DNA from: Planctomycetota bacterium
Lineage (GTDB): Bacteria; Planctomycetota; Phycisphaerae; UBA1845
Length of the DNA: 64,000 nt
NCBI GenBank assembly: GCA_024275565.1
Contig: JAJRYY010000127.1
Span: 124-64,123, forward strand
Reading direction: 5' to 3'
The position numbers and the translations under genes were made by a program. This document shows positions 1 through 64,000 of the stretch, one piece after another. Below the pieces are notes generated by a model that worked only from the letters and a program-made list of their open reading frames with translations, was not told the origin of the DNA and searched no databases. Position 1 is the first letter of the stretch. Every line of letters starts with the position of its first letter.

Positions 1-2
1 AG

Positions 3-1148
3 ATGCCGATTCTTCCGCACAGGGTTCGGCGGGCCGGTCCGGATTATAAGGCGGTTGCGTCTGCAGTTGAGCTTATCAAGCGTGCAGAGTATCCAGTGAT
101 TCTGGCGGGAAATGGAGCGGTGCGTAAGCGTGCGAGCAAGCAGCTTCAGATTTTCGCAGAGCGTACAGGGATCGGGGTCATCAACACATTCATGGGCAAG
201 GGAGCGATTCCTCGAAGCCATGATCGGTGTCTATTTACGATGGGATTGCAGGCCCGTGATCGTGCGTCGTGTGTCGTGGATCGTGCTGATCTGGTGATAT
301 GCATTGGGTACGATCTTGTGGAATATCATCCGCGACTCTGGAATCAGGGAAATGCGAAGAAAATCATACACATTGATTTTCTGCCGGCTGAGGTGGATGA
401 GAATTATCGGGTCGAAGTCGAATTGTGCAACGATATAGCCAACTCACTGTGGGCATTGAATGAGGAATTTGTTGGATGTGAAAAGCTCTTATGCGATATT
501 GAAGGTCATAAGCGCGTCCGGGAGGAAATGCTCGCCGATTTTGCGGAATACGCCAATGACGACACGGAGGGGTTGATTAAACCGCAGAAGGCGATCTGGG
601 ATGTGCGAGAGGTATTGGGACTCAGCGACATACTGCTGTCAGATGTTGGTGCCCACAAAATGTGGATCGCCAGATACTACCAGTGCGATGAACCCAATAC
701 ATGCCTGATTTCCAACGGTTTTTGTACGATGGGCTTTGCACTTCCCGGATCCATCGCAGCCAAGATGGTGTATCCCGATCGCCGCGTGATGGCGATATGT
801 GGTGACGCTGGCGTGATGATGAACATTCAGGATTTTGAGACGGCTGTTCGATACGGCGTGAATGTTGTCATATTTGTATGGGAAGATCATGAATATGGTC
901 TGATAAAATGGAAGCAGCAGAACGCATTCCATAAGCACTCCGATCTCAGGTTCAACAACCCGGATTTTGTTGCGCTGGCTGAATCGTTCGGCGGCGTGGG
1001 GTTCAAGGTGACTCGGTCGCGTGACCTTAAATCCACACTTGAAGAAGCGTTCAATGCGAGCAAGCCAGCCATTGTCTCAATGGATGTCGATTATTCCGAA
1101 AACCTGAAGCTCTCGCAGCGGCTGGGCGAAATTGCGTGTACGATTTAA
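3..1148 (+). CDS. Thiamine-diphosphate enzyme of the acetolactate synthase (AlsS-like) family; 5' end cut by window edge
   Basis: ORF is open from the window start. It carries the C-terminal TPP-binding motif GDAGVMMNIQDFETAVRYGVNVVIFVWED and a middle domain PVILAGNG...; family-level recognition of the translation. Confidence 0.85.
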   Translation: MPILPHRVRRAGPDYKAVASAVELIKRAEYPVILAGNGAVRKRASKQLQIFAERTGIGVINTFMGKGAIPRSHDRCLFTMGLQARDRASCVVDRADLVICIGYDLVEYHPRLWNQGNAKKIIHIDFLPAEVDENYRVEVELCNDIANSLWALNEEFVGCEKLLCDIEGHKRVREEMLADFAEYANDDTEGLIKPQKAIWDVREVLGLSDILLSDVGAHKMWIARYYQCDEPNTCLISNGFCTMGFALPGSIAAKMVYPDRRVMAICGDAGVMMNIQDFETAVRYGVNVVIFVWEDHEYGLIKWKQQNAFHKHSDLRFNNPDFVALAESFGGVGFKVTRSRDLKSTLEEAFNASKPAIVSMDVDYSENLKLSQRLGEIACTI

Positions 1149-1188
1149 TACATAAATCTTCCGTACAACTTAATACAATATTCTGCCT

Positions 1189-2133
1189 TCAACTCGGGCG
1201 GGCTGTGAGGCGGTAGGTAAAGTAGGACACGAAGCATTCGCCGATCAGGGGCAGAGGGATCAGGAAGCGCGTGGATCGACTGAGCGATGAACCGGCGAAC
1301 CCTGCCCGGCGGCGATCGCGAATGTCAAATGTTGTCTTGCGGATAAGTCCCTCGAATTCCTCGCTCCGCATCCGATTTAGAAACGGTTCGTACGTCTTCA
1401 TATCACGCCACTTGTTCGCTCGCCTGGTCCCAGTCTCGGCGTCGATATCCCAAAGCCTCGGCACGAAATCCGGATCGTCAAAAATCTCGGCACACACGGC
1501 AAACACCGTCGCAGGCGAAAACAGCAGGTGGACCCACGGGAGCGGAATGAGCGATTCAACATGGTGGCCATACGGTCCCATCCAGGGCGACCACCATATC
1601 CACACCTCACCGCCAGGCCTCAACACTCGCTGCCACTCAGCCAGGGTCTCCGACACATTGGGGATATGCTCCAGTACGTCGAAGCAGCAGATGATGTCGC
1701 AGGATTCGTCGGGCAGATCGATCCGACGATCATCCGTTGCATGTCGAAACGACAACCGGCCCGCGACGTCTGCGGTGAGATTGGCCTGGTCGAGATGGTC
1801 GCACGCACGCTCGATCGCGTCAGAGTCCATGTCGATCCCAATCACCGAAGCAGCCTTAAAATCCCGTGCGATGATCTCAGACAGCGCACCAGATCCGCAG
1901 CCAAAGTCCAGAACGTCTTTGCCAGCGAGTCTGGAGGGGTCAAAATGAGTCCGAAGTTGTTCTTCGAGTGATTTCGCCCGCCAGGATTCGTAGTGCGAAC
2001 GCGACGTGACAGTTTCAGCCCCCGACCCTCGATGAAACGCTGATTTCCGATGCGCTCGCCGAGCCAATCCGAGCAGGAGTCGGACGGAGAACGGGGGGAG
2101 AAGGTCGGGTTTTACAACGGTAGTCAACGCCAT
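1189..2133 (-). CDS. Class I SAM-dependent methyltransferase
   Basis: Motif I VLDFGCGSGAL, followed by an acidic post-I residue and CFDVLEHIP (motif II/III style). Confidence 0.8.
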   Translation of the reverse strand: MALTTVVKPDLLPPFSVRLLLGLARRAHRKSAFHRGSGAETVTSRSHYESWRAKSLEEQLRTHFDPSRLAGKDVLDFGCGSGALSEIIARDFKAASVIGIDMDSDAIERACDHLDQANLTADVAGRLSFRHATDDRRIDLPDESCDIICCFDVLEHIPNVSETLAEWQRVLRPGGEVWIWWSPWMGPYGHHVESLIPLPWVHLLFSPATVFAVCAEIFDDPDFVPRLWDIDAETGTRRANKWRDMKTYEPFLNRMRSEEFEGLIRKTTFDIRDRRRAGFAGSSLSRSTRFLIPLPLIGECFVSYFTYRLTARPS

Positions 2134-2151
2134 TTCAGTGTTATCCTGATG

Positions 2152-3669
2152 TCAATCCTTCGAGCGGACACGTGTCTCATCTCTGGCGAGCGGGATGCTT
2201 TCTACTGGTGCAGATTTGTCAGGTGGCGGAATTTCGACGTTCATGATCGCCGGCAAGGTCGCGGGTTGGAGCGCGATCTGCGACGGTTCACTGGTTTCCA
2301 GCGACTGGGCGATTCGCTCATAGAGTCGTTCGCCGATGAACAGACCGAACTGGGTGAATCCGAACGTGAGAACCAGATCCGTCACGGACGGTATACGCCC
2401 CGGTAACCAGCATTGAACAATCTCCAGAACAGCCACATACGCCGTGGCCACAATCGATAGAAGCGTGCGATCAGACATCCTTACCCGCTTCCCGTCATAC
2501 GCCAGCAGGAGGGCAAGCAAGACACCGAGCGTGATGTACCGAAATGATTTGTGGAGTGCATCGACCGCCGATGATGGCAAATTGCCGAGCGAATAGGCAT
2601 AAAACGGAATCCACTCGATCTGCTGTACGCCAGCCTCTGAGTCAAATTGAACGTGGAACGGTGCAAGCTCGCGGGCGGTGATGTAGAGAATGCAGAGGGC
2701 GATACCGGTGACCAGGCTGCGACGCAATAGTTCATACTGCCGGACAATCGGGAGACCGGAAGAACCTACGAAGTACCGGCTGATGATCGGATACATGAGT
2801 GCGCCAGTGACCGCTCCGAAAGTTCGCGTCAGCAGGTGCGTGGAATCAAAGCCGACCGACATGACAAGAACGCCACCGATGGTCAGAATAACGGCGTAGG
2901 CAGTCACGGATCCGAGCGATTTTACCGTCGCCACGAAGACGGATCGCCCTGGCTGAAGACAATGGCGAAATGCTAGCGCGGACAGCACCGCAAACAGGAA
3001 CACATCCACGATATAATCAAGACGCAACTGCCACAACCGGACAGCATCGTACATCCCGTGCGAACGCGTCAGTTCGTTCAGCCTGGCGAACGGAACGAGG
3101 TATGCGTTGCGGACGGACCTGCCAAGCAGCGATATATCGAAGGTGAGGTCCAGCGGCATGAGTACCGCTAGTGCTGTAAAAATACCCCAGCCAGTCGCGA
3201 ATACGATCGTGTTGTTGCGATCCAGTTCAGCCTCAAGCGTGGGCAGCGATCGTTTGAGGAGGAATGATTCCGGTGTGTAGAGTACGGCCCCCAGGGCGAC
3301 ACCCGCGATGTTGGCCACCACATCTGCCAGTGATGAGATGCGTGTTGCGAGATACACCTGCGTCAGCTCAAGGAACATGCTCATCACGCCGGTCATGGCG
3401 AGCGTCAACAGAACAGCCACGGGCGCAGCGATCCGGTGTCTTGCGAGTGTCGCGCGGGCGAGCAACCCGAGTGGTAGATAAAGGGCGATGTTGCTGAAAA
3501 TATCGGGCAGGCTTGTTGAGGCGAGGTGGACGCCGAAGAATTGACGTCCATCGTAGGCGATCGGTGAGGAGATGAAATCGAAGGGCACGAGGGAACCGTA
3601 CACGATGAATACCGCGTAGGAAAAAGTGAGGATGTCGATCCACCGATGTCGCTTCATAACGCTTTGCAC
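2152..3669 (-). CDS. Polytopic membrane protein with VanZ-like segments
   Basis: About 12 hydrophobic helices. An N-terminal VYGSLVPFDF...SNIALYLPLG pattern typical of VanZ-like proteins recurs near the C-terminus (IEWIPFYAY...ITLGVLLA). Confidence 0.6.
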   Translation of the reverse strand: MQSVMKRHRWIDILTFSYAVFIVYGSLVPFDFISSPIAYDGRQFFGVHLASTSLPDIFSNIALYLPLGLLARATLARHRIAAPVAVLLTLAMTGVMSMFLELTQVYLATRISSLADVVANIAGVALGAVLYTPESFLLKRSLPTLEAELDRNNTIVFATGWGIFTALAVLMPLDLTFDISLLGRSVRNAYLVPFARLNELTRSHGMYDAVRLWQLRLDYIVDVFLFAVLSALAFRHCLQPGRSVFVATVKSLGSVTAYAVILTIGGVLVMSVGFDSTHLLTRTFGAVTGALMYPIISRYFVGSSGLPIVRQYELLRRSLVTGIALCILYITARELAPFHVQFDSEAGVQQIEWIPFYAYSLGNLPSSAVDALHKSFRYITLGVLLALLLAYDGKRVRMSDRTLLSIVATAYVAVLEIVQCWLPGRIPSVTDLVLTFGFTQFGLFIGERLYERIAQSLETSEPSQIALQPATLPAIMNVEIPPPDKSAPVESIPLARDETRVRSKD

Positions 3670-3802
3670 CTGACCGCAATCGGTCGAGCGCGGTCATCGA
3701 TTATTATCGGAGAAACGGAGTGCTGACCGTTGTGGAAGCAACAGAAGCTGCAGATCTCGCAGCATGGAGAAAATCCACGAATCGCAGGTCCGATAAAGAT
3801 CG

Positions 3803-4804
3803 TTACCCGTCGTCCAGATCAGCGATTTGAAGTCGACGCACAAGATCCTTGATGTCGTAGTAACGGAGCATCGCATCACCCTTGCTCATGTTTTTCTTCC
3901 ACTGCTGCCAGGGCATTCTGCAATGTCCGGTTTCGTCGGGAAAGACCCGTCTGACACGGCCTTTGAAATGTTTTTGCCAATACCAGATACCGCGCCCCGT
4001 GTCCCAGTCGACATCATCAACCGGGACAGGCCCGTCAAAATTCGGATGCTTGGCGAACCATTTCCACCAGCCACAACCATGGTTCCACTGGTCGAGACTG
4101 GCACCGCGCGTGGTGGAGCAGGCAAGACCCGGGCAGGGCAGCTCCTTTTTCATCCACCATCCGCGAGGACGGAAGGCAGCCGTCTCACCATCATCAAGCT
4201 TGTCGAAAACGGTCGCGAGATGTTCCATGTTCGACCGGCTGACGATCAGGTCGCTATGCCAGCAAGCCATTCTCGGCGCGAACGCGTAGACGAATTCCAT
4301 CGGAAAATGGACCCAGACGGTCGGAAGATTCAGCAACCGATTCACGTCGAATCGTATCGATCCGGGAAGAATGGTCGGTGTTTCTGAAAGCGGGTCCTGT
4401 CCGACGACGGGTGTCCAGCCATATTCGAGCACAAGTCGCTGCTGAATGCGGCAGAAACGGTCCACGACCGACCAGCAAAGCCACGGCTTTTCAATACCGT
4501 CAAGCTGCACTTTCCAGTCAGCGATGGCCTCTTCAAGCGGGCCAAGCGCATGCCCCCACGCTTCCCAGTCGCCAGTTCCAAGATGGTGATGGCGGTAGTC
4601 GTCGGGGGCGACAACGAGCGGTGCGATGTTCCTGGTTTCAGTAGACACGCGTTGAATATCGGTCGTTTGTACAGGCGACTTAACGTGCGTTCGGATCGAC
4701 ATCAGAGCCGGGTGGCCCACCTCTTCAGAGGTGGGGGAGGCGACGATACGTCGTGCATCCCCCCCATGGCGACGTTGAATACATCGTGCAAGCGCTTTTC
4801 GCAT
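3803..4804 (-). CDS. Hypothetical Trp-rich protein (no family recognised); alternative start at 4702
   Basis: Long ORF co-directional with and between the FkbM and VanZ-like genes. The composition looks non-repetitive and globular (GCGWWKWFAKHPNFDG..WYWQKHF). No motif I can name. Confidence 0.55.
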   Translation of the reverse strand: MRKALARCIQRRHGGDARRIVASPTSEEVGHPALMSIRTHVKSPVQTTDIQRVSTETRNIAPLVVAPDDYRHHHLGTGDWEAWGHALGPLEEAIADWKVQLDGIEKPWLCWSVVDRFCRIQQRLVLEYGWTPVVGQDPLSETPTILPGSIRFDVNRLLNLPTVWVHFPMEFVYAFAPRMACWHSDLIVSRSNMEHLATVFDKLDDGETAAFRPRGWWMKKELPCPGLACSTTRGASLDQWNHGCGWWKWFAKHPNFDGPVPVDDVDWDTGRGIWYWQKHFKGRVRRVFPDETGHCRMPWQQWKKNMSKGDAMLRYYDIKDLVRRLQIADLDDG

Positions 4805-4864
4805 CCCCCAAGTCTGGAGACATGCACCACTCAGCCCAATTCATCCAGGAGGCATGGCGATACA

Positions 4865-5839
4865 TCAGAGAGTCGTCGTATCGAAATCAGCCAGCCACTC
4901 CGGGGGACCGATCTCGTTCGGAACGCATAGGACGCGGCTGCGAAATTGCACGGATGATTCCGGCGTTGTAATCCCGGCGAAGTCGCCGCTGCCCGTGACC
5001 ACCCGCTTCGTGCGCAGGCGAATCATCTGGTAGTCAGCCTCGGAGAGAATCGAGAGAATCGATGCAGCATTGTCGCCCACGGTCATACCAGTCCAGGCGT
5101 GAAGCTCGAGCGCAATCATCGGTTTCAACGCCCGCAGCACGCCAGAACATCCCTGCAGAACCCCTTGCTCCGCACCCTCAACGTCGATCTTGATGAGATC
5201 GGGCTGAATATCATAGTGCGAAACGAGGTCATCCATCGCGATGGTGCTCTTGAACATGGGAATACTGCGAGCATTCCGTGGAGGCAGAACAGTGGACGAT
5301 TGTGGAGAAATATGGTCCCAGTGAAACGCGACGAGTCGCCCGGATGTTCGGTCCGCCAGGGCATTGACGATGTGGATACGCTCGGAAGCATCGTTCAAAC
5401 GCGCGTTTTCACGGATGACAAGACAGGACGCCTCCGATGGTTCGATGGCGTATAGATTCCCGGATGGATGCATGTCTGACAGCATCACCAGAGCGGACGC
5501 TCCAACGTTCGCACCTATGTCGAGAACGCAGTGTTTATCGGTCGCACAACGACGCAGGAACGCATAATCCGCCTGCTCCTGCTCACCGCGAGCTTCATAC
5601 GCAAGTCGAAACGTCATGCCAGCCAGCGGTACATCTCGATCCGCGAGCATCGCACGTTTAACCCCCCGCGCAGCCTCACGCCAGTAGGAAGTACGCGGTG
5701 CTTCGCGATCGAGCGTGACGGTACCTGTACCAGCTCCACCGCCTGTATCTGCTCCACCGCCTGTACCATCCTCGCCGCCTGTACCTGCTTCGCCATCCAT
5801 CCATACCGTGCCACAATCTGTCACTCTGACATCCTCCAT
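4865..5839 (-). CDS. FkbM-family SAM methyltransferase with Gly/Thr-rich N-terminal repeat
   Basis: VLDIGANVGAS and IKIDVEGAEQGVLQG motifs. The chosen ATG (5839..5837) overlaps the TGA of the upstream radical SAM gene as TGATG. Later starts (MLADRD, MTFRLAY) are possible. Confidence 0.75.
   Translation of the reverse strand: MEDVRVTDCGTVWMDGEAGTGGEDGTGGGADTGGGAGTGTVTLDREAPRTSYWREAARGVKRAMLADRDVPLAGMTFRLAYEARGEQEQADYAFLRRCATDKHCVLDIGANVGASALVMLSDMHPSGNLYAIEPSEASCLVIRENARLNDASERIHIVNALADRTSGRLVAFHWDHISPQSSTVLPPRNARSIPMFKSTIAMDDLVSHYDIQPDLIKIDVEGAEQGVLQGCSGVLRALKPMIALELHAWTGMTVGDNAASILSILSEADYQMIRLRTKRVVTGSGDFAGITTPESSVQFRSRVLCVPNEIGPPEWLADFDTTTL
5733..5786. repeat. 18-bp x3 in-frame tandem repeat (encodes GTGG(E/G)(D/A) units) in the FkbM N-terminus
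   Basis: Units gctccaccgcctgtatct / gctccaccgcctgtacca / tcctcgccgcctgtacct read directly. Confidence 0.9.
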
Positions 5840-7530
5840 CAAGACATGATGTGGGAGGTCGACACGTTGGTAGACCCCGCTTGACGCTGCCGCATGACGC
5901 GGGCGTTGCCCAGAAGTCCTTTGAGGACCCGAACGAATTTTCCACCAGACGACGTCGTGAACATCCCCTTCACGACTTCCAGAATACGCCCAGGCCGAGC
6001 GGCGAAGGACACCGCGAAAAAACTCGCAAAACTGAAGAGAATCATCATCCGCAGGAGCGTGTTCGGAACACGTCGATTCCAGCTTTTCTGCTGCCAGATG
6101 CTGAGGTATCCGAAGATCGAGTCGAGATATTCGTCCGATAATTCGATCGGCGTATCCGCGTGAATCTGACGGAAAAGCTCGGTATTCGGCAGTGGCGACA
6201 ACGCACAGATCGACACCTCCCTGAACCCAGTCACCGCGCATCGCAGCATCGTCAGATACGTCTGGAGCATCTGTTTCCACGTCTCACCAGGAAATCCGTA
6301 GATGAAAATGCACTGCACACGGATCCCCGCTTTGATGGCGTCGCGGGCTGATGCGAAAGCACTATCTATGTGGATCTTCTTCTTGATCCGCTTGAGCATC
6401 TCCGGCGATCCGGATTCAAACGCGTAGGAAAACTGCCGGCAGCCAGCCCCATACATCGCGCTGGCGACCTCCGTGTCGATGGCTTCGCTGCGCGTTCCAG
6501 ATGGAAGCTGCCACGAAACGTTCAAGTCACGCTTGATTATTTCGCGACAGAACTCGAGGATCCAGTCTTTGCGAACAACGGCGGTCAGGTCTTCAAAATG
6601 GAAATCGTTCGCGCCGTATTTGCGCATATAGAGTTCCATTTCGTCGATGACCTGATCGACGCTCCGCGGTCGCCACGACGTTCCCCACATTCCCGGCGAT
6701 CCGCAAAAGGTGCACTGGTACGGGCAGCCTCGGGTGGCGAGCATGGGCATGGATCTGCCGTCGGCGCTGCCGTGCGGCTGACGGTGCTCAATGTACTTTG
6801 ACACATCGAAATATCTCCATGCGGGCAATGGGATGTCGTCGATGTTTCGGATGCGCGAGCGACGCGGATTGGTGACGATCTGCCCTTCCGAACGGGCGAT
6901 CGTGCCGGGAATGTCCGTCACAACAGGAAGCGCAGTTTTTGCCGAAGCTTGCGTGTTGTCTGAAAGTGTACGTTTCTTCATCTGTGCGATTCTGTCGCAG
7001 AGTTCCAGCAGCGTTTCCTCCCCTTCGCCGGTGACGATGTAGTCGGTTGGGGATTGCTCGAAGACCAGGTCGGGTAGTGCGGTGGGGTGTTCACCCCCTA
7101 AGACGATCGGTGTGGCAGGAAAGCGAGACTTGATTTTGTTCACCAGATCGCGGAGTGGTGGCCAGGCGCATGAGAACATGATGCCCATGCCGATGAGGTC
7201 TGCTTCCGGGTCGATTCGATCGAGGATTTCGTCGAATGTCAGTCCCTGCATTGTTTTGTCGTTTTGTGTAAAAACCTGTCCGAGTCCTTCGCCGACGCCG
7301 TCGATGACCGATACCCGGTGTCCTGCCTGTTCGAGGGTGGCGGTCAGGTATGCGAGTCCGAGCGGTGGGATCGCGACGGATGATACGAGGTTTGCGGCGG
7401 AGACGCGTTGTGGCGGATGGATGAGCTGGACGCGCAGTTTTTGCGCAGTCTTGTCGCGTGTGAGGATTGCGTTGTGTGTGTGTCTGAGTTGTGTGTGTTT
7501 GAGTTGTGTGGTGCTGAGTTGTGTTAGCAT
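5839..7530 (-). CDS. B12-binding (class B) radical SAM enzyme
   Basis: CxxxCxxC cluster motif in ATRGCPYQCTFCGSP. N-terminal Rossmann-like cobalamin-domain pattern (RVQLIHPP...VSVIDG...IGMGIMFS). The N-terminus contains a TQL repeat. Confidence 0.85.
   Translation of the reverse strand: MLTQLSTTQLKHTQLRHTHNAILTRDKTAQKLRVQLIHPPQRVSAANLVSSVAIPPLGLAYLTATLEQAGHRVSVIDGVGEGLGQVFTQNDKTMQGLTFDEILDRIDPEADLIGMGIMFSCAWPPLRDLVNKIKSRFPATPIVLGGEHPTALPDLVFEQSPTDYIVTGEGEETLLELCDRIAQMKKRTLSDNTQASAKTALPVVTDIPGTIARSEGQIVTNPRRSRIRNIDDIPLPAWRYFDVSKYIEHRQPHGSADGRSMPMLATRGCPYQCTFCGSPGMWGTSWRPRSVDQVIDEMELYMRKYGANDFHFEDLTAVVRKDWILEFCREIIKRDLNVSWQLPSGTRSEAIDTEVASAMYGAGCRQFSYAFESGSPEMLKRIKKKIHIDSAFASARDAIKAGIRVQCIFIYGFPGETWKQMLQTYLTMLRCAVTGFREVSICALSPLPNTELFRQIHADTPIELSDEYLDSIFGYLSIWQQKSWNRRVPNTLLRMMILFSFASFFAVSFAARPGRILEVVKGMFTTSSGGKFVRVLKGLLGNARVMRQRQAGSTNVSTSHIMS
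7485..7529. repeat. 15-bp x3 tandem repeat at the 5' end of the radical SAM ORF
   Basis: Units tgagttgtgtgtgtt / tgagttgtgtggtgc / tgagttgtgttagca. Confidence 0.9.
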
Positions 7531-7544
7531 TTGAATCGCTCGAT

Positions 7545-7580
7545 GCTGGTTTGGGTCACTCGGCTGGTTCGGGTCACTCG
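7545..7580. repeat. 18-bp x2 tandem repeat in the divergent intergenic region
   Basis: gctggtttgggtcactcg / gctggttcgggtcactcg (17/18 identical). Confidence 0.9.
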
Positions 7581-7657
7581 TGATGCTTGCTTATCGACCG
7601 CGATAATGGCGTGATCCATTCCAAAAGACGAGATTATCAGACGCCGATAACACCGGG

Positions 7658-9844
7658 ATGAGATGTCGTGGTTTCACAGAGGATTTGGGAGATTTACCGG
7701 ACTCAGGCATTCTGAGCGGGCGTGGGGTGAAGCGTCTGTTCCGTGACTGGTTTGGCGTGTCGTCTCTGATTTTGTGTCCTGTTGTGCTCATTGTGTATTT
7801 ATCGGTCTGGTTTGGGCTGGACTGGCGTGTGAGCGGTCGAGGCGTTCTGGGTCTTCTGCTGCTGGGTGTTGCGCCGGGATATGTCGTCTGGCGATTTGTA
7901 TTTGGTCTCCGGAGCATGGTGTCTCTGGAGAGTGTGATAGCGTGGCTGCTGCTTGGTACACTGATGACGCCACCCGTCTGGTTTGTGTGCAGCTGGGTTG
8001 GGCTTGCGTGGTTGTTCTGGGTGTTCTTTGGAGTATCGGTTCTGCTGCTGATCGTGTTTATCGTTCAGCAGTGGGTTTCGGTTTCGGCATTGTGTGCCAA
8101 TTTGTCTCCGGTTGTCGCGATCGTGATGTGGGCTGGCTGCGGGTTCGTCGTTCTCTGGAGTTTGTCGCTTTCCATTGTGGAGTTTCGTGACGGTGACGTT
8201 CATGTGATGCCCTATTCGGACCATGTTCTCCATGCCATGCTTGTGGGCGAGCTGAGTCGTGGTGTGCCCGCTCATACGATTCCGTTTATCGCTGGGGCTG
8301 ACAAGTGGGCGTACCATCAGATGCCGGATGTCTGGTGCGATTTGCTTCGTCGCGTATCCGGAGCCAGTACGAATGATGCTTATTTTTATCTTGCGTTGCC
8401 TCTTCGTTATTTTCTGATTTCTCTGGGATGTTTCCTTGCCATATGCGGTCGATTTGGACGTCTTTCCGGGTTGAGCAGTATGGTGTGTCTGCTTGCGTTT
8501 TCGGGGTTTTTCGGGATTCAGATGTTCGCGAACGGCTTGATGGTATACCTTTTTTTGAGCTATCCGACAGCTTTTGGGCTGATGGGTGTTTTTCTCATTC
8601 TGTACTGTTTATCCCTGTTGGGGAAGGATTCTGCTGGTCGCATATTTACGCTTGCGGTCGTCCTTGCGATGTCACTGCTCTGGTATAAGGCCAACTACGC
8701 CCTTGTCGTGGTGCCAGCAGTGACGACGGTTGCGGTTCTGATGCTTTATCCCCGTCGTGAGTGGGGTTGGCTGGGTGTTTGTGTTGGGGTGCTGGTGGTT
8801 ATCGGGGTTGTTCGGTTGTTTGACATCGCGTCGGCTGACATGGGGCCGGATCTGCTGATGCGTCCGGGGATGTTTCTGTCGTGGTGGTGGGAATTGAAGT
8901 TTGCACCGGACAGCGTATTCCGGATGTGGGTAGATGGTTGGCCGATCGTTTTGAAATGGCCGATCATGCTGCTGACGTGCGTTGTGTTCAGGTTTCATAC
9001 CGTGTTGTTTTCAATGTTGTATCTTGCATGGCGATTTCAATTTGGGCGGGGTGATCGCGCCTTGTGCTGGGTTGATCGAACATTGCTCCTGATGATCTTG
9101 TTTCTTATTGCCGGGCTGGTCGCGCTTCCGGTTCAGCGTGGTGCGATCTGGAATGTTTCCATGCACAATCTCTTTCTGGTATTGGCGCTTGGATTGTGTC
9201 TGATGGGACCTGTTGTGGTTGATATTGCGGGCTGGATGTTTCGCCGGCGTGGTTCGGCGGTTGTGATTGTGGCGTTATTCTGTGCTTCTGTGTTTGTGGA
9301 CAATGTGTTGGCTTTGCGTCGTACAGCGCTTTGGAGTACGCGTGTTGGAAGTGGTGTTGTCGGTAAGGACATGTATGCCTGCTACCGATTTATTCGAGAC
9401 ACTTCGCCCAGCGACGCGCTTGTGATGATACCGTCCTATCGCGAGGGGAGGTCTCCGGCTGGGTTGCTGACCGGGCGTCGACTGGTGCTTGAGAATGGTG
9501 AGGCGTGGAAAACTTTTTACGATACTGCTCCACTGCTGAGTGATCTTGATCGGTTTTATTCCGATGCCCAGTCGGATGAGCGGTCTTTGATTCTGGATAA
9601 GTATGCTGTTGATTATTTCGTGTCTGAGCATCCAATTCATATGCCAGATCGTGTGTCTCTGGTGTTCGAGCATGGTGGTGTCATGGTTTATCGCGTTGGT
9701 CCTTCAACTGGCAATGTGCAGGCTTTTGCGTCTCAGTCTGAGTTTTTCGAGTCTGAGTTTTTCGAATCTGTGTTGACTGAGGGGTCTGTGCTGATTGAGG
9801 GGAATGCTGCGCCATCCAATATTGCGAACAGGGATGGTGGTTAG
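7658..9844 (+). CDS. Large polytopic membrane protein, possibly GT-C-type glycosyltransferase (start uncertain)
   Basis: More than 12 predicted TM helices followed by a soluble C-terminal domain. It heads an operon with an ArnC-like GT2. The C-terminus has a duplicated SEFFE unit (15-bp x2 at 9737..9766). Function is by context only. Confidence 0.6.
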   Translation: MRCRGFTEDLGDLPDSGILSGRGVKRLFRDWFGVSSLILCPVVLIVYLSVWFGLDWRVSGRGVLGLLLLGVAPGYVVWRFVFGLRSMVSLESVIAWLLLGTLMTPPVWFVCSWVGLAWLFWVFFGVSVLLLIVFIVQQWVSVSALCANLSPVVAIVMWAGCGFVVLWSLSLSIVEFRDGDVHVMPYSDHVLHAMLVGELSRGVPAHTIPFIAGADKWAYHQMPDVWCDLLRRVSGASTNDAYFYLALPLRYFLISLGCFLAICGRFGRLSGLSSMVCLLAFSGFFGIQMFANGLMVYLFLSYPTAFGLMGVFLILYCLSLLGKDSAGRIFTLAVVLAMSLLWYKANYALVVVPAVTTVAVLMLYPRREWGWLGVCVGVLVVIGVVRLFDIASADMGPDLLMRPGMFLSWWWELKFAPDSVFRMWVDGWPIVLKWPIMLLTCVVFRFHTVLFSMLYLAWRFQFGRGDRALCWVDRTLLLMILFLIAGLVALPVQRGAIWNVSMHNLFLVLALGLCLMGPVVVDIAGWMFRRRGSAVVIVALFCASVFVDNVLALRRTALWSTRVGSGVVGKDMYACYRFIRDTSPSDALVMIPSYREGRSPAGLLTGRRLVLENGEAWKTFYDTAPLLSDLDRFYSDAQSDERSLILDKYAVDYFVSEHPIHMPDRVSLVFEHGGVMVYRVGPSTGNVQAFASQSEFFESEFFESVLTEGSVLIEGNAAPSNIANRDGG

Positions 9845-9961
9845 AAACAGATTACGTCCACTGGTGCAATTGCCATCGCATTTGCGTGTTCTGCTGTCGT
9901 CGAGCCTGTGATGGCATTCGATGCGGATGGATCTGAGCAGTGGTTTCGTTTTGGAGGAAGT

Positions 9962-11014
9962 ATGACACATATTGGCATTGTCATCCCGGTGTGTAATGAA
10001 GAGGCTTGTCTTCCGGAGTTGCGTTTGCGTCTGGGATCCGTTCTGGAGCAGCTTGGTGGGCGGTATGATGTTTATTTTGTGGATGATGCGAGTACCGATC
10101 GTACGCGTGGTCTGATTGAGGAATACTCGGCTGAGGATGAGCGTTGGCATGGCATATTTCTTGCGCGTAATTTTGGGCATCAGGCTGCTGTGACAGCCGG
10201 TCTGGAGGTTGCGTGTGGTGATGCGATTGTGGTGATGGATGGTGATTTGCAGGACGAGCCAGAATCGATTCCAGAGCTGATGCGTATGTGGGACGAAGGT
10301 TACGATACTGTGTATGCGATACGATACAATCGCAAAGAGGGTTTTGTGCGGCGATTATCCTATTGGTTGTTCTATCGCATTCTCCATAGGCTTAGTGGTG
10401 GGAGTATTCCCGACGACGCTGGTGATTTTTGCGTGATGGGTCGTCGTGTTGTGGATTGTCTGAACCAGCTTCCTGAGCGGAATCGATTCGTTCGCGGTCT
10501 TCGGGCCTGGGTTGGATTCAGGCAGACTGGTGTACCCATTGCGCGTGGGGCGCGGGCGTATGGTGAGCCGAAGTATACCTTTGCCAAGTTGATGCGGCTT
10601 GCGATGGACGGAATCCTCGATTTTTCATGGGCACCGCTTCGGATTGCAACAGGTGTTGGATTTCTGTCTGTCCTCACGAGTGTTATGTATCTTCTGGTTG
10701 TGCTTGGGATGCGGTTGTTCGGGCATATTGATGTTGCGGGTTGGACGACGGTTGTCTTTCTGGTCATTTGCTTTGGTGGGATGAACCTGATGGGGCTTGG
10801 TATTATCGGGGAATATATTGGGCGAACCTATGCTGAGGTGAAGCATCGTCCGACCTACATCATTGCCTCCGCCACACCTGGCGTTGGTGGGAGTATGCAA
10901 GGTACAGGCGTGGCTGGCTGGAGTACGGATAAGATGTTTCACGCGATAGCCGATGGTGCGGTTCCGTCGCATCAACAGGCCATGGAGGAACGGGCCATCG
11001 TGCCTGACAGCTAA
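9962..11014 (+). CDS. GT2 polyprenol-phosphate glycosyltransferase (ArnC/GtrB/DPM1-like)
   Basis: IVIPVCNEE, FVDDASTDRT and the DGDLQDEP (DxD) motif, plus two C-terminal TM helices. GGAGG lies 4 nt upstream of ATG 9962; the ORF is open from 9908. Confidence 0.85.
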   Translation: MTHIGIVIPVCNEEACLPELRLRLGSVLEQLGGRYDVYFVDDASTDRTRGLIEEYSAEDERWHGIFLARNFGHQAAVTAGLEVACGDAIVVMDGDLQDEPESIPELMRMWDEGYDTVYAIRYNRKEGFVRRLSYWLFYRILHRLSGGSIPDDAGDFCVMGRRVVDCLNQLPERNRFVRGLRAWVGFRQTGVPIARGARAYGEPKYTFAKLMRLAMDGILDFSWAPLRIATGVGFLSVLTSVMYLLVVLGMRLFGHIDVAGWTTVVFLVICFGGMNLMGLGIIGEYIGRTYAEVKHRPTYIIASATPGVGGSMQGTGVAGWSTDKMFHAIADGAVPSHQQAMEERAIVPDS

Positions 11015-11017
11015 ACC

Positions 11018-11752
11018 GTGCAGATTTCCTATCAAATTCAAACGTTTGCCCTTGAGCGTGAACATTGGTGGTATCGTGCGCGTCACGCCATCATACTGTC
11101 TGAGTTTGAGCGTGTGTTCGGTGGTCGAAGGGATTTGCGCATTCTTGAGGTTGGTTGCGGGGCTGGGACACTTCTGTCGGCTTTGCGTTCGTTTGGTGAT
11201 GCGGTTGGCGTGGATTCCTGCCCGGATGCTGTTCGCGAGGCCAGGCAACGTGCTTGTTGTCCTGTTTATCTTGGACGATTTCCGGACACTTTTCCTGCAA
11301 AACTTGGCAGCTTCGATGCCATCTGTCTGTTCGATGTTATTGAGCATCTTGACGACGATGTGGCGGCGCTCCGATGTGTTCGTTCTCTGTTGAAGCCAGG
11401 TGGTAAGGTTGTCATCACTGTTCCCGCGCTGCCCTGGTTGTTTGGCGTGCATGATGAAATCAACGAGCACCGTCGGCGTTATTCTGAGACGTTACTCAGA
11501 GGCTGTCTGGCGGAGTCTGGTTTTTCCAGCGTGCATTCGTCGTACTTCAATACCCTGCTGAGTCCGTTGCTTATTCCAGCGATCGCGTGGCGTAACGTTC
11601 GCCATGTGGGGCATCACTTTGAGTTAAAATCGAGACTGTCGCCTGTTCTTGAGTGCATATTCAAGGCTGAGCGGCATCTGATGCGGCGAGGACGTCTCCC
11701 GTTTGGTCTTTCTTTGTTTGCCGTTGGTGGTATTGGTACTGCAGGAGTATAA
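11018..11752 (+). CDS. Class I SAM-dependent methyltransferase
   Basis: ILEVGCGAGTLL motif I and LFDVIEHLDDD. GTG start 4 nt after the GT2 stop. Confidence 0.85.
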   Translation: MQISYQIQTFALEREHWWYRARHAIILSEFERVFGGRRDLRILEVGCGAGTLLSALRSFGDAVGVDSCPDAVREARQRACCPVYLGRFPDTFPAKLGSFDAICLFDVIEHLDDDVAALRCVRSLLKPGGKVVITVPALPWLFGVHDEINEHRRRYSETLLRGCLAESGFSSVHSSYFNTLLSPLLIPAIAWRNVRHVGHHFELKSRLSPVLECIFKAERHLMRRGRLPFGLSLFAVGGIGTAGV

Positions 11753-11757
11753 GGGCC

Positions 11758-13752
11758 GTGGTTGTGGGCGAAATTTTCTCATCCGGGCAACATACGATCA
11801 GTCTGGTTGTGGTGATGGGTGTGTGGGTCTACGGGTTGTTCTGGGGGCGACGATTGGCCTGGCGGCTTGGAGTTTTCGAAACCGCAGACGGGTGGGTGAT
11901 TGGGTATACGCTCGCGACGGGGTGCCTGCTTGCGGCGTTTCAGATGATTGGTTTCGCCTGGCTGATCACTGGCGATGCCTGGGTGCGACCGCACTACCTT
12001 GCGAGCGTGTATGTGCTTACGCTGACTGTTGTGCTGCTGGTGCTTGGTACCGGTATCAGTCCGAAGCGACATGTCGTCGCTCATGCGGACGGTCGTACGC
12101 GTGTTCTGTGGTTGTGGTTTCCCATGCTGGTGGTGTTCGGGGCGTACTGTGTGTTTCTCGCAGATGCGGTGTTTCGCCCGCCGACCGGCTGGGATGGTTT
12201 GCACTACCACCTTCCGATGACGGTTCGTTGGCTTCAGACAAGAAACGCTGGTCTGAACCATGGCGAGATTACGCAAAATTTCCCCGGTAATGGTATGGTC
12301 TTCGCATTCGTGCTCCTCGGTGCCGGGTTGGAGCGCGTTGTTAGTATTGCGATGGTCCCACAGGCGTTTCTGACGGCTGTCGTTGTGTATGCAATTGCGG
12401 GACGCCTGGGCATGCGCCAAGTGGGTCGCACCATCGCTGCCTGTATGGCGTTGAGTCTGCCGATGGTGATGTTTCAGGCCTTCTCGACCTATGTTGACCT
12501 TTTTGCGACCAATGCCTGGTTGTGTGCCCTGCTGGCGATCATGTGGTCGTCGGAAATCGAGCGTGCGGTATCGCGGCGTCGGCTGATGTTCATCGGTGGT
12601 TTGGCTTGCGGGATCGCGCTTGGCAGCAAGCTGACCTTCATTCCAGCGACGTTCATGCTGCTGGTCATTGTTGCGATACTGCCTTTGATGTTTCGTCGAC
12701 CGGAGATGTGTTCTCGTTCAGGACCTGGTGCGACGGTTCAATCTCTTGCCATATTCGTCACAGCCATCGCACTATGCAGTTCATTCTGGTACGTCCGAAA
12801 CGCAGTTCTCACGGGCAACCCGGTTTATCCGATGGCGGTGAATGTCGGAAATGTGGCATTGTTCGATGGCGTGGACGCGAGCGTTTATTTCCCCGAACGC
12901 CCTATCCTGACGCAGATTCGACGATGGTGGGCATATCCTTGGCATGAGCATCGCTCCGTTGGATACCATTACGGTGTGGGGGATGGTCTGGGGGCGACAT
13001 TTGCGACATTTGTACCACTCGGCGTACTCGCATGTGTCACCCTGCCCGCGTTCTGGAATGCTCGGCGAGGTTCCCGCCGATGGCGACTTGTGGTTCTTGC
13101 GCTCGCTGGTACGGGGCCACTTCTGTTTGCGACCCTTTGTCATCAGACGTTTCGATTCATCCTCCCAATGATTCTTCTATCCACAATACTCGCAGCCTGG
13201 TTCGTCGAGCGCGTTGCATACCGTTACCCACGTTGGCTGGGTGTTGCGTTGACAACGTCATTGAGTGTTACCGGAATCGTCGCGACTCTCATGCCAGCCA
13301 AAAACATGCTGGGCCGGTTCAAGGATTCGGTACAGGATCGGTCAACCTTCTATGAAATTCCGTCCATGGTGGACACGCTCCCGACAGGATCGATTATCCT
13401 GAATCTGGACGCGCATACGAAGAACTATGCGCTGTCCGGAATTTTAAGGACCAACCAGGTCGTTGGACCGTCCGCGTGGGAGCAGAAACTGGCGTCTCAA
13501 TCTGATCCTTCTCGAGAGTCCAGACACCTGGACGCTGTGGCAGACTTTGCACCGGACTACATCTTTGTTTCCGGCCTGGAAGATCCTGCATGGTTGACGA
13601 GGAGTGGGTTTGAGAAGGTCTATGACAGCACAGGCGACACTGGACCAGTCTTCGGTCAACCGCGCAGGTTGTTCAGGGTGAGGGAGCTTGCATTGACCCG
13701 CTCACCTTCAGACCGGTCAACCCTTACCTCAGAACAACAAGATCAACAGTGA
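11758..13752 (+). CDS. Polytopic membrane protein, ArnT/PMT (GT-C, GT39-like) putative glycosyltransferase
   Basis: About 12 TM helices plus a C-terminal soluble domain. It sits immediately downstream of the ArnC-like GT2 and a methyltransferase, the classical polyprenyl-P-sugar donor/acceptor pairing. Family assignment is by architecture. Confidence 0.6.
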   Translation: MVVGEIFSSGQHTISLVVVMGVWVYGLFWGRRLAWRLGVFETADGWVIGYTLATGCLLAAFQMIGFAWLITGDAWVRPHYLASVYVLTLTVVLLVLGTGISPKRHVVAHADGRTRVLWLWFPMLVVFGAYCVFLADAVFRPPTGWDGLHYHLPMTVRWLQTRNAGLNHGEITQNFPGNGMVFAFVLLGAGLERVVSIAMVPQAFLTAVVVYAIAGRLGMRQVGRTIAACMALSLPMVMFQAFSTYVDLFATNAWLCALLAIMWSSEIERAVSRRRLMFIGGLACGIALGSKLTFIPATFMLLVIVAILPLMFRRPEMCSRSGPGATVQSLAIFVTAIALCSSFWYVRNAVLTGNPVYPMAVNVGNVALFDGVDASVYFPERPILTQIRRWWAYPWHEHRSVGYHYGVGDGLGATFATFVPLGVLACVTLPAFWNARRGSRRWRLVVLALAGTGPLLFATLCHQTFRFILPMILLSTILAAWFVERVAYRYPRWLGVALTTSLSVTGIVATLMPAKNMLGRFKDSVQDRSTFYEIPSMVDTLPTGSIILNLDAHTKNYALSGILRTNQVVGPSAWEQKLASQSDPSRESRHLDAVADFAPDYIFVSGLEDPAWLTRSGFEKVYDSTGDTGPVFGQPRRLFRVRELALTRSPSDRSTLTSEQQDQQ

Positions 13753-13768
13753 TGAACCGTTACACGTT

Positions 13769-13829
13769 GAAAGCACACGATGGAAGCACACGATGGAAGC
13801 ACGCGATGGAAGCACGCGATGGAAGCGAT
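13769..13829. repeat. 13-bp tandem repeat, about 4.7 copies
   Basis: Units gaaagcacacgat / ggaagcacacgat / ggaagcacgcgat / ggaagcacgcgat / ggaagcgat between convergent genes. Confidence 0.95.
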
Positions 13830-14506
13830 CAGCAGGCTGCAGACAGGCGGCGTAGCTGATCACGCTGGGTGGTAATGCTCATGCGTCGAACACCCTCTAG
13901 CAGGTCGTTGGGTATGGACTTATCTGCGATGCAGCTCACGCCATATCGGATTTTGCCCCGGTGCAGTTCGCGGACGCTTTGGATGCACACGGTTCCTGTA
14001 TACTCCACTCCATCGTGATTGAGGATTACCTCGACGATGCTTGCAACTTCATGTAGTTTGTTGGATGAGACGGCAAAACCAGTATTGCTGATGTCGAGAA
14101 TCGCGCAATCGCGCTCCTCACCAAAAATTGCGGTTAGCTCGGACATGACGGTCGAAACGCGATAGCACTCCCGGTTTTCCGCCGAAACCACGTCGCCCAG
14201 CGTTTCAAAAGTAAAGGTTCCTGGTGTTTCGGGCGACTCCTCCTGAAGAGCAGACTCCTCCTGAGGAGCATCTGTCACGCGTGCTGCCTGCTTCACAAAA
14301 TCGCGCTTCTGGTTGTAGAAAACGAGAATCTCCTGCTCTGCTTCAACCTCGATATCTGTTTCTTCGAATTCGGCGGTGTATAGACCGTCGCTTACACCGA
14401 CGACTTTGGCAGGGTGGAGGATGCGGCGATCAGACTCGCCCGAAATTTGAAGGAAGAATTCTTTGTCAACACCAAGCATAGCCTCAGCTCCTCTAACATG
14501 GGTCAT
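13829..14506 (-). CDS. PilZ-domain (c-di-GMP binding) protein with N-terminal PilZN-like barrel
   Basis: RxxxR (RECYR) lies 21 aa upstream of DxSxxG (DISNTG). GGAGGA Shine-Dalgarno before the ATG. Confidence 0.75.
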   Translation of the reverse strand: MTHVRGAEAMLGVDKEFFLQISGESDRRILHPAKVVGVSDGLYTAEFEETDIEVEAEQEILVFYNQKRDFVKQAARVTDAPQEESALQEESPETPGTFTFETLGDVVSAENRECYRVSTVMSELTAIFGEERDCAILDISNTGFAVSSNKLHEVASIVEVILNHDGVEYTGTVCIQSVRELHRGKIRYGVSCIADKSIPNDLLEGVRRMSITTQRDQLRRLSAAC

Positions 14507-14829
14507 CTGCGGTCCTCCCCAGGACCACCACTGTGCTTCATCGGCACTCGAAACATGGGAATGAAGCAGAGAGTGGCCCAGGGTGCCGGGGCGACAGTGT
14601 CCACGCAGGACACATCAATTACACGTTAGGTCAGGCAGAATGTGAATGGATATCGCGCAGTCAAGTCCGATAAAACCAGACTCAAACCTTGTCACTCATA
14701 ATCAGACCTTGCCCAGCAACCGGACAAATTCGCTCGCAAATTGTCGAATGGATTCGGATTGCGTCATATAAATGAGCAGGCTGAGGATGTACAGTGCTAA
14801 CCATATTCGGTTGTGTGTGCGCGGAAGTG

Positions 14830-15672
14830 TCACGATCTCACACCATCGTCAGTTTCGACGTTCTCGCCAATGCCTGTCTCTTCGCAGGTTTCAACTGGGA
14901 CGCGTTCGATGTTGTTCGCAGGTGTACCCACCATGACGATGGACTGCCCAAAGGGTGGCGGTATGATGCGTTCCATGGCGTCGATGAACGGTACGAGTCG
15001 GTTGAACACGCGTGCCTTCTCCCGAGACAGTTCCCTGCGTCCGAGGCATCGACTTTCCCACCACCACCCGAAAAATCCGATCGCGTTCAGGTAAAACGAT
15101 CGTTGGACCGCAATACCCGACTGTTCAAAGGCGCGTAACAGTGACCGCTTGTTGTATCGCCGATAATGCCCCAGCGTTTCATCAAGGCCGCCATAAATCC
15201 CCTGATGTGCCGGTACAAGAATCACGATTTTTCCACCGGTTCTGCACAACTTGCGCATCGTCGAAAGAGCATCGATATCATCTTCAATATGCTCCAGAAC
15301 GTTCAGGCACATCACCGTGTCGAAGTGACTGGCGGACAGCTCAGTACATGGCGCATCAGAGAGCAACCGCCCCACGATGCGCACATTGGCATGCGCATCA
15401 AACCGTTCCTGAGCAGCACAACACGACGCGGACGAGGGTTCCACGCCGACGACCTCCGGATGATTCAACAGGAACTGCGTGATGTTTCCGATCCCGCAAC
15501 CGATCTCGCAGACCCGCCCGCAGATGAATGGGCGAATCTTATTGTAAAGCCAATGGTTGTAGTTATACAGGTCGCTCAGTACGTCCAGGCTCTCTCGGAC
15601 CTCTGCGTCTGCACGCACAGGAACGTCTTCAAATACCCCACTGGCTGGTCCTATTTCGATGGCTGTGCTCAT
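14830..15672 (-). CDS. Class I SAM-dependent methyltransferase
   Basis: VCEIGCGIGNITQFL motif I and CLNVLEHIEDD. Confidence 0.85.
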   Translation of the reverse strand: MSTAIEIGPASGVFEDVPVRADAEVRESLDVLSDLYNYNHWLYNKIRPFICGRVCEIGCGIGNITQFLLNHPEVVGVEPSSASCCAAQERFDAHANVRIVGRLLSDAPCTELSASHFDTVMCLNVLEHIEDDIDALSTMRKLCRTGGKIVILVPAHQGIYGGLDETLGHYRRYNKRSLLRAFEQSGIAVQRSFYLNAIGFFGWWWESRCLGRRELSREKARVFNRLVPFIDAMERIIPPPFGQSIVMVGTPANNIERVPVETCEETGIGENVETDDGVRS

Positions 15673-15741
15673 GCACGAATATCGACAAATCGCCAGGTCC
15701 GATGAAGTTTCGCCACGATATATTCCATTGCACCGAGATCA

Positions 15742-16947
15742 CTACGCGGGGGCAGGACTGGATATCTGACGCACCTGCATTCTCCTCTCCGAGCTTCGAT
15801 GCAATGCATTCCGCATCACACTCGAGGTTTCACTCGCTACGGTCGACCATGTGCGAATCGGGAATGCCCGCGCAATGGACAGCCGATGCGGACGCGCATT
15901 CAGCATTCTATTGATTCCGGCCAACAACGCCCGATCGCTTCCCATGGGAATCAGCAAGCCGCTCGTCGGCGACACAATTTCACCATTGCCCCCAACATCC
16001 GTCGCCAGAACAGGCACGCCGCACGCAATCGACTCTCCCAGCGCATTGCACCACCCTTCGTTGCTTGTGGGCAGGACGAATAAATCCGAAGCCTGTAACC
16101 ACGTCGCGATGGTGGTGGGTTCCAAATGCCCTGTGAACGTGACACGATCCTCCAGGCCGAGTTCTTTCACCATCGCGCGAAGTCGTCGCTCGAATCGCCC
16201 CTCAGCTGCCTCGCCCCCTGCCATCACATAGCGCAGCTTCCCATGTTCCTGCAGCAGTTTGGGAAGCACCCTCAGGACGCGATGAAAACCCTTCCGCCTG
16301 CACAAGTGACCGACGGTGATGAGGATCGTCTCATCGCGTGGAAGATTCAGGGCTTGGCGGGCAGCACTCTGATCGCCATACCGAAACACTTCGCTGTCAA
16401 TACCATTCGGAATCACGTGGACCCGGTCCGCCGGCACGCCAAGTCGAACAGCGTCTTCTTTCAGAGCAGATGACACTGCAATCACACCACTCGCCCCCTG
16501 AAGTGAACTCACGATGGATCGACGCTTCCAGAAATTCTGACAGTATCGGTTCAAAACGCCGCGAAGCGTCACTGTATAGGGTATGCCCAGCGCCCCAGCC
16601 ACCCGCGCAGCAGCCACACCGTCAGGCCAGCTGAAGTGTGCGTCAATGATGTCAACCTGGTCACGCTGCTTGAAGTCCCGGACCAGTGGCATGACCGAGC
16701 GAGCATATAAATATGGGTTAAGTGGTTTGCCAAACTTCGGTAGATAGGGCATCACCACCCGCCAGACCGGTGGCGGACCCTCAAGCTTCTTCACCCCGCG
16801 ACGCCCCAACCAGAACGGTGTTGGAATCGGATGTACCATGCGCACATGATTCGACTGGGCGAGCGATTGCAACCGCGATCGAACGAACAATCCGGCGTAC
16901 GGAGCTTCCTCAGAAGGATAACATAAACTCATGCTCACAATGTTCAC
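15742..16947 (-). CDS. Glycosyltransferase family 4 (GT-B)
   Basis: C-terminal EGWCNALGESIACGVPVLATDVGGNGEIV (E-x7-E region). GTG start overlaps the asnB stop (GTGA). Confidence 0.9.
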   Translation of the reverse strand: MNIVSMSLCYPSEEAPYAGLFVRSRLQSLAQSNHVRMVHPIPTPFWLGRRGVKKLEGPPPVWRVVMPYLPKFGKPLNPYLYARSVMPLVRDFKQRDQVDIIDAHFSWPDGVAAARVAGALGIPYTVTLRGVLNRYCQNFWKRRSIVSSLQGASGVIAVSSALKEDAVRLGVPADRVHVIPNGIDSEVFRYGDQSAARQALNLPRDETILITVGHLCRRKGFHRVLRVLPKLLQEHGKLRYVMAGGEAAEGRFERRLRAMVKELGLEDRVTFTGHLEPTTIATWLQASDLFVLPTSNEGWCNALGESIACGVPVLATDVGGNGEIVSPTSGLLIPMGSDRALLAGINRMLNARPHRLSIARAFPIRTWSTVASETSSVMRNALHRSSERRMQVRQISSPAPA

Positions 16948-18959
16948 GATACCGTCTCCACAGCTTCGACAGCTACCACAGCTTCCTCAGTTTCCAGCTT
17001 TAATTTCCCGGTGAAACCAGATTGGCTTGATCCCGACGCCAGGCCGCCCGTTGCAGGGATGTGTCGTCGCAACCACAGCTCCAGCATCAGCATCGCCCAG
17101 AGGCGCGCACCCAGTCGACTCCCTTTCGATGCTACAAACGTCCGCCAGCATCGTCCCACCGCATCCGCTCCAAGCCACTCATAAATCCGTGCGTCGGGAG
17201 AAAGCAGAATATCCTGCACCATCTCCCGCAGCGGTCCACGAAACCATTCGTCCATGGGTGCTTCAAAGCCCTTTTTACGCCCAGATGACACTTGCTCGCC
17301 AAGCTGACTACGAATCGCTTCCCGCAGGATATACTTGCCCCGCCCACCGCGAATCTTCAAGGATGCAGGCAGGACCGCCATGGACTGTACCCAGTGTGTG
17401 TCAAGCAGTGGCACGCGTACCTCAAGACCATGCGCCATCGATGCCCGGTCCACTTTGCACAAGACCCCATCCGCCAGCCACGTCTTCATGTCCACATATT
17501 GACCCCGTCCCAGCGGATTCTGTGCATCACATGCCGCGAAATGCTGACGCAACACGTTGTAAGGATCATGATCCCCGAGACGCTCGACTGTCTCAGGGCG
17601 AAGCAGTGAAACCGTGTCCCAGGGGTGATACCACGCCATCCCCAGATAGTGTGCGAAATCATCATCAGCGGACAGGCCATCCAGTGCAGCAGACAACCGC
17701 TTCAGCCCACTACTCCACGGTTGCGACGCTCCACCCAGTTCTCTCAATCTCCGCAATCCATCAATGCGACCGAATCGCTGCAACACGTTCGTGACACTTC
17801 TCTGCCGATGTCGACGGATGTACCGGGTGTATCCCCCGAATAATTCGTCACCCCCATCCCCAGACAACACCGTTTTAACCATCCCCGATGCAAGACCACT
17901 CACCGCGTGTGTCGCGATGGACGACGGATCTGCAAACGGCTCATCAAATACCTCCGAAATCGTCTCGACCACATGCGTCGCTTCCGGGCGAACCATGCAC
18001 GCGTGATGGTGAACGCCAAGACGGTCAGCCAAAGCGCCCGCTTCAATCCGTTCGTCAAATTCCGGATCATCAAATCCAGCAGTAAACGAATCAAAACCCG
18101 CCCCATGGACCTGCACCATATTCCAGACGATTGCGCCTGAATCCAGTCCGCCGCTTAGAAATGCACCCACAGGAACGTCCGATACAAGGTGTGTCCGCAC
18201 CGTTTCGGAAAGACCATCGCGAATCCGCCTGCACCACGCCTCCTCGGAACGCTGCGATTCTTCAGCAAACGATACATCCCAGTAGGTCGTTCGTGACGTA
18301 CCCTCCGCCGATATCACAACACGCTCCCCCGGCGACAATTGACAGACATCCCGCAAGATTGTCCGTGGCGATGGCACATAGTGATACGTCAGATATTCAT
18401 GCAGGGCAGCCTCATCCACCCGTCGTGGAATCTCACGATGCTCGATCACAGCATCAAGCCGCGATGCGAAAACCACCCCTTCAGTTGCACAGGATCCGAG
18501 ACCGATTGACCCAAAATACAACGGCTTAACGCCAATCGCATCACGCACCAGAAGGAGACGCCGCCGCCGATTGTCCCATAAGGCGAACGCGAACATCCCA
18601 CGCAGCTTTTCCACGAAACAGTCGCCATACGCCTCATATAGATGCACGAGCACTTCCGCATCACTTCCAGTCTGAAATCGATGCCCGCCAGCCTCCAGCT
18701 CCTCACGCAGCACGCGATGGTTGTAGATTTCGCAGTTGGCTGTCACCCATATCGATCCATCTTCATTGCCAATAGGCTGATGCCCACCCGCCGGATCGAT
18801 GATTGCAAGTCGCCGATGCCCAAGTACTGCGATACCGTCGTCATGCACACCCTCACCGTCGGGACCGCGATGCGACACCCGCACCAAACCACGCGAAGCA
18901 GCCAGCCGATCCTCGTCCTGCAAACCGCCGAAGCGTACTACGCCAGCGATGCCGCACAT
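16944..18959 (-). CDS. asnB: Asparagine synthase (glutamine-hydrolysing) family amidotransferase, glycan-locus paralogue
   Basis: N-terminal MCGIAG nucleophile motif; the start is placed so Cys is residue 2. SGGLDS PP-loop motif. Confidence 0.9.
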   Translation of the reverse strand: MCGIAGVVRFGGLQDEDRLAASRGLVRVSHRGPDGEGVHDDGIAVLGHRRLAIIDPAGGHQPIGNEDGSIWVTANCEIYNHRVLREELEAGGHRFQTGSDAEVLVHLYEAYGDCFVEKLRGMFAFALWDNRRRRLLLVRDAIGVKPLYFGSIGLGSCATEGVVFASRLDAVIEHREIPRRVDEAALHEYLTYHYVPSPRTILRDVCQLSPGERVVISAEGTSRTTYWDVSFAEESQRSEEAWCRRIRDGLSETVRTHLVSDVPVGAFLSGGLDSGAIVWNMVQVHGAGFDSFTAGFDDPEFDERIEAGALADRLGVHHHACMVRPEATHVVETISEVFDEPFADPSSIATHAVSGLASGMVKTVLSGDGGDELFGGYTRYIRRHRQRSVTNVLQRFGRIDGLRRLRELGGASQPWSSGLKRLSAALDGLSADDDFAHYLGMAWYHPWDTVSLLRPETVERLGDHDPYNVLRQHFAACDAQNPLGRGQYVDMKTWLADGVLCKVDRASMAHGLEVRVPLLDTHWVQSMAVLPASLKIRGGRGKYILREAIRSQLGEQVSSGRKKGFEAPMDEWFRGPLREMVQDILLSPDARIYEWLGADAVGRCWRTFVASKGSRLGARLWAMLMLELWLRRHIPATGGLASGSSQSGFTGKLKLETEEAVVAVEAVETVS

Positions 18960-20143
18960 GAAACACACCCCTCCTTTTGTTCAGCGATGATCGTCTCATA
19001 AAACCTCGTATACCGCTCCACCATCAACCGAACATCATGCTCCGACCCAGCCCGATTCGCTGCCAACCGCCTGAAGGAATTCCGAAAATCCGCATCAGAC
19101 GTCATCTTTTCGATCCTGTCTGTAATCGCCGCAACATCACCCTCAGGTACCACAAGCCCACACGGACCGTCACAAACCAGTGATGCATTATCACCCACGT
19201 CAGTGACAACGCACGGCACCCCACACGCCATCGCTTCAAGCAACGCCCGACTCATCTGTTCGTAGCGACTGCACAGCAGAAAACCATCCGCAGCATGCAA
19301 CACTGGCACAACGTCGTCACGCCTGCCCAGGAAGTCCACACGCACAGAGTCCGATAGTGTCGCAGCCTCGCACTCAAGCGACTCTCGCAGAGGCCCATCA
19401 CCAGCCAGCAGCAATCGGACCTTGCCCTCCCTCGGGCTGACCTGACGCATCGCCGCCAGTGCAAGCCGGTGATTCTTCACGTCAACCAGCGATCCGACCA
19501 TCACCCAGGCTGTCTCGTTCGGATCCAGACCGAGCGATCGCCGTGCAATCTCCCGGTCCTCCGATGTTGGCGGATGAAACCGCGACATGTCCACGCCATT
19601 GGGAAGAATCGAAATGTGCTCTTCCGGTATGTCGAATGCGTCAACCAGTTCCAGAAAACCAGCCTCCGACACGGTTGTAAATCGACGATTGCGCAATCCC
19701 AGCCATCGAGCACGCCGACCCATCTTCGCAAGCAACGCCCCCTCGCGCTCCAGCCCGTGAAACCCCAGAACACACCGCACGCCCGGAACAAATGCAGACG
19801 CAAGCAACGCATCCGTCCATGTGTTCAAATTCCGCGCATGCACCACGTCAGGTCTCAACCTCCGCAGCAACGAGACCAGTCGCATCCACGCAAAACGACT
19901 GGATCCGACGACATCCAGGCACGACAGAGAGACCTCGCCCGGAACACGCGACGCCAGTCGACCGGCAGACCGCATCGTGCAAATCGCCTGCCGCACGCGT
20001 GATGAATCACCACGGTGCACAAGCTCCAGAACGCCATGCTCCATACCGCCACATTCAAGCGAATGCACCACGTGCAATACCACCGGACGGCGTATACGTT
20101 CCTTCAAGTTCAGGTCGGCAATCATCGAAACTTTCCACCACAA
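18938..20143 (-). CDS. Glycosyltransferase family 4 (GT-B)
   Basis: HSLECGGME N-terminal motif and EQMSRALLEAMACGVPCVVTDVGDN. The start is uncertain because the 5' end overlaps the upstream ORF by 71-89 nt. Confidence 0.85.
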   Translation of the reverse strand: MWWKVSMIADLNLKERIRRPVVLHVVHSLECGGMEHGVLELVHRGDSSRVRQAICTMRSAGRLASRVPGEVSLSCLDVVGSSRFAWMRLVSLLRRLRPDVVHARNLNTWTDALLASAFVPGVRCVLGFHGLEREGALLAKMGRRARWLGLRNRRFTTVSEAGFLELVDAFDIPEEHISILPNGVDMSRFHPPTSEDREIARRSLGLDPNETAWVMVGSLVDVKNHRLALAAMRQVSPREGKVRLLLAGDGPLRESLECEAATLSDSVRVDFLGRRDDVVPVLHAADGFLLCSRYEQMSRALLEAMACGVPCVVTDVGDNASLVCDGPCGLVVPEGDVAAITDRIEKMTSDADFRNSFRRLAANRAGSEHDVRLMVERYTRFYETIIAEQKEGCVSCAASLA

Positions 20144-21431
20144 ACGAGTTCGCCATCGCCATCTCGCCCAGGATCACGCGTTTCAGGCAGCCAGGGAACG
20201 CCAGAATCCACCAGAACGCCTCCGTATACAAACGCTCCGTAAACATTTGTGTCGTAATCGAGACCGTCAACGACAAGATCAATCCATACGACATATATTG
20301 AACCCATTTCGGGTCGGAAGTCTTCATCGCCCACCGCTTGCACTGCCACGATTGAACCATGGCTCCGATGACGATAATCAAAAAGAGTACAAGCCCCTGA
20401 ATACCAAGCTCAGCCCAGCATAGAATGAACGAGTTGTGAGCAGCCCGAGATCCAAGGGTCGGGTTCACTCTGGCGATCGTAGGCTCGAAATTCCCAATCC
20501 CGACCCCAAGTGGGTGTTCACGGATAATTTCGAACGCAGACTTCCATATCTCTATCCGAATTGTGGCCGACTGATCCGTCGACACAATATTCGGACTGTT
20601 CAACGTCATCATCCGGTCCCAATAATGACTGTCTGTCAACGTGTACGCACAACTGAGAGCAATCACCAGCGTCGCAACGGTTTTCATCCGATGCCTCTTG
20701 GGAGCGAGCAGAATCGCAACAATCCCGCCCACAAACAATCCAATGAACGCAGATCGAGTGCGACACAGAACAATCGTATTCACCGTCAATGCTCCAGCAG
20801 TACCAACCACCAGACGCGCCATCCAGGATTTACACGTCATGAACACCGCAGCAAGAAGCGGAAGCATCGCAGCCATATGTGCCGCCAGACCCGATGAATG
20901 ACGGAAATCAGGACCACCCACATGCTCCAGGCGACCACTCGTCTCAAACGATCCACGCGGTGCAGTCCACGCGTCATATCCGATATACAGACTCCCAAGA
21001 ACAAGCGCCCACATGATGATCGTGTAGTTCTTCCGAGTCGCAGTCAGACGCGTCAGGCAAAAAACAAAAATCATCATCTTGACAAATTTCTCTGTCAGAT
21101 AAATCCCAAGCGGTGATGGGGTCAGACCCGTCAACTCACTCAGCAGCACGACAATCGTCAACCCAATCATGCTGACGTCAGTCAGGTTCAACATCGGACG
21201 AAGTGAAGGCAACCGGGGCAAATTCACCAGCATCCCAAGCATCATGCACGAAGCCGCCGTCATGGAATAACGAATACCAAGCTGCTCAATGGAACGATGC
21301 CACCATGCATGCTCCGGGAACACCAGATAAATCATGATGTAGTGCGCAGCACCCATAATCGGCACCATCAGCGATAACGTCGACATACCAAAAAACGACA
21401 TCAGGAACGCGACACTACGAAGCGGCAGCAT
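20055..21431 (-). CDS. O-antigen ligase/polymerase-like (Wzy_C-type) membrane protein
   Basis: About 10-12 TM helices with a large periplasmic loop. Typical family architecture inside a GT4 cluster. Confidence 0.65.
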   Translation of the reverse strand: MLPLRSVAFLMSFFGMSTLSLMVPIMGAAHYIMIYLVFPEHAWWHRSIEQLGIRYSMTAASCMMLGMLVNLPRLPSLRPMLNLTDVSMIGLTIVVLLSELTGLTPSPLGIYLTEKFVKMMIFVFCLTRLTATRKNYTIIMWALVLGSLYIGYDAWTAPRGSFETSGRLEHVGGPDFRHSSGLAAHMAAMLPLLAAVFMTCKSWMARLVVGTAGALTVNTIVLCRTRSAFIGLFVGGIVAILLAPKRHRMKTVATLVIALSCAYTLTDSHYWDRMMTLNSPNIVSTDQSATIRIEIWKSAFEIIREHPLGVGIGNFEPTIARVNPTLGSRAAHNSFILCWAELGIQGLVLFLIIVIGAMVQSWQCKRWAMKTSDPKWVQYMSYGLILSLTVSITTQMFTERLYTEAFWWILAFPGCLKRVILGEMAMANSFVVESFDDCRPELEGTYTPSGGIARGAFA

Positions 21432-22722
21432 GATCCATCACCTCGCAAGGGTCTATTCGGATAGGTTCATTCGATACACCATTGTGGTATGCACGCCCGG
21501 ATGTGTCCCGCACAAGTCCATCACGCAACCGACGCGATAGTGACGGCATCCAGTCGGCGCTCCGATGTTTCAACGCCGTCTCACGAGCAGCCTCAGACAT
21601 CGACAACCGGGTCGCCCGATCCCGAAGACGCTCAATCGCAACGCGGATGCTCGCAGGGTCGTGTTCCGTGACGCTGATCCCACAACCATGCTCTCGGATA
21701 AACCGATCCACGAAGGAACCACGCGGAACGATCGCCAGAACAGGACGCCCAACCGCCAGATACTCCATCAACTTCGAGGGAAAACAACCTTGAACCTCCA
21801 CCGGGCAGGGAGAGTTCCGACCCAAGAGCAGAACCAGCACGTCAGCATCATGAAGCGCCGAAACAGATGCATCATGAGATAACCAGCGAGCACCAACATC
21901 ACGCATCAAACCATCACACCCATCCGGATTGCTGTGATACGAAACGTCTACGCAGTCCATATCCCGGGTCGCAGACACAAACGCACGAACCGCATCAATG
22001 TGCGGCTCATATACAAGACCGCTGTATAGCAACTTCAACGTGTCACCACATGCGGGCGGCGGCGTAGGATGAACATCTTCCGGAACACAATGCGGCAGCG
22101 CCCAGACTTGCGACAATCCACGACGCCGGTAGTGATCCGCAAATTCCTCCGTTGGCACCACGATCATCCACGCATCTTCCAGCACGCGGCCATCAACCCA
22201 CCGCCAGAACGCACGCCGAAACGGATTCCGAAACGCAATCCCCTCAGCCAGCAAATCATGCATATACAACACCAGTGGCAGACGAAGTCGCTTTGACAGT
22301 CGCCACCCAGCCAGTAACCCAAACCGATGCGGATACACCACCATCAACCGATCAGGCTGCCAAGACCGACAAACATCCTCAGCAGCCAGCGACATCGCAC
22401 CCATCGCACGCCAGACTGCGGGCATCATACGCCACGAAATCGGAGCAGCGTCCGGAAGACACCACGGCACCCGAACAGAGGGCACGACACATTCAAGCGC
22501 GTCAGACCCATCCCGACCGATCGAACTTCCACCGCTTCCCGAACTTTCACAGCTTCCTGCATCCAATGGTGAGCGTGTCACCACACGGAACCGACCAGGC
22601 CGGGCAGACCGAAACAGTGTCCCCAGAACGCGCGCAGACGCCCGCTGTGCAGGCGGCCAATGCCAAGACAGAATCAGCGTTTTGATCTCGTCAGTCTTCT
22701 GCATCCATACCTTTCGGAGCAA
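21415..22722 (-). CDS. Putative GT-B glycosyltransferase
   Basis: Two-Rossmann-like layout (LILSWHWPP..., ...FPSKLMEYLAVGRPVLAIV). Alternative start at 22704. Confidence 0.55.
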   Translation of the reverse strand: MLRKVWMQKTDEIKTLILSWHWPPAQRASARVLGTLFRSARPGRFRVVTRSPLDAGSCESSGSGGSSIGRDGSDALECVVPSVRVPWCLPDAAPISWRMMPAVWRAMGAMSLAAEDVCRSWQPDRLMVVYPHRFGLLAGWRLSKRLRLPLVLYMHDLLAEGIAFRNPFRRAFWRWVDGRVLEDAWMIVVPTEEFADHYRRRGLSQVWALPHCVPEDVHPTPPPACGDTLKLLYSGLVYEPHIDAVRAFVSATRDMDCVDVSYHSNPDGCDGLMRDVGARWLSHDASVSALHDADVLVLLLGRNSPCPVEVQGCFPSKLMEYLAVGRPVLAIVPRGSFVDRFIREHGCGISVTEHDPASIRVAIERLRDRATRLSMSEAARETALKHRSADWMPSLSRRLRDGLVRDTSGRAYHNGVSNEPIRIDPCEVMDHAAAS

Positions 22723-22930
22723 CGTCCGCTAATGCAGGCGAACCTCGTCTAAGCGCGCCAATTGTGACGACGCACGCGTTATTATCGGCGGATTGAACCG
22801 CAGGATGGAGGAAGGAATGTGCGGATTGAACGCATGGATATCCACACGAACCAGATATCATGTAGGGTCCGCTGTGCGGATCATGACGCTGCCAGAACCC
22901 TGTTCGTCCCGCAGGGCAGGCGATTGTCGC

Positions 22931-23029
22931 GGTAGGGCAGGCTGTTGCTGCCGCAAGCACTGGAGGCGAGGCGCCATCCCACATTCACAGCGAGCGCCTC
23001 AACCTCACCGCTTGCGCAAAAACAGCAGC
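22931..23029. repeat. Left copy of ~100-bp direct repeat flanking the 23.25-24.97 kb cassette
   Basis: Aligns by eye at roughly 75-80 % to 25055..25154. On the minus strand it contains ctgctgtttttgcgcaagcggtga = LLFLRKR-stop, matching the last 7 codons plus stop of the methyltransferase ending at 25130. Confidence 0.85.
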
Positions 23030-23252
23030 CTCCCCGGTCATTCAACCGGGTAGGTTGGACCATGACCAGGCATCTGCAGAGGTGGGGTGTGCGAAAGTGT
23101 CACCCCATGCGCCCCAGTTGCAACTCACACTGTATTTTTCCCTTGACGCCGCGTATCTTTGGGGAATATGCTCCATATCGGGCAAAAAAGGATGTGCCTG
23201 CGCGGGTATACTTCGCCCCAGCGGGAAAATGAGGAAAACAGGAGGTTTTCTG

Positions 23253-24453
23253 ATGAAGGCAAGTCGTCTGATGAAGAGGATGCATCATGTCACCGTCGTC
23301 GTGCTGGTCCACACCCTTGGTCTCGGGCCCATCGCTTTTGCGGGGGGGGGGGGTGGAACCGAACGTCGATACGTTTGAACCGTTCACGATACTCGAGATT
23401 ATGAGCGGCCTGCGTCACGGGGTCGTAGGGCGGTTCCCGGACATACCACCGTCCGAGGCGATCGGGTCCGGTACTTGGGATTGGGAGGAGGACGCGCTTT
23501 TCACAATCGACTATGGCGACGGTGAAATGCGTATTTTCCACGCCACGAATTTGTCTTTTCACTCCTCGGAAGCAAGTGTCGCCTCACTTCTCGACTCGGC
23601 AAACCTCATCATGGATGGTGACACGATCGTGGGGCTGAACATAGAGGCGTGGTATGAGAGCATCTCTACGGATTCGTTGTATGTGCGTTATGAATCAGTT
23701 CCCATGGTTTCATACGATGAGGCACCGAGGCCCGATCCATCCTTCACAAACACAAAAGCTGTTTGGTTCCAAGCACCAAGCGGCATTTGGGTGGCAGGCA
23801 AAAAAATGCGTATGACGATGCACTTCGACCTTGATTATGGTCAAGATGTGGACGTGATATTCACAAGGCTTGTTCCAAACTACTACCTCCAGACCGAGCG
23901 GGACGCCGAAGTCGTTGCACGCATGGTATTGGGAGATTTTGAATATTGTGCGGAGGGACAGGGCAATCAGAAATTTCTCACCGGTTGCACACCCTTTACA
24001 GGTTCCCCGCAAGATGAAGTCCCATCGTCGTTAAACAATGATCCCCCGCGCGACCTCAGTGATTTCGGTACCGACAGCGGCAGCAATGTAGATTGCGGAA
24101 ACGTATTGAGTTTCAAGCGTATTTCGGCAGATCGCGCATTGGATGCTGCACTGGGAAGTTGTAACTTAGTCTGGGGGATGGGAGGCTGGGGCCTAGCTGC
24201 AGGTGTTGCGGCAGTGTGTTGTGGCGGAGCATTCGCAGGGTGCGGTGGACCACCTCAAGGTATTGTGTGTTGCGCCATTGGAGCCTTTGTTTGTGGAGTT
24301 GGTGGACGTGTTTTTGCAGATTTTGAACACGAGATATGTGACCAGATAGCTTGGGACATTGCCATGTCTTCCTATGCCGGACACTTTGCGGATTACCTTA
24401 GCTATTGTGTGGATAACAATGAAACATGTACCGTCATTCCGATTGATTGGTGA
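23253..24453 (+). pseudogene. Secreted protein with C-terminal Gly/Cys-rich hydrophobic zipper; reading frame broken at a G12 tract (phase-variable gene, pseudogene or assembly error)
   Basis: GGAGG lies 7 nt before ATG 23253, which encodes a Sec-type signal peptide MKASRLMKRMHHVTVVVLVHTLGLGPIAFA. That frame stops at 23378. The 388-aa body (23287..24453) is in the +1 frame. G11 or G14 instead of G12 would fuse the two frames. Confidence 0.7.
23342..23353. repeat. Homopolymeric G12 tract
   Basis: Counted directly: c + 12 g + t. It lies exactly at the signal-peptide/mature-protein junction. Confidence 0.95.
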
Positions 24454-24971
24454 TGGATCCCAAGTTTCGTAACTTCCCACCGGGTGTTGCTCGCCGGCTT
24501 ATCTTGGTCCCGTTTGTGCCATTTGTTATCGCGTGCCTTGTACCAGTCGTTGCTGACGCGAAAAGGTTTGGTTTATCAGACATGATTCCTTTGATGAGTA
24601 GTCTAAGTTGGTTCGTACGAGTTTGGCCTTCGGCGGTTTACCTCCTCGTGGTGTTTAGTCCATTATTGGCTGCGCCCCTGTATTTTTGGCTCTGGCAGAA
24701 GAAGATTTTGAAGCGAGCACTTGCGGAGGATCTTTGCTGGGGGTGTCTGTATTGCCTGAAAGGATGCCCAGACGAGGATAGCCTCTGCCCGGAGTGTGGC
24801 CTGCCGTGCTCGGGCAGTCGGAAGCGATGGGCGCTTTTTCGAGTGAATTTTCTGTTCCCATACAACGGTTACGCCTTACAGCAACGAGCCACCAGAAAAT
24901 CGGAGAGGAAGGCCGAGAAAGCTGCTCAAAAAGTGGAAGACGCCGCTCTGAAAGTGGAAAGTAGTCCGTAA
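24453..24971 (+). CDS. Small membrane protein with C-terminal Cys4 zinc-ribbon-like motif
   Basis: ATG overlaps the upstream TGA (TGATG at 24451..24455). Two or three TM helices, then CWGCLYCLKGCPDEDSLCPECG and a basic tail. Confidence 0.7.
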   Translation: MDPKFRNFPPGVARRLILVPFVPFVIACLVPVVADAKRFGLSDMIPLMSSLSWFVRVWPSAVYLLVVFSPLLAAPLYFWLWQKKILKRALAEDLCWGCLYCLKGCPDEDSLCPECGLPCSGSRKRWALFRVNFLFPYNGYALQQRATRKSERKAEKAAQKVEDAALKVESSP

Positions 24972-24988
24972 ACATTCAATGTCACAGT

Positions 24989-25033
24989 GCGAGGGGGGTG
25001 CCGACGCCGTGCGCCCCCTCGCCTCTTTCTTTA
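24989..25033 (+). terminator. Intrinsic terminator-like hairpin after the cassette
   Basis: 9-bp GC stem gcgaggggg/ccccctcgc (24989-24997 / 25014-25022) followed by the T-rich ctctttcttta. Confidence 0.6.
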
Positions 25034-25054
25034 TATCATTACCTCACATGTCGC

Positions 25055-25154
25055 TGCAGGGTAGGCTATCGCCTGCCGCGAGTGACTGGAGGCGAAACAC
25101 TATCCCATTCACAGCGATCGCCTCGATCCTCATCGCTTACGCAAAAACAGCAGC
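25055..25154. repeat. Right copy of ~100-bp direct repeat flanking the cassette
   Basis: See the left copy. It overlaps the 3' end (last 7 codons plus stop) and downstream region of the methyltransferase gene 25130..26635. Confidence 0.85.
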
Positions 25155-26635
25155 ATCCGCGACGACTCAGGAATCGCGACGGTCTCAAGCAACTCAAACC
25201 GCCCCAGGAAGGCGTCGCGACAACAATCAAGCGTCAGCGGCTCAAACGCATCCTCCCGATAGCGAATCAAACGCTGGTACATCGGGTCGTCCGCCCCCAC
25301 GAACTCAAGCACGAGCAACGATTTCGTAAGATCGGAAAACAGATCGCAAATCCCACCCAGCGGGACACCACCGCGAATATACAGGTGGTGAATAAGCGCC
25401 AGCGCAAAAACGCAGTCAGCCTGGATCCGCCCAAGAAACCCAGGCCTCTCCAGGTTCCGAAAACCGATCCCAGGACTCGGATTCGCAAGGTCAACACACA
25501 TCGGTAGAACGCTATGTCTTGAACCACCAGCGATCCGTCCTCCATCGCGAACGTCGCGATAGAGGCGATCAACGCACGCAACATCGCCATCCACCGCGAT
25601 CACATCACAACCATGCTCAGAAGCCAACCTCGAATATACCCCCGTATTGCACCCCACATCGAGCACCGTTCGCGGGGTGTGTTTGCGCAAAAATTGAGTG
25701 ATCGCGGCGATCTTGACCGAGTCACCAAGGTCGGAATAACTGCACGCGTCCGTGTAGTCGGTCCAGTGGCTCTCAGGATTATAACGCCCGGCTAGACGCT
25801 CGAGCTTCCCGCTCAACCGACGCAGATTGAGGACTTGCGCACCGGAACCAGAATCCCGACGACCCGTCGTCAGCAGATTATCCGACTGCGATTCCCGGCG
25901 ACTAAGCCAATACGGCAGCGAAACATCAAGCCACAACCCCGGACGCAGCAGCTCAAACCGCCCAAACGCCTGCCGTGTCTCCCGAACATCGCACCCATCA
26001 AGATGCGCCAAAAAATACGACCGCAGACTCCGACCCTTCTGCGTGCAAAGGATCAGCGGCGTCACAAACATACGCTGAAACTGACCCAGGGCGATCCAGA
26101 CATCCAGTCGCTTCGGACGCTCGATGGAGGCGATATCGATGAATACGGGCTTATTCCCTACAAACTGCACGTTGTACGCCGTCGCATCCTTGAGCGACAA
26201 CCCCAGATCGAGCAACCGAAGTTGAAGCGCCACGGTCAACTTCCCCGCATCAGCCAGCATCGACGGCGTCCATTCGTAAGGATATGTAATCGTCCCGATC
26301 CGCTCGTGCTCCAGAAATCCCGCATACCCCGGAGCAGCAGCCTCCAACCGCCCAAGCATCTCAGGATCTGAGACGGTCCCGGAATCTCCGACGATCGTGG
26401 TCCGGACAATCAGCCCATTGTCAGCCAGTTTTTGAAGCACCCCTTCATTTTCCAGCCCAGCCACAATATCCAGACATTCCCGATCCACCGCCCGAAAAAC
26501 ACGCCCCTCACAAGTAAATACAAATCCGCTCGGATCGCGAAACGAACCGGGAATCCGCTGGATCGTCTCAGCCACGCGTGCTGGATTCGCGGTGATGCGA
26601 CTGGTCTTCGAGATGATGGTATTGATCGTTGTCAT
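25130..26635 (-). CDS. Class I SAM-dependent methyltransferase with large N-terminal domain
   Basis: VLDVGCNTGVYSRL motif I and ALALIHHL. N-terminal FRDPSGFVF motif. ATG 26635 is chosen because it follows the stop of the small upstream ORF; the ORF is open to 26752. Confidence 0.8.
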   Translation of the reverse strand: MTTINTIISKTSRITANPARVAETIQRIPGSFRDPSGFVFTCEGRVFRAVDRECLDIVAGLENEGVLQKLADNGLIVRTTIVGDSGTVSDPEMLGRLEAAAPGYAGFLEHERIGTITYPYEWTPSMLADAGKLTVALQLRLLDLGLSLKDATAYNVQFVGNKPVFIDIASIERPKRLDVWIALGQFQRMFVTPLILCTQKGRSLRSYFLAHLDGCDVRETRQAFGRFELLRPGLWLDVSLPYWLSRRESQSDNLLTTGRRDSGSGAQVLNLRRLSGKLERLAGRYNPESHWTDYTDACSYSDLGDSVKIAAITQFLRKHTPRTVLDVGCNTGVYSRLASEHGCDVIAVDGDVACVDRLYRDVRDGGRIAGGSRHSVLPMCVDLANPSPGIGFRNLERPGFLGRIQADCVFALALIHHLYIRGGVPLGGICDLFSDLTKSLLVLEFVGADDPMYQRLIRYREDAFEPLTLDCCRDAFLGRFELLETVAIPESSRMLLFLRKR

Positions 26636-26645
26636 GGTTTGTGGA

Positions 26646-26873
26646 TCAGTCAGCCTTGGCGTCCTGGGGTGTTTTCCCAGTACGCGATCGAAACAGTCCG
26701 GTGAATTTGTAGTAATTCTGCACGATGCTCTGGCGCAAAAACAGCCCGGCACCGACGACGGCTCCGATCATCAACTGAAGCAGGATGCTGCCAGATCCAG
26801 GATCGATGTAAGCGAATAAAGCGTGGCTTCTCGTAAGTAAAGAGTCACTGCAAGCCAAAAGCATGAGGTCCAT
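26646..26873 (-). CDS. Small membrane peptide (YIDPGSGS...LQ motif)
   Basis: One TM helix (ILLQLMIGAVVGAGLF). Its stop is 8 nt before the methyltransferase ATG. Start codon uncertain. Confidence 0.45.
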   Translation of the reverse strand: MDLMLLACSDSLLTRSHALFAYIDPGSGSILLQLMIGAVVGAGLFLRQSIVQNYYKFTGLFRSRTGKTPQDAKAD

Positions 26874-26943
26874 CTGCGATTCTCCATATATCGAATCTCA
26901 GGATTGAGACCGATAAGGGGATATCGCAATTTCAGGGGTGCAT

Positions 26944-27819
26944 CTAAACCGGAAAATACAATCCCGGGCGATCATCCTCTGTCGCCCTGCAGCGATACAA
27001 CTTCACACGATTTCCGAGCAGTTCGGACCAGTCAGCCAGGATTTCCTCTGCTGACATGTCGCCAGCCGCGACCATGGCCTGGATATTCACGCAGCATCCG
27101 ATATGGCCGGAGAACAGGCTGTCGACGAGATCCCGAACCTCCACCGGCGATAACAAAACGCCCGCAGAGGGCGCTTCGATCGCGAGCGTCATCCCAAAAC
27201 GTTCAGTCACACTGCGAAACAATTCCAGAATGATCCGCGACCCGTTCAACGCATCGCCATAGGAAAACCGACGTCCACCTGAGGGCTGACGGCCGACCGC
27301 TGGTGTGTGAACGGCCGATGGTTTCCGGACCTCCGAAGGCATCTGAGCGGCTGAATTCAGCTGAACCTCCGATGGCGTCTGGACGTCCGATAATAATCGG
27401 TGTGGGGCGGGTGGTTGAATCACCAGCGTACACCCCTCCAGCTCCCCCATTGACCGGAGTGTATCCATCACCGGAGATACCAGGTCTGGCAGGTCTTCCG
27501 GTCTACCCAGTCCGAACCGTGCATCGAACCCGCCGAGGGTGATGCACGATATCCTCAAGCCTCGACCATGGGCAGTTTCGGATATCCGTCTGGCCTGATC
27601 GCTGAGGTCACTGCCTGTGATATCATTGTGAACATTGATGCAAAGGTTGATGCCGTCGATACTTTCGCGCGAAAGCATCGAAATCGCCTCGCTGGAAGCG
27701 GCGGACCAGTCAATATCCACAACTGTTATCTTATCGTTCAAACGTTTGTCTCCATCTGTTCGCACAACTATACTCGCGCATGCGGCGAAATGCGTCCACC
27801 CTATATAGATGTCATGCAC
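26944..27819 (-). CDS. Possible xylose-isomerase-like TIM-barrel protein with a repeat-containing insertion
   Basis: Weak family resemblance (...LAIEAPS..., HIGCCVNIQAM). Internal PSEV-type repeat at about 27300-27375. Confidence 0.4.
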   Translation of the reverse strand: MHDIYIGWTHFAACASIVVRTDGDKRLNDKITVVDIDWSAASSEAISMLSRESIDGINLCINVHNDITGSDLSDQARRISETAHGRGLRISCITLGGFDARFGLGRPEDLPDLVSPVMDTLRSMGELEGCTLVIQPPAPHRLLSDVQTPSEVQLNSAAQMPSEVRKPSAVHTPAVGRQPSGGRRFSYGDALNGSRIILELFRSVTERFGMTLAIEAPSAGVLLSPVEVRDLVDSLFSGHIGCCVNIQAMVAAGDMSAEEILADWSELLGNRVKLYRCRATEDDRPGLYFPV

Positions 27820-27966
27820 CGGAATGGCCCGCTCAGCGGACCCTGCGGTGTTGCCACATGTATTGCGTCGGGTGACACCCGTCCTGCAGGTCGCGCAGAC
27901 GAGATGGCGTCATTGCTACAGGTCACGCAGACGAGAAGGCGCGACGAACGAGGAAAGTGCAAACCC

Positions 27967-29964
27967 ATGGCGTCCATTCAGCAACTGCCCGACATCCTTG
28001 TCAAGAAAATCGCAGCTGGTGAGGTGATTGAGCGCCCTGCCAGTGTGGCGAAGGAGCTTCTGGAAAACGCCGTTGACGCAGGATCGACACGCATCACGTT
28101 GTATGCCGAAGAGGGTGGCAGAGTGCTGCTCCGGGTTACCGATGATGGTTGTGGGGTTCCGGCGGATCAGTTGCGTCTGGCGGTCATGCCCCATGCTACC
28201 AGCAAGCTTTGCGACGAGGACGATCTTTATCGGATCACGTCGATGGGTTTTCGCGGGGAAGCGTTGGCCAGCATCGGATCCGTTTCGCAGCTTCGATTTC
28301 TCTCCCGCCCGCATGAAGCTGTCGAAGGTGCTGAGATTTGTGTGGCGGCTGAGGAGGTCAGGACGGACCGTGCGGCTGGCTGCCCTCCTGGAACGACGGT
28401 CGAGATCCGCGATCTGTTTTTCAATGTTCCTGCGCGGCGAAAATTTCTCCGTTCCGCCAGCGCTGAGTTTGGACACATCAACGTCCAGTTTACACGCATT
28501 GCCCTTGCGCACCCGAACATTGGATTTGAGCTGATCCACCACAAGCGCGCGGTGCATCGGCTTGGCGTTCATGATGGGTACCTGTCGCGCATCGCCAAGC
28601 TTTTCAGTCCCGAGCTTGCGGAGGCTTTGATTCCGATCGAGCGGTGTGACGCGGGTTTGAAACTCACGGGATTTGTTGCTCCGCCGTGCGACGCCCGCTC
28701 CAATGCCAATTGGCAGTATACGTTTCTGAATGATCGCTACATTCGTGACAAGTCGATTCAGCACGCCATCCGCGAAGCCCACCGGGGGTTGATCGATCCG
28801 CATCGTCATCCGATCGCTTTTCTGTTTCTCACGATTGATCCGTCGCTCGTTGATGTGAACGTGCATCCGACGAAGATCGAGGTTCGCTGGCAGGATGGGC
28901 GGGCTGTTCATTCCATCGTGCATGGTGCGATTCGAGAAGCGCTCCAGGGTGCAGACCTGACGCCATCGTTGAGCATGTCGCGGTCGTTGCAGATGTCCCC
29001 GGTTTCGAACCGCCCACCCGTGGACCCGGCTGAACAGGCGAGGCTGCGGGAAGCCTTTGTCAACGAGATGCGTGGTCTCACGCCACCGCGTCCAGGGTCA
29101 GGTGAACCGTCGCACAATCCTGCAGCGCAGGGCAGCATGGGGTCACAGGGCAGCATGGGGTCACCGGGCGGTATGGGGTCACCGGGCAGTATGGGTTCGC
29201 AGGGTGGTATGGGTATGCAGGGTGACGTCGGTGCGATCGGTATGGAAGCCTGGCGACGTCTGTACAGTCCGACGCCGCCAGATGCGGGTGATGCGGGGTC
29301 TGGCGTCGCTCATCATCCTGCTGCTTCCGGTGTGTCAGATGCTGAAGGTGTGGCAGCCGGTCTTCTGGGTGCTGGATTGCGATCCGGCGGTGCGATCCAG
29401 TTGCACAATACTTATCTGGTGTGCGAGACCGAGGATGGCATGGTCATTATTGACCAGCATGCTCTTCACGAGCGCATTCTTTTTGAGCAGTTCAAGCAGC
29501 GATTGACCACCGGAAATCTGGAGTCGCAGCGTCTTCTTCTGGCTGAAACGCTGACGGTGACGCCGCAGCAGTTGGCTATTGCTGAGGATCATGCAGGTGT
29601 GTTCGAGCGACTTGGGCTGGAGGTGTCGCCCTTCGGGGCGGACGCGCTGGCGATCCACGCGATTCCAATGCTGCTGAAAGATGATGACGCCGCATCCTTC
29701 GTGCGTGATCTACTGGAGCGGCTCGAACGTGACGGCGGTCGTGATAAAGAAAGCACCAGCGGAGATGCGTTTCTGTACGACCTGCTGTCGATGATGGCGT
29801 GCAAGGCTGCCATCAAAGCTGGCGACCCGCTGACGCCTGAGGAGATGTCTGCGCTCGTTGCGCAAAAGGAGTTGATCGAGCATTCCAGCAACTGCCCGCA
29901 CGGCAGGCCTACCACGCTTCGACTGACCGTGGCTGACCTGGAACGACAGTTCAAACGCACATGA
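27967..29964 (+). CDS. mutL: DNA mismatch repair protein MutL
   Basis: N-terminal GHKL ATPase motifs IAAGEVIERPASVAKELLENAVDAGS and C-terminal dimerisation/endonuclease region. ATG 27967 gives the canonical N-terminus; the ORF is open from 27568. Confidence 0.95.
   Translation: MASIQQLPDILVKKIAAGEVIERPASVAKELLENAVDAGSTRITLYAEEGGRVLLRVTDDGCGVPADQLRLAVMPHATSKLCDEDDLYRITSMGFRGEALASIGSVSQLRFLSRPHEAVEGAEICVAAEEVRTDRAAGCPPGTTVEIRDLFFNVPARRKFLRSASAEFGHINVQFTRIALAHPNIGFELIHHKRAVHRLGVHDGYLSRIAKLFSPELAEALIPIERCDAGLKLTGFVAPPCDARSNANWQYTFLNDRYIRDKSIQHAIREAHRGLIDPHRHPIAFLFLTIDPSLVDVNVHPTKIEVRWQDGRAVHSIVHGAIREALQGADLTPSLSMSRSLQMSPVSNRPPVDPAEQARLREAFVNEMRGLTPPRPGSGEPSHNPAAQGSMGSQGSMGSPGGMGSPGSMGSQGGMGMQGDVGAIGMEAWRRLYSPTPPDAGDAGSGVAHHPAASGVSDAEGVAAGLLGAGLRSGGAIQLHNTYLVCETEDGMVIIDQHALHERILFEQFKQRLTTGNLESQRLLLAETLTVTPQQLAIAEDHAGVFERLGLEVSPFGADALAIHAIPMLLKDDDAASFVRDLLERLERDGGRDKESTSGDAFLYDLLSMMACKAAIKAGDPLTPEEMSALVAQKELIEHSSNCPHGRPTTLRLTVADLERQFKRT
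29128..29217. repeat. 18-bp x5 in-frame tandem repeat in the MutL linker (QGSMGS units)
   Basis: Units cagggcagcatggggtca x2, then ccgggcggtatggggtca, ccgggcagtatgggttcg, cagggtggtatgggtatg. Confidence 0.95.
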
Positions 29965-30048
29965 TTCCCCGGGACGCACTGGCGGTATGATGGTGTCAGG
30001 TGGTCAGGCAGTATCAGGCGGTATGACAGTACTCAGGAACTGAGGAGA

Positions 30049-31341
30049 ATGGAACACATGGACAACATCATCACGCGGGTCACGTTCTGTAAGGGTGCGT
30101 CAGCTTTCCTCGTCAGTGTTGTACTCATCGTTTTTGCATCCGGATGCGCGACGGCGACGGTGGATCACAACTGGCCTGCCTGGGGCGGTCCACACGGAGA
30201 TTTCACCGTCAACGCACCCCGCCTCTCCAATGGGTGGCCTGCGGACGGTCCGCCGAAAATCTGGTCCAGAGCGCTTGGGGCTGGCTATGCTACGATCGTT
30301 TGCGAGGACAATACGCTGTACACGATGTATCGGGATGGTGACAATGACACGGTCATAGCGCTCGACCCCGACACCGGGAACACCATCTGGGACTACTCCT
30401 ACGAATCCAAGCCCTACGAAGGTGTGAAACTCCGTCTCGAATTCGGGACCGGTCCCAATGCGACCCCGCTCATCCTCGACGACCGACTTGTCACCATCAG
30501 CTTCTCAGCCAGGATGCACTGCCTCGACCGTGCGACGGGAAAACTGCTCTGGTCTCACGATCTTGTTCATGAATTCGGCGGGAAGGTTCAGGAATTTGGC
30601 TACGCGACAAGCCCGATCCTGCACGACGGAAACATCATCGCGCTGGTCGGCGGTGAACAACACGGCGTGATGGCATTCAATCCTGACGACGGGTCTGTCG
30701 TATGGGCATCCGGACCGCACGACATCAGTTATAGCACGCCGCTTGTGATCGATGTTCAAGGTCTTCAGCAGATCGTTTTCTTCACATCCGAAGAGGTTGT
30801 CGGCATCGCAGCAGACGATGGCAGATTCCTCTGGCGATCCCCCTGCGTCAACGAATACAAAAACAACGCAGCCCCCCTCATCTACAAGCAAGACGATCGC
30901 CTGCTCTGGGTGACCACGCAGATGGACGGGGGTACGCGCGTGCTACGCCTGACGCGGGAGGGCGATGGGGTGAGTACCGAGCAGGTCTGGTTCAACGATA
31001 AGATCAAAATTTTTCACTGGAACGCCGTCCGGCGTGGTGACACCGTGTTCGCCTCGATCGGAAGTCAGGTCACATTCCTGTCAGCCATCGACATCCGGAC
31101 CGGCGAAATTCTCTGGCGTGAGCGTGGTTTTCATAAGGCGAACGGTCTCCTGGCTGACGGGAAGTGGATTTTTCTGGACGAGAACGGAACGCTCGCGATG
31201 GCGAGGCCGACCAGAGATGGCCTCGACCTACGCGCCTCCACACCCCTGACCAGCAAGGTGTCGTGGACAGCTCCCACGCTGGTGGGTACGACCCTGTACG
31301 TCCGCGACAAAGAGCAGATTATTGCCCTGGACCTGAGGTAG
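30049..31341 (+). CDS. PQQ-like beta-propeller repeat lipoprotein (BamB-like fold family)
   Basis: Signal peptide with an FASGC lipobox-like site. Repeated ...G..lW... blade motifs (GNTIWDY, GKLLWSH, GSVVWAS, GRFLWRS, GEILWRE). Confidence 0.8.
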   Translation: MEHMDNIITRVTFCKGASAFLVSVVLIVFASGCATATVDHNWPAWGGPHGDFTVNAPRLSNGWPADGPPKIWSRALGAGYATIVCEDNTLYTMYRDGDNDTVIALDPDTGNTIWDYSYESKPYEGVKLRLEFGTGPNATPLILDDRLVTISFSARMHCLDRATGKLLWSHDLVHEFGGKVQEFGYATSPILHDGNIIALVGGEQHGVMAFNPDDGSVVWASGPHDISYSTPLVIDVQGLQQIVFFTSEEVVGIAADDGRFLWRSPCVNEYKNNAAPLIYKQDDRLLWVTTQMDGGTRVLRLTREGDGVSTEQVWFNDKIKIFHWNAVRRGDTVFASIGSQVTFLSAIDIRTGEILWRERGFHKANGLLADGKWIFLDENGTLAMARPTRDGLDLRASTPLTSKVSWTAPTLVGTTLYVRDKEQIIALDLR

Positions 31342-31362
31342 GGGGGCGTGCCGCTTCATTTT

Positions 31363-31411
31363 GGGGTTCAGGGTGCGGTGGGTTCAGGGTGTGATGGATT
31401 CAAGGTCCGAT
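31363..31411. repeat. 16-17-bp x3 tandem repeat
   Basis: Units ggggttcagggtgcggt / gggttcagggtgtgat / ggattcaaggtccgat. Confidence 0.9.
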
Positions 31412-31602
31412 ATTATTTTCTGCGCAAAATTGTCGAATTTTGTATGCGGTGCCCATCGATGCGAGGGGGAGGCGTGGTTTGTTGCATAACCGGGTGTGTT
31501 GGGCGGATTCAATATCCGTACAACCAGGATTCATGTGATCGAGCGCACGAGGCGTTCGGCGTGGGAATGTCGTTCTGGAACCCCTTTTGGAGAAGAATTT
31601 CG

Positions 31603-32553
31603 ATGCGTAACGCCCTATTCGCCCTCACCATCGCCGCATTTGCACTTGCCCCTGCGTTTGTCAGCGCAGGTCCGAATTGCTCAAAAAATCCCAAGACCGC
31701 CTCCAGCAAGCCCGGCTGCTGTGCGAAATCCGGTGCATCCAAGGCTGATGCATCCAAATCGTCTGGGTCCAAGGCCACTGTTGCGTCCGATAAGGCATCT
31801 GCCCCATGTGCTGGTAAATCTGGTAAGAAGTGTGATAAGGCTGGCAAGGGTTGTCCCAAAGCTGGCAAGGACGGTTCCAAGGCGGACAAGGGTTGTCCCA
31901 AGGCTGGTGCAGAATGTTGCTCCAAAGCCGGTGCGAACTGCCCCAAGGCTGGTTCGGACTGCTGCAAGGCGAAACTCGCCGCTGCCAACGTTCCCCTCAT
32001 GCGTTGCGTCGTGGGTGATGAAGTCACCAACTGCCCGATGGAAGCTATGAAGATTGCTGAGAAGAGTGGTCTGACGCCTGAATTCTACCTCGATGACACC
32101 AAGTACACCGATCCGAAGGAAGCTGGAAAAGCATATGCTGCCCGTCTTGAGAGTTTTCTGGGTGAAATCACGACAGTGAAGTATGTGGTGGGGTCCGAAA
32201 GCGTTGGATGCCCCAAGACGGCGGGTGCGATGGCCAAGAAAGCTGGTACGGCCATGAAATATCGCCTTGCAGCCTTTGATTTTGACGCTCAGGACGATGC
32301 CCGTGCGGCCGCCAAGCGAGCCACCGAAGCCGCCGAAAAGGTCACGATGGCGACCCTCGTTGATGGAAAGGCCAACGCCTGTCCCATGACTGCCAAGAAA
32401 GCAGCAGCGGATGGGAAGACTGTCGCGTATAAGATCGGAGAGAATAGTGTAGACTGTCCCATTAAGGCCAGTGTCATGCTGAACATGGCGAAGGTCCGTG
32501 CTGCCCTGACCGCGCTGGAAGGAACGGGCGAAAAGACCAAGCCAAGCGCGTAG
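31603..32553 (+). CDS. Secreted Cys/Lys-rich repeat protein (no family recognised)
   Basis: Signal peptide MRNALFALTIAAFALAPAFVSA. A low-complexity K/A/G/S/C region with repeated C(P)KAG units is followed by four modules around an invariant Cys-Pro. The ORF is open from 31348, but ATG 31603 gives the signal peptide. Confidence 0.75.
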   Translation: MRNALFALTIAAFALAPAFVSAGPNCSKNPKTASSKPGCCAKSGASKADASKSSGSKATVASDKASAPCAGKSGKKCDKAGKGCPKAGKDGSKADKGCPKAGAECCSKAGANCPKAGSDCCKAKLAAANVPLMRCVVGDEVTNCPMEAMKIAEKSGLTPEFYLDDTKYTDPKEAGKAYAARLESFLGEITTVKYVVGSESVGCPKTAGAMAKKAGTAMKYRLAAFDFDAQDDARAAAKRATEAAEKVTMATLVDGKANACPMTAKKAAADGKTVAYKIGENSVDCPIKASVMLNMAKVRAALTALEGTGEKTKPSA

Positions 32554-32571
32554 CAACAAAGAGAACCTGCG

Positions 32572-33249
32572 GTGCGTCGTAGACCAGATCCGATCGGGTT
32601 TGCGGCGCACCCCATTTTCATCTGTTTTGCTCTGCTGGCGGAGGGATCAGGTATCCACCAGACGACAACGGAACGCACAAGCAAGCCCAGTGAGAATGGC
32701 AGAACCCCGCAGGATACCTTGCGGCGAATTCTGTCCGAGGGGGTTGATGCGCTCTACCGTTTCATCCTCGTTCGTGTGGGGTCCGATCGTAGCGTGGCAG
32801 AGGACATTCTCCAGCAGACTGCGTTCACCGCGCTCGCTCACGCCCGAAGTCCCGAAGACGAACCCGATCAGGAAGCGTGGTTGCGCGGGATCGCCCGGAA
32901 TCAGATTAAACGTCATTGGCGCATGACGCGCCGAAACGCAGAACCGACCAATGGGAACGGGAAAATCGCCCGCGAGCTTCTGGCGACGATCGACCGTCGG
33001 ACACCCCATGGAGGTGAGGCGCCTGAACATGCGCTGTACACAAAAGAGATGACCGACCGCCTCTTTGGGGCTGTTGCGTCTCTTTCGCGTGAGGATCAGT
33101 GGTTGCTGTACGCATATTATCGCCACGACCGGTCGCAATCCGACATTGCGCGTGAACTCTGCACCACGAGCAAAAGCGTCGAGTCCCGACTCTATCGGGT
33201 TCGAAGCCGACTCCGCAGGATGCTCGAAGATTTAGAAAACGAAGACTGA
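32572..33249 (+). CDS. ECF-type RNA polymerase sigma-70 family factor
   Basis: Region 2 (ALYRFILVRVG..VAEDILQQTAFTAL) and region 4 HTH (QSDIARELCTTSKSVESRLYRVRSRLR). The true start may lie downstream of 32572. Confidence 0.85.
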   Translation: MRRRPDPIGFAAHPIFICFALLAEGSGIHQTTTERTSKPSENGRTPQDTLRRILSEGVDALYRFILVRVGSDRSVAEDILQQTAFTALAHARSPEDEPDQEAWLRGIARNQIKRHWRMTRRNAEPTNGNGKIARELLATIDRRTPHGGEAPEHALYTKEMTDRLFGAVASLSREDQWLLYAYYRHDRSQSDIARELCTTSKSVESRLYRVRSRLRRMLEDLENED

Positions 33250-33275
33250 TGCCAAAGTATGCTGGTGGCATCTGC

Positions 33276-33377
33276 CTGGTCGCAACATCAGATGTCTGGT
33301 CGCAATATCAGAGAGCTGATTACGACGTCAGAGGGCTGACTACAACGTCAGAATATGGTGATTATAATGTCAGAATA
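33276..33377. repeat. 20-bp x5 tandem repeat between the sigma and anti-sigma genes
   Basis: Units ctggtcgcaacatcagatgt / ctggtcgcaatatcagagag / ctgattacgacgtcagaggg / ctgactacaacgtcagaata / tggtgattataatgtcagaata. The array covers both candidate ATGs (33355, 33367). Confidence 0.9.
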
Positions 33378-34305
33378 TGATGAGAGGGACCAGCAATTCG
33401 ACGCCTTTCTGAAGTCTGTGGGGCCGGATCTGCCCGAGCCGACAGCTTCCGAAGCCCTCAAGGACCGCGTACATGCGATGCTCGACGCTGCTGACGCCAC
33501 CACTCATGCAGTTGTCACTGATGCGACACCACCGATGTCAGCCAATGTGCATATTCCACGCAACGAAGCACCCCCAGCCCTGGGGCGTTTGAAGTGGTTG
33601 ACTGCTGCCCTGGCAGCCTGCGTCGCCGTTATGGGAACCGCCAATATTTTCCAGTGGAGCGAAATGCGTCAACTCCACACCACCATCACATCAATGCAGA
33701 CAAACGACCGCGATTCATCGACCATGGCCTTCAATACAACCGTCAAATCACGCCATGACATGGTCAAACCCTGTGACGCCCGTGGAGATACACGGCAGAA
33801 CTCCCCTGGTGTTAGACGTCCCGGGCAGATTCAGCTGGTCACCGACGGTGGCGATACCCAGCAGCGTGGTAACGCAATTGCTCGTGGCGATGCAACAAAC
33901 CATCCGTGTGCTTGCGTGGGAAAACCGTGCGATCCCACAAAGAAACGCTGTCTGTCTGATCCGCGATTCGTCCTCGTCAATCTATTCCACGAACTCTGCC
34001 CGAGATCGCGGATGATGAAACCGCTCTTTGAACAATTTGCCGAGGGCCACAAAGACGACCCCGATCTTTTCTGCATCACCCTCGACATCACAGGATCCCA
34101 CCTTCGCGACGCCATCACCCACGCAAGCATGCTTGGCGTTGGCTGTGCTTTTGAGGATAAACCTGGTTTTGAATCCGGAATGATTAAAATCATCGACAAG
34201 GATGAATCCGCCGTCATCGCCAGGACCGCCACGGTTGAAGGTCTTTCCGACCTCGATCGCATCATCATGCAGTTGCGGTCGTCAGCCGAGACCTCGCCAC
34301 CTTAA
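33355..34305 (+). CDS. Single-pass membrane protein, putative anti-sigma factor with periplasmic thioredoxin-like domain
   Basis: Lies directly downstream of the ECF sigma gene. One TM helix (WLTAALAACVAVMGTANIF). C-terminal Trx-fold-like segment VLVNLFHELCPRSRMMKPLFEQFA (CPRS in place of CxxC) plus a CACVGKPCDPTKKRC cluster. Confidence 0.55.
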   Translation: MVIIMSEYDERDQQFDAFLKSVGPDLPEPTASEALKDRVHAMLDAADATTHAVVTDATPPMSANVHIPRNEAPPALGRLKWLTAALAACVAVMGTANIFQWSEMRQLHTTITSMQTNDRDSSTMAFNTTVKSRHDMVKPCDARGDTRQNSPGVRRPGQIQLVTDGGDTQQRGNAIARGDATNHPCACVGKPCDPTKKRCLSDPRFVLVNLFHELCPRSRMMKPLFEQFAEGHKDDPDLFCITLDITGSHLRDAITHASMLGVGCAFEDKPGFESGMIKIIDKDESAVIARTATVEGLSDLDRIIMQLRSSAETSPP

Positions 34306-34367
34306 GTCTTTGAGGGGTGCTGGAAGTCGTTGAGGAGTGTTGGCGTAAGTCTTCGATGGCGTTGAAG
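34304..34367. repeat. ~21-bp x3 tandem repeat starting at the anti-sigma stop codon
   Basis: Units aagtctttgaggggtgctgg / aagtcgttgaggagtgttggcgt / aagtcttcgatggcgttgaag. Confidence 0.85.
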
Positions 34368-34426
34368 AATATGTCGTCCTTTCTGGCGGTTTCCCATCCA
34401 TCCCAGAAGCCTTTCCACCATCTTCT

Positions 34427-34477
34427 ATACCGCTGGTACTTCTACATCGCTGGTACTTCCATACCGCTGGTATTCCT
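34427..34477. repeat. 17-bp x3 tandem repeat
   Basis: Units ataccgctggtacttct / acatcgctggtacttcc / ataccgctggtattcct. Confidence 0.9.
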
Positions 34478-34935
34478 GTGTTTTCTGTGTTTCGCTTGCT
34501 CGGCGTCCCCGGCGACCTGTCACGGCTGCATCAGGGTGCCACTCATCTCCCGCATGGGTTCGCCATCAGGGTCACTGCCTGGATAAACGTTCATCTGAGT
34601 TTGAGTCGTTACGCCAATACAGGTCATTTCAGCGATTCGCTACGAATCCTCCGAGGCATGCTCGTTTACTGAAGTGCTGCACCACTTCCGGTTTTATCGG
34701 CTTTATGGACTCGAAGACCTGGGCATGTCGGGTTGCAGTGGTTTTTGGAAATATTGAGGATTGGTGTTATGGTCGTGGGGTTGTGAGTTTGTCGGGCTGG
34801 CGAATTCGATTTTATTGTGACAGTGATGTGATGTCCGTTTCTTCAGGCCTCCCTTCCTGGTTGTCTTCAGGATCGCGTCCAGGGGTTTGAGCGGCGTTTG
34901 CGTTGATATTGCGGGAAAGGTCTGGAAAGCGGGAC

Positions 34936-37900
34936 ATGAAGGCGATTGAGGTCGGACTGAAGAATCCCTATCTGGTGGTCGTGCTGGTGCTTGCGATTGC
35001 GGTGGTGGGCGGGGTGTCTATGACACGTATTCCTGCTGACTTGTTGCCGCAATTTAATACGCCAGCGGTTCAGGTGGTCTGTTTTTATCCCGGGATGCCG
35101 CCTGAAGTGATGGAGCGCGACATCATGAGTCGTCTGGAGCGCTGGACGGGTCAGAGTGTTGGCATTGAGCATCAGGAAGCCAAGGCGATGCTTGGCGTGT
35201 GTGTGGTGAAGGATTTCTTTCGCGAGGATGTCAGTTTCGACACAGCCATGTCGCAGGTGACGTCGTATGCGATGAGTGACATGTTTTATCTGCCGCCGGG
35301 GACGATTCCGCCGATGGTCATGCCGTTCGATCCGACGGCTTCGGTTCCGTTGTGCCTGGTGAGTGTTTCGAGTCCGACGATGACGGAGAAGGAGCTGTAT
35401 GACGTTGCTTATTATGAGCTTCGGAATCAGCTTCAGTCGATTCGGGGGGTGATTGCGCCAGCGGTCTATGGTGGTGTGTTGAAGCGGATTTATGCGTATG
35501 TTGATCCGGTGAAGCTGGCTGCCCGTGGGATGAGTCCGATGGATGTGGTGGATACGTTGCGTGAGCAGAGCGTGTTCATTCCGACGGGGAATGCGAAGTT
35601 TGGGGATATTGATTATCAGATCGTCTCGAACGCGATGCCGGAAACGGTTGCGGAGATGAACGCGATGCCGGTGAAGGTGGATGATGACGGGTCGGTGGTG
35701 TTCATTCGTGATGTTGCGACGGTGAAGGATACGAGTCAGATTCAGTCGAACAAGGTGCGCATCAACGGGGAGGCGATGGCGTACATTCCGATCTATCGTC
35801 AGCCGGGTGCGAATACGCTTGAGATTGTGACGCGGATTAACTCGAAGTTGAAGCAGATCAACGAACGATTGCGTCAGGAGGATGAGAAGGCTGCGGACCT
35901 CGTCCTGGGCGTGGTGATGGATCAGTCGATAACGGTTCGGAATTCTGTGGACCTGTTGATGCAGACTGCTGCTCTTGGGGCGGTGCTGGCTGGTTTGGTG
36001 GTGCTGTTGTTTTTGCGAAGTTTGCGGATGACGATGATCGTGTGTCTTGCGATTCCGCTGTCGATCATGGCAACGCTGATCGGATTGTTTTACACAGGTG
36101 ATACGCTGAACAGTATGACGCTTGGTGGGTTGGCGCTGGCGATCGGGATTCTGGTGGATCAGTCGATTGTGGTGCTGGATAACATTGTGCGTCATATGCG
36201 GATGGGGAAAGATCGGGTGCAGGCTGCTCTGGATGGAACGCGTGAGGTGTCGCTTCCGGTGCTGGTTTCGACGATTACGTTTGTGGTGGTGTTCTTTCCG
36301 GTGGTGTTCCTGACAGGGGTTCCGCGGTTTCTGTTTGAACCACTCGCGGTGACGGTGACGTTTGCGGTGGTGGCGAGTTATATCATTGCGATGTTTGTGA
36401 TCCCTGCGTTTGCAGCCAAGATGCTCAAGCCGATGGGAGATGGCGATGTTGGGGAGACTGGTGCGCCGGGCTGGTTTACCAGGCTGTTCGGGTCGCTGAT
36501 CTCGATGCGGTTTGTGGTCGTGCCGGTGTCGCTGGTGGTCCTGGCGGGTGCGGCGTTTGTGATGTCCGGGATGGGTCAGGAGCTGTTTCCACCGGTGGAT
36601 TCGAATCAGTTTACGCTGAACGTGCGGTTGCCGTCGGGGACGCGGATCGAGCGGACGGAGGCGGTGGTTGCAGATATTGAGCAGGTGATTATGGACGAGC
36701 TGGGTCAGCCGGATTCTGACCCGGAAGATGAGAAGATTCCGGAATCGAACCTGCGGATCCTGATTTCGAATATTGGCGTTTTGATGGATTGGCCTGCTGC
36801 ATATACGCCGAACAATGGACCGATGGATGCGTTCCTATTGGTGCAGACGAAGGGCAAGGCGGACCGTGCGGGGATTTTTGAGACGGTTGAGGTGTTGCGA
36901 GAGCGACTGGTCAAGGAATTTCCACTGGTTGATTTTGCGTTCGATACGGGCGGGATGATGACGGCTGCCCTGAACTTTGGTGCACCGTCTCCGATTCAGA
37001 TTCAGATTGAAGGTTTTAATCTTGAGACTGCTCAGGAGATTGCTTCTGAGGTGAAGCGGATTGCAGCGGGTGTTGAAGGGACGCGTGATGTGCGGGTTGC
37101 GCAGCGGATCGATTACCCTCAGATCGGGATCGAAGTGGACCGGGTGAAGGCTGCTCAGTTGGGGCTGATGCAGGAAGATGTGATTAAGAATGTGGTGACT
37201 GCGCTGAATTCAAGCGTCGGGTTTGATCCGGCGTTCTGGATCGATCCTCGGAAAGGGAATCATTATTTTATTGGAGCGCAATATCCGGAAGAGATGATCG
37301 ATTCGTTCGAGACGCTGCGAGATATACCGATCACGGGTGCGAACAGCAAAATGCCCATTCCGCTTCGGAACGTGGCCGAATTTTATCGATCGACTGGACC
37401 TGCGGTGGTGAACCATCAGAACATTCAGCGCGTGACGGACGTTTATGTGAATGTGGCTCCGGGGTACGCCGCCGGGACAGTGGCTGCTGAGATTGAGGAG
37501 CAGTTGAATGCGTCCGGGGTACTGGGTTTGACGGCGCATGAGGAAGAGCGTGGGATCCGCTATGCGCTGGGTGGGGTCTATGAGGGCAAGGGGATCGCAC
37601 TTCGGATCAAGGGTGAGACGGAGACGATGCGGAGCGCGTTTTCACAGTTCGGGCAGGGGTTGGTGATCGCAGCCATCCTGGTGTATCTGGCGATGGTCGC
37701 GCAGCTTCGGTCCTTCTCAGTTCCGCTGATTATTCTGGCGAGTGTTCCGCTGGGGTTGGTTGGCGTGGTCCTGGCGCTGAAATTGACCGGGACGAATCTG
37801 AGCATACCAGCCTTCATGGGGATCATCATGATGACAGGGATCGTGGTGGAATACAGTATTATTTTGCTTGAGTTTGCGAACAGCCGCGTGCGGGAGGGGT

Positions 37901-38142
37901 TGGCCGTTCGAGATGCGATGATGGAAGCAGCCTGGATTCGGTTGCGTCCGATATTGATGACGTCGCTGACGACCTGGCTGGCGTTGATTCCCATGGCGAT
38001 TGGGTTCTCCGGTGGTGAAGCGAATGCTCCACTGGCGAGGACGATCATTGGTGGTGTATTGGCTGCGACGGTGCTGAGCATTGTGGTGGTTCCGTGTTTG
38101 TATGTGATATTTAAGCGTCCCGAGCCGGTGATGGCTGTATAG
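34936..38142 (+). CDS. RND-family efflux transporter, inner-membrane permease (AcrB/CzcA superfamily)
   Basis: About 1070 aa with 12-TM/2-large-loop architecture. N-terminal IEVGLKNPYLVVVLVLAIAVVGG and TM4 LGGLALAIGILVDQSIVVLDNI. Confidence 0.95.
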   Translation: MKAIEVGLKNPYLVVVLVLAIAVVGGVSMTRIPADLLPQFNTPAVQVVCFYPGMPPEVMERDIMSRLERWTGQSVGIEHQEAKAMLGVCVVKDFFREDVSFDTAMSQVTSYAMSDMFYLPPGTIPPMVMPFDPTASVPLCLVSVSSPTMTEKELYDVAYYELRNQLQSIRGVIAPAVYGGVLKRIYAYVDPVKLAARGMSPMDVVDTLREQSVFIPTGNAKFGDIDYQIVSNAMPETVAEMNAMPVKVDDDGSVVFIRDVATVKDTSQIQSNKVRINGEAMAYIPIYRQPGANTLEIVTRINSKLKQINERLRQEDEKAADLVLGVVMDQSITVRNSVDLLMQTAALGAVLAGLVVLLFLRSLRMTMIVCLAIPLSIMATLIGLFYTGDTLNSMTLGGLALAIGILVDQSIVVLDNIVRHMRMGKDRVQAALDGTREVSLPVLVSTITFVVVFFPVVFLTGVPRFLFEPLAVTVTFAVVASYIIAMFVIPAFAAKMLKPMGDGDVGETGAPGWFTRLFGSLISMRFVVVPVSLVVLAGAAFVMSGMGQELFPPVDSNQFTLNVRLPSGTRIERTEAVVADIEQVIMDELGQPDSDPEDEKIPESNLRILISNIGVLMDWPAAYTPNNGPMDAFLLVQTKGKADRAGIFETVEVLRERLVKEFPLVDFAFDTGGMMTAALNFGAPSPIQIQIEGFNLETAQEIASEVKRIAAGVEGTRDVRVAQRIDYPQIGIEVDRVKAAQLGLMQEDVIKNVVTALNSSVGFDPAFWIDPRKGNHYFIGAQYPEEMIDSFETLRDIPITGANSKMPIPLRNVAEFYRSTGPAVVNHQNIQRVTDVYVNVAPGYAAGTVAAEIEEQLNASGVLGLTAHEEERGIRYALGGVYEGKGIALRIKGETETMRSAFSQFGQGLVIAAILVYLAMVAQLRSFSVPLIILASVPLGLVGVVLALKLTGTNLSIPAFMGIIMMTGIVVEYSIILLEFANSRVREGLAVRDAMMEAAWIRLRPILMTSLTTWLALIPMAIGFSGGEANAPLARTIIGGVLAATVLSIVVVPCLYVIFKRPEPVMAV

Positions 38143-38169
38143 AGGCGGTGGAGCTGTATAGAGCCTGTG

Positions 38170-39471
38170 ATGGTTGATAGGCGTTGGCGAACTATGATGA
38201 TGAGACAGGTGATGAATCGTGTGCAAACGGTGGTGGTAGTTTGTGTGGTTATGTTGGTATCGACCGTTATGGGTGTGTCGGACGCTGCTGGGCAGGCGTC
38301 TTCGGTGCGTGCGGAGGTTGTATCTCCTCAGCGGCGTGCTATGACGCGGAGCTTGTCTGCACCGGGATCGTTGATGGCGGATGAGCAGGTGGAGGTATAT
38401 GCCAAGACGAGCGGATATGTGAAGGAGATTCGCACGGATATTGGGTCGGTGGTGTCGCGTGGTGATTTGCTGGTTGAGATCGACGTGCCGGAGATGCAGG
38501 ATGAGGTACGTCAGGCGGAGGCGGTTCTGTCTGCCAAGCGTGCCCGGGTGATGGCGTTGCAGGTGAAGGTGTCTCAGTCGCAGCGGATGGTGGAGACAGC
38601 CAAAGCTCAGGTGCGTCGCGCGGCGGCGAAGCATGATCTCAATACGTTGAATTTGCGTCGGATCGAGTCGCTTCGTGAGGGAAATGCGATCTCGGAGCAG
38701 GCGTTGGATACGTCGCGGAGTGAGGCTGCTATTTCTGAGGCGCAGTTGCGGATTGCTGAGGCGATGGTGGCGGGTGCTGAGGCTGAAAAGCAAGCGGTGG
38801 ATGCGGATCGGATGGTGGCTGAGGCGGATGCTGAGGTGGCGGAGGCTGACCTCAGCCGGTGGCGGACGCTGATGTCGTATGCTTCGATTCGAGCGCCGTT
38901 TGATGGGATTATTACGGTTCGCAATGTGGACCATGGGACGTTTGTGCGGTCGGCGGAGGAGGGGATGACGTCTGCATTGCTGCGGATCGTGAAGGTGGAT
39001 CGGATTCGGGTTGCGGTGGATGTGGCTGAGGTGGATGCTCCATTCGTGCGCGTGGGGACTGAGGCAGAGGTGGTGGTTCCGTCGCTTGGAGACGCGGTGT
39101 TTTCTGCAAGCGTGTCGCGGACGTCTGGGGCGCTTGACCCTGCGACGCGATCGCTTCGGGTAGAGATTGATCTCGAAAATAAGACCGGGCAATTGATTTC
39201 GGGGATGTACGCTCAGGTGACGCTTGGTCTTGAGACGGTGGCGCAGGCGATCATGATTCCGTCGAAGGCGTTGCGGGTCGAAGAAAAGGCGACCGTCGTA
39301 TTTGTGGCTGAGGGTGGGAAGGTGGTCGTCCGGGCTGTGACAGTTGGGTACGACGATGGAATCTGGGCAGAGATAACGTCGGGTTTGAGCGGCAGCGAAT
39401 CTGTCATCACAGCCACGAGCAGTGCGGTTCGGCCTGGGACGGTGGTGTCGGAAATTCTATCGAAATCTTAG
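38170..39471 (+). CDS. RND periplasmic adaptor (membrane fusion protein, HlyD/AcrA family)
   Basis: Signal/anchor, lipoyl-like motif (GDLLVEIDVPE), long alpha-hairpin and a beta-barrel C-terminus (IRAPFDGIIT). Confidence 0.9.
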   Translation: MVDRRWRTMMMRQVMNRVQTVVVVCVVMLVSTVMGVSDAAGQASSVRAEVVSPQRRAMTRSLSAPGSLMADEQVEVYAKTSGYVKEIRTDIGSVVSRGDLLVEIDVPEMQDEVRQAEAVLSAKRARVMALQVKVSQSQRMVETAKAQVRRAAAKHDLNTLNLRRIESLREGNAISEQALDTSRSEAAISEAQLRIAEAMVAGAEAEKQAVDADRMVAEADAEVAEADLSRWRTLMSYASIRAPFDGIITVRNVDHGTFVRSAEEGMTSALLRIVKVDRIRVAVDVAEVDAPFVRVGTEAEVVVPSLGDAVFSASVSRTSGALDPATRSLRVEIDLENKTGQLISGMYAQVTLGLETVAQAIMIPSKALRVEEKATVVFVAEGGKVVVRAVTVGYDDGIWAEITSGLSGSESVITATSSAVRPGTVVSEILSKS

Positions 39472-39525
39472 TCGTGGCAGGTGATGCAAGATGGTTGAAG
39501 TGGCACTGTTGAAGGGACACGGCAG

Positions 39526-41151
39526 ATGATGCGGCATGTTTTACAGATTGGTGTTGCGTGTGCGATGAGCGCGGTGGCTGGATGCGCATCACAGAAGACA
39601 GAATTGGTGATGGTTGAGCGTCCTGACGTGTCACCGGTTTCTGACGTCTCAGCCGACGATGGATCGTCGCTCGAACTGGATGCGTCGGATGTGACGCCGG
39701 CGTTTACTGAGATGTTACCGGTGGATTTGTCTACGGTTGTACGTGTGGCGATGGCCGAAAATCTGGATATTCGCACGGCGCGGCAGCGGGTGATCGCCAA
39801 CGAGGGCGCATATGAGAGTGCGTTGGGCGTGTGGTTTCCAGCGCTGAATATCGGGGCGAACTTCCTGCGGATCGATGGCAGCAGTATGAACACGGACGGA
39901 CGTGTTTTTCAGGTGGGTTTGAATTCGTTCAATCCATCGATCGCGTTGGAGTGGGCGTTGAATCCGGGGCAGGTCTATTACGATGTGATCGCGGCCCGCA
40001 AGCGATTCTCCGCCTCGGAGTACAATGAGGACGCGGTCATTCTGGAGACGTTGCGTCGGGCAGTGAATGGGTTTTATGGGTTGGTGTTGGCGCAGGCAAG
40101 GGTGTCTGCCGCGCGGCAGGGTGCGAAAGAGGCTGAAGAGCTGGTGAGGATCACCCAGCTTAAAACGCGTGCGGGGACAGGCGTCCGGGCAGATGAATTG
40201 CTGGCTGAGGCGAGGCAGGCTGAGCGGTTGCAGGATCTGGTGATGGGGATGCAGGGGTTCTACGATGCGTCGGTATCGCTCGCGGTTGATCTGCGACTGG
40301 ACGCGTCGGTGACACTGGCGCCGAAGATGGACCGATTGCCACCAGTGCATCTGGTTCGGGATGATCTCGGAATCGATGAGTTGCTCGAAATCGCGGTTGG
40401 GTTTCGACCTGATCTGCTGGCTGTACGGGAGACGATGGCAGCCAGCGGTGCGTCTCGGGATGCGACATGGTGGGGTTCTCTGGGGCCACAGGTTGCATTG
40501 GGGTATGAGTATGGAGGGTTGTCTGGTAAGGCGAACAATGTGCGAATCAAAGATGGGATACCTGGAAATTTGATTGTGAATCCTGCATCGGGGAATGGAT
40601 CTTTTTCAGCCAATCCGGTGGTGAACGGTTTGATTCGGGAGGGGCTGTTTCGTGGTTCAGAACTGGTCGCCGGACGAGGGGACCAGAGATACGAGTTCAG
40701 CGATCGACACGTGTTCAATGCGGGGGTCGGGTGGCGGTTGAGCGTCTCTGCCTTTGGTGATCTGAAGACAGCCGGTGCGGTTGAGGAGCAGGCGAAGCTG
40801 TCCGCCATGCGGTTGCTGGACATGGTTCGTGCGCAGGTGGTGTCAGCCGCCCAGACAAGTCGAGGTCGTCGGGAGCTGATCGGGCTTGCAAAGCGTCAGG
40901 TAGCTGCGGCAGAGGAAGCGTTGCGACTGAGTGAGGCGAATCTGCAGGCCGGCGTCGTGACGACGCTTGAGGTGCTGCGTGCGCAGGACGGTGCGACACA
41001 GGCGCGACTTCGGTATGCGGAGGCGGTCGTGGGATACAACCAGTCGCAAGTCGATTTGCTCGCATCGCTGGGGTTGCTACGGGAGGAGACCGTGGTCGAG
41101 ACCGTTGTCACGACAATGGTGCATCCTGCGATGGAAGATGTTCAGAATTAG
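39526..41151 (+). CDS. TolC-family outer-membrane efflux lipoprotein
   Basis: VAGC lipobox. Two tandem OEP-type repeats with coiled-coil segments. Confidence 0.85.
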   Translation: MMRHVLQIGVACAMSAVAGCASQKTELVMVERPDVSPVSDVSADDGSSLELDASDVTPAFTEMLPVDLSTVVRVAMAENLDIRTARQRVIANEGAYESALGVWFPALNIGANFLRIDGSSMNTDGRVFQVGLNSFNPSIALEWALNPGQVYYDVIAARKRFSASEYNEDAVILETLRRAVNGFYGLVLAQARVSAARQGAKEAEELVRITQLKTRAGTGVRADELLAEARQAERLQDLVMGMQGFYDASVSLAVDLRLDASVTLAPKMDRLPPVHLVRDDLGIDELLEIAVGFRPDLLAVRETMAASGASRDATWWGSLGPQVALGYEYGGLSGKANNVRIKDGIPGNLIVNPASGNGSFSANPVVNGLIREGLFRGSELVAGRGDQRYEFSDRHVFNAGVGWRLSVSAFGDLKTAGAVEEQAKLSAMRLLDMVRAQVVSAAQTSRGRRELIGLAKRQVAAAEEALRLSEANLQAGVVTTLEVLRAQDGATQARLRYAEAVVGYNQSQVDLLASLGLLREETVVETVVTTMVHPAMEDVQN

Positions 41152-41221
41152 CAACATGCCAGGCAAACGCCAGCTGATACGTCCGGAACCAGTCTGAAAA
41201 TAAAAAGGCGCCGTCAGGACG

Positions 41222-41257
41222 CACGCCCGCATCAATCCCACGCGCCCGCGTCATTCC
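41222..41257. repeat. 17/19-bp x2 tandem duplication spanning the guaA stop codon
   Basis: Units cacgcccgcatcaatcc / cacgcgcccgcgtcattcc. The second unit contains the guaA stop (41251..41253). Confidence 0.85.
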
Positions 41258-42810
41258 CATTCGATCGTAGCCGGTGGTTTTGAGGAGATGTCGTAGACGA
41301 AGCGGTTCACCTCTTTGACCTCGTTGATGACACGCGTACTGATTCTGGCAAGGAGTTCGTAATCAACATGGACCCAGTCTGCCGTCATGAAGTCAGATGT
41401 CTCGACGCACCGCAGCGCAGCGACATATTGATTCTGGTAGCTGCGGTCGTCACCCTGAACGCCGACGGTGCTGATGGGCAGGAGTACCGTGAATGCCTGC
41501 GCGATTTTCGGATACCACCCCGCCGCTGTAATCTCCTCGAGGGCGATATGGTCGATACGCTGCAGGATGTCGAGTCGCTCGGGCGTGATCTCGCCCATGA
41601 TGCGGACCGCCAACCCTGGTCCGGGAAACGGGTGTCGCCAGGCCATATCATGCGGTAAACCAAGTTGCTCACCGAGCTGACGGACTTCATCCTTGAACAG
41701 CTCACGCAGGGGTTCTACCAGTTCGAAACCGAGTTTTTCGGGCAGCCCGCCGACGTTGTGGTGTAGCTTGATATTGGCTGCCACACCGCCGACGCTGTGT
41801 CCCGATTCGATAACATCGGGGTAAAGCGTCCCCTGTGCGAGGTATTTTGCATTGGGGATGGATCGGGATTCCTCTTTGAACACTTCGATGAATTCGTGGC
41901 CAATGATGGTGCGTTTTTTCTGTGGATCGGTGACGCCGCGGAGCTTTGTGAGGAAGCGGTCAGCAGCCCGGGCGACGCGGAGGTCGATCTTGAAGTGGTC
42001 GCGGAAGGTCGATTCGACAAGCTCGATTTCTCCGGATCGCATGAGTCCGTTATCCACAAAAATGCACGCGAGGCGGTCGCCGATGGCTTCGTGAAGGATG
42101 GCTGCCGTGACGGAACTATCAACGCCACCGGAGAGTCCGCAGATGACACGTTCATCACTCCCGATGCGACTGCGGATGCCCTCGATCGTATCTGCAAGAA
42201 AATCGCCCAGTCGCCAGTCGCCCTTGCATTGACAGATGTCGTAGAGAAAATTGCGCAGGATCATATTGCCCTCGGGCGTATGGGTGACTTCGGGGTGAAA
42301 CTGCAAGCCGACGAAGGGGCGGGTTTTGTGTTTGACGGCAGCATAGGGGCAGGTCGGCGTGCGCGCGAGCGATTCGAATTCGTCTCCGAGCGTATTCACG
42401 ACGTCGCCATGACTCATCCAGACGGTCGATTTTTGCGAGACGTGGGCGAGAATGCCGGCATGGTTCGTGATGTCGAGTTGCGTGCGGCCAAATTCTCTGG
42501 TGGCCGATGGCGTGACGTCACCGCCAAGAATCTGACAACCGATCTGCATCCCGTAGCAGATCCCGAGGACCGGAACGTTCATATCGAGGATGTCGTCGCA
42601 GCATCGGGGTGCGTTGTCGGCGTATACGCTGGATGGTCCGCCCGAAAGGATGATGCCGACAATGTTGCTCTCGCGGAGTTGATCGGGTGTAACACCAGGC
42701 CCGAGGATAAGGCTGTGGACGTTGTGTTCGCGGACACGGCGGGCGATGAGCTGTGTATACTGGCTGCCGAAGTCGATGACAGCGATGGATTCGGGTTTCA
42801 TAGGGTTCAC
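41251..42810 (-). CDS. guaA: GMP synthase (glutamine-hydrolysing)
   Basis: GATase IAVIDFGSQYTQLIARRVRE, PP-loop SGGVDSSV and a C-terminal dimerisation domain ending ...PPATIEWE. Confidence 0.97.
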   Translation of the reverse strand: MNPMKPESIAVIDFGSQYTQLIARRVREHNVHSLILGPGVTPDQLRESNIVGIILSGGPSSVYADNAPRCCDDILDMNVPVLGICYGMQIGCQILGGDVTPSATREFGRTQLDITNHAGILAHVSQKSTVWMSHGDVVNTLGDEFESLARTPTCPYAAVKHKTRPFVGLQFHPEVTHTPEGNMILRNFLYDICQCKGDWRLGDFLADTIEGIRSRIGSDERVICGLSGGVDSSVTAAILHEAIGDRLACIFVDNGLMRSGEIELVESTFRDHFKIDLRVARAADRFLTKLRGVTDPQKKRTIIGHEFIEVFKEESRSIPNAKYLAQGTLYPDVIESGHSVGGVAANIKLHHNVGGLPEKLGFELVEPLRELFKDEVRQLGEQLGLPHDMAWRHPFPGPGLAVRIMGEITPERLDILQRIDHIALEEITAAGWYPKIAQAFTVLLPISTVGVQGDDRSYQNQYVAALRCVETSDFMTADWVHVDYELLARISTRVINEVKEVNRFVYDISSKPPATIEWE

Positions 42811-43787
42811 CAGTGAAGGTTGAGTAAGGGCCAGGAAAATTCAAACAGGTGATCGAGTCCGACACGCCATCCGATCCCGAGAGATGCAACGATGATGGGT
42901 GCGACGACGGCGTAGTACAGGGTGACGCTGGTTCGGATGCGCATCGGCAAGGTGTGTGCGAGACGAATATGCCAGAACCACCACGCGGTCGTCGCGATGG
43001 CAGCCACGATGGCAGCCAGACCATAAATGGGTGCGACGGGCGGCGTGAGGGGCAAGCCAATCGTGTGCATCACATGCCGGATCGGAATAAGCAGGACAAT
43101 GGCTGCCGCAGCAAGGATGGGCGTGGCGAATGCGGTGACGTAGTGGAGCGCACCCTGAAGTCGACGTTCACCCGTTGCAGCGTCGACGATCGTCAGACGC
43201 GTCCCAGCCTGCAGGGTGGACATCATGATGTACGCGAGGATCAGGGCTGACAGGAATGAGATTGGGGTAGCGATCGCGGTCTGTGCAGGGTTCCACCAGA
43301 TCGCGAGGGATCCGTAGGTAACGGGCGAGGCATCGGCGTCGGTTGCGATGGGTCGCCATGCCCGGCCGGTGGGTTCAGATTGCAGGAGCATCGCATTATC
43401 GGGCGTGCGGATGACGCGGTGGAAACCGACATGCGCAATCTGGAGGAACGTCATCGCCAGGGCGAGCGTGAGCAATTGCCAGCGCGCGAATTGTCGCGAC
43501 GGGACGGAAGGGCGGATAAGCGAAAGGTGCATGATGCGGTCCGCCCCTGCCCAGTAGATCCACCGGCGCATCTGGCGTCTGGCAAGCTTGCCGGACGCGT
43601 TCGCTTCGGCGTAGGGTGTATTGTCGTCACTGGTAACACTGGGAGGCGACAACACCGCACCGCAACCCAGGCAGTTAGGCTCATAGACAAGACGGCTGAT
43701 CCGTCCGCAGGAGGGGCATGTTTTGACACTTTTCGACGGGGCGGGCGAGGGGGGGCGTCCGGAGAAGTCAAAGTTGGACGCGGTCAT
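42807..43787 (-). CDS. Polytopic membrane protein with N-terminal zinc-ribbon (CPSCG...CLGCG)
   Basis: 4-nt overlaps with both neighbours. About 6 TM helices. No family recognised. Confidence 0.65.
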   Translation of the reverse strand: MTASNFDFSGRPPSPAPSKSVKTCPSCGRISRLVYEPNCLGCGAVLSPPSVTSDDNTPYAEANASGKLARRQMRRWIYWAGADRIMHLSLIRPSVPSRQFARWQLLTLALAMTFLQIAHVGFHRVIRTPDNAMLLQSEPTGRAWRPIATDADASPVTYGSLAIWWNPAQTAIATPISFLSALILAYIMMSTLQAGTRLTIVDAATGERRLQGALHYVTAFATPILAAAAIVLLIPIRHVMHTIGLPLTPPVAPIYGLAAIVAAIATTAWWFWHIRLAHTLPMRIRTSVTLYYAVVAPIIVASLGIGWRVGLDHLFEFSWPLLNLHW

Positions 43788-44383
43788 TCCGTCTCCGAGT
43801 GAGTGATGCTGTCATCGTGTTCATCACCATACATTCCGACAGTATCGGCCGTGTCCTGAAGTTGGTCGTCGAATATCCAGGTCTCATGATTGTCGATCGG
43901 TGTGGTCTCACCACTGCATCGCGACTGGTCATACGGCTGGGCAACGCCCGACACAGCGGAACGCCGCGGTCGACCGTCACTGCACATGACCGTTCCAGGC
44001 GGTTCGAGCATGACGAGGAAGGGCAGAAACAGATACTTGCCCGAGAGTTGCAACACTTCGACATACCGCGCGATGTGGTCTTCCGCAGTGATTGCAAATT
44101 GCCCATCGTCACTGCCGATCATCTCTCCGGGCACCGAGAACCAGAGAGGACCGTGCGATACGCAACCGTCCTGTGCTTCCGTATGCAGGACGGCAAAGTC
44201 GGTACGTTTACGATTGGAGATTGGTACACCGGACTGACGAGCACGCTCCGCGGACATCGTCGTCACCAGTTCCGCCGGGGGCGTTTCATCGAAGAAGACA
44301 TCAGGGTACTCATGACACCCACCAGAAAAAACGGATAGCAGCACGAGGAGGCACACGCATGTCCGGCCGAAATATGATCCCAT
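43784..44383 (-). CDS. Putative lipoprotein (unknown function)
   Basis: ATG 44383 lies 14 nt after the guaB stop and gives the signal peptide MGSYFGRTCVCLLVLLSVFSGGC (lipobox-like). The ORF is open to 44527 but would then overlap guaB. Confidence 0.6.
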   Translation of the reverse strand: MGSYFGRTCVCLLVLLSVFSGGCHEYPDVFFDETPPAELVTTMSAERARQSGVPISNRKRTDFAVLHTEAQDGCVSHGPLWFSVPGEMIGSDDGQFAITAEDHIARYVEVLQLSGKYLFLPFLVMLEPPGTVMCSDGRPRRSAVSGVAQPYDQSRCSGETTPIDNHETWIFDDQLQDTADTVGMYGDEHDDSITHSETE

Positions 44384-44396
44384 AATTCCCAGTGTC

Positions 44397-45971
44397 CTAA
44401 TTCTCTGTCGGCTGTTCCATTGCATAATTGGGCGACTCTTTCGTGATGGCGACATCGTGCGGGTGAGACTCAACCTGCCCCGCATGGGTAACACGACAGA
44501 ATGTAGCCTTGCGGCGGAGGTCGTCAATGCTTGCAGCCCCGCAGTACCCCATTCCAGACTTCAACCCGCCGACAAGCTGGTATACAAATTCCGACAAAGG
44601 ACCTCGATAGGGCACACGACCCTCCACCCCTTCCGGAACGAGTTTGCCGTTACCCGTCGACGCTTTCTGACCGTATCGGTCCGCGGACCCCTTCACCATC
44701 GCCCCCAGAGACCCCATTCCCCGATATTCCTTGAACCGACGCCCCTTCCACGTAATCTGATCACCGGGCGATTCTTCAAGACCCGCAAATAACGATCCCA
44801 TCATCACGGCACTCGCACCCGCCGCGATCGCTTTCGTAATGTCCCCCGAACGACGGATCCCACCATCGGAAATCACCGGAATCCCCGCACCAAGCGCAAC
44901 TGAGCACACATCCAGGACAGCCGTCAACTGAGGAACCCCAACGCCCGATACAACACGCGTCGTGCAGATACTGCCAGGTCCAATCCCAACTTTCAACGCG
45001 TCAACACCAGCGTCAATCAGATCACGGGCAGCAGCCGCAGTCGCAATATTCCCAGCGATCAGCTCGATATCGTATCGCTTCCGAATCTCCCGAACCGTGT
45101 TGATAACATTCTCACTATGCCCGTGCGCAGTATCCACAACAACCACATCCACGCCATTCTCAATCAGAGCAGCAACACGCTCGAAATCCAGAACCCCGAC
45201 AGCCGCCCCAACCCGAAGACGCCCCCGACTGTCCTTGCACGTGGTTTTCACCTCGCGACTGCGGTCGATATCCCGCATCGTGATAAGACCAGCCAGCTTC
45301 CCGGACGTCTGAACTAGCAGGAGCTTTTCAACCTTCGCTTTATTCAGGATACGCTCCGCTTCTGTGAGACTCGTATCCGGCGTAGCAGTAACCAGATGCT
45401 CGCACGTCATAACGTCAGAAATTTGCAGCGCATCAGATTCGAGAAATTTGAGATCCCGCCGCGTCACGATCCCACGAAGCGTACCATCAACCTCAGTAAT
45501 AGGGACGCCCGAAATGTTCTGAAGCGTCATCACCTCACGCGCCTGCTCCACAGAATCCGTCGGGCGAAGCGTCACAGGGTCCAGAATCACACCACTCTCA
45601 GAACGCTTGACCTTATGAACCTCGCGACATTGAACATCCACCGGCAGATTCTTGTGAATGATCCCAATACCACCCTCCTCAGCCAACGCAATCGCAAGAC
45701 GCGATTCAGTCACGGTGTCCATCGGAGCAGACACCAGCGGAATGTTCAAGCTGATATTCTTCGTCAACCGCGAAGAGACGCCAATCTGATCGGGCGTGAT
45801 CGCAGAATGCTGCGGAACGAGCAGAACGTCGTCAAAGGTATAAGCCTCTCGGATGGTAATCGCCTCTGGAATAATGGTCGTCGCCTCTGGGATAACGGCA
45901 CTGGCCTCCAGTGGGGATGCGCATGCGTCTCGGACGGCGAAGGAGGCAGGATCAGGCTGGTCGGTCGGCAT
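44397..45971 (-). CDS. guaB: IMP dehydrogenase
   Basis: FDDVLLVP, tandem CBS domains and the catalytic loop [11 protein letters not shown]. An N-terminal extension of about 35 aa carries a 21-bp x2 duplication (45860..45901). Confidence 0.97.
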
Positions 45972-46254
45972 CGCACATTCCTTTCAATGACGAATAGCTG
46001 ATGCCCCGTACTTACTACCCCAAATGCACCATTTCGTCAAGAACCCGCGCGACAGAATCAACCCTGAACCCCTGCATCAGCAGAAAATGCAATCTGACAG
46101 ATTGCCCTCCCCCTTCCTCAACCATCAGGAAGTCAACAGGCGATGCTCAGCCACAGGAAATCGCGATCCACACAGATCAATCTGCCAGCGCGTCCCATCT
46201 CAGGTGCAATACTCAAACCCACCAGCAGGTCAAAAACAAGCATCCTCCACAGAA

Positions 46255-46323
46255 CAACCACGGCAACCGCAGGAGAGCAACCACGGCAACTACAGGAGAG
46301 CAACCACGGCAACTACAGGCTGG
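46255..46323. repeat. 23-bp x3 tandem repeat
   Basis: Units caaccacggcaaccgcaggagag / caaccacggcaactacaggagag / caaccacggcaactacaggctgg. Confidence 0.95.
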
Positions 46324-46364
46324 CACTGAGCTTATAAAAAACGTACAAATTCCTAACAAAAGTC

Positions 46365-46393
46365 TTGACTAACACAGAGGTATGGTGTATAGT
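46365..46393 (+). promoter_or_regulatory. Near-consensus sigma-70-type promoter candidate (TTGACT-17-TATAGT)
   Basis: -35 at 46365..46370, a 17-nt spacer and -10 at 46388..46393, upstream of the hldE-like gene. Its relevance to this organism's housekeeping sigma is assumed. Confidence 0.45.
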
Positions 46394-46528
46394 GTATTGT
46401 AGTAGAGAGTGGCAGGACAGCTTATGGGGGGGAGTAGCATGACAGGGGGCAGAAAACGGTCTGCGACGGCAGCCATGACCGGGCGAACGATCATCTCGAG
46501 CGGCAGCATTCCCTGCTTCCGCGACGTT

Positions 46529-46588
46529 AATTCTGAAGGCACAACCGTTTCGGGGCAGAATTCTGAAAGCATGACCGTTTCGGTGCAG
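46529..46588. repeat. 30-bp x2 tandem repeat
   Basis: aattctgaaggcacaaccgtttcggggcag / aattctgaaagcatgaccgtttcggtgcag. Confidence 0.95.
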
Positions 46589-46635
46589 CCATCACGCAAA
46601 ATCTGCCGATATGGCGGCGTTGGGTTCGTGATGTT

Positions 46636-46698
46636 GATAGTTCCCTTCGTAATGTCGATAGTTCCCTTCGTGTTGTTGATGGGTTCCTATGGTGATGG
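46636..46698. repeat. 21-bp x3 tandem repeat (would encode a hydrophobic segment if translated)
   Basis: Units gatagttcccttcgtaatgtc / gatagttcccttcgtgttgtt / gatgggttcctatggtgatgg. Confidence 0.9.
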
Positions 46699-46708
46699 CG
46701 GATTGAAA

Positions 46709-48301
46709 ATGTCGTTGAATTATCGCAGGAAAATACTGACCCAGAACGAGCTGAAAGAGCGAGCGGCGAACGCACATCGTGACGGTAAAGTTGTGGTTCA
46801 ATGTCACGGATGCTTCGACATCGTTCACCCCGGTCATATTCGTTATCTGGAGTACGCCCGCCGGCAGGGGGATCTGCTGCTGGTCTCAATGACGGGTGAT
46901 TCGAATGTCCTCAAAGGGGATCAACGCCCCTACATCCCGCAGGAGCTTCGGGCGGAAAGTATGGCTGCGCTGGAATGCGTGGACTGGGTCTATATTGATC
47001 CGAATGCGACGGCTGAACGCGTGCTGGAGGATGTTCAGCCAGACGTGTATGTCAAAGGCCGCGAGTATGAATTGCAGGAGGATCCGCGATTTCTGGCGGA
47101 GCGGAATGTCGTGGAGCGTCATGGTGGGAAGGTGATCTTTTCCAGTGGCGACGTGGTGTTCAGTTCGACAGAAATTGTGCGTTCGTTCAACCGTGACGCA
47201 TCGCTCGAGAACCATGGTCTTCGGGCGATCTGCGATCGTCATGGCGTGACGCAGTCGAGTTTGCGTAAGATGTTGGACACTTTTCGACATTTGCGCGTGC
47301 TGATCGTCGGCGATACCGTGGTCGATCGGTATGTGTTCTGCGATGCGTTGAACATCGCCAGTGAAGCACCGATGATGTCGCTCAAGCGTCTCGATGAGCG
47401 CACCTACGTCGGTGGGGCTGCCATCGTCGCGCGACACATTGCAGCCTTGGGAGCGCAGGCGTCGTTTGTGACAGCCGTGGGCAATGACGCGTTATCGTCT
47501 GAGGTCGAGGAGGTCTTGCGGACCGAGGGTGTGACGCCGCATCTGGTACGCTGTCGAGCCAATGTTGTGGAGAAAACACGGTTTCTGGTAGAAGAAGAGA
47601 AGCTGTTGAAGGTGGAATCGGCTGAGGTTGTCCCGCTGGATTCGCTCTCGCAGCGTCGTACGGCGAGCGTTCTGGAAGATGAGGCGAGCAAGGCAGACCT
47701 GGTGATTCTCTGCGACTTCGGGTTTGGCATGATTACCGGGTCACTGTTGCAACAGGTAATGCCGATGCTCCGCAAGCATGTGCCGATCGTGACGGCTGAC
47801 GTCAGCGGGCCGCGTGCGAATCTCCATAGTTTCCACGGTGCGGATTTGCTCTGTCCGACAGAGCGTGAGCTGCGAACGAGCGTCAACGATTTCAATCAGG
47901 GGCTTTCGCATGTCGCGTATCGCGTGATGGAGAAGACCCAGGCGAAGCAGTTGTTCGTCACACTCGAAAAGAAGGGGGTCGTGGTGTTCCATCGCGCATC
48001 CGACGACCCTTCTTCGCCAGAGTGGGCGGCGCGGTTGCTCAGTGAGCATTACCCGACATTCTGCAACCGCCCCCTCGATCGCCTTGGCGGTGGTGATGCG
48101 TTGCTGGCGGCGGCTTCGTTGTCCCTGGCTGCCGGTGCGGATCTGATGCACGCTGCATATCTTGGTAATACAGCGGCTGCCATCGCCATATCGCGGGTCG
48201 GAAATCTGCCCGTGGAGCATGGCGATGTCCGTCGGTGGCTGGCGTGTCGGTCGGAACTCCCCATTGGCGAGAAGTGCGAAAAGATCGCGTTCCCTGCGTA
48301 G
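46709..48301 (+). CDS. Bifunctional cytidylyl/adenylyltransferase (RfaE-II-like) + PfkB sugar kinase (RfaE-I-like), HldE-like with swapped domain order
   Basis: N-terminal CHGCFDIVHPGHIRYL (HxGH nucleotidyltransferase). C-terminal PfkB kinase (LIVGDTVVDRY...GGAAIVA...DRLGGGDALLAA). Conservative start at ATG 46709; the ORF is open from GTG 46409. Confidence 0.85.
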   Translation: MSLNYRRKILTQNELKERAANAHRDGKVVVQCHGCFDIVHPGHIRYLEYARRQGDLLLVSMTGDSNVLKGDQRPYIPQELRAESMAALECVDWVYIDPNATAERVLEDVQPDVYVKGREYELQEDPRFLAERNVVERHGGKVIFSSGDVVFSSTEIVRSFNRDASLENHGLRAICDRHGVTQSSLRKMLDTFRHLRVLIVGDTVVDRYVFCDALNIASEAPMMSLKRLDERTYVGGAAIVARHIAALGAQASFVTAVGNDALSSEVEEVLRTEGVTPHLVRCRANVVEKTRFLVEEEKLLKVESAEVVPLDSLSQRRTASVLEDEASKADLVILCDFGFGMITGSLLQQVMPMLRKHVPIVTADVSGPRANLHSFHGADLLCPTERELRTSVNDFNQGLSHVAYRVMEKTQAKQLFVTLEKKGVVVFHRASDDPSSPEWAARLLSEHYPTFCNRPLDRLGGGDALLAAASLSLAAGADLMHAAYLGNTAAAIAISRVGNLPVEHGDVRRWLACRSELPIGEKCEKIAFPA

Positions 48302-48424
48302 GGTTGTGGTGCATTTCTGCCATGCGGACCATGACACAACACCAGTCACTGTTGCTGGCGCTTGCCCTATCCCCGTGAATCTGCGACGCTCTCTCCGAAT
48401 GACGGACCTACGGAGCAGCAAACC

Positions 48425-49276
48425 ATGAGCGACGATACGCAAAAACTCGTGCAGGCGATTCTGGATTCGCCATCCTATCTATTGGCAGAGGAAGACAACG
48501 CGTTTCTCAGGCGCGAGGAGCTTCGGGGGAATCGGCTTGCACTGGAGTTACTCAAGCCGGAGATTATACAGCAGGAACTCAACATCAATTCGACGATCGT
48601 GATGTTTGGCGGTAGTCGCATTCTGGAGGAATCCAAGGCTGAGCAGCGTGTCAAGGATACGGAGCAGCAGTTGCGTGCTGATCCTGACAATGCGGATTTG
48701 TTGCGAAGCGTTCGCATTGCAAAGAGTCAGCTCGCCAAATCCAAATATTACGATGCTGCACGGGAGCTTGGTCGGATCGTCTCATCGACGTGTCAGATCG
48801 GTGGGAAATGCGAATTTGTCGTTGTGACGGGCGGTGGACCGGGGATCATGGAGGCTGCCAATCGCGGTGCGTATGACGCTGATTGTAAGTCGGTTGGTAT
48901 GAACATCACGCTGCCCTTCGAGCAGTCGCCGAACCCATATATTTCGCCGGAATTGTGCTTCAATTTCCGCTATTTTGCGGTGCGTAAGATGCATTTTCTG
49001 ATGCGGGCGCGGGCGTTGGTTGCGTTTCCCGGCGGGTTCGGGACGCTGGATGAGTTGTTTGAGGCGTTGACGCTCGTGCAGACGGGCAAGACCGATCGGA
49101 TTCCGATCATCCTGTTCGGGCGGGCGTTCTGGGATGCGTTGATCAACTGGCCTATGTTCGTCGAGGAGGGCGTTATCAGTCCGGAGGATATGGACCTTAT
49201 TTTCTACGCTGAGACTGCAGCAGAGGCATGGGAGATCATCGTGCGGGAAAATCCGGGTCGCGTGACGGTGCCGTGA
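48425..49276 (+). CDS. LOG-family (TIGR00730-type) nucleotide 5'-monophosphate nucleosidase-like protein
   Basis: GGGPGIMEAANRGA and PGGFGTLDELFEALTLVQT motifs. Confidence 0.85.
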   Translation: MSDDTQKLVQAILDSPSYLLAEEDNAFLRREELRGNRLALELLKPEIIQQELNINSTIVMFGGSRILEESKAEQRVKDTEQQLRADPDNADLLRSVRIAKSQLAKSKYYDAARELGRIVSSTCQIGGKCEFVVVTGGGPGIMEAANRGAYDADCKSVGMNITLPFEQSPNPYISPELCFNFRYFAVRKMHFLMRARALVAFPGGFGTLDELFEALTLVQTGKTDRIPIILFGRAFWDALINWPMFVEEGVISPEDMDLIFYAETAAEAWEIIVRENPGRVTVP

Positions 49277-49284
49277 TCGACTCG

Positions 49285-49569
49285 ATGGTTGACGTTGCGA
49301 AATGTCCGAAGAAGGCTGCAAGTCCAGCCCGACCCTCGTGGTTCGCGGTGGCAGCGCGCGGGACGGTCGTGCGGCGGTCGCTATTTTACGCTGTCATCGT
49401 GGGTCCGGTCCTTATCGCCATCAACCACGGTGACGCATTGCTGGCGGGTGACATCGGTATGGCACGCGCGGCGAAAATGGTCATGACCATGGCAGTACCC
49501 TACCTGGTTTCAACCTTCTCCAGCGTCAGCGCCCTGCGCAGCGCGACTGCAACACCTCCTGCACGCTGA
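49285..49569 (+). CDS. Small membrane protein resembling the NrtS (putative nitrate/nitrite transporter) family
   Basis: VRRSLFYAVIVGPVLIAINHGD...MAVPYLVSTFS pattern, recalled from family knowledge and not verified. Confidence 0.45.
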   Translation: MVDVAKCPKKAASPARPSWFAVAARGTVVRRSLFYAVIVGPVLIAINHGDALLAGDIGMARAAKMVMTMAVPYLVSTFSSVSALRSATATPPAR

Positions 49570-49585
49570 TGCCTTGACTTATCAT

Positions 49586-49615
49586 TCCACGGCCTACACC
49601 CCCGAATCCCACGGC

Positions 49616-49627
<12 letters not shown>
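49586..49627. repeat. 21-bp x2 tandem duplication spanning the glyQS stop codon
   Basis: tccacggcctacacccccgaa / tcccacggcctacactccgag. The second copy encodes ...LGV-stop on the minus strand. Confidence 0.9.
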
Positions 49628-51184
<1,557 letters not shown>

Positions 51185-51863
51185 CGAAGCACCTGTCGCG
51201 TTTAGTTTCCTGTCGCGCCTAAATATATGTGAATACTGTGGTTACCTGTTATCGGACTCATTCGAACCTGCAATGATCTCGTTGCCTGGGGCATTTTTAC
51301 CACAATCCGCCCGGAACGCCAAAAAGTGCGCACCCACATCGCAACATGGTTGTAAGTTGAGTCAACATAATGGGTTATGGCGTTTCATGGGTTCGAGGTG
51401 GTATAACGCCGTTGCTTTTTCGCAACACATGCTGGGTTCCGGTCACTGATTTGCGTTGCGACGACTGATAATCTCAGCCCGTGCTGGGGTTTCGCTTCGG
51501 TTTCATCTATTCGGACCGCACGCGCAAAATTGGCACACCCTTTGCCTTATGGTTTCAGCGAGTGGGTCTCAGGGCTGGATAATCAGGGTGATCATTCTGG
51601 GGGGAAGAATCATGTGGCAATATCGAATCTACACGTTTTTCCGTCGTAAACTGAAAATCACGTTCTACACATTTCTTTGCTACGCTTCGCTCTGTTGATC
51701 TCTTCCGCGGGTCAGTTTGCTGAGTGGAATGGGACTTTAGGGGAACCGATCCCGGGCCGATAATAATGTCTGCTCTGGTGGTTCCCTGGGATGCATGCAG
51801 CCTCCCCCGCTGTATGCAGTGATCCTGATTTCCTGACAGCATGGAGTGAGATTGATAGTGGGT

Positions 51864-53297
51864 ATGACAATTGACCTGTCGGCGTTGCAAGTTGACGTGT
51901 CGGCGATGCAAGTTGGTCAAACGCCGTCTGCTGCACCCATTTCGCGCTTGTTGTTCCTCAATAACCCTGGTCGGATGAGTCGGTATTTTCTCGAAGGTCT
52001 GATCGCTGCGGCGGATGGTCTGGGCATCGAGTATCGTGTGTGTGAGCTTGGTGCGGTCTGGTCGAGGCGGGCGAGCGACATGGCAGGGGTCACGCGCGAG
52101 ATGGCTGAGATGGTCCGTCGTGAGCGGATCACTGCAGTGCTCGGGTATACGATGAATGGTGCGGCGGATTTTGAATGCCGTTGTCGCAGCGATGGTACGC
52201 CTATGAGTTTGTTTGAGGCGCTTGGCGTGAAGCACCTGATGTTCTGGTCGGACCATCCACAGTGGGCATCGAACAAGACCGCACTGCTTCCCGATCTGCA
52301 ACCGCTCCTGCGTTCCGCCAACAATTACCATTTTCTCAAGTGCGAATCGGCTGCAAGGGAGATCGATCGCGTGCTGGGCTGGCTGAATTGTCATGGTCTG
52401 CCCGTTGGCGAGGATCCCAAGATGGTGCGTCCTCAACCGCACATCGAGGCGGAATTCGACCTTGTGTCGATCGTTGGGACGTCGCCACAGCTCGAACCGT
52501 GGATATTGCCCTTTCTGGATCAGAAAAATCCAGATATCGACGCCATCAACGGGATTGTGGCGGGTCTGGTTCGGGAGGGATTGTCGGATGTCTGGCTGCG
52601 TGACGTTCCGGAACCGATGCTGGCGTCGCTCGTGAAGATGGGGGACGACTGGGTTGAGCGGCGACGTGTTGATGGTCGCACTGCTTCCTTTCGGCATTTG
52701 GAGGCCTTGACGCGAGATCACGGTGATGCAGTGCAGTGGTTGCTTGGTCATCCGCAGACCTATTTTGATGCGGTCGATCAGTTGTGGTTGTTTGGTCGGT
52801 GGCAGCGGCCGTTTTATCTTTCCTTTCTCCCGAAGTATTTTCGTGTGGCGGTCTTTGGTTCTGACTGGTCTTCTGCGGGTTGTGCTGGTGGTGACTGGGT
52901 CGATCACCATCATCAGGCAGAAGCCTACGCCCGTGGACAGGTGGCGTTCAGCGTGTCGCAGGCCACCGATGAGGAGGGAATCGCGCACAAGCCGTTCGAG
53001 ATGGCAGCCAGCGGTGTGCCCTTTGTACATAATCATGCCAGGGGATTGTCCGACTACTTCACGCTTGGCAGTGAGGTTGGGGTCTTCGATACGCCGTCGG
53101 ATGCCTGCGACCTTATCTCCGATCTGATCCGCGACCCGGCGCGACGGGCGGAAATGGGTAGAGCAGCGAGAGCGCGTTTTGAGCAGGATCACACCTGGGC
53201 GAATCGACTGGAGCGCATGCTGATGGCGGCTGGTCTGCCGGTGGCGACGTTTCGAGCTTCGTCCACGCCCGTGGTTCGATCCCCCGTCCACGCGTAG
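51864..53297 (+). CDS. CgeB-like / DUF3880-type glycosyltransferase (GT-B C-terminal half)
   Basis: C-terminal HKPFEMAASGVPFV...DPARRAEMGRAARARFEQDHTWANRLERML resembles the Glyco_trans_1_2 / CgeB family. The 5' end contains a 21-bp x2 duplication (51878..51919). Confidence 0.55.
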   Translation: MTIDLSALQVDVSAMQVGQTPSAAPISRLLFLNNPGRMSRYFLEGLIAAADGLGIEYRVCELGAVWSRRASDMAGVTREMAEMVRRERITAVLGYTMNGAADFECRCRSDGTPMSLFEALGVKHLMFWSDHPQWASNKTALLPDLQPLLRSANNYHFLKCESAAREIDRVLGWLNCHGLPVGEDPKMVRPQPHIEAEFDLVSIVGTSPQLEPWILPFLDQKNPDIDAINGIVAGLVREGLSDVWLRDVPEPMLASLVKMGDDWVERRRVDGRTASFRHLEALTRDHGDAVQWLLGHPQTYFDAVDQLWLFGRWQRPFYLSFLPKYFRVAVFGSDWSSAGCAGGDWVDHHHQAEAYARGQVAFSVSQATDEEGIAHKPFEMAASGVPFVHNHARGLSDYFTLGSEVGVFDTPSDACDLISDLIRDPARRAEMGRAARARFEQDHTWANRLERMLMAAGLPVATFRASSTPVVRSPVHA

Positions 53298-53318
53298 GCT
53301 TTACGGATGGGCGATTTC

Positions 53319-53744
53319 TCATCGGGATTCTGTCGCGTTGCCGCATTCGGAGCAGCGTCCGCTTTCGTTGCCCTCCAGATTGTACCCGCACGCCATGCAG
53401 GTTCTCCATCCATATTCAATGAGCTGTTCGCGCAAAATGCGCCGGATACGACCTTGAAGTAGAGCGATCATGATTATTCTGATGGGTATTCCGGCTAGCA
53501 GGAAAAGTGGGTACGCGAGTAGTTCAGGAACTGTGTCGTAGAGGAACCCTGCCCAGACGAAAGCGCAGGCGATAAACCCGAATACGATCACCAGTTCTTT
53601 GATACCTACCGATACCTGCCGCATGGCTTCGCGGTCGGCGGCAACCCAGGCTTCGCACCTTTTCTTCTGAGTGTCATATCGCCGCAGCTCGGGGAACCAG
53701 ATACACCATAAAGCGAGAAGCGGACTCTCAAAAAACCAGAACAT
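53319..53744 (-). CDS. Small membrane protein with C-terminal zinc-ribbon (CMACGYNLEG....CSECG)
   Basis: Three TM helices then a Cys4 motif. The start is placed downstream of the upstream gene's stop. Same architecture as 24453..24971. Confidence 0.6.
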   Translation of the reverse strand: MFWFFESPLLALWCIWFPELRRYDTQKKRCEAWVAADREAMRQVSVGIKELVIVFGFIACAFVWAGFLYDTVPELLAYPLFLLAGIPIRIIMIALLQGRIRRILREQLIEYGWRTCMACGYNLEGNESGRCSECGNATESR

Positions 53745-53842
53745 GAACGTCAATCCTTTGGGTGTATCACGACCGGGGGAGGTCAGTCCCTCATGTGTGC
53801 AGAGGATACGATAATCGTTATGAACCAGAATGTGAAACAGTG

Positions 53843-54736
53843 CTAGATTCCGAGCTTCGGGCATAGTCGTTCATGCCAGAATTTCGTGATCCTTGAAGGC
53901 TCGTCGCGCAGACGGTGTACTTCCGGATCTATGAAATGGAAGGTGGGGGTTGCACAGAACCGACCGACCGAGCGATATCCCATCCGCTCCAGAATGTCGG
54001 TGACCTCGCGGAGAACGCCTTCGTTGAACAGCTCGACTGCCAGTTGCGGACGATGACGCTGCAGCATCTTTTCTCCCCCGCGCAAGACGTCTGCCTCCAT
54101 GCCCTCGACGTCGATCTTCAGGAATCGGATCGGTAGCGGTCCAAACTGTTGCTCAGCCCGGGTCGCAACATCGTCCAGCGTTGTCACTCGAATAGCGCAA
54201 TCACTCTCCCCGCGGTCTTCTGGTGGTCCGTGACTACCTTCTGATGGTCCTTGGCTGCGTAACACCTTCAGCCGCGTCATGCCAGGGTTACGCCCTGCTC
54301 CGGGAGGCAGATATGTGCGTGCCCAGCCCGGTGTCGCACCAAGCCCTTCTGCTATGACCATGTTTCGATGGACGCGATTGGCCTTCAAATTCCGAGTCAG
54401 CAGGCGAGCGAATTCCGGTGATGGTTCGACAGATACGACTGCTTCTGCCAGAAATTTTCCGAAGAACACGCTATGGTTTCCGACATTCGCACCGGCATCT
54501 ATGAAGATACCACCGCGCGGTCCGCGTGCTGCGAGGTGTTCCAATAAATCGTGTTCGTAAAATGAGCTCGACGTTTGCCAGCATTTCGGGAGGTGGTCGT
54601 CATCGGGTGCGGCGATCAGATCAATTTCCGAGGTGATCGGCTGGTGCGATTCCCGGGCGTACCATGGCAATGTGTAGGTGAAGGTCATCCCCTGCTTATA
54701 CCTTTCTATACACGCCAAGATATCCGGAGCACGCAT
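53843..54736 (-). CDS. FkbM-family SAM methyltransferase
   Basis: FIDAGANVGNHSVFF and LKIDVEGMEADVLRG. Confidence 0.8.
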   Translation of the reverse strand: MRAPDILACIERYKQGMTFTYTLPWYARESHQPITSEIDLIAAPDDDHLPKCWQTSSSFYEHDLLEHLAARGPRGGIFIDAGANVGNHSVFFGKFLAEAVVSVEPSPEFARLLTRNLKANRVHRNMVIAEGLGATPGWARTYLPPGAGRNPGMTRLKVLRSQGPSEGSHGPPEDRGESDCAIRVTTLDDVATRAEQQFGPLPIRFLKIDVEGMEADVLRGGEKMLQRHRPQLAVELFNEGVLREVTDILERMGYRSVGRFCATPTFHFIDPEVHRLRDEPSRITKFWHERLCPKLGI

Positions 54737-55730
54737 TCACAAGTCGTCGATCGCCGTTGGTGCTCCATGCTTCCAATCCCCTCGCCAACACGCCCGCCAA
54801 AGATCGTCCCAGCAACGGTGCATTCGCAAGCGTTTCCGCTCCACATCCAAGCCCGTTGGCTGCGTAACCGATGCGTTGCAGTCCGTGTTCCGCCCAGAGT
54901 GCGTCAAACGCTTCGGGTGACATATTGTGGCGTTGCACCGCAGGCGTCTCGTCCTGCTGCTTCTGAGCAGCGATCCCCTTTTGTTTTCCACGCCCCGTCG
55001 TACTCAATGCCTGACACAGCCGTTGAATCCGCCAGAAACGATTCAGAGCGCCCGCACGCCATCGCGTGACACGGTGTGTGACTCGGTCTGGATTTGGAAT
55101 GGTGACCACCAGTGTCCCGCCCGAACTTAGCAGTCGACTGATTTCGCGAGCAGCAGCCAGCCGGTCCGGGAAATATTCGAAGACTCCCAGCCCCACGATC
55201 AGCCCAAACGTCTGGGGTGAATACCCCATATTTACCAGATTTCCCACCTCGAACGACGGGTTGGGGCGATTGCCGTCAGCCGGTGACCGGGGAAGGTCTG
55301 CCTGTTCGGCATTTCGACGAGCTGTGGCGATCATGGGTCCGCTGATGTCGAGACCTGTCACCTGAAGCCCGGTCCTCGCCAGCTCGATGGCTGCCCATCC
55401 TCCACCACACCCAACATCCAGGGCAGGCGTACCGGGCGGGAGTTTCAGGTTCCGGATGAACGTAAGTGCTTGTCGCAGCCGGATTTGGAACCCGAGTGCG
55501 TAGAGATCGTCCCGCTGATATAGTTCCGTCCAAAGCTTCGCCTCTGAGGTAAAATGCCGATCAACCTGGTGAAACTGTTCCGATTGAGAAGTATTGGCGA
55601 TCGCCACTGGCATGATGGACGCTCCCGAGTCGCTGGTTTGCACCTCCCCCCTGGGGTGGATAAGGGCTAAATTCCACAGAACACGCGTATTTATCGGAGT
55701 GTGAGGGAGCGAGCTTGATACCTCATCCAT
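54696..55730 (-). CDS. Class I SAM-dependent methyltransferase
   Basis: ALDVGCGGGWAAIELA motif I and GVFEYFPD. Confidence 0.85.
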   Translation of the reverse strand: MDEVSSSLPHTPINTRVLWNLALIHPRGEVQTSDSGASIMPVAIANTSQSEQFHQVDRHFTSEAKLWTELYQRDDLYALGFQIRLRQALTFIRNLKLPPGTPALDVGCGGGWAAIELARTGLQVTGLDISGPMIATARRNAEQADLPRSPADGNRPNPSFEVGNLVNMGYSPQTFGLIVGLGVFEYFPDRLAAAREISRLLSSGGTLVVTIPNPDRVTHRVTRWRAGALNRFWRIQRLCQALSTTGRGKQKGIAAQKQQDETPAVQRHNMSPEAFDALWAEHGLQRIGYAANGLGCGAETLANAPLLGRSLAGVLARGLEAWSTNGDRRLVNACSGYLGVYRKV

Positions 55731-55761
55731 GAACTCCTGTAGGCTTGCAGGGGTTGAGCGT

Positions 55762-55801
55762 TGTGAAAAGAGGGCGAATCGATCCTGTGACCGATTCGCC
55801 C
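55762..55801 (-). terminator. Intrinsic terminator downstream of the yjfB-like gene
   Basis: 10-bp perfect stem gggcgaatcg/cgattcgccc (55772-55781 / 55792-55801) with a 10-nt loop. TCTTTTC follows on the minus strand; GTCTGTTTTC on the plus strand makes it potentially bidirectional. Confidence 0.65.
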
Positions 55802-55899
55802 GTCTGTTTTCAATATGTATTTATTGTTCGTATGATATCGATCTGGCGTAACCTCGTTCATCGTGCGGTAAGGATCCATGTGTTGGATCCTGAAACAGC

Positions 55900-56127
55900 T
55901 TACGCGTGTACGTCGAGGTGGCCATCTGCTCCGACGGAATCCTGAGCCTGTTGCCCCTGTTTTCCGCTATGGGACGTCGTTTCGGAGGCGGATTGCAGCA
56001 ATGCCACGGCAGCCTGCCCTTCCGCTTTCTGGGCGTTCTGAGCAAGGTTCAATCCTGCAATGCTCGCATCCTGCCGCACCTGTGCTGCGGCCATACCTGC
56101 ATTTCCACCTACTTGTCCTACAGACAT
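55900..56127 (-). CDS. YjfB-like 'putative motility protein' family small protein
   Basis: 75 aa, Q/A/S-rich, with a C-terminal ...GxxLDVxA signature. AAGGAG Shine-Dalgarno 8 nt before the ATG. Confidence 0.55.
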   Translation of the reverse strand: MSVGQVGGNAGMAAAQVRQDASIAGLNLAQNAQKAEGQAAVALLQSASETTSHSGKQGQQAQDSVGADGHLDVHA

Positions 56128-56341
56128 CGGCGTGACTCCTTCTTTCGGTTACAATACGCGGTTCCGGCAGGTGCGATCACCTATCACCAGCGGGTTCATC
56201 GGTCCATGGAACGCGTGGCGTTGGTTCGATCCATGTGGCGATAAGATCGCTCGCAGCTTCGTCGAAAATGCTGGTGTTATGGGTCCGGGGGTGTCTGTGA
56301 CAACTATTTACATGGATTGAGTTTACAATGGGCCTTCGGTC

Positions 56342-56413
56342 GGCGGGTTGAATACGAATGGCCGGGTTGACATACGCATTGCCGGATTGAATACGGACGC
56401 AATCCGTTGACGC
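56342..56413. repeat. ~20-bp direct repeats x3.5 upstream of the M16 peptidase gene
   Basis: Units ggcgggttgaatacgaat / ggccgggttgacatacgcatt / gccggattgaatacggacgc / aatccgttgacgc (core CGG-R-TTGA-M-(A)TACG). Confidence 0.85.
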
Positions 56414-56509
56414 TGGTGACTGCTTGATTTATGAGTGCGTGTGGTGATCCGCAGTCGCACGGAGATTACGCTTGCGGCGCGATACAACTTCAGATGAGGA
56501 GCTATTTCG

Positions 56510-59278
56510 ATGATTCGTCTATCACACACGTCCGCGCGATTGTCCATCGCCTTTGCCATGCCAATGCTCATACTGGGCGTGGTTGACGCCCGGTCCGGCG
56601 AGCCGACCCAGGGTGCGTCGGTCGAGGGGATCACCGAATATGTTTACGAGAATGGTTTGCGACTGCTGCTTTTTCCGGACCGGTCGAATCAGCAGGTGAC
56701 GGTGAATATCACTTATTTTGTCGGATCTCGTCATGAGGGTCGTGGTGAGACGGGGATGGCGCATCTGCTTGAGCACATGGTATTCAAGGGGACGCCGACG
56801 CACCAGGACATCTGGCGGTTGATCGAGGACCATGGTGGATCGTTCAATGGGACGACCTGGGTCGATCGTACGAATTATTATGAGACGCTGCCGACGGTGG
56901 ATAAGGGGAATCTTGAGTTTGCGATCGCGCTTGAGGCGGATCGAATGATCAACAGCCTGATTGCGGCTGAAGATCTTGAGACTGAGATGACGGTGGTCCG
57001 CAACGAATTTGAGATGGGCGAGAACAATCCGATTTCGATTTTGTCTGAGCGGATGATGTCGACTGCTTATCTGTGGCATAATTATGGTAAGTCCACGATC
57101 GGTTCCCGGAGCGATATTGAGCGTGTACCGGTCGAGAATCTTCGTGCATTTTACAAGAAGAACTATCAGCCGGACAACGCGATGCTGGTGGTGGCTGGCG
57201 ATTTTGATCCGAAGCGTGCGCTTGAGCTTGTGACGAAGTATTTTGGGGTGATTCCGCGTCCCAGGCGTCAACTGACTGCGACCTACACGATCGAACCCCC
57301 TCAGGATGGTCCGCGTCATGTTGATCTGCGTCGCGTTGGCGATATTGGTGCGGTTGGTTCCATTTACCATGTGAGTGCGGGATCGCACCCGGACTACCCT
57401 GCGATTCAGGTCATTGGCCGCCTGTTGAGTGATGAGCCGTCGGGCCGGTTGTATAAGGCATTGGTAGAGACCAAGCTGGCGACGAGTGTGCGTCATTACG
57501 CGCACGCATGGGCAGAGCCAGGTGTGATCGAGACGATCGTTGAGATTGGTGCGGATCAGGATCCCGGTCCGGTACTCGAAAAGATGAATCATGTGATGGA
57601 GTCGCTGGGTTCGAGTGATCTCACTGACGAGGAAGTAGAACGCGCCAAGAACGCCATACTGAAAAATATCGACATGAGCTTCAAGAGTAGTCGTCGGATC
57701 GCCATCGGTCTGACCGAATGGGCTGCCTGCGGTGACTGGCGTCTTTTCTTTCTGCATCGGGATCGTGTGGAGAAGCTGACGACTGAGGAAGTGCGTCGCG
57801 TTGCGCGGTATTATCTGACCTCCGGGAACCGCACGACAGGCGTGTTCCACCCGCTGAAGACGCCTGAGAATCGAACCGTCGCGCCCGAGACGCCGAATGT
57901 GCTTGCTCTGGTTCGAGACTACAAGGGGCGCAAGGCGATTTCGACCGGAGAATCGTTTGATCCCACGCCGAGCAACATAGAATCGCGGGTTGTTCGAACG
58001 CAGTTGCCCAATGGCATGAAGCTGGCGATCCTTCCCCGGGAGACGCGTGGCGACTCGGTTCGAGCGATGATAACGCTTCGTTACGGGAGTGAAGAGGCGA
58101 TTGTCGGACGCGTGGAGACGGTCAAGATGATCGGCGACATGATGATGCGTGGTACGAAGAATCGGAGCTATCAGCAGATTCGCGATGAGCTGGATCGCCT
58201 CAAGGCGCGGGTCAGTGTTTCGAGTGGTACGATGATGGGCCCGCCCGGAGCGCTGAATGTCAGCATCGAAACGGACCGCGAGCATTTCGGGGAAGTGGTT
58301 GGGCTTGTGGGCGATATTCTGAAAGAACCGTCCTTTCCCACGGACGAGCTCGAGGTGTTGAAGCGGGATCAGGTCTCCAGGCTGGAGGAGCAACTTTCTG
58401 ATCCGCAGGCGCTGGCGTTCAAGTCCGTTTCCCGGGGTCTGAATCCTGTTTCGTCTGACAGCATCCATTATGTTCCGACGATCGCCGAGTCGATCGAGCA
58501 GATGAAGTCGGTCAATCTTGATGGTTTGCGTGATTTTCACCGTGAATATATTGGTGCAAATGATGCCGAGATGACCGTGATTGGTGATGTCGACGCCAGT
58601 GAGGTCAAAACCGTGGTCGGCAGGATTTTTGGCGGGTGGAAGGCCAGCAAACCGTTCAAACGCATCGTGTCGCCCTATCAATCAGGCGTCAAGGGCAGCG
58701 ACACGGTGATAGAAACACCCGATAAGAAGATGGCGATGGTTTGTGCAGCCATCAACATCAGGATGAGTGATACTGATCCGGATTACCCAGCCATGACGCT
58801 GGTCAACTATATTTTTGGATCCAGCACAAAGTCGCGCTTGCTCAATCGCCTTCGGCAGAAGGAGGGGTTGTCATACAGCGCCTTTTCGTTCTTTTTCGCG
58901 GATTCGCTTGATGCGAATGGTGTGTTTTTCGGTGGCGCTATCTGTGCCCCTGAAAACGCCGACAAAGCTTACGCGTCGCTCCTGGATGAATTCTCGATCC
59001 TGGTGCGTGGTGGTATTGGTCCTGAGGAGCTGGCGGATGCCAAGAAGAGCTACCGACTTAAGACCAAAAATCGTCTTGCGAGCGATGCCCGTGTTGCGAG
59101 AATGTTAAACAGTGGTCTGTATCTCGATCGGACCATGGCCTATTACGAGGATCTTTACGAGAAAATTGACGCGGTGACACCTGAGCAGATCAAGCGGATG
59201 CTCGAAAAAAACATTCAGGTCGATCGTCTTGTCAAAGTCCGGGCAGGTGACCTGAAAGCCGCGAATTCGGTTGATTAA
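56510..59278 (+). CDS. Fused double M16 (pitrilysin/insulinase) family zinc peptidase, secreted
   Basis: HxxEH motif HLLEHMVFKGT, a downstream E (RNEFEMGENN), an N-terminal signal peptide and four M16 half-domains (about 920 aa). Confidence 0.9.
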   Translation: MIRLSHTSARLSIAFAMPMLILGVVDARSGEPTQGASVEGITEYVYENGLRLLLFPDRSNQQVTVNITYFVGSRHEGRGETGMAHLLEHMVFKGTPTHQDIWRLIEDHGGSFNGTTWVDRTNYYETLPTVDKGNLEFAIALEADRMINSLIAAEDLETEMTVVRNEFEMGENNPISILSERMMSTAYLWHNYGKSTIGSRSDIERVPVENLRAFYKKNYQPDNAMLVVAGDFDPKRALELVTKYFGVIPRPRRQLTATYTIEPPQDGPRHVDLRRVGDIGAVGSIYHVSAGSHPDYPAIQVIGRLLSDEPSGRLYKALVETKLATSVRHYAHAWAEPGVIETIVEIGADQDPGPVLEKMNHVMESLGSSDLTDEEVERAKNAILKNIDMSFKSSRRIAIGLTEWAACGDWRLFFLHRDRVEKLTTEEVRRVARYYLTSGNRTTGVFHPLKTPENRTVAPETPNVLALVRDYKGRKAISTGESFDPTPSNIESRVVRTQLPNGMKLAILPRETRGDSVRAMITLRYGSEEAIVGRVETVKMIGDMMMRGTKNRSYQQIRDELDRLKARVSVSSGTMMGPPGALNVSIETDREHFGEVVGLVGDILKEPSFPTDELEVLKRDQVSRLEEQLSDPQALAFKSVSRGLNPVSSDSIHYVPTIAESIEQMKSVNLDGLRDFHREYIGANDAEMTVIGDVDASEVKTVVGRIFGGWKASKPFKRIVSPYQSGVKGSDTVIETPDKKMAMVCAAINIRMSDTDPDYPAMTLVNYIFGSSTKSRLLNRLRQKEGLSYSAFSFFFADSLDANGVFFGGAICAPENADKAYASLLDEFSILVRGGIGPEELADAKKSYRLKTKNRLASDARVARMLNSGLYLDRTMAYYEDLYEKIDAVTPEQIKRMLEKNIQVDRLVKVRAGDLKAANSVD

Positions 59279-59333
59279 CGGCGGACGGCAGGGGTGCTGC
59301 TTCACCGTTCTGGTATTGCGAAGTTCGCTCAGG

Positions 59334-59362
59334 TTGACATGCTGGAGGTTTGGGTGGATATT
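59334..59362 (+). promoter_or_regulatory. Sigma-70-type promoter candidate for csp (TTGACA-17-GATATT), implying a 5' UTR of about 105 nt
   Basis: -35 at 59334..59339 and -10 at 59357..59362. Long 5' UTRs are typical of cspA-type genes. Confidence 0.45.
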
Positions 59363-59476
59363 TTCCGCGATGTCGGTATCCTATAGCAACTTGGCCCTGC
59401 CTTTTCTCGAAGCAGTCGTTTGTTTTCAGCAGGAGTCAGTAGAGTCGCCGCACCGGTAGTCATGAGAGTAAATGTC

Positions 59477-59680
59477 ATGCCCGAAGGAATTGTCAAGTGG
59501 TTCAATGATTCAAAAGGTTTCGGTTTCATACAGTCTGATGACGGTCAGGACGTGTTCGTTCATCAGAGCGAGATAATGGTCGATGGATTTCGCACGTTGG
59601 CTGAGGGAGCGCGCGTCACGTTCGAAGTCGAGGATGGCCCGAAGGGCCCCAAGGCGAAAAGCGTCCGCAAGCTCGATTAG
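59477..59680 (+). CDS. Cold-shock domain protein (CspA family)
   Basis: [15 protein letters not shown] (RNP1) and VFVHQS (RNP2). 67 aa. Confidence 0.95.
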
Positions 59681-59839
59681 TTCGAGCCGATTGGGTGTTC
59701 TGCATTGAGTGCCCATCGCCTGTGATGAACGGGTGTTGTTCGCGAATCAGTCCGTAGTGGTTGTTTTGGCCGATGTCGGTGATCATCTGCGGGTTGGTGG
59801 TCATCCGCGAGGGGTGCGCCGAGCGGTCGACCTCTCTGT

Positions 59840-60655
59840 CTACCCTCTCTTCTCAAGCGAATCCGCCAGGACTTGGGAGAGGTCGCGGAACGTTTTGATG
59901 TCTCCGAAGACAACTGAGGACGGGGCAAGTTGAGTCGGCCAGAGCGTGGATATTTGAGACGCTGCGACGATCAGGGCGCCAAAGCTGATCAGCAAGAACG
60001 CCAGAATACCGAGACACATTTCAATTTCCGACGCCATCCACATCATTTCCACGAGTCCGGTGATGAATCCTCCCAGTCCTGCTATCGCCAGTCCGATCAG
60101 AATACATCGCAAACTCGAATCATAGCGCGGTTCGCTCACCGTGACGTGAGGGATGGCATTGGGCGATAGGGGCGAAATTGACCCCACAAAAATGTGACCA
60201 TACTCAACCGTATAATCCGCAATTTCGGTCGAGGGTGTCACATCTGAAATGTCCGCACCCGCCTCTTTAAACAATGATCGAATGGTCATGAATGCCCCGG
60301 CAGCCATGCACTCACGCCCAAGTATCCGTGCGGGCTGAATGCTGGGTATCATTGCTGATTTTGCCAATAGTTCACAGACCCCACGCAGCGTTCTCTTTTT
60401 GGCTGGCTGTAATACGGACCGCCATGCAGCATCGCCCTCGCAAACCTTCCACTCTTCATTCAGTGCTCGTCCCAGAGGTTTCCAGCTGACGAGATCGCAG
60501 ATATCCTGCCACTCAGCGATGGTTGTCTCGAAGCCAAGCTCATCGACCGAATCCTGCTCCGGAATATAATTTTCCGAATGACGAAAGTTGTCACGAAATA
60601 TCGCAAGAACATCGTCAGCAGAGGCTTTGACGCGTTTGACTGTACCGACTTCCAT
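59840..60655 (-). CDS. Hypothetical protein with two C-terminal TM helices
   Basis: ORF lies 14 nt downstream of the DnaJ-TPR gene. No motif recognised. Confidence 0.55.
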   Translation of the reverse strand: MEVGTVKRVKASADDVLAIFRDNFRHSENYIPEQDSVDELGFETTIAEWQDICDLVSWKPLGRALNEEWKVCEGDAAWRSVLQPAKKRTLRGVCELLAKSAMIPSIQPARILGRECMAAGAFMTIRSLFKEAGADISDVTPSTEIADYTVEYGHIFVGSISPLSPNAIPHVTVSEPRYDSSLRCILIGLAIAGLGGFITGLVEMMWMASEIEMCLGILAFLLISFGALIVAASQISTLWPTQLAPSSVVFGDIKTFRDLSQVLADSLEKRG

Positions 60656-60669
60656 CGCAACCTGCTCCT

Positions 60670-63075
60670 TTATTCAACCCCATCCGTCCCAGCCATCGCC
60701 TGTTCGATGGCAGACTCTGCTCGCTCAAGCATCTTCGTGGCTCGCTCCAGCATCTTCGCAGCGGCGACATCCCCCGAATCCAGCGCCACTGCCCGACGGA
60801 ACGCGTCCATCGCATCATCTATCCGCTCAAGACTCATCAGTACCGCACCCCGCAACCGATGACCAGCCCCGTCAGCCGAATCCAATTTCAACCCCCGGTC
60901 AACGGCTGACAACGCATCATCAAACCGTTTCGCCAGCAGACAACATCGCCCCACAGCACGATGGACGGTTGCACGGTTCGGATCAACCCGTACCACCACC
61001 TCAAACGCAGCCAGCGACTCATCCAGCCGACCCTCGCGTCCGAGACTCAACCCAAGCTGGAAGTGCGCATCCACCAGATTCTCATCCAGTCGGACAGCCT
61101 CAGTCAGCGGGTCAATGGCGGCGGCGTGATCTCCCTGTCCCGCCAGACAGCACCCCAGATTCAACCATCCTTTGGCATGGTCTGGGGCCAGTGAAACCGC
61201 CTCCCGGAATGCTTTGACTGCGCCCGCAATATCCCCGAGTTCGAACCGCGCCGCACCCAGGAGTCGATACACCACATCGTCCGGATGGTCGACCGCAGCA
61301 GCTTCAAAACTCCTGGACGCTTCCTCGAATCGACCCAGCTTTGCGAGGCATAACCCGCGATCGTACACTGCTGCTGCTGGAGCATCCTTGAGCGATAACG
61401 CTCTGTCCAGAGCTTCGATGGCTGACTCATACTGACCCGACAACATCCGGGTTTGCCCCAGTCGCAACAGCCCGACCTCGTCATCGGGAGAAATCCGAAC
61501 CGCCTCACCAAATGCGGAAAGCGCCTCCTCCACCAGTCCAAGCACGCCGCAGCACATTCCGAGATTCACATACGTCGCAGCCTGGGTCCCATCCAGCGAC
61601 ACGGCCCGTCGGAACGACTCCGCAGCAGCCTCCGTCTGCTCCATCGCCATGTACACACAGCCAAGCAAACGATGGCCGGCAGCGTCATCGGGCTTCAACC
61701 GAACCGCCTCCTCCATCGCAGCGACCGCCTCACTGCCCCGCCCCAACCGCCACATCGCAAGACCGAGATTCAAATGTGCAGGACCATGTTGACCATCGAG
61801 ATGGATCGCACGTCGAAACGGATCAATCGCATCCTCGTTCCGATCGAGATGAGAAAACGATAACCCAAGATTCACATGAGCGGTCACATGGAACGGTGCC
61901 AACCGAATCGTCTGCTGAAAGGCTTCGATCGCTTCTTCATGTCGATCCAGTCGTCCCAGGCAGACCCCAAGATTGAATTGAGCCGTCGCATGACCGGAAT
62001 CCTTGGATACAGCCTTACCAAACGCCGCAGCAGCCTCCGAAAATCGTTCGGAACGCAAATGCGTCACGCCTGTAGCGAACAGTTTCGCCGCCGCCCCGGA
62101 TGCCCCATTCGACGACCGGGCAGCTCGCGGAACAGCTCGACCATTCCCCGAAACGGTGTGCCCATAACAGGACATCCACTGTTGACGAAAGCGGTCAGCC
62201 ACCGGTCGCTCAAACGTTAAAAACGCCCTGCACCGATCGCATCTCGCCTCAACACGCGGAATCTCATGACGAAGACGTTGCGGCATGTTGCATTGAAAAC
62301 AGATAACACGGTCGTCCGGCTGAGCTACCATCCCCCCGCCCAACGCCAGTCCATATAAGGTGTTGCCTCCAGATGCGTTCGAAGCCATCAGGCGATCGTA
62401 TGCGTCCCGTATCAGCACAAAACGCTCCTGAGCCAAATCCTTCAACGCAGGGTCAGCAAGAGAATGCCGATCAGGATGATACGTTCGCACCAGCGATCGA
62501 AATGCACCACGGATTTCAGCCCTGGACGCTCCACGCCCAACCTTGAGCAGCGATCGAGACGATTCCAACGACAGACCGTCCGCTGCGGATCGAATATACG
62601 GCGATGAGCTGGCGGCAATATCTGCTTCCGTCATGCCCATGTCTGACCCGACACGCTTGACCGTTTCAAGCGCGAGGTCAGCCGAACGACCGGAATCAAG
62701 AAGGTATCGCCAACCCAGTGAAATCAGCCATCTACGTAAATCGTGACTGCATCGGGCGGCATCAAACAGCGTGACCAACCCCTCGTCATACGCCAAAGCC
62801 TTGCTGCGAAAAGTGTCATAGGAGAAGGACGCACTCAAACTGTGGGAGGGAACTTCCAGCTCCGACCAGATTGCGTCCAGCAGACCCGCCGCACGAAGCC
62901 CCGATCCGTTCTTCATGCCACATTCAATACGCGTCAAATGCGAGAGGAAACAACCTGCGTAGAAAAACTGAGACAGCTTGCGCGTCACGTCTCGTGATGG
63001 TCCACCACTGACAGCGACCCCTATATCATCAGTCGTTGCTGAGGTAGCTTCCAGAATTTTGCGAAACCAGGACAT
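60670..63075 (-). CDS. J-domain (DnaJ-like) protein with zinc-ribbon and long TPR array
   Basis: J-domain with the HPD motif (FRSLVRTYHPDRH), CFQCN...CDRCR, and at least 12 TPR-like repeats (A..F..A..L.P....A...LG). Confidence 0.8.
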   Translation of the reverse strand: MSWFRKILEATSATTDDIGVAVSGGPSRDVTRKLSQFFYAGCFLSHLTRIECGMKNGSGLRAAGLLDAIWSELEVPSHSLSASFSYDTFRSKALAYDEGLVTLFDAARCSHDLRRWLISLGWRYLLDSGRSADLALETVKRVGSDMGMTEADIAASSSPYIRSAADGLSLESSRSLLKVGRGASRAEIRGAFRSLVRTYHPDRHSLADPALKDLAQERFVLIRDAYDRLMASNASGGNTLYGLALGGGMVAQPDDRVICFQCNMPQRLRHEIPRVEARCDRCRAFLTFERPVADRFRQQWMSCYGHTVSGNGRAVPRAARSSNGASGAAAKLFATGVTHLRSERFSEAAAAFGKAVSKDSGHATAQFNLGVCLGRLDRHEEAIEAFQQTIRLAPFHVTAHVNLGLSFSHLDRNEDAIDPFRRAIHLDGQHGPAHLNLGLAMWRLGRGSEAVAAMEEAVRLKPDDAAGHRLLGCVYMAMEQTEAAAESFRRAVSLDGTQAATYVNLGMCCGVLGLVEEALSAFGEAVRISPDDEVGLLRLGQTRMLSGQYESAIEALDRALSLKDAPAAAVYDRGLCLAKLGRFEEASRSFEAAAVDHPDDVVYRLLGAARFELGDIAGAVKAFREAVSLAPDHAKGWLNLGCCLAGQGDHAAAIDPLTEAVRLDENLVDAHFQLGLSLGREGRLDESLAAFEVVVRVDPNRATVHRAVGRCCLLAKRFDDALSAVDRGLKLDSADGAGHRLRGAVLMSLERIDDAMDAFRRAVALDSGDVAAAKMLERATKMLERAESAIEQAMAGTDGVE

Positions 63076-63122
63076 GATCCTCGTATACTATCTTACTTCA
63101 AAAAGTATGGCTATACATAACA

Positions 63123-63158
63123 AATTGCAGCATGGCATGAAATTGCAGCATGGCATAG
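63123..63158. repeat. 18-bp x2 tandem repeat
   Basis: aaattgcagcatggcatg / aaattgcagcatggcata. Confidence 0.95.
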
Positions 63159-63166
63159 AACCCCGG

Positions 63167-63997
63167 TTATCCCCGAAGCTGCGAAAACGGCTTACTCGTT
63201 TCGCGGTCAAGATCCGACCACGACGGCGACACCACATCCTCCGCATCGGACACACCCCACAACGCAACATCACCTTGCTCGGAAGCACCCGCCTTCATCT
63301 CGGCAGCTTGCTTCTCAGAAGTGTCAAACACACGCGCACCGATACGACCAGCTTCAAGCCTGACCGCAGCAGCCACACGAAGATCAACTGCTTCGGTACG
63401 CTCCGCCAGTTCTTTCACCCGCACCGCAAGCTGCTTCCCCAAAACCGACAGCTCCGAATCCCGTAGAACAAGCCGCTTCTCACGCTCAGCGTACTTCTCA
63501 TTCTGCTCCGCCAGATTTCTCGCCAGCGTCTCTCGAAGCTTCCCTTCCTGTTCAAACAGCTTCACTTCCCGTTCGGACAGTTCCCCTTTCTGTTCAGACA
63601 GCCTCACTTCCTGCTCAGACAGCTTCCTCTCCTGTGCAACCAGTGTCCGTTCGCGCTCATCCAGCTTTTCTTCGCGCGCGGTCAGCTTTCCTGCCCGCAC
63701 TGACAGTTGTCTCCTCTGTTCAGCATGGTCTTTTTCGGATGCTGCCAATGTCTCATGTTGCGCTGCAATGGCCTCCTCCTGCGACCGTTTCCACGCGCTG
63801 AGTTCCGCTTCGCGTTCATTCAAGCCCTCCTCGCGACCGTTTTGACCGGCTTGTCGTTGGTCGAGCCGACTTTCACGCTCATCGAACGAGGCTTCCCGTT
63901 CTTCCAGAACCGCCTGCCGAGACTCGATTTCTGCAGTGGCATCGCGGATTTCGGTGAGGAGTTCGTCGAGCTTATCGTTCCGATCCCGATTGGACAT
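63167..63997 (-). CDS. Coiled-coil protein (E/R/K/L/Q-rich heptad repeats)
   Basis: Long run of ER(E/K)xxL units (ERERTLVAQERKLSEQEVRLSEQKGELSEREVKLFEQEGKL). Start ATG at 63997. Confidence 0.6.
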   Translation of the reverse strand: MSNRDRNDKLDELLTEIRDATAEIESRQAVLEEREASFDERESRLDQRQAGQNGREEGLNEREAELSAWKRSQEEAIAAQHETLAASEKDHAEQRRQLSVRAGKLTAREEKLDERERTLVAQERKLSEQEVRLSEQKGELSEREVKLFEQEGKLRETLARNLAEQNEKYAEREKRLVLRDSELSVLGKQLAVRVKELAERTEAVDLRVAAAVRLEAGRIGARVFDTSEKQAAEMKAGASEQGDVALWGVSDAEDVVSPSWSDLDRETSKPFSQLRG

Positions 63998-64000
63998 CTG

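Follow-up and report, generated by a model that had tools for sequence, protein, structure and literature searches.

A 64-kb stretch of DNA from a member of the Phycisphaerae (Planctomycetota), hereafter the window, contains 25 independent tandem arrays whose units are mutually unrelated. The arrays are probably by-products of an unusually active process of local tandem duplication and contraction in this lineage, filtered by selection.

We defined arrays with Tandem Repeats Finder (TRF; score at least 50, period at least 9, overlapping rows merged). By this definition the window holds 0.39 arrays per kb, whereas dinucleotide-preserving shuffles (n=50) gave a mean of 0.24 arrays per window and a maximum of 2; at a score of at least 30 the counts were 42 and a shuffle mean of 7.1. 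Periods range from 9 to 42 nt, copy numbers from 1.9 to 5.0 and percent matches from 69 to 100, and the thirds of the window are alike in density (0.33, 0.42 and 0.42 per kb). Copies abut head to tail with no spacer between them, as seen both by TRF and by direct reading. Units differ from locus to locus: in an all-against-all comparison, words of at least 10 nt were common to 3 array pairs, versus 2.3 for random segments. No Rfam families or tRNAs were found beneath the arrays. An earlier note, made by reading the sequence, had reported more than 20 independent arrays with unrelated units, which the TRF census bears out. TRF recovers 17 of its 20 loci, exactly or a few bases off; the remaining three (22911-22952, 41222-41257 and 49586-49627) hold weaker repeats, of two copies and about 18-21 bp, that show on direct reading. 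Arrays at 14235, 16957, 22522, 29981, 31837-31970, 38799, 60719 and 63537-63643 were absent from that list and found by TRF. With lenient TRF settings, which admit decayed repeats, 15% of spacer sequence is covered, versus 2.3% in shuffles. This coverage was dropped as a between-genome measure, as whole-locus values (0.078 for the window, 0.034-0.087 for other genomes) gave no separation.

The arrays, the weaker repeats and the single-copy segments that are duplicated in other strains are listed below, called by TRF unless stated otherwise. X1, X2, X3 and X5 are metagenome runs holding related strains; gains and losses, in bp, are relative to the window, without an outgroup.

5724 to 5789: 18-bp unit, 3.7 copies, translated as a minus-strand Gly-rich stretch (GEAGTGGEDGTGGGADTGGGAGTG) upstream of a Pfam FkbM methyltransferase domain.
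7467 to 7534: 15-bp unit, 3.3 copies (TGTGTGTGTCTGAGT), spanning the start and first 22 codons of a minus-strand gene for a B12-binding radical SAM protein; one unit short in X2 (7485, -15), at the window's count in X5.
7545 to 7580: 18-bp unit, 2 copies, divergent intergenic spacer; unaltered in an X3 contig (piece 7539-7794, no gaps).
9735 to 9802: in the C-terminal tail of a hypothetical protein of 728 aa, two adjoining arrays, 15 bp in 2.7 copies and 18 bp in 2 (SEFFE SEFFE / SVLTEG SVLIEG); shorter by 33 bp in an X3 contig (joint 9750-9784, -33).
13762 to 13826: 13-bp unit, 5 copies, 94% matches, convergent spacer; the sole array with an exact 10-mer repeated at least 4 times.
14235 to 14270: 18-bp unit, 2 copies, in frame, N-terminal to a PilZ domain (PQEESA LQEESP).
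14618 to 14628: single copy in the window; about 10 extra bases in an X2 contig at 14625-14628 (14625, ~+10), read as a tandem copy of ATTACACGAT.
16957 to 16996: 9-bp unit, 4.4 copies, C-terminal tail of a minus-strand-encoded asparagine synthase (EAVVAVEAVE); one unit longer in an X2 contig (16987, +9, CAGCTTCCA).
20215: array unaltered in independent metagenome data.
22522 to 22557: 18-bp unit, 2 copies, in frame, N-terminal region of a GT4 glycosyltransferase.
22911 to 22952: weak unit of about 21 bp, 2 copies, spacer; below the TRF threshold, direct reading.
29128 to 29224, plus strand: 18-bp unit, 4.8 copies, with an overlapping 18-bp unit in 2 copies, MutL linker.
29334 to 29342, plus strand: GTCAGATGC, single copy in the window, MutL linker; tandemly doubled in frame in an X2 contig (29333, +9).
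29981 to 30037: 18-bp unit, 3.1 copies, 69% matches, spacer between the MutL gene and a PQQ/BamB-like gene.
31364 to 31411: 16-bp unit, 3 copies, upstream of where a Cys-rich secreted protein probably starts; two units short in an X5 contig (joint 31363-31396, -32).
31837 to 31970, plus strand: two overlapping arrays of 21-bp units, 3.4 copies each, in the gene of a Cys/Lys-rich protein, where they encode KAGxxCP-type heptapeptides.
33276 to 33377: compound array of about five 20-22-bp units, each ending TCAGA, spacer after an ECF sigma factor gene; the TRF-scored part is 33308-33352.
34304 to 34343: 20-bp unit, 2 copies, beginning at the stop codon of a hypothetical gene (316 aa).
34422 to 34472: 17-bp unit, 3 copies, 597-nt spacer upstream of an AcrB-family gene.
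38799 to 38846, plus strand: 21-bp unit, 2.3 copies, in frame, HlyD-family protein (AEADAEVAEAD).
41222 to 41257: weak unit of about 18 bp, 2 copies, in the spacer of the convergent OEP and GuaA genes, crossing the GuaA stop codon; direct reading.
45853 to 45908, minus strand: 21-bp unit, 2-2.3 copies, 42-aa N-terminal extension of IMPDH, with no alternative start codon downstream of the extension; an X2 contig retains both copies and has lost 3 bp in frame (45874).
46251 to 46319: 23-bp unit, 3 copies, 93% matches, divergent spacer between the IMPDH and HldE-like genes.
46529 to 46588: 30-bp unit, 2 copies, upstream of the conserved HldE-like start (46709); unaltered in an X2 contig (piece 46493-46643, no gaps).
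46625 to 46680: 21-bp unit, 2.7 copies, upstream of the same start.
48420 to 48437, plus strand: single copy in the window, spanning the ATG of a LOG-family gene; an X2 contig has a tandem copy (AAACCATGAGCGACGATA; 48419, +18), in frame and with a second ATG.
49586 to 49627: weak unit of about 21 bp, 2 copies with one indel, convergent spacer at the stop of a class II aminoacyl-tRNA synthetase gene; direct reading.
51871 to 51915: 21-bp unit, 2.1 copies, 5' end of the longest ORF of a glycosyltransferase gene, whose true start may lie downstream, at 51978.
56344 to 56395: 20-bp unit, 2.7 copies, 779-nt spacer upstream of an M16 peptidase gene; one unit short in X1 (56358, -20), at the window's count in X5.
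59778 to 59813: degenerate 18-bp unit, 2 copies (13/18 identical), below the TRF threshold; one copy in an X2 contig (59783, -18).
59831 to 59856: degenerate 13-bp unit, 2 copies, below the TRF threshold; one copy in an X2 contig (59831, -13).
60719 to 60758, minus strand: 21-bp unit, 1.9 copies (AKMLERA TKMLERA), C-terminal tail of a TPR-DnaJ protein; a 3-bp in-frame difference in an X2 contig.
63122 to 63156: 18-bp unit, 1.9 copies, 100% identical by TRF score, spacer; a single copy in an X2 contig (63141, -18).
63537 to 63643, minus strand: 21/42-bp unit, 4.7/2.6 copies, heptad repeats (LSEQEVR LSEQKGE LSEREVK ...) of a 276-aa coiled-coil-like protein.

The arrays are distributed unevenly with respect to genes. 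Density is 1.46 per kb in intergenic DNA, 0.44 per kb within 240 nt of an ORF end and 0.16 per kb in ORF cores, and the clustering at gene boundaries that the earlier note had described is significant (chi-square p = 3.6e-6). All periods inside ORFs are multiples of 3 (18/18 in supported ORFs, 21/21 on longest ORFs), while outside ORFs this is so for 3 of 10. Together, the gradient and the multiple-of-3 rule support the proposal that selection confines arrays to spacers, termini, linkers and in-frame units. The statement that most longer spacers carry arrays was roughly right: 10 of the 23 spacers of at least 60 nt do so at a score of at least 40, and about 14 when weak repeats read by eye are added. 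The flanking context is mixed, with divergent, tandem and convergent spacers, and housekeeping and accessory genes, represented alike. We noted that repeat-bearing upstream DNA lengthens the longest-ORF starts of the HldE-like, MutL and hyp401 genes, a warning for the annotation of several long ORFs.

The density of the window exceeds that of a typical bacterial chromosome, as had been claimed. Five reference replicons have 0.02-0.12 arrays per kb, 3-20 times fewer, and in 115 related Planctomycetota loci the median is 0.06 per kb. The window lies above the 95th percentile of these loci, and its density of short duplications is about five times theirs. The suggested lineage-specific propensity is a relative matter: the window is elevated against most relatives, but a few other Planctomycetota loci reach 0.42-0.52 per kb. 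Because only 64 kb were seen, a genome-wide propensity would be an extrapolation from the three similar thirds of the window. Among 160 related loci, density was 0.19 per kb outside ORFs and 0.062 per kb inside, and 74% of the periods within ORFs were multiples of 3; relatives thus repeat the spacer excess and in-frame bias of the window at a lower level. The closest GuaA among GTDB representatives is 75% identical, and the closest HldE-like protein among JGI metagenome contigs 64%; for three proteins of the window, a search for identical proteins retrieved no record.

We compared the window with strains from hydrothermal-vent metagenomes that differ from it at a few percent of bases. Parts of the stretch occur in six indexed runs, none of them RNA and none with more than 15% of the sampled words; the matching sequences are short unitigs of 2-11x depth, with patchy coverage of the window. 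In the metagenome contigs, checked against the sequence, we found 11 length differences of at least 9 bp, each of which is a tandem-unit event. Three are duplications of sequence that is single-copy in the window (14625, 29333 and 48419); whole-unit differences affect the arrays at 7467, 9735, 16957, 31364, 56344 and 63122 and the sub-threshold repeats at 59778 and 59831. At 7485 and 56358 the alleles differ between runs. Unit number thus varies among closely related strains, as in VNTR loci. The compared stretches also gave some 13 indels of 1-2 bp, so unit-sized changes are about equally common. That strains a few percent apart differ by whole units supports the view that the arrays are recent, with turnover still running. 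Joints in GuaA, tRNA synthetase, AsnB and AcrB were set aside, treated not as polymorphisms but as partial matches from other organisms: their matching sides are short (21-38 nt), and most, among them those in AsnB (107 nt) and AcrB (86 nt), skip a length indivisible by 3 inside a conserved gene.

How would such arrays arise? In the reading we favour, segments of about 9-40 bp would be copied head to tail, and whole units would later be gained or lost through strand misalignment in replication or unequal exchange. One-unit loops would exceed the size that mismatch repair can remove, which is inefficient on loops larger than about 3 nt (PMC4060949). Spacers would tolerate any unit length, and translated sequence would keep in-frame units only, mainly in N- or C-terminal tails, in linkers between domains and in segments of coiled coil or low complexity, as the distribution suggests. 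The arrays would need no function of their own; longer spacers and peptide repeats at protein ends would be side effects. Genomes with many scattered, unrelated tandem repeats are on record (PMC6749651).

A causal link to mutL, which the earlier note had called speculation, found no support: a defect in MutL was rejected as the cause, because the motifs of the protein are intact, and loops of this size are poorly repaired anyway. The array at 29128-29224 encodes QGSMGS-type hexapeptides in a disordered linker between the DNA_mis_repair and MutL_C domains; the N-terminus is canonical, the DQHAxxExxxxE and CPHGRP endonuclease motifs are preserved, and, as judged from its sequence, MutL looks intact.

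The birth step may follow a route other than classical slippage between short direct repeats, since the latter predicts microhomology and none was seen. Indeed, the cleanly resolved new duplications (+18 at 48419 and +9 at 29333) have zero flanking microhomology. For the 12 well-resolved two-copy arrays, R (periodic bases in excess of two copies) is about 0, as in simulated microhomology-free duplications, and for 56 two-copy arrays in relatives it is centred on 0-2. The proposed origin by slippage or template switching stands as regards independent local duplication, but the microhomology-free births are unlike simple slippage. An alternative for this step, possible though doubtful, is break repair, in which opposite-strand nicks would produce a staggered break, whose overhangs would be filled in and joined to leave an exact tandem copy. 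The lack of microhomology fits it, and fill-in synthesis at break ends is documented to yield small tandem duplications in eukaryotes (PMC8355091). However, no Ku, LigD or comparable protein is found among the Pfam-annotated genes of the window; the sample is small and the edges of older arrays are mutated; choosing arrays with fewer than 2.45 copies limits the R that is visible; and polymerases can re-prime on 0-2 nt of homology, which leaves room for slippage. Break repair would account for birth only, with later copy changes still due to misalignment, and is compatible with the favoured reading of duplication, contraction and selection. Somewhat less probable still is that this lineage and a few other Planctomycetota (for example, the genome of locus L065) have a distinctive property of replication or repair, producing blunt, microhomology-free duplications of about 9-40 bp at a rate similar to that of 1-2-bp indels. 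If so, new spacer DNA in these genomes, and the extensions at either terminus of their proteins, would come chiefly from tandem duplication.

It is unlikely that the arrays are kept for function, through contingency-type tuning of promoter spacing, of 5'-UTR or start-codon context or of linker length, or as binding sites for regulators. Several overlap start codons or fall within divergent promoter regions (7467-7580, 45853-46680 and 48420-48437), copy numbers differ between strains, and the window is partly a surface-polysaccharide gene cluster, a classic setting for phase variation. However, the units are unrelated, so there is no common binding motif; convergent 3'-3' spacers equally hold arrays (13762, 41222 and 49586), as do the surroundings of the housekeeping genes for GuaA, IMPDH and aminoacyl-tRNA synthetase; identity between copies has decayed to 69-90%, as it would if sequence were not under selection; and homologous arrays were not seen in relatives. 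As all in-ORF units are multiples of 3, there is no on/off switching by frameshift. Homologues of the HldE-like protein begin at residue 101 of the longest ORF, so the array-bearing region is unconserved, and the three-array region upstream of the start is not conserved in homologous loci. Single arrays may nevertheless have a function; those at 7467-7534 and 48420-48437, for example, could affect the spacing of a promoter or the context of a start codon.

Artefacts of the assembler or of long-read errors are essentially refuted as a source of the arrays. The small share of sampled words in any one run would allow such an origin, but unitigs of at least four runs reproduce the arrays at 7545, 46529, 56344 (run X5) and 20215 at the window's copy number, and others turn up with whole-unit differences. 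The in-frame rule and boundary bias are biological signatures that artefacts would not give, and the copies are diverged rather than identical. Since all 11 strain length differences are tandem units, the arrays are no assembly artefact and the process is ongoing. Finally, we give almost no credence to a dispersed, shared-motif or mobile family (REP/BIME, MITE or CRISPR-like) or to chance from skewed composition: some units have 9-11-nt words in common (the arrays at 16957 and 22522 share CACAGCTTCC, for instance), but there is no excess of shared words between arrays, and shuffles yield far fewer arrays.

If the density holds genome-wide, the organism would rank with the bacteria known to be richest in tandem repeats, and would be a natural system for studying the microhomology-free origin of short duplications and how these feed spacers and N- and C-terminal extensions. 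Such extensions are common in planctomycete proteins. The arrays also provide ready strain-typing markers for the vent-associated population.

Several known repeat systems differ from what we observed. In CRISPR arrays, direct repeats of 23-47 bp alternate with unique spacers about as long, and cas genes usually lie nearby; here copies abut, and neither cas domains among the Pfam matches nor an Rfam CRISPR family was found. REP/BIME and MITE elements are one sequence family, often palindromic, at many loci, whereas these units are unrelated and gave no Rfam matches. Iterons and regulator arrays, to which single arrays may still correspond, repeat a motif by a replication origin or regulated promoter and are conserved in relatives; here there is no common motif, convergent spacers also hold arrays, and the region upstream of the HldE-like gene is unconserved. 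Contingency loci usually have units of 1-9 nt, and a change in unit number switches a gene on or off by altering the reading frame or the distance between -10 and -35. The window resembles them in hypermutable repeat tracts near gene starts and length polymorphism within populations, but its units measure 9-42 nt, keep the frame wherever they lie in ORFs and are found in every type of spacer. The break fill-in duplications of eukaryotes are likewise exact and similarly small, and the window cases are without flanking microhomology; that pathway is reported to employ eukaryotic proteins, Pol alpha-primase (PMC8355091), and the likeness concerns the duplications alone.

The prokaryotic 'satellites' of Subirana and Messeguer (2019) are found in genomes prone to growing unrelated, scattered repeats, with coding units in multiples of 3 (PMC6749651), as in the window. 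They are defined by at least 4 repeats with an exact decamer within 800 nt and a unit of 10-200 nt; Methanosarcina has up to 89/Mb, Methanobrevibacter and Burkholderia about 22-23/Mb, and Rhodopirellula baltica, the sole planctomycete in the survey table, 4.06/Mb (PMC6749651). A rough re-implementation of this rule (not SATFIND) found one locus in the 64 kb, 13762-13826, or about 16/Mb from a single count; unlike these satellites, the excess in the window is mainly of 2-3-copy duplications.

The closest likeness is to bacterial VNTR/minisatellite loci, in which units of about 9-100 bp abut head to tail and on which MLVA typing of Mycobacterium, Yersinia, Bacillus and Burkholderia is based. The window shares with them head-to-tail units of about 9-40 bp, few copies, strain differences, spacer enrichment and in-frame units within genes. 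It differs from the usual loci in being denser (0.39 per kb, versus 0.02-0.12 in the five reference replicons), in its arrays having mostly 2-3 copies, and in its host, a free-living member of the Phycisphaerae and not a pathogen. The window is an extreme case of this known phenomenon rather than a new element or system.

We searched the whole window with Tandem Repeats Finder (TRF), which returned 54 rows at a score of at least 30. After overlapping rows were merged, and with a period of at least 9 and a score of at least 50, there were 25 separate arrays (short head-to-tail DNA duplications), or 0.39 per kb, versus a mean of 0.24 arrays and a maximum of 2 in 50 dinucleotide-preserving shuffles. 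At a score of at least 30, 42 arrays were found versus 7.1 in shuffles. Periods were 9-42 nt, copy numbers 1.9-5.0 and matches 69-100%. TRF recovered, at the same positions or beside them, 17 of the 20 arrays that the earlier note had listed; those at 22911, 41222 and 49586 have two copies, are weaker, and can be seen by direct reading. Arrays absent from that list were found at 14235, 16957, 22522, 29981, 31837-31970, 38799, 60719 and 63537-63643. The units are indeed unrelated, as the note had it: different arrays have no more sequence in common than random window segments do.

We compared densities between genomes using identical TRF settings.

Array density in the window and comparison sets (arrays per kb)
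Window, three thirds: 0.33, 0.42, 0.42
80 GuaA-centred loci, GTDB representatives (1.28 Mb): 0.077
80 HldE-centred metagenome loci (1.0 Mb): 0.094
115 related loci of at least 10 kb: median 0.062; 95th percentile 0.279; maximum 0.52 (L065)
E. coli K-12, 50 kb: 0.02
S. meliloti pSymB, 50 kb: 0.04
Ralstonia megaplasmid, 50 kb: 0.12
Nostoc pCC7120alpha, 50 kb: 0.12
Deinococcus MP1, 50 kb: 0.02

The density in the window is clearly elevated, and the suspicion that it exceeds that of a typical bacterial chromosome was borne out against the five reference replicons (0.02-0.12/kb). The window is not unique among Planctomycetota, as three related loci (L065, L145, L139) reach 0.42-0.52/kb. L065 (Phycisphaerales MAG SJ659, JADZBE010000039.1, 1-21074) carries 11 arrays in 21 kb, with periods of 14-41 and 1.9-5.2 copies; its density resembles that of the window even though the relative is distant (GuaA 66% identical). 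Within the phylum, repeat richness may have had more than one origin.

Pfam annotation of the window gave a polysaccharide and methyltransferase gene cluster, MutL, an ECF sigma factor, an RND efflux operon, GuaA, IMPDH, an HldE-like bifunctional enzyme, a LOG-family protein, a class II aminoacyl-tRNA synthetase, an M16 peptidase, a cold-shock protein and a TPR-DnaJ protein; no tRNAs or Rfam families were found in it. GuaA and IMPDH find their best matches in Phycisphaerae MAGs (~75% identity), which indicates a Phycisphaerae source without a close representative in the collections searched. Two further features were noted.

34903-41151 (+): RND efflux operon of transporter (AcrB family), membrane-fusion protein (HlyD family) and outer-membrane factor (OEP)
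31567-32553 (+): probable secreted protein with signal-peptide-like MSFWNPFWRRISMRNALFALTIAAFALAPAFVSA and Cys/Lys-rich KAGxxCP heptapeptide repeats

RND efflux operons are usually arranged MFP-RND, and the transporter-MFP-OEP order is uncommon. The probable secreted protein, for which no Pfam match was found, may bind metal or sit at the cell surface.

For counting array locations, gene models were adjusted wherever there was evidence for it. The MutL start is at 27967 (canonical MASIQQLPDILVKKIAAGEVIERP) and that of the LOG-family gene at 48425; the HldE-like gene is placed at 46709 because its homologues begin to align at residue 101 of its longest ORF. Arrays cluster at gene boundaries, as had been claimed: their density is highest in spacers (1.46/kb), intermediate up to 240 nt from an ORF end (0.44/kb) and lowest in ORF cores (0.16/kb; chi-square p = 3.6e-6). 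The claim that in-ORF units are multiples of 3 also proved correct: the period was divisible by 3 in 18 of 18 arrays in supported ORFs (21 of 21 on longest ORFs) versus 3 of 10 outside, and by simple arithmetic the chance of 18 out of 18 is (1/3)^18, ~3e-9. In the 160 related loci the pattern is similar but weaker: densities are 0.19/kb outside ORFs and 0.062/kb inside, and 74% of the periods inside ORFs are divisible by 3. In-ORF arrays in the window encode short peptide repeats in tolerant protein regions.

MutL linker: QGSMGS-type hexapeptides
IMPDH: 42-aa N-terminal extension, without alternative start codon
B12-binding radical SAM enzyme: first 22 codons
AsnB, 728-aa hypothetical protein, TPR-DnaJ protein: C-terminal tails
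Coiled-coil-like protein: heptad repeats

For mutL, the HldE-like gene and a hypothetical gene (hyp401), the longest ORF extends 73-133 codons upstream of conserved or plausible starts (27568-27966, 46409-46708, 31348-31566), and automatic longest-ORF calling here would yield false N-terminal extensions, some repeat-bearing. Start codons also lie inside tandem-duplication sites (48420-48437 and 7467-7534): the radical SAM gene start falls inside a 15-bp array, and an environmental LOG-family allele has two in-frame ATGs 18 nt apart. Spacers of 560-1200 nt without supported gene or Rfam match occur at 26753-27966, 55731-56509, 51185-51845, 34306-34902 and 22723-23286; some of them also lack a strong array, so that tandem repeats account for only ~15% of spacer DNA.

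Strain variation was examined in six sequencing runs, four of them labelled hydrothermal-vent metagenome, that hold 5-15% of the window's sampled 31-mers. Their contigs differ from the window at a few percent of positions and cover it in patches and at low depth. All 11 length differences of at least 9 bp, each checked against the window sequence, are tandem-unit events.

Length differences (bp) in environmental strains relative to the window
7485: -15, one unit of 15-bp array
9750-9784: -33, across 15-bp and 18-bp arrays
14625: about +10, new copy of ATTACACGAT
16987: +9, one unit of 9-bp array
29333: +9, 29334-29342 duplicated, single copy in window
31363-31396: -32, two 16-bp units
48419: +18, 48420-48437 duplicated, LOG start codon included
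56358: -20, one unit of 20-bp array
59783: -18, degenerate pair under TRF threshold
59831: -13, degenerate pair under TRF threshold
63141 (run X2): -18, near-perfect two-copy array reduced to single copy

Alleles differ between runs at 7485 and 56358. Two 3-bp in-frame differences fall within arrays (45874; 60736-60739). The same stretches show about 13 indels of 1-2 bp, which makes unit-sized events roughly as common as these; in bacterial pseudogenes, in contrast, whole tandem-repeat units were removed in only 2 of 396 deletions (PMC6054270). That the arrays are assembly artefacts is ruled out by independent contigs with either whole-unit changes or the window's copy number (7545, 46529, 20215, and 56344 in run X5). 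Judged by TRF array lengths, no array with unit differences has a near-identical periodic run of at least k + period (k = 31), so the shorter alleles cannot result from a de Bruijn cycle. In nature, arrays both arise anew and change in copy number. Separately, in vent contigs of two runs (X1, X5), position 22880 is followed, after 24-33 unrelated letters, by ~27824, indicating related strains in which this 4.9-kb segment is missing or replaced. The segment lies just upstream of mutL and contains a 540-aa methyltransferase-like gene, two hypothetical genes and 1.2 kb in which no gene is supported.

The arrays originate locally, gain and lose whole units, and pass a filter of reading frame and location. 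Copy number in existing arrays would change by strand misalignment or unequal exchange; one-unit loops are poor mismatch-repair substrates (PMC4060949). For array birth we considered R, the extra periodic bases beyond two copies of the unit. In well-resolved two-copy arrays the periodic match ends exactly one period past the first copy (R about 0), a result that cannot be told apart from simulated duplications lacking microhomology. R was 0 in two cleanly resolved births in an environmental strain, and centred on 0-2 in 56 two-copy arrays of relatives. Birth by priming on minimal homology is possible, as is fill-in and joining of staggered breaks, the latter route having a eukaryotic analogue (PMC8355091). 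Classical slippage between short direct repeats would predict R of at least 3. The earlier interpretation, high local duplication propensity filtered by selection, was largely right in substance, and the missing microhomology questions simple slippage. No enzyme behind the birth step could be tied to it from the 64 kb.

The causal link to mutL, raised as speculation, found no support. The N-terminal ATPase start and the DQHALHERILFE and CPHGRP motifs are intact, and the protein motifs inspected gave no sign of a defect. The MutL array is yet another in-frame repeat and lies in a disordered linker, where an environmental strain carries a further 9-bp duplication; mismatch repair is not expected to police 9-40-nt loops.

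Among known repeat types, CRISPR is rejected by copies without spacers, REP or MITE families by unrelated units, and contingency loci by in-ORF units being in frame. The arrays have the defining features of VNTRs or minisatellites, being tandemly repeated, variable in unit number between strains and of independent local origin. Subirana & Messeguer had already documented prokaryotes whose genomes carry many scattered, mutually unrelated tandem repeats, with satellite densities up to 89/Mb in Methanosarcina, about 22-23/Mb in the highest bacteria and 4/Mb in Rhodopirellula baltica, the one planctomycete in their table (PMC6749651). By a rough form of their stricter rule, a single window array qualifies; unlike their satellites, the window's excess is mostly young arrays of 2-3 copies. 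The feature is striking but of an ordinary kind: a region rich in VNTRs, from a lineage that has been poorly sampled.

Follow-up and report, generated by a model that had tools for sequence, protein, structure and literature searches.

Layout and surroundings of the module

Two co-oriented genes, here called gene 1 and gene 2, are located on the + strand of the analysed 64-kb stretch of DNA (the window), between glycan and methyltransferase genes of the minus strand, as the preliminary description had read this region. The module to which they belong comprises ~1.9 kb, from a promoter at 23143 to a terminator at 25024. Its minus-strand neighbours are a Wzy_C gene (20055-21431) and a GT4 gene (21415-22722) on one side and a SAM-MT (methyltransferase) gene (25130-26752, stop codon 25130-25132) on the other, and the window copy is accordingly placed within a glycan/O-antigen-type locus. 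Direct repeats of ~100 bp had been described as flanking the cassette and were recovered by local alignment, blastn and direct reading. The two copies, DR1 (22925-23036) and DR2 (25049-25161), which carry no strand assignment, align over 112 nt with 81 % identity (E ~3e-19) and are the only ones detected by blastn in the window. DR2 overlaps the last 10 methyltransferase codons, and DR1 is a copy, by now diverged, of the 3' end of the methyltransferase gene and of the 80 nt downstream: read on the minus strand it yields ...GRLLFLRKR*, the real methyltransferase gene ...SRMLLFLRKR*.

A consensus scan located a promoter-like site on the + strand at 23143-23172 (TTGACG, 18 nt, TATGCT), and the TTGAC and GAATA boxes of the window copy are spaced by 16 nt. 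Promoter-like boxes are kept in the related loci L019 and L022 and the -10 box also in L020, the proteins being 47-48 % identical. The ribosome binding site AGGAGG (23240-23245, + strand, found by sequence reading) precedes ATG 23253 by 7 nt; GGAG-type sites were present 5' of the equivalent ATG in L019, L020, L024, L026 and L028, and L027 displays an AAGGAGG box ~17 nt 5' of the annotated ATG. Folding of the + strand behind gene 2 produced a hairpin resembling an intrinsic terminator, GCGAGGGGG...CCCCCTCGC (24986-25024), with a U-rich stretch behind it. With -26.5 kcal/mol, z = -3.4 and equivalent hairpins in L019 (z = -4.8) and L022 (z = -4.7), the terminator that had been attributed to the cassette was confirmed and is kept in relatives; Rfam gave zero matches across the whole window. 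The genes flanking the module are unrelated between contigs. The closest methyltransferase homologues are 50-54 % identical, and GT/Wzy neighbours are not kept beside them. The module is predicted to be autonomous, since its own promoter boxes, ribosome binding site, gene order and terminator are kept across contigs with unrelated flanks.

The lower GC content claimed for the cassette was upheld in part. Both genes lie ~2 sd below the mean of the 41 other open reading frames (gene 1 0.515 and gene 2 0.518 versus 0.561, sd 0.022), with GC3 values of 0.52 and 0.54 versus 0.61 (sd 0.048), but the dip is modest and five other genes of the window, the neighbouring Wzy gene among them, are equally low. 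Strong compositional foreignness was rejected, as a deviation of ~2 sd is common to other genes, and composition is a weak argument for foreign origin.

The G tract of gene 1

Gene 1 begins at ATG 23253 with a signal-peptide segment on the + strand (23253-23341, within ORF 23055..23378), MKASRLMKRMHHVTVVVLVHTLGLGPIAFA, which is followed by Gly codons from a homopolymer tract. Hydropathy peaks at residues 13-31, and a basic n-region and an A-x-A site were recognized by direct reading. The Sec signal peptide ascribed to gene 1 is therefore present and has its own ribosome binding site, but it is out of frame with the body. The signal-peptide frame and the body frame (23287..24453) meet at a G12 run (23342-23353, + strand, identified from the sequence and by frame arithmetic), behind which the body continues without stop for 366 codons. 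Translation from ATG 23253 halts 8 codons past the tract, at TGA 23376-23378, so that the G12 allele is predicted to be OFF for the exported protein. Frame arithmetic indicates that G11 (or G8, G14) would fuse signal peptide and body, and slipped-strand mispairing from G12 to G11 would join the signal peptide to the 366 codons and create the ON state. The tract is the sole homopolymer longer than 7 nt in the window.

The body of gene 1 is under purifying selection, with a dN/dS of ~0.18. For the N-domain dN/dS amounts to ~0.14-0.24, values that include the pair of the window copy and L020, both of which are apparently OFF; gene 1 is not regarded as a pseudogene, because dN in this domain is 0.27-0.31 compared to a dS of 1.3-1.9.

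Repeats were also found at the 5' ends of relatives, where lengths were compared between assemblies and loci. Read from DNA, the same site is occupied by G11 in L020, likewise out of frame, and by G9 in L026, which would need a second indel to reach an ON state; L019 displays an interrupted G5, in frame. In L024 a G17 run separates the TTGAC and GAATA boxes, which increases their spacing to 31 nt versus 16; this spacer is 15 nt too long and not switchable in one step. L028 possesses at least six TCTCT units immediately 5' of the ribosome binding site. In the annotated homologues P0002 and P0005 the upstream region is read in wrong frames that differ between the two, which would correspond to G12 and G10, lengths deduced from the annotated proteins and not from DNA. 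Frame repair would require -1 in the window, P0002 and L020, and +1 in P0005. The fetched DNA (422.6 kb) contains five G/C runs of at least 9 nt, and four of them lie at 5' ends of homologues. Random tract lengths would leave all four tract-bearing alleles OFF with a probability of (2/3)^4 = 0.2, so that their common OFF state is not significant.

Phase variation has its accepted signature in G9-20 tracts located within reading frames or promoters (PMC5953494). With the repeat thresholds of that study, gene 1 carries a repeat of at least 9 nt at its 5' coding end (G12), the length of which sets the full product, and the downstream reading frame is intact and constrained. It is thus highly probable that the module is functional, not a pseudogene, and repeat-controlled in the manner of a simple-sequence contingency locus. 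Where the preliminary description spoke of either a toxin/immunity or a variable surface module, the "variable" half has more support than that description was aware of, through the poly-G switch.

The two proteins and their family

Three parts can be distinguished in the body of gene 1, all on the + strand: a conserved, beta-rich N-domain (23353-23940, mature VEPNVD...VLGDF), delimited by alignments, dN/dS and AF2; a variable Cys/Pro/Asp-rich linker (23941-24087), recognized in alignments; and a C-terminal module including the stop codon (24088-24453), defined by AF2, Cys framework and hydropathy. Among homologues, identity amounts to 59-80 % in the N-domain and 31-40 % in the C-terminal part. 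The C-module consists, in this order, of stalk helix 1 (Cys-x21-Cys), a hydrophobic hairpin, stalk helix 2 (Cys-x21-CC) and a final Cys, and the framework C-x21-C ... C-x21-CC-x6-C is kept in 13 homologues. The Gly/Cys-rich hydrophobic segment noticed before, GMGGWGLAAGVAAVCCGGAFAGCGGPPQGIVCCAIGAFVCGVGG, was found at 24175-24306. It is a Gly/Ala/Cys hairpin with a GPPQG turn at 24247-24261 and contains 6 Cys in 44 residues, including two vicinal CC pairs; the region represents a two-helix hairpin, to which a conserved acidic, Cys-containing helix of 48 residues is attached. Its hydropathy supports membrane insertion. Small-xxx-small motifs occur 6-26 times per core in all 13 homologues and strict GxxxG motifs 0-6 times. 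The AF2 model predicted a helical hairpin for the C-module (H270-318 / H324-376, pLDDT 55-76) and was of low confidence in the N-domain (pLDDT <45, mean pLDDT 40.6); Foldseek with this model, poor as it is in the N-domain, gave no significant match (best E = 0.016). A C-terminal sorting signal of the PEP-CTERM, MYXO-CTERM or GlyGly-CTERM type was rejected, as neither a PEP motif nor a terminal basic cluster is present.

Gene 2 (24453-24971, + strand; ORF, alignment, hydropathy) encodes 172 aa and directly follows gene 1. The TGATG overlap reported earlier holds, ATG 24453 sharing one base with the TGA of gene 1, and the same 1-nt overlap recurs in L019, L020 and L022; at the junction a 4-nt overlap was found in L026 and a 3-nt gap in L024. 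Described as a protein with two or three transmembrane segments and a Cys4 ribbon, gene 2 does display a Cys knuckle and two such segments, TM1 (24492-24554) and TM2 (24621-24695), not three, and its invariant Cys number five. According to the positive-inside rule its topology is N-in/C-in, so that the invariant LCWGC..C..CPECG knuckle (24732-24809) would be cytoplasmic; a Lys/Ala-rich helix (24885-24968) forms the C-terminus. The TM region is variable (26-32 %) and the cytoplasmic part 61-76 % identical, as is also apparent from gene 2 of L020 and P0010, which share an identical C-terminus and differ in their TM regions. Tandem or orphan copies of gene 2 lie beside gene 1 3' remnants in L022, L024 and L027: L022 harbours two modules and no intact gene 1, L024 has a tandem arrangement, and in L027 gene 2 is repeated in tandem, each copy with a gene 1 3' remnant. 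The structure model of gene 2 matched a rubredoxin knuckle alone, insignificantly.

The family is tiny, with 14 credible matches among 1.84 billion cluster representatives, and appears to be planctomycete. Neither gene 1 nor gene 2 had a match in Pfam, NCBIfam, PADLOC, PHROGs or PDB, and neither protein matched toxin, bacteriocin, immunity or defence families. Searches with gene 1, as single sequence or profile, retrieved no relatives from GTDB representative genomes, nor did gene 1 have relatives in JGI metagenome contigs, IMG/VR viral contigs or PLSDB plasmids. In the exhaustive profile search the C-module was met almost only behind its own N-domain, the exception being the N-terminally short P0024, and a profile of the C-module only retrieved nothing further. 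The gene 2 profile had a sole match in GTDB genomes, a distant Phycisphaerales Zn-ribbon TM protein (L023) without gene 1 beside it. The repeat protein P0019 of Firmicutes and a weak match to SMK-toxin (E = 2.2) were discarded as spurious.

Possible functions and comparison with known systems

Considering architecture only, it is plausible, if a little short of an even chance, that gene 1 encodes a membrane toxin and gene 2 its cognate immunity protein. The ON product of gene 1 would leave by Sec, as its signal peptide suggests; the paired Cys of the C-module would staple two antiparallel stalk helices by disulfides, the predicted partners being the first Cys of stalk helix 1 with the CC of helix 2, and the second Cys of helix 1 with the first of helix 2. 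The tip, the 44-residue Gly/Ala/Cys helical hairpin, would enter a membrane from its periplasmic or outer face. Gene 1 would then be a polymorphic membrane-perturbing toxin, ON in a fraction of cells only, and the gene 2 product would bind its hairpin inside the bilayer. As expected of polymorphic toxins, a conserved N-part is combined with a variable C-part and a small gene directly downstream, and gene 2 is found orphaned or arrayed with gene 1 3' fragments (L022, L024, L027). However, no toxin domain is recognisable, and the exhaustive profile search found the C-module fused to no other delivery domain. Neither in the window nor in L019-L028 is the module flanked by genes of a delivery apparatus (T5/T6/T7, Rhs etc.), and the Sec signal alone offers no evident route across the outer membrane. 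The Zn-knuckle and basic tail of gene 2, cytoplasmic and strongly conserved, are not what is usual in an immunity protein and hint at a conserved task in the cytoplasm, and the fast divergence of the Gly/Ala-rich TM segments can alternatively be caused by weak constraint. Thus the toxin/immunity or variable-surface reading of the preliminary description has gained from variability, gene pairing, orphans and the switch, but not with respect to toxin homology, a delivery system or compositional foreignness. A more specific proposal, namely a new family, in free-living Planctomycetota, of Sec-exported, disulfide-stapled hairpin toxins with Zn-knuckle immunity proteins that is repeat-gated in a stochastic subpopulation, must be considered unlikely.

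The repeat itself has been open to other explanations. With the DNA fixed, transcription could slip at the G run, or ribosomes could shift frame there, and a constant small fraction of full-length exported protein would be made. Long homopolymers are known to induce RNA-polymerase slippage, every tract-bearing coding allele observed is out of frame, and the selection acting on the body would agree with such a constant supply. However, the direction of correction differs between P0005 and the three other alleles, the promoter-region repeats of L024 and L028 cannot work by recoding, and no stimulatory RNA structure was detected around the tract (z = +1.1), which makes recoding quite improbable. 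Even less credence can be given to an artefact or to decay, with G12 as an assembly error in an in-frame gene or gene 1 as a recent pseudogene. Homopolymers of 11-12 nt are prone to errors, the assemblies stem from metagenomes and L026 shows a further unexplained frame problem, but in independent assemblies from different sources the same position is occupied by long tracts, in differing frames, the 423 kb are otherwise free of such tracts, and the intact bodies retain their low dN/dS of ~0.18, with the tract persisting between lineages merely 61 % identical. The window contains 25 further homopolymers of at least 6 nt, and no gene is split by any of them; a general homopolymer assembly problem was rejected, the other candidate frameshift sites dividing complete, distinct genes.

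Two further readings concern the function of the proteins. The Cys pairs of the hairpin could serve to bind a thiophilic metal or to transport it, in a MerF/MerT-like manner, gene 2 being the Zn/metal-binding partner, and the two vicinal CC pairs among 6 Cys in 44 residues as well as the five invariant Cys of gene 2 would fit. However, the vicinal pairs are missing in P0002, P0015 and P0024, metal-resistance genes are absent nearby, and there was no match to Mer, heavy-metal or copper families; a Mer-like metal hairpin is extremely improbable and was rejected. A possibility of more substance, albeit a rather doubtful one, is a phase-variable, non-toxic envelope complex, in which gene 1 would be a membrane-held periplasmic or surface protein (receptor, adhesin, phage-exposed structure), gene 2 a structural or signalling partner with a cytoplasmic Zn knuckle that relays or anchors, and switching a means of phage or predator evasion or of surface variation. 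C-terminal hydrophobic helical hairpins are unusual as anchors and typical of membrane-inserting toxins, which counts against such a complex. Its position in the window within a glycan/O-antigen-type locus is in its favour, but the neighbourhoods elsewhere are unrelated, so that the module is not tied to glycan genes. The cytoplasmic domain of gene 2, with 61-76 % identity and five invariant Cys, the Sec signal as sole export signal and the missing toxin homology agree with an envelope role as well, whereas the orphan gene 2 arrays of L022 without intact gene 1 are hard to square with a structural partner. Contingency loci typically govern surface structures (PMC5953494), a further point for an envelope complex.

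Repeat-driven switching has been studied almost only in host-adapted pathogens, and full-text literature searches found no description of repeat-driven on/off switching in Planctomycetes, nor of a bacteriocin-like system of such kind there. The evidence presented here is comparative and does not depend on any one assembly: in an environmental phylum, a single small gene family has repeatedly come to carry hypermutable tracts at its 5' end. The C-module, a Cys-framed stalk with a Gly/Ala/Cys hairpin, together with its 2-TM Zn-knuckle partner corresponds to no known family. A toxin/immunity pair would represent a novel weapon directed at membranes, controlled in a novel way; if the more specific hairpin-toxin proposal were true, Planctomycetota would have their first bacteriocin-like system under the control of a contingency locus, with a new membrane-insertion fold. 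If not a toxin/immunity pair, the module would still be a compact model in Planctomycetes for phase variation and membrane-hairpin recognition.

Pore-forming colicins insert a buried Ala/Gly-rich hairpin, which a small inner-membrane immunity protein recognises in the bilayer. Gene 1 and gene 2 resemble them in the Ala/Gly-rich hydrophobic helical hairpin and the small membrane partner. However, the pore domain of colicins, ~200 aa without disulfides, forms a 10-helix bundle and belongs to proteins that lack a signal peptide and are plasmid-borne with lysis genes, whereas the gene 1 module comprises ~120 aa in four helical segments; Pfam Colicin (PF01024) was not matched at E ≤ 0.1-1, and PLSDB gave no plasmid match.

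In CDI ionophore toxins, membrane-spanning domains are polymorphic and the cognate immunity proteins share ~30 % identity (Halvorsen et al. 2024, PMC11630599). A polymorphic C-terminal helical domain, in gene 1 predicted to enter the membrane, is common to both systems, and in CDI a polymorphic, cognate-specific immunity gene likewise lies directly downstream. CDI toxins are, however, the tips of huge CdiA proteins, are exported by two-partner secretion, are, by prediction, five-helix bundles and possess receptor-specific entry domains, whereas gene 1, with ~365 aa, is predicted to be Sec-exported and to have a Cys-stapled hairpin of four segments, without sequence similarity to them. The glycine-zipper toxin EsxX is neutralised by polytopic membrane proteins that are also found as orphans (PMC12744356). 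EsxX and its immunity proteins ExiCD may parallel the module in a Gly-rich, small-xxx-small hydrophobic C-terminal segment and in membrane proteins as immunity partners, orphaned in non-producers. EsxX, which lacks Cys, belongs to the LXG/T7SS substrates of Firmicutes; in contrast, gene 1 would combine Sec export in a diderm with a Cys-rich framework, its partner has 2 TM and a cytoplasmic Zn knuckle, and no homology was detected.

With regard to control, the closest parallel is offered by pilC and opa of Neisseria, for which repeat ranges of G9-20 and CTTCT 7-21 are on record (PMC5953494). Here a planctomycete from the environment takes the place of the host-adapted pathogen, gene 1 is unrelated to pili or Opa, and switching is predicted from sequence. 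Jonsson and co-workers are said to have located the pilC tract in the signal-peptide coding region in 1991. As in pilC and opa, a G tract of at least 9 nt at the 5' coding end of an exported protein sets the frame by its length, related alleles appear to differ in length, and other members of the family carry a promoter repeat instead.

The poly-G tract and the signal peptide of gene 1

The gap at 22723-25129, with envelope-glycan genes on one side and a methyltransferase gene on the other, all on the minus strand, houses, as the preliminary description had it, two co-oriented plus-strand genes: gene 1, with a body ORF annotated at 388 aa (23287..24453), and gene 2 (24453-24971, 172 aa), the ATG of which has one base in common with the gene 1 stop in the TGATG overlap already pointed out there. 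The strong signal peptide ascribed to gene 1 does exist (MKASRLMKRMHHVTVVVLVHTLGLGPIAFA, ATG 23253, AGGAGG 7 nt before), but in a frame other than that of the body. Both frames join at twelve G (23342-23353), and in this G12 allele the signal-peptide frame stops at TGA 23376-23378; by frame reading, G11 would yield ...AFAGGGVEPNVD... and a 399-aa precursor. G12 is the sole homopolymer longer than 7 within the 64 kb, and none of the other homopolymers among the 26 of at least 6 scanned in the window splits a gene; further candidate split sites at homopolymers were rejected as borders between complete, different genes. The tract forms the Gly codons closing the signal peptide, where three-base changes are tolerated, and is thereby placed like that of gonococcal pilC, which, reportedly described by Jonsson et al. 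in 1991, occupies the same kind of site.

AGGA is found 6 nt before the body-frame ATG 23287 (window 23273-23289). Because of it, the G12 allele might give rise to a 388-aa cytoplasmic isoform devoid of a signal peptide, with continued ribosome flow into the coupled gene 2, in which case the tract would switch localisation and be more than a plain ON/OFF device.

Repeats, arrays and constraint in related loci

Seven further loci of relatives were read (L019, L020, L022, L024, L026, L027, L028). At the site of the tract, L019 (protein P0003) has an interrupted G5 with the signal peptide in frame, L020 (P0004) has G11 with RBS and ATG in a frame other than the body's, and L026 (P0014) has G9; each carries one gene 2 copy, partial at the contig end in L020. 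L026 shows an additional frame problem in its first codons (region 329-405): neither the hydrophobic core of the signal peptide nor the body shares the frame of the RBS-preceded ATG, although G9 is in frame with both; an assembly error, or one more indel within the first five codons, would account for this. In L024 (P0013, 28 % identical) the signal peptide is in frame and G17 lies between the TTGAC and GAATA boxes of the promoter-like site, 31 nt apart there versus 16 nt in the window, L019 and L022. The distant homologue P0020 (L028, one gene 2) is preceded, about 25 nt before the RBS, by at least six TCTCT units, a lower bound since the contig begins within this repeat (1-30), and P0018 (L027) is without a repeat at its 5' end. 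Moreover, the N-termini of two NCBI-annotated close relatives, P0002 (MSPSSCWSTP...RGGGV) and P0005 (...RRFSDEGKSSDEEDASCH...FCGGGV), are the signal-peptide region translated in the two wrong frames, which would imply, from the protein sequences, G12 and G10.

All fetched DNA (422.6 kb) contains five G/C runs of at least 9, and four lie at 5' ends of gene 1 homologues, a clustering with a chance expectation of about 3e-10 (rough binomial; ~1.2 kb 5' target in 423 kb). The fifth, a C9 run (L027:6025-6033), stands 52 nt past the gene 2 array of L027; beyond it come three tandem repeats of 98 nt (6234-6527), each with hairpins and (GA)n. In L019 (45-156 and 929-1324) there are also about 6 tandem copies of a 17-nt repeat (CCGGCATTGCATACAGA) and a neighbouring ORF built of repeat-encoded 'YGS/YGR' units.

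Gene 2 was repeatedly found multiplied. L022, where no intact gene 1 was found, is an orphan array in which the promoter boxes run straight into the last ~20 codons of gene 1, then gene 2 and a terminator hairpin, after which another 3' remnant of gene 1 follows, with a gene 2 that differs from the former. In L024 two tandem gene 2 copies form units of 372-375 nt beginning 18 nt inside gene 1, and in L027 a gene 1 3' remnant stands ahead of each of two copies.

The gene 1 body is intact over 366 codons, and dN of its N-domain is 0.27-0.31 against a saturated dS of 1.3-1.9 (window, L019, L020; two apparently OFF alleles included); assembly error or decay of gene 1, which would blame the split on artefact or loss, is unlikely, as is recoding or transcriptional slippage at the tract, by which the frames would be joined in expression. 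Modules with proteins only 47-48 % identical and unrelated flanks have in common the promoter-like boxes, the RBS, the placing of gene 2 directly 3' of gene 1, and the terminator hairpin. Constraint, intact body and conserved signals therefore argue for a functional, portable module with gene 1 recurrently behind hypermutable repeats, the accepted hallmark of simple-sequence contingency loci (defined, with the usual ranges of tract length, in PMC5953494). Very probably, this is a functional two-gene membrane module under repeat control, with the window allele OFF for the exported product.

Surroundings and distribution of the module

The low-coordinate flank consists of minus-strand GT4 (21415-22722), Wzy_C/O-antigen-ligase-like (20055-21431) and GT1 (18938-20143) genes, the high-coordinate flank of the SAM methyltransferase gene (25130-26752). 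The surroundings (1-22722) resemble a large exopolysaccharide/O-antigen-type cluster, with several GT4 genes and one Wzy_C gene, a B12-binding radical-SAM enzyme (5839-7530), an FkbM methyltransferase (4865-6280) and an asparagine-synthase-type amidotransferase (16944-18968), which matches an XrtA/PEP-CTERM-associated model below its cut-off. A MutL homologue (27950-29964) has an odd Gly/Ser/Met/Gln-rich repeat linker (GSMGSQGSMGSPGGMGSPGSMGSQGGMGMQGD, about 29000-29150; local GC up to 0.64).

The anticipated terminator hairpin was located at 24986-25024 (-26.5 kcal/mol, z = -3.4), and the bracketing direct repeats of ~100 bp proved to be 112 nt long and 81 % identical (22925-23036 and 25049-25161; no third copy in the window). 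As the second spans the final ten codons of the methyltransferase and 80 nt downstream, and ...GRLLFLRKR* can still be read in the first on the minus strand, the module lies between the 3' end of the methyltransferase gene and a diverged duplicate of it, a trace such as single-crossover insertion of foreign DNA with a homologous stretch would leave. The low GC claimed for genes 1 and 2 is a modest dip (0.515 and 0.518 versus 0.561 ± 0.022 in the 41 other ORFs), but five other window genes are equally low, and base composition is weak evidence.

The family is extremely small: four gene 1 and five gene 2 homologues among 5.8 billion clustered proteins, 15 matches (one spurious) when 1.84 billion cluster representatives were searched exhaustively with a profile, and none in GTDB representative genomes, JGI contigs, viral contigs or plasmids. 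Its taxonomic assignment is indirect, through the methyltransferase, nearest (50-54 %) to Planctomycetales, Planctomycetaceae and Thermoguttaceae MAGs, and through planctomycete-typical PSCyt2/PSD1 and DUF1573 domains neighbouring distant members.

Protein architecture and candidate role

Family and structure searches of both proteins gave no match to any family or solved structure in the libraries searched. The N-domain of gene 1 (about 200 aa, 59-80 % conserved) is predicted to be beta-rich without a confident fold (pLDDT below 45) and is joined by a variable linker to a C-module of about 120 aa, only 31-40 % identical even in close relatives. The noted Gly/Cys-rich segment (24175-24306) belongs to a framework strict in thirteen homologues: Cys-x21-Cys, a 42-63-residue hydrophobic core, Cys-x21-Cys-Cys-x4-8-Cys. 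The core has 36-58 % Gly+Ala+Cys, many small-xxx-small motifs and two hydropathy peaks; in the AF2 model it forms a single long hairpin of two helices (270-318 and 324-376, pLDDT 55-76, turn at GPPQG) together with the rest of the C-module. The equal 22-residue Cys spacing is compatible with two inter-helix disulfides between antiparallel stalk helices, which would agree with export into an oxidising compartment; that the hairpin binds metal is unlikely. Gene 2 has two TM helices (variable, 26-32 %), not the third once considered, and the Cys ribbon is an invariant LCWGC-x6-C-x6-CPECG knuckle followed by a Lys/Ala-rich helix; by the positive-inside rule both termini are predicted to be cytoplasmic. 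Gene 2 of L020 and P0010 are identical in their C-terminal halves and different in the TM regions. A Phycisphaerales membrane protein (L023:5713-6252), with gene 1 absent alongside, ends in C-x2-C-x-Y-x-L-x-G...CPECG like gene 2, and the motif may be part of a wider class of membrane-anchored PVC-group proteins.

The toxin/immunity pair first proposed survives as a tentative reading, in which a polymorphic membrane-inserting toxin would be matched by a cognate intramembrane immunity protein, owing to the conserved/variable split, the constant position of gene 2 just downstream of gene 1, its orphan arrays and the hydrophobic helical hairpin. Against it count that neither toxin homology for the two proteins nor a delivery system beyond Sec was found; the conserved cytoplasmic Zn-knuckle hints at another task of gene 2, and weakly constrained TM segments drift fast anyway. 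The main rival, a phase-variable envelope complex without toxicity, is a possibility of lesser weight.

Neither contingency loci nor membrane toxin/immunity pairs are novel as concepts; the protein family, the Cys-stapled hairpin module and the Zn-knuckle partner are new to every library searched, and so is the probable repeat-mediated switching in Planctomycetes, no description of which, or of the module, was found in the literature. The value of the finding stands on comparative sequence evidence. As analogues of the pair, CDI ionophore toxins with CdiI (PMC11630599) and EsxX with ExiCD (PMC12744356) lend the toxin/immunity reading further support by their likeness.

What the first reader, a model, noticed from the sequence alone, without database searches (positions are those of the whole stretch)
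23342..23353. G12 homopolymer exactly at the signal-peptide/mature-protein junction: possible slipped-strand phase switch
ATG 23253 has GGAGG 7 nt upstream and encodes a canonical signal peptide ending AFA-GGGG. With 12 G this frame terminates at 23378, while the 388-aa body continues in the +1 frame from within the tract. One G fewer (G11), or two more (G14), gives a single preprotein of about 400 aa. I saw no other long G or C homopolymer in the window. Homopolymer-length switching of a surface or secreted protein is classical phase variation. I do not recall it being described for this type of high-GC, planctomycete-like genome. The trivial alternative is a homopolymer sequencing or assembly error.
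Basis: seen in the sequence. Interest (0 to 1): 0.7.

Follow-up and report, generated by a model that had tools for sequence, protein, structure and literature searches.

The report
Poly-G frameshift switch in secreted-protein gene
A run of 12 G's sits exactly between the export signal and the body of an uncharacterised secreted-protein gene in an uncultured planctomycete (Phycisphaerae); relatives carry runs of 10, 11 and 12 G at the same spot, so it looks like a classical slippage on/off switch, here assembled in the "off" state, though without reads a miscounted run cannot be excluded.

Summary
G12 lies at 23342-23353 and is the only homopolymer longer than 7 in 64 kb. ATG 23253 with GGAGG encodes a canonical signal peptide that stops at 23378. 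The body reads on in the +1 frame to 24453. G11 or G14 fuse them into 399 or 400 aa.

New evidence favours a real hypermutable switch over a one-off error or a dead gene:
- The family is tiny: 5 close members and 15 clusters among 1.8 billion representatives.
- Four of the 5 close members carry a G tract at the same junction: G12, G12 and G10 (the last two inferred from off-frame N-termini) and G11 (read in DNA). None is in frame with the signal-peptide start.
- The fifth member has a decayed tract (GGGGGAGAGG) and an in-frame signal peptide. Four more distant members also have in-frame signal peptides.
- The body is under purifying selection (dN/dS about 0.2, dS saturated), and a sigma70-like promoter is conserved.

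The closest known case is Neisseria pilC, with a poly-G in the signal-peptide-coding region. The host is a Phycisphaerae MAG. The protein has no known family or fold. Read-level heterogeneity could not be tested, so a miscounted tract length remains possible. I rate it a new member of a known kind, of moderate interest.

The parts
23143..23172 (+). sigma70-like promoter candidate (TTGACG, 18-nt spacer, TATGCT), preceded by a T-rich stretch
   Evidence: Consensus scan. The same TTGAC(A/G)...GGGAATATGCTCCA block is conserved in L001, although synonymous sites in the gene are saturated (alignment A3). Function is inferred, not shown.
23241..23245 (+). Shine-Dalgarno-like GGAGG, 7 nt before ATG 23253
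   Evidence: Read directly. GGAG also precedes the homologous ATG in L001 and L002.
23253..23341 (+). Signal-peptide coding segment (MKASRLMKRMHHVTVVVLVHTLGLGPIAFA; the last codon GCG takes its third base from the tract). The ATG at 23271 aligns with the start codon of the relatives.
   Evidence: Homologous in-frame signal peptides occur in P0003/L001 and in the distant members P0006, P0010, P0011 and P0013.
23342..23353 (+). G12 homopolymer: the proposed slipped-strand switch, encoding the Gly run at the mature N-terminus
   Evidence: Relatives carry tracts at the same junction: G11 read in L002; G12 and G10 inferred for P0002 and P0005; decayed to GGGGGAGAGG in L001.
23253..23378 (+). OFF-state product: a 41-aa ORF (signal peptide, Gly5, TERRYV, stop)
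23353..24453 (+). Body of the gene (mature protein from VEPNVDTF...; stop TGA 24451-24453). It has an alpha+beta N-domain, a disordered linker, and a C-terminal Gly/Ala/Cys-rich helical hairpin.
   Evidence: ORF. Homologues. dN/dS 0.17-0.27. AF2 model pLDDT 69, pTM 0.66. No hit in Pfam, NCBIfam, PADLOC, or the PDB by sequence or fold.
24453..24971 (+). Downstream partner gene (172 aa; hydrophobic N-half plus CWGCxYCLKGCP...CPECGLP zinc-ribbon-like motif). Its start overlaps the body's stop (TGATG).
   Evidence: The same 1-nt overlap and the same gene are present in L001 (2756-3232) and L002 (from 1242). Translational coupling is inferred.

Best explanation
The G tract is a hypermutable simple-sequence repeat that acts as a translational on/off (phase-variation) switch for a two-gene operon. 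The operon encodes an uncharacterised Sec-exported, Cys-rich protein and a small membrane/zinc-ribbon partner.

Proposed mechanism:
- Transcription starts at a conserved sigma70-like promoter near 23143-23172.
- Ribosomes start at ATG 23253 (or 23271) and translate the signal peptide.
- With G11 or G14 they read on into the 366-aa mature part, and only the number of Gly residues just after the A-F-A cleavage site changes.
- With G12, as assembled, they stop after 41 codons at 23378, so no exported protein is made.
- Translation of the partner, whose ATG overlaps the body's stop codon, probably falls too.
- Slipped-strand mispairing at replication adds or removes G's and moves lineages between ON and OFF.

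Shown: the tract and its frame consequences; presence of a tract with different lengths in relatives; one relative with an interrupted tract and an in-frame signal peptide; an intact, selected body; a conserved promoter block.

Inferred: that tract length actually switches within a population; that the promoter and signal peptide function; the polarity on the partner gene.
For: 1. Anatomy: only G11 and G14 fuse the signal peptide to the body.

2. The family is normally exported. P0003/L001 and the distant members P0006, P0010, P0011 and P0013 carry in-frame N-terminal signal peptides. There are 8-10 conserved Cys.

3. The tract is kept at the same junction in relatives.
- L002 has G11 at 150-160, read in DNA.
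- P0002 starts with the window's own off-frame peptide (MSPSSCWSTPWVSDPSLLRGGGVEPNV). This implies the same 12-nt spacing.
- P0005 joins the third frame (..HRFCGGGVEPNV), which implies G10.
- Window and L002 are only about 47% identical in protein, with saturated synonymous sites (pS 0.70), yet both use GGG-GGG-GGG flanked by G.
- GGG is only 29% of Gly codons in the window. The other six Gly3 runs in the window's genes all mix codons.

4. L001 has GGGGGAGAGG and is in frame, like a tract-interrupted, fixed-ON allele.

5. It is not decaying. No other stop or frameshift occurs in any body. dN/dS is 0.17-0.27. The promoter block is conserved between the window and L001.

6. Control. In 275 kb of other Planctomycetota MAG loci, the two coding G/C runs of 9-10 (one inside an essential aaRS gene) are in frame. 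In this family 0 of 4 tracts are in frame.

7. Precedent. The Neisseria pilC poly-G tract lies in the signal-peptide-coding region (Jonsson 1991, as summarised in PMC13190605).
Against: - No reads, strains or time series were available, so no direct evidence of length heterogeneity within a population exists.
- All sequences are metagenome assemblies, and long G runs are error-prone. The lengths 10, 11 and 12 could partly be miscounts.
- Two of the four tract lengths (P0002, P0005) are inferred from protein N-termini. Their DNA could not be fetched.
- 0 of 4 ON is not significant on its own: (2/3)^4 = 0.2.
- In L002 the candidate signal peptide from the homologous ATG is weak (an Arg in the core; Kyte-Doolittle 1.34), so its ON/OFF assignment is uncertain.
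- Only this one tract is present in 64 kb, so there is no sign of a genome-wide set of contingency loci.
- An intact MutL is encoded 4 kb away, so slippage rates would be those of a repair-proficient cell.
Confidence: 0.58

Rival explanations
1. Homopolymer miscount in assembly or sequencing. The true length is in frame (G11 or G14 here; G11 in P0005; G10 or G13 in L002), and the gene is an ordinary, constitutively translatable secreted-protein gene.
For: All sources are metagenome assemblies or MAGs. Long G runs are a known weak point of sequencing chemistries (general knowledge). Each observed length is only one base from an in-frame length. The rest of the gene is intact and under selection.
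Against: Four independent assemblies would all have to be wrong, in different directions (+1, +1, -1, +1). Other G/C runs of 9-10 in comparable Planctomycetota MAGs are assembled in frame inside genes. No other gene in the window shows an obvious homopolymer frameshift, and the large ORFs give full-length Pfam matches. Even if the count is wrong, a G tract of 10 or more conserved across lineages with saturated synonymous sites would still be intrinsically slippage-prone. This rival therefore changes the assembled state, not the nature of the element.
Confidence: 0.22
2. Plain pseudogene: a once-functional secreted-protein gene inactivated by a frameshift in a fortuitous Gly-codon run, now decaying.
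For: The assembled frame is broken. The family is rare and patchy, with 15 clusters among 1.8 billion representatives. No function is known.
Against: There is no second lesion in 1.1 kb of body in any of the four tract-bearing members. dN/dS is about 0.2. The promoter, RBS and overlapping partner gene are conserved. An uninterrupted tract would not survive neutral decay across lineages with dS above 1.5.
Confidence: 0.08
3. Recoding rather than DNA switching. RNA polymerase slippage on the C12 template, or ribosomal +1/-1 slippage of tRNA-Gly on GGG codons, yields a fixed fraction of in-frame product from any tract length. The gene would then be expressed at a low level rather than switched.
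For: Any shift within a G run allows perfect re-pairing. All three frames are open across the signal-peptide region. Transcriptional slippage at homopolymer runs is an established mechanism (PMC3711429).
Against: Known bacterial transcriptional slippage sites are A/T runs. Close relatives would need shifts in opposite directions (+1 for G12, -1 for G10), which argues against one conserved programmed event. No stimulatory structure or known RNA family lies nearby. L001 needs no recoding.
Confidence: 0.07

Closest known systems
Neisseria gonorrhoeae/meningitidis pilC1/pilC2 (poly-G tract in the signal-peptide-coding region; Jonsson et al. 1991, as cited in PMC13190605)
   Same: A G homopolymer of roughly the same length lies inside or at the end of the signal-peptide-coding segment of an exported protein. 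Changes in length shift the frame so that translation from the signal-peptide start either continues or aborts. In-frame length changes only add or remove Gly residues.
   Different: The phylum differs (Planctomycetota, class Phycisphaerae, uncultured and probably environmental). The protein is unrelated, with no PilC/PilY1 similarity and no Pfam or PDB hit. Switching here is only inferred. A translationally coupled partner gene follows.
Campylobacter jejuni poly-G/C contingency genes (capsule, LOS and flagellar-modification loci; e.g. PMC8437040, PMC5380846, listed)
   Same: G/C tracts of 8-13 nt inside the 5' parts of reading frames. Tract-bearing and tract-interrupted alleles exist among relatives. 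The window's gene sits next to a polysaccharide biosynthesis cluster.
   Different: C. jejuni has dozens of such tracts per genome and lacks mismatch repair (general knowledge). Here one tract is seen in 64 kb and MutL is present. The adjacency to the polysaccharide cluster is not conserved in L001.
Neisseria opa genes (CTCTT repeats in the signal-peptide-coding region) and Mycoplasma vlp/vsp families, which have a conserved 5' end with a variable mature part (general knowledge, not tested here)
   Same: The repeat is placed in the leader-coding part. Several loci share a nearly identical 5' region (RBS, signal peptide, tract) while the mature parts diverge.
   Different: The repeat unit is 1 nt, not 5 nt. 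It is not known whether P0002 and P0005 are paralogues in one genome or alleles in different genomes.

Membership tests
Slipped-strand (SSR) translational phase-variable gene / contingency locus | Simple-sequence repeat long enough to slip (homopolymer of about 8 or more) inside the reading frame or promoter | tested here: met
   G12 at 23342-23353, between the signal peptide and the mature part.
Slipped-strand (SSR) translational phase-variable gene / contingency locus | Changes in repeat number toggle between a full-length and a truncated product | tested here: met
   In silico, G11 and G14 give 399 and 400 aa. G9, G10, G12, G13 and G15 give 40-50 aa.
Slipped-strand (SSR) translational phase-variable gene / contingency locus | Repeat length differs between related strains or loci while the rest of the gene stays intact | tested here: met
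   G12 (window), G11 (L002, DNA read), G12 and G10 (P0002 and P0005, inferred from off-frame N-termini), decayed tract in L001. Bodies are intact with dN/dS about 0.2. Caveat: these are assemblies, and two of the lengths are inferred.
Slipped-strand (SSR) translational phase-variable gene / contingency locus | Reversible, high-frequency length heterogeneity within one population, with matching ON/OFF expression | not testable with these tools
   No reads, cultures or expression data were available. Exact-protein look-ups found no second assembly of the same strain.
Sec-type secreted or surface protein | N-terminal signal peptide with a charged n-region, a hydrophobic core and an AxA cleavage motif | tested here: met
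   MKASRLMKRM-HHVTVVVLVHTLGLGPI-AFA: +4 charge, Kyte-Doolittle 2.40. In-frame signal peptides occur in P0003, P0006, P0010, P0011 and P0013. This is a heuristic only; no dedicated predictor was available and export is not shown.
PilC/PilY1 family | Sequence or fold similarity to PilC/PilY1 | tested here: not met
   No Pfam or NCBIfam hit. No PDB hit by sequence or by fold (best E 0.06, TM below 0.25). The resemblance to pilC is in the switch, not the protein.
Programmed frameshift / transcriptional slippage gene | Frameshift site and direction conserved among homologues | tested here: not met
   The required shift is +1/-2 in the window and P0002, -1/+2 in P0005, and none in L001.

The most novel reading that the evidence does not exclude
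The window gene, P0002 and P0005 may belong to a small family of variable exported proteins in Phycisphaerae that share a homogenised 5' 'expression cassette' (RBS, signal peptide, poly-G switch). That cassette is about 99% identical at the nucleotide level, judged from off-frame translations. It is attached to mature parts that are only about 60% identical, and the C-terminal helical hairpins are only 20-38% identical. Each gene is translationally coupled to a membrane/zinc-ribbon partner. That would be a phase- and antigenic-variation-like (or polymorphic effector/immunity-like) system, and the first contingency-locus family described in Planctomycetota.
Probability: 0.25. Interest if true: 0.62.

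Novelty: new member of a known kind. Interest (0 to 1): 0.42.

Why it matters
Homopolymer-driven phase variation is textbook biology, but it is known almost entirely from host-adapted pathogens. A conserved poly-G switch in an uncultured Phycisphaerae, controlling a rare and wholly uncharacterised family of exported Cys-rich proteins, would extend contingency loci to Planctomycetota. It would also mark this protein and its partner as something the cell needs to display only stochastically, for example a phage or predator target, an adhesin or an effector. In practice it shows that the database model of this gene (388 aa from ATG 23287, no signal peptide) is an artefact of the OFF frame. It also gives a precise amplicon to test in the source samples.

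Tried and rejected
Searches that returned nothing:
- Fetching DNA for P0002 and P0005 by exact-protein look-up failed.
- The family is absent from the GTDB species-representative genomes and from the JGI metagenome contig collection, both by protein patterns and by a degenerate DNA pattern across the tract.
- Look-ups of the window's own 388-aa product and of the partner protein found no second assembly of the same strain. Between-assembly heterogeneity for one strain therefore could not be checked.
- Cluster look-up gave no accessions or names.
- A paper search for the MAG and run identifiers found nothing.

Function:
- Pfam, NCBIfam, PADLOC and a PDB sequence profile gave no hit.
- The first AF2 model, from 5 sequences, was unusable (pLDDT 40).
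- The second, from 16 sequences, was usable (pLDDT 69), but Foldseek against the PDB gave no significant match.
- Rfam found nothing in the 5' region.
- There is no paralogue or second copy of the 5' cassette inside the window.

Considered and rejected:
- A conserved internal restart at ATG 23401. That Met is not conserved in L001 or L002.
- A G-tract effect on promoter spacing. The tract lies about 170 nt downstream of the promoter candidate.
- A functional link to the neighbouring polysaccharide cluster. That neighbourhood is not shared by L001.

Full report
**1. The observation**

The sequence at 23341-23354 reads c-GGGGGGGGGGGG-t, that is G12 at 23342-23353. It is the only homopolymer longer than 7 nt in the 64-kb window. 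Dinucleotide-preserving shuffles expect 0.08 G10 matches, and none of 100 shuffles reaches the observed count.

GGAGG (23241-23245) lies 7 nt before ATG 23253. That frame encodes MKASRLMKRMHHVTVVVLVHTLGLGPIAFA followed by GGGGGTERRYV and a stop at 23376-23378. The 388-aa ORF 23287-24453 is in the +1 frame and passes through the tract.

Rebuilding the tract in silico shows that only G11 (399 aa) and G14 (400 aa) join the two parts. The signal-peptide frame has four positive charges, a hydrophobic core (best 10-mer Kyte-Doolittle mean 2.40) and A-F-A. The N-terminus of the ORF from ATG 23287 in the assembled (G12) frame, MSPSSCWSTPLVSGPSLLRGGG, has none of these features. The one exception is 'high-GC', since the window is 55.8% GC.

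**2. The organism and the neighbourhood**

The window's class II aminoacyl-tRNA synthetase (49616-51184, minus strand) is 76-79% identical to those of Phycisphaerae MAGs, and all the best hits are Planctomycetota. The protein collection records a 64,258-bp contig for the window's product, so the window is essentially one MAG contig.

Upstream, on the opposite strand, lies a polysaccharide-type cluster with PilZ, methyltransferase, GT4, asparagine synthase, GT4, Wzy_C and GT4 genes. Downstream lie a methyltransferase-domain gene and an intact mutL. The gene under study and its partner form a plus-strand island between minus-strand genes. In the relative L001 the same pair sits in a different neighbourhood, so the adjacency to the polysaccharide cluster is probably incidental.

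**3. The gene family**

A word-indexed search of 5.8 billion proteins with the fused G11 product found only five proteins, one of which is the window's own. An exhaustive profile search of 1.84 billion cluster representatives found 15 hits at E up to 0.001. The family is therefore rare.

Distant members with complete N-termini (P0006, P0010, P0011, P0013) and the closer P0003 start with in-frame signal peptides. The family alignment shows 8-10 conserved cysteines in the C-terminal part. Both features fit an exported protein.

There is no Pfam, NCBIfam, PADLOC or PDB sequence match. An AlphaFold2 model built on 16 sequences (pLDDT 69, pTM 0.66) shows three parts:
- an alpha+beta N-domain (about residues 13-193);
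- a disordered linker (199-245);
- a long Gly/Ala/Cys-rich helical hairpin (248-296 and 302-354).

Foldseek against the PDB gives nothing significant (best E 0.06, TM below 0.25). The function is unknown.

**4. The tract in relatives: the key evidence**

- *P0003 / L001 (Logan run ERR2639422).* The homologous ATG (MNRVHKVTAVVLMNTVCFGPLAY-GGEVVPN) is in frame with the body. The DNA at the junction is GGGGGAGAGG, an interrupted tract.
- *P0004 / L002 (JGI 3300082588).* The DNA has G11 at 150-160. The ATG homologous to that of the other members (position 90, MNR...TVCF, preceded by GGAG) reads into the tract and stops at 191. The body is in another frame and was called from an internal ATG. G10 or G13 would fuse them.
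- *P0002 (NCBI, 387 aa).* It begins MSPSSCWSTPWVSDPSLLRGGGVEPNV, which is the window's own off-frame peptide with two changes. It therefore has the same 12-nt spacing and the same OFF frame.
- *P0005 (NCBI, truncated by a contig end).* It begins with the window's third frame (...NEENRRFSDEGKSSDEEDASCHRRRAGPHPWSRTHRFC-GGG-VEPNV, 40 of 41 residues identical). That is possible only with G10.

Four of the five close members thus carry a tract at the same junction, with lengths 12, 12, 10 and 11. None is in frame with the signal-peptide start. The only member with an interrupted tract is in frame.

**5. Is the tract maintained by selection?**

Between the window, L001 and L002, synonymous sites are saturated (pS 0.67-0.73), while dN/dS is 0.17-0.27. 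The body has been under purifying selection, and neutral positions have turned over.

Even so, the window and L002 both encode the Gly run as GGG-GGG-GGG flanked by further G's. In the window's genes GGG makes up 29% of Gly codons, and the six other Gly-Gly-Gly runs all use mixed codons. Retention of an uninterrupted run in both lineages is therefore unlikely by drift. None of the tract-bearing genes has a second lesion.

A sigma70-like promoter candidate (TTGACG, 18-nt spacer, TATGCT, 23143-23172) lies in a block that is conserved between the window and L001. These facts argue against a decaying pseudogene.

**6. Is it an assembly error?**

This cannot be excluded without reads. Two points speak against a pure artefact.

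First, four independent assemblies would all have to be wrong, and in different directions.

Second, there is a control. In 275 kb of other Planctomycetota MAG loci fetched for the taxonomy step, there are three G/C runs of 9-10 nt. The two that lie in coding sequence (C9 in L040; C10 inside the aaRS gene of L066) are in frame.

Even if the true length here were G11, a conserved G tract of 10 or more inside a reading frame is intrinsically prone to slippage (established knowledge from Neisseria and Campylobacter; see the papers listed). The rival therefore changes the assembled state, not the nature of the element.

**7. Mechanism proposed**

Slipped-strand mispairing changes the number of G's. 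In-frame lengths (11 or 14 here) give a pre-protein whose only variable feature is three or four Gly residues immediately after the A-F-A cleavage site. That position should tolerate length changes (inference). Other lengths abort translation after 40-50 codons.

The downstream 172-aa gene has a hydrophobic N-half and a CWGCxYCLKGCP...CPECGLP motif. It starts with an ATG that overlaps the body's TGA (TGATG, 24451-24455). The same 1-nt overlap is present in L001 and L002. The OFF state may therefore also lower its translation through loss of coupling (inference).

Recoding by transcriptional or ribosomal slippage is a minor rival. The direction of shift needed differs between close relatives (+1 for G12, -1 for G10, none for L001). 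Known bacterial transcriptional slippage sites are A/T runs (PMC3711429).

**8. Comparison with known systems**

[quoted passage not shown] 1991, as summarised in PMC13190605). The switch works the same way here, but the protein is unrelated.

Campylobacter poly-G contingency genes are also similar. However, that organism carries many tracts and lacks mismatch repair (general knowledge), whereas here there is one tract in 64 kb and mutL is present.

Literature searches combining Planctomycetes, Planctomycetota or Phycisphaerae with phase variation, homopolymeric tracts or contingency loci returned nothing relevant. This is absence of evidence in the held library, not proof of novelty.

**9. 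An unexpected feature**

The off-frame N-termini of P0002 and P0005 match the window's off-frame translations almost perfectly (20 of 22 and 40 of 41 residues). Because any nucleotide change would show in such translations, this implies roughly 99% nucleotide identity over the RBS, signal-peptide and tract region. Yet the mature parts are only about 60% identical, falling to 20-38% in the C-terminal 120 residues.

The pattern of a conserved 5' cassette, a variable body and a hypervariable C-terminus recalls multigene families of variable surface proteins, or polymorphic effector systems. Whether these are paralogues in one genome or alleles in different MAGs could not be determined, because their DNA was not retrievable. 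No second copy lies within the window.

**10. Verdict**

Switching within a population is untested.

It is a new member of a known kind, a pilC-like translational phase switch, found in a new phylum and a new protein family. Interest is moderate at 0.42. The 5'-cassette family reading would raise it if confirmed.

Noticed in passing
window 23226-23353, versus the N-termini of P0002 and P0005: The RBS, signal-peptide and tract region appears about 99% identical in nucleotides among three loci, judged from off-frame translations (20/22 and 40/41 residues identical). The mature proteins are only about 60% identical, and the C-terminal 120 residues 20-38%. This suggests a homogenised 5' cassette on divergent bodies.
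   Followed up: partly
window 24451-24455; L001 2753-2758; L002 1239-1244: The stop codon of the body gene and the start codon of the downstream 172-aa membrane/zinc-ribbon-like gene overlap by one base (TGATG) in all three loci. This suggests translational coupling. The motif CWGCxYCLKGCPxExSLCPECGLP is almost invariant.
   Followed up: partly
window 23143-23190; L001 about 1495-1545: A conserved non-coding block (TTGAC(G/A), spacer, GGGAATATGCTCCA..TCGGGC.AAAAGG) contains a sigma70-like -35/-10 pair. No Rfam family matches it.
   Followed up: partly
window 4759-4765, 43749-43755, 46426-46432: All three G/C 7-mers in the window lie within the first 50 nt or so of listed ORFs (3803-4804 minus strand, 42807-43787 minus strand, 46409-48301 plus strand). 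This could be chance, over-extended starts, or short slippery tracts at 5' ends.
   Followed up: no
L066 1156-1165; L040 561-569; L079 2820-2828: Other Planctomycetota MAGs carry G/C runs of 9-10. One is a C10 encoding Pro-Pro-Pro, in frame, inside the class II aaRS gene of a Gemmatales MAG. One is a C9 in frame in a neighbouring gene. One is a G9 just upstream of a strong-looking TTGACA/TATACT promoter region.
   Followed up: partly
window 13829-22722 (minus strand): A polysaccharide/O-antigen-like cluster: PilZ-domain protein, methyltransferase, GT4, asparagine synthase (AsnB-type), GT4, Wzy_C-domain protein, GT4. It is divergent from the poly-G gene.
   Followed up: no
window 7658-13752: Large plus-strand ORFs (7658-9844 and 11758-13752) have no Pfam match. 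They lie in a region with unusually strong GC skew (+0.23) and AT skew (-0.3 to -0.4).
   Followed up: no
L001 929-1324 (minus strand): The gene called upstream of the family member in the Logan contig encodes a 131-aa protein made largely of degenerate repeats such as YG(S/R)(S/C)(V/G)..Y. Its nature is unknown.
   Followed up: no
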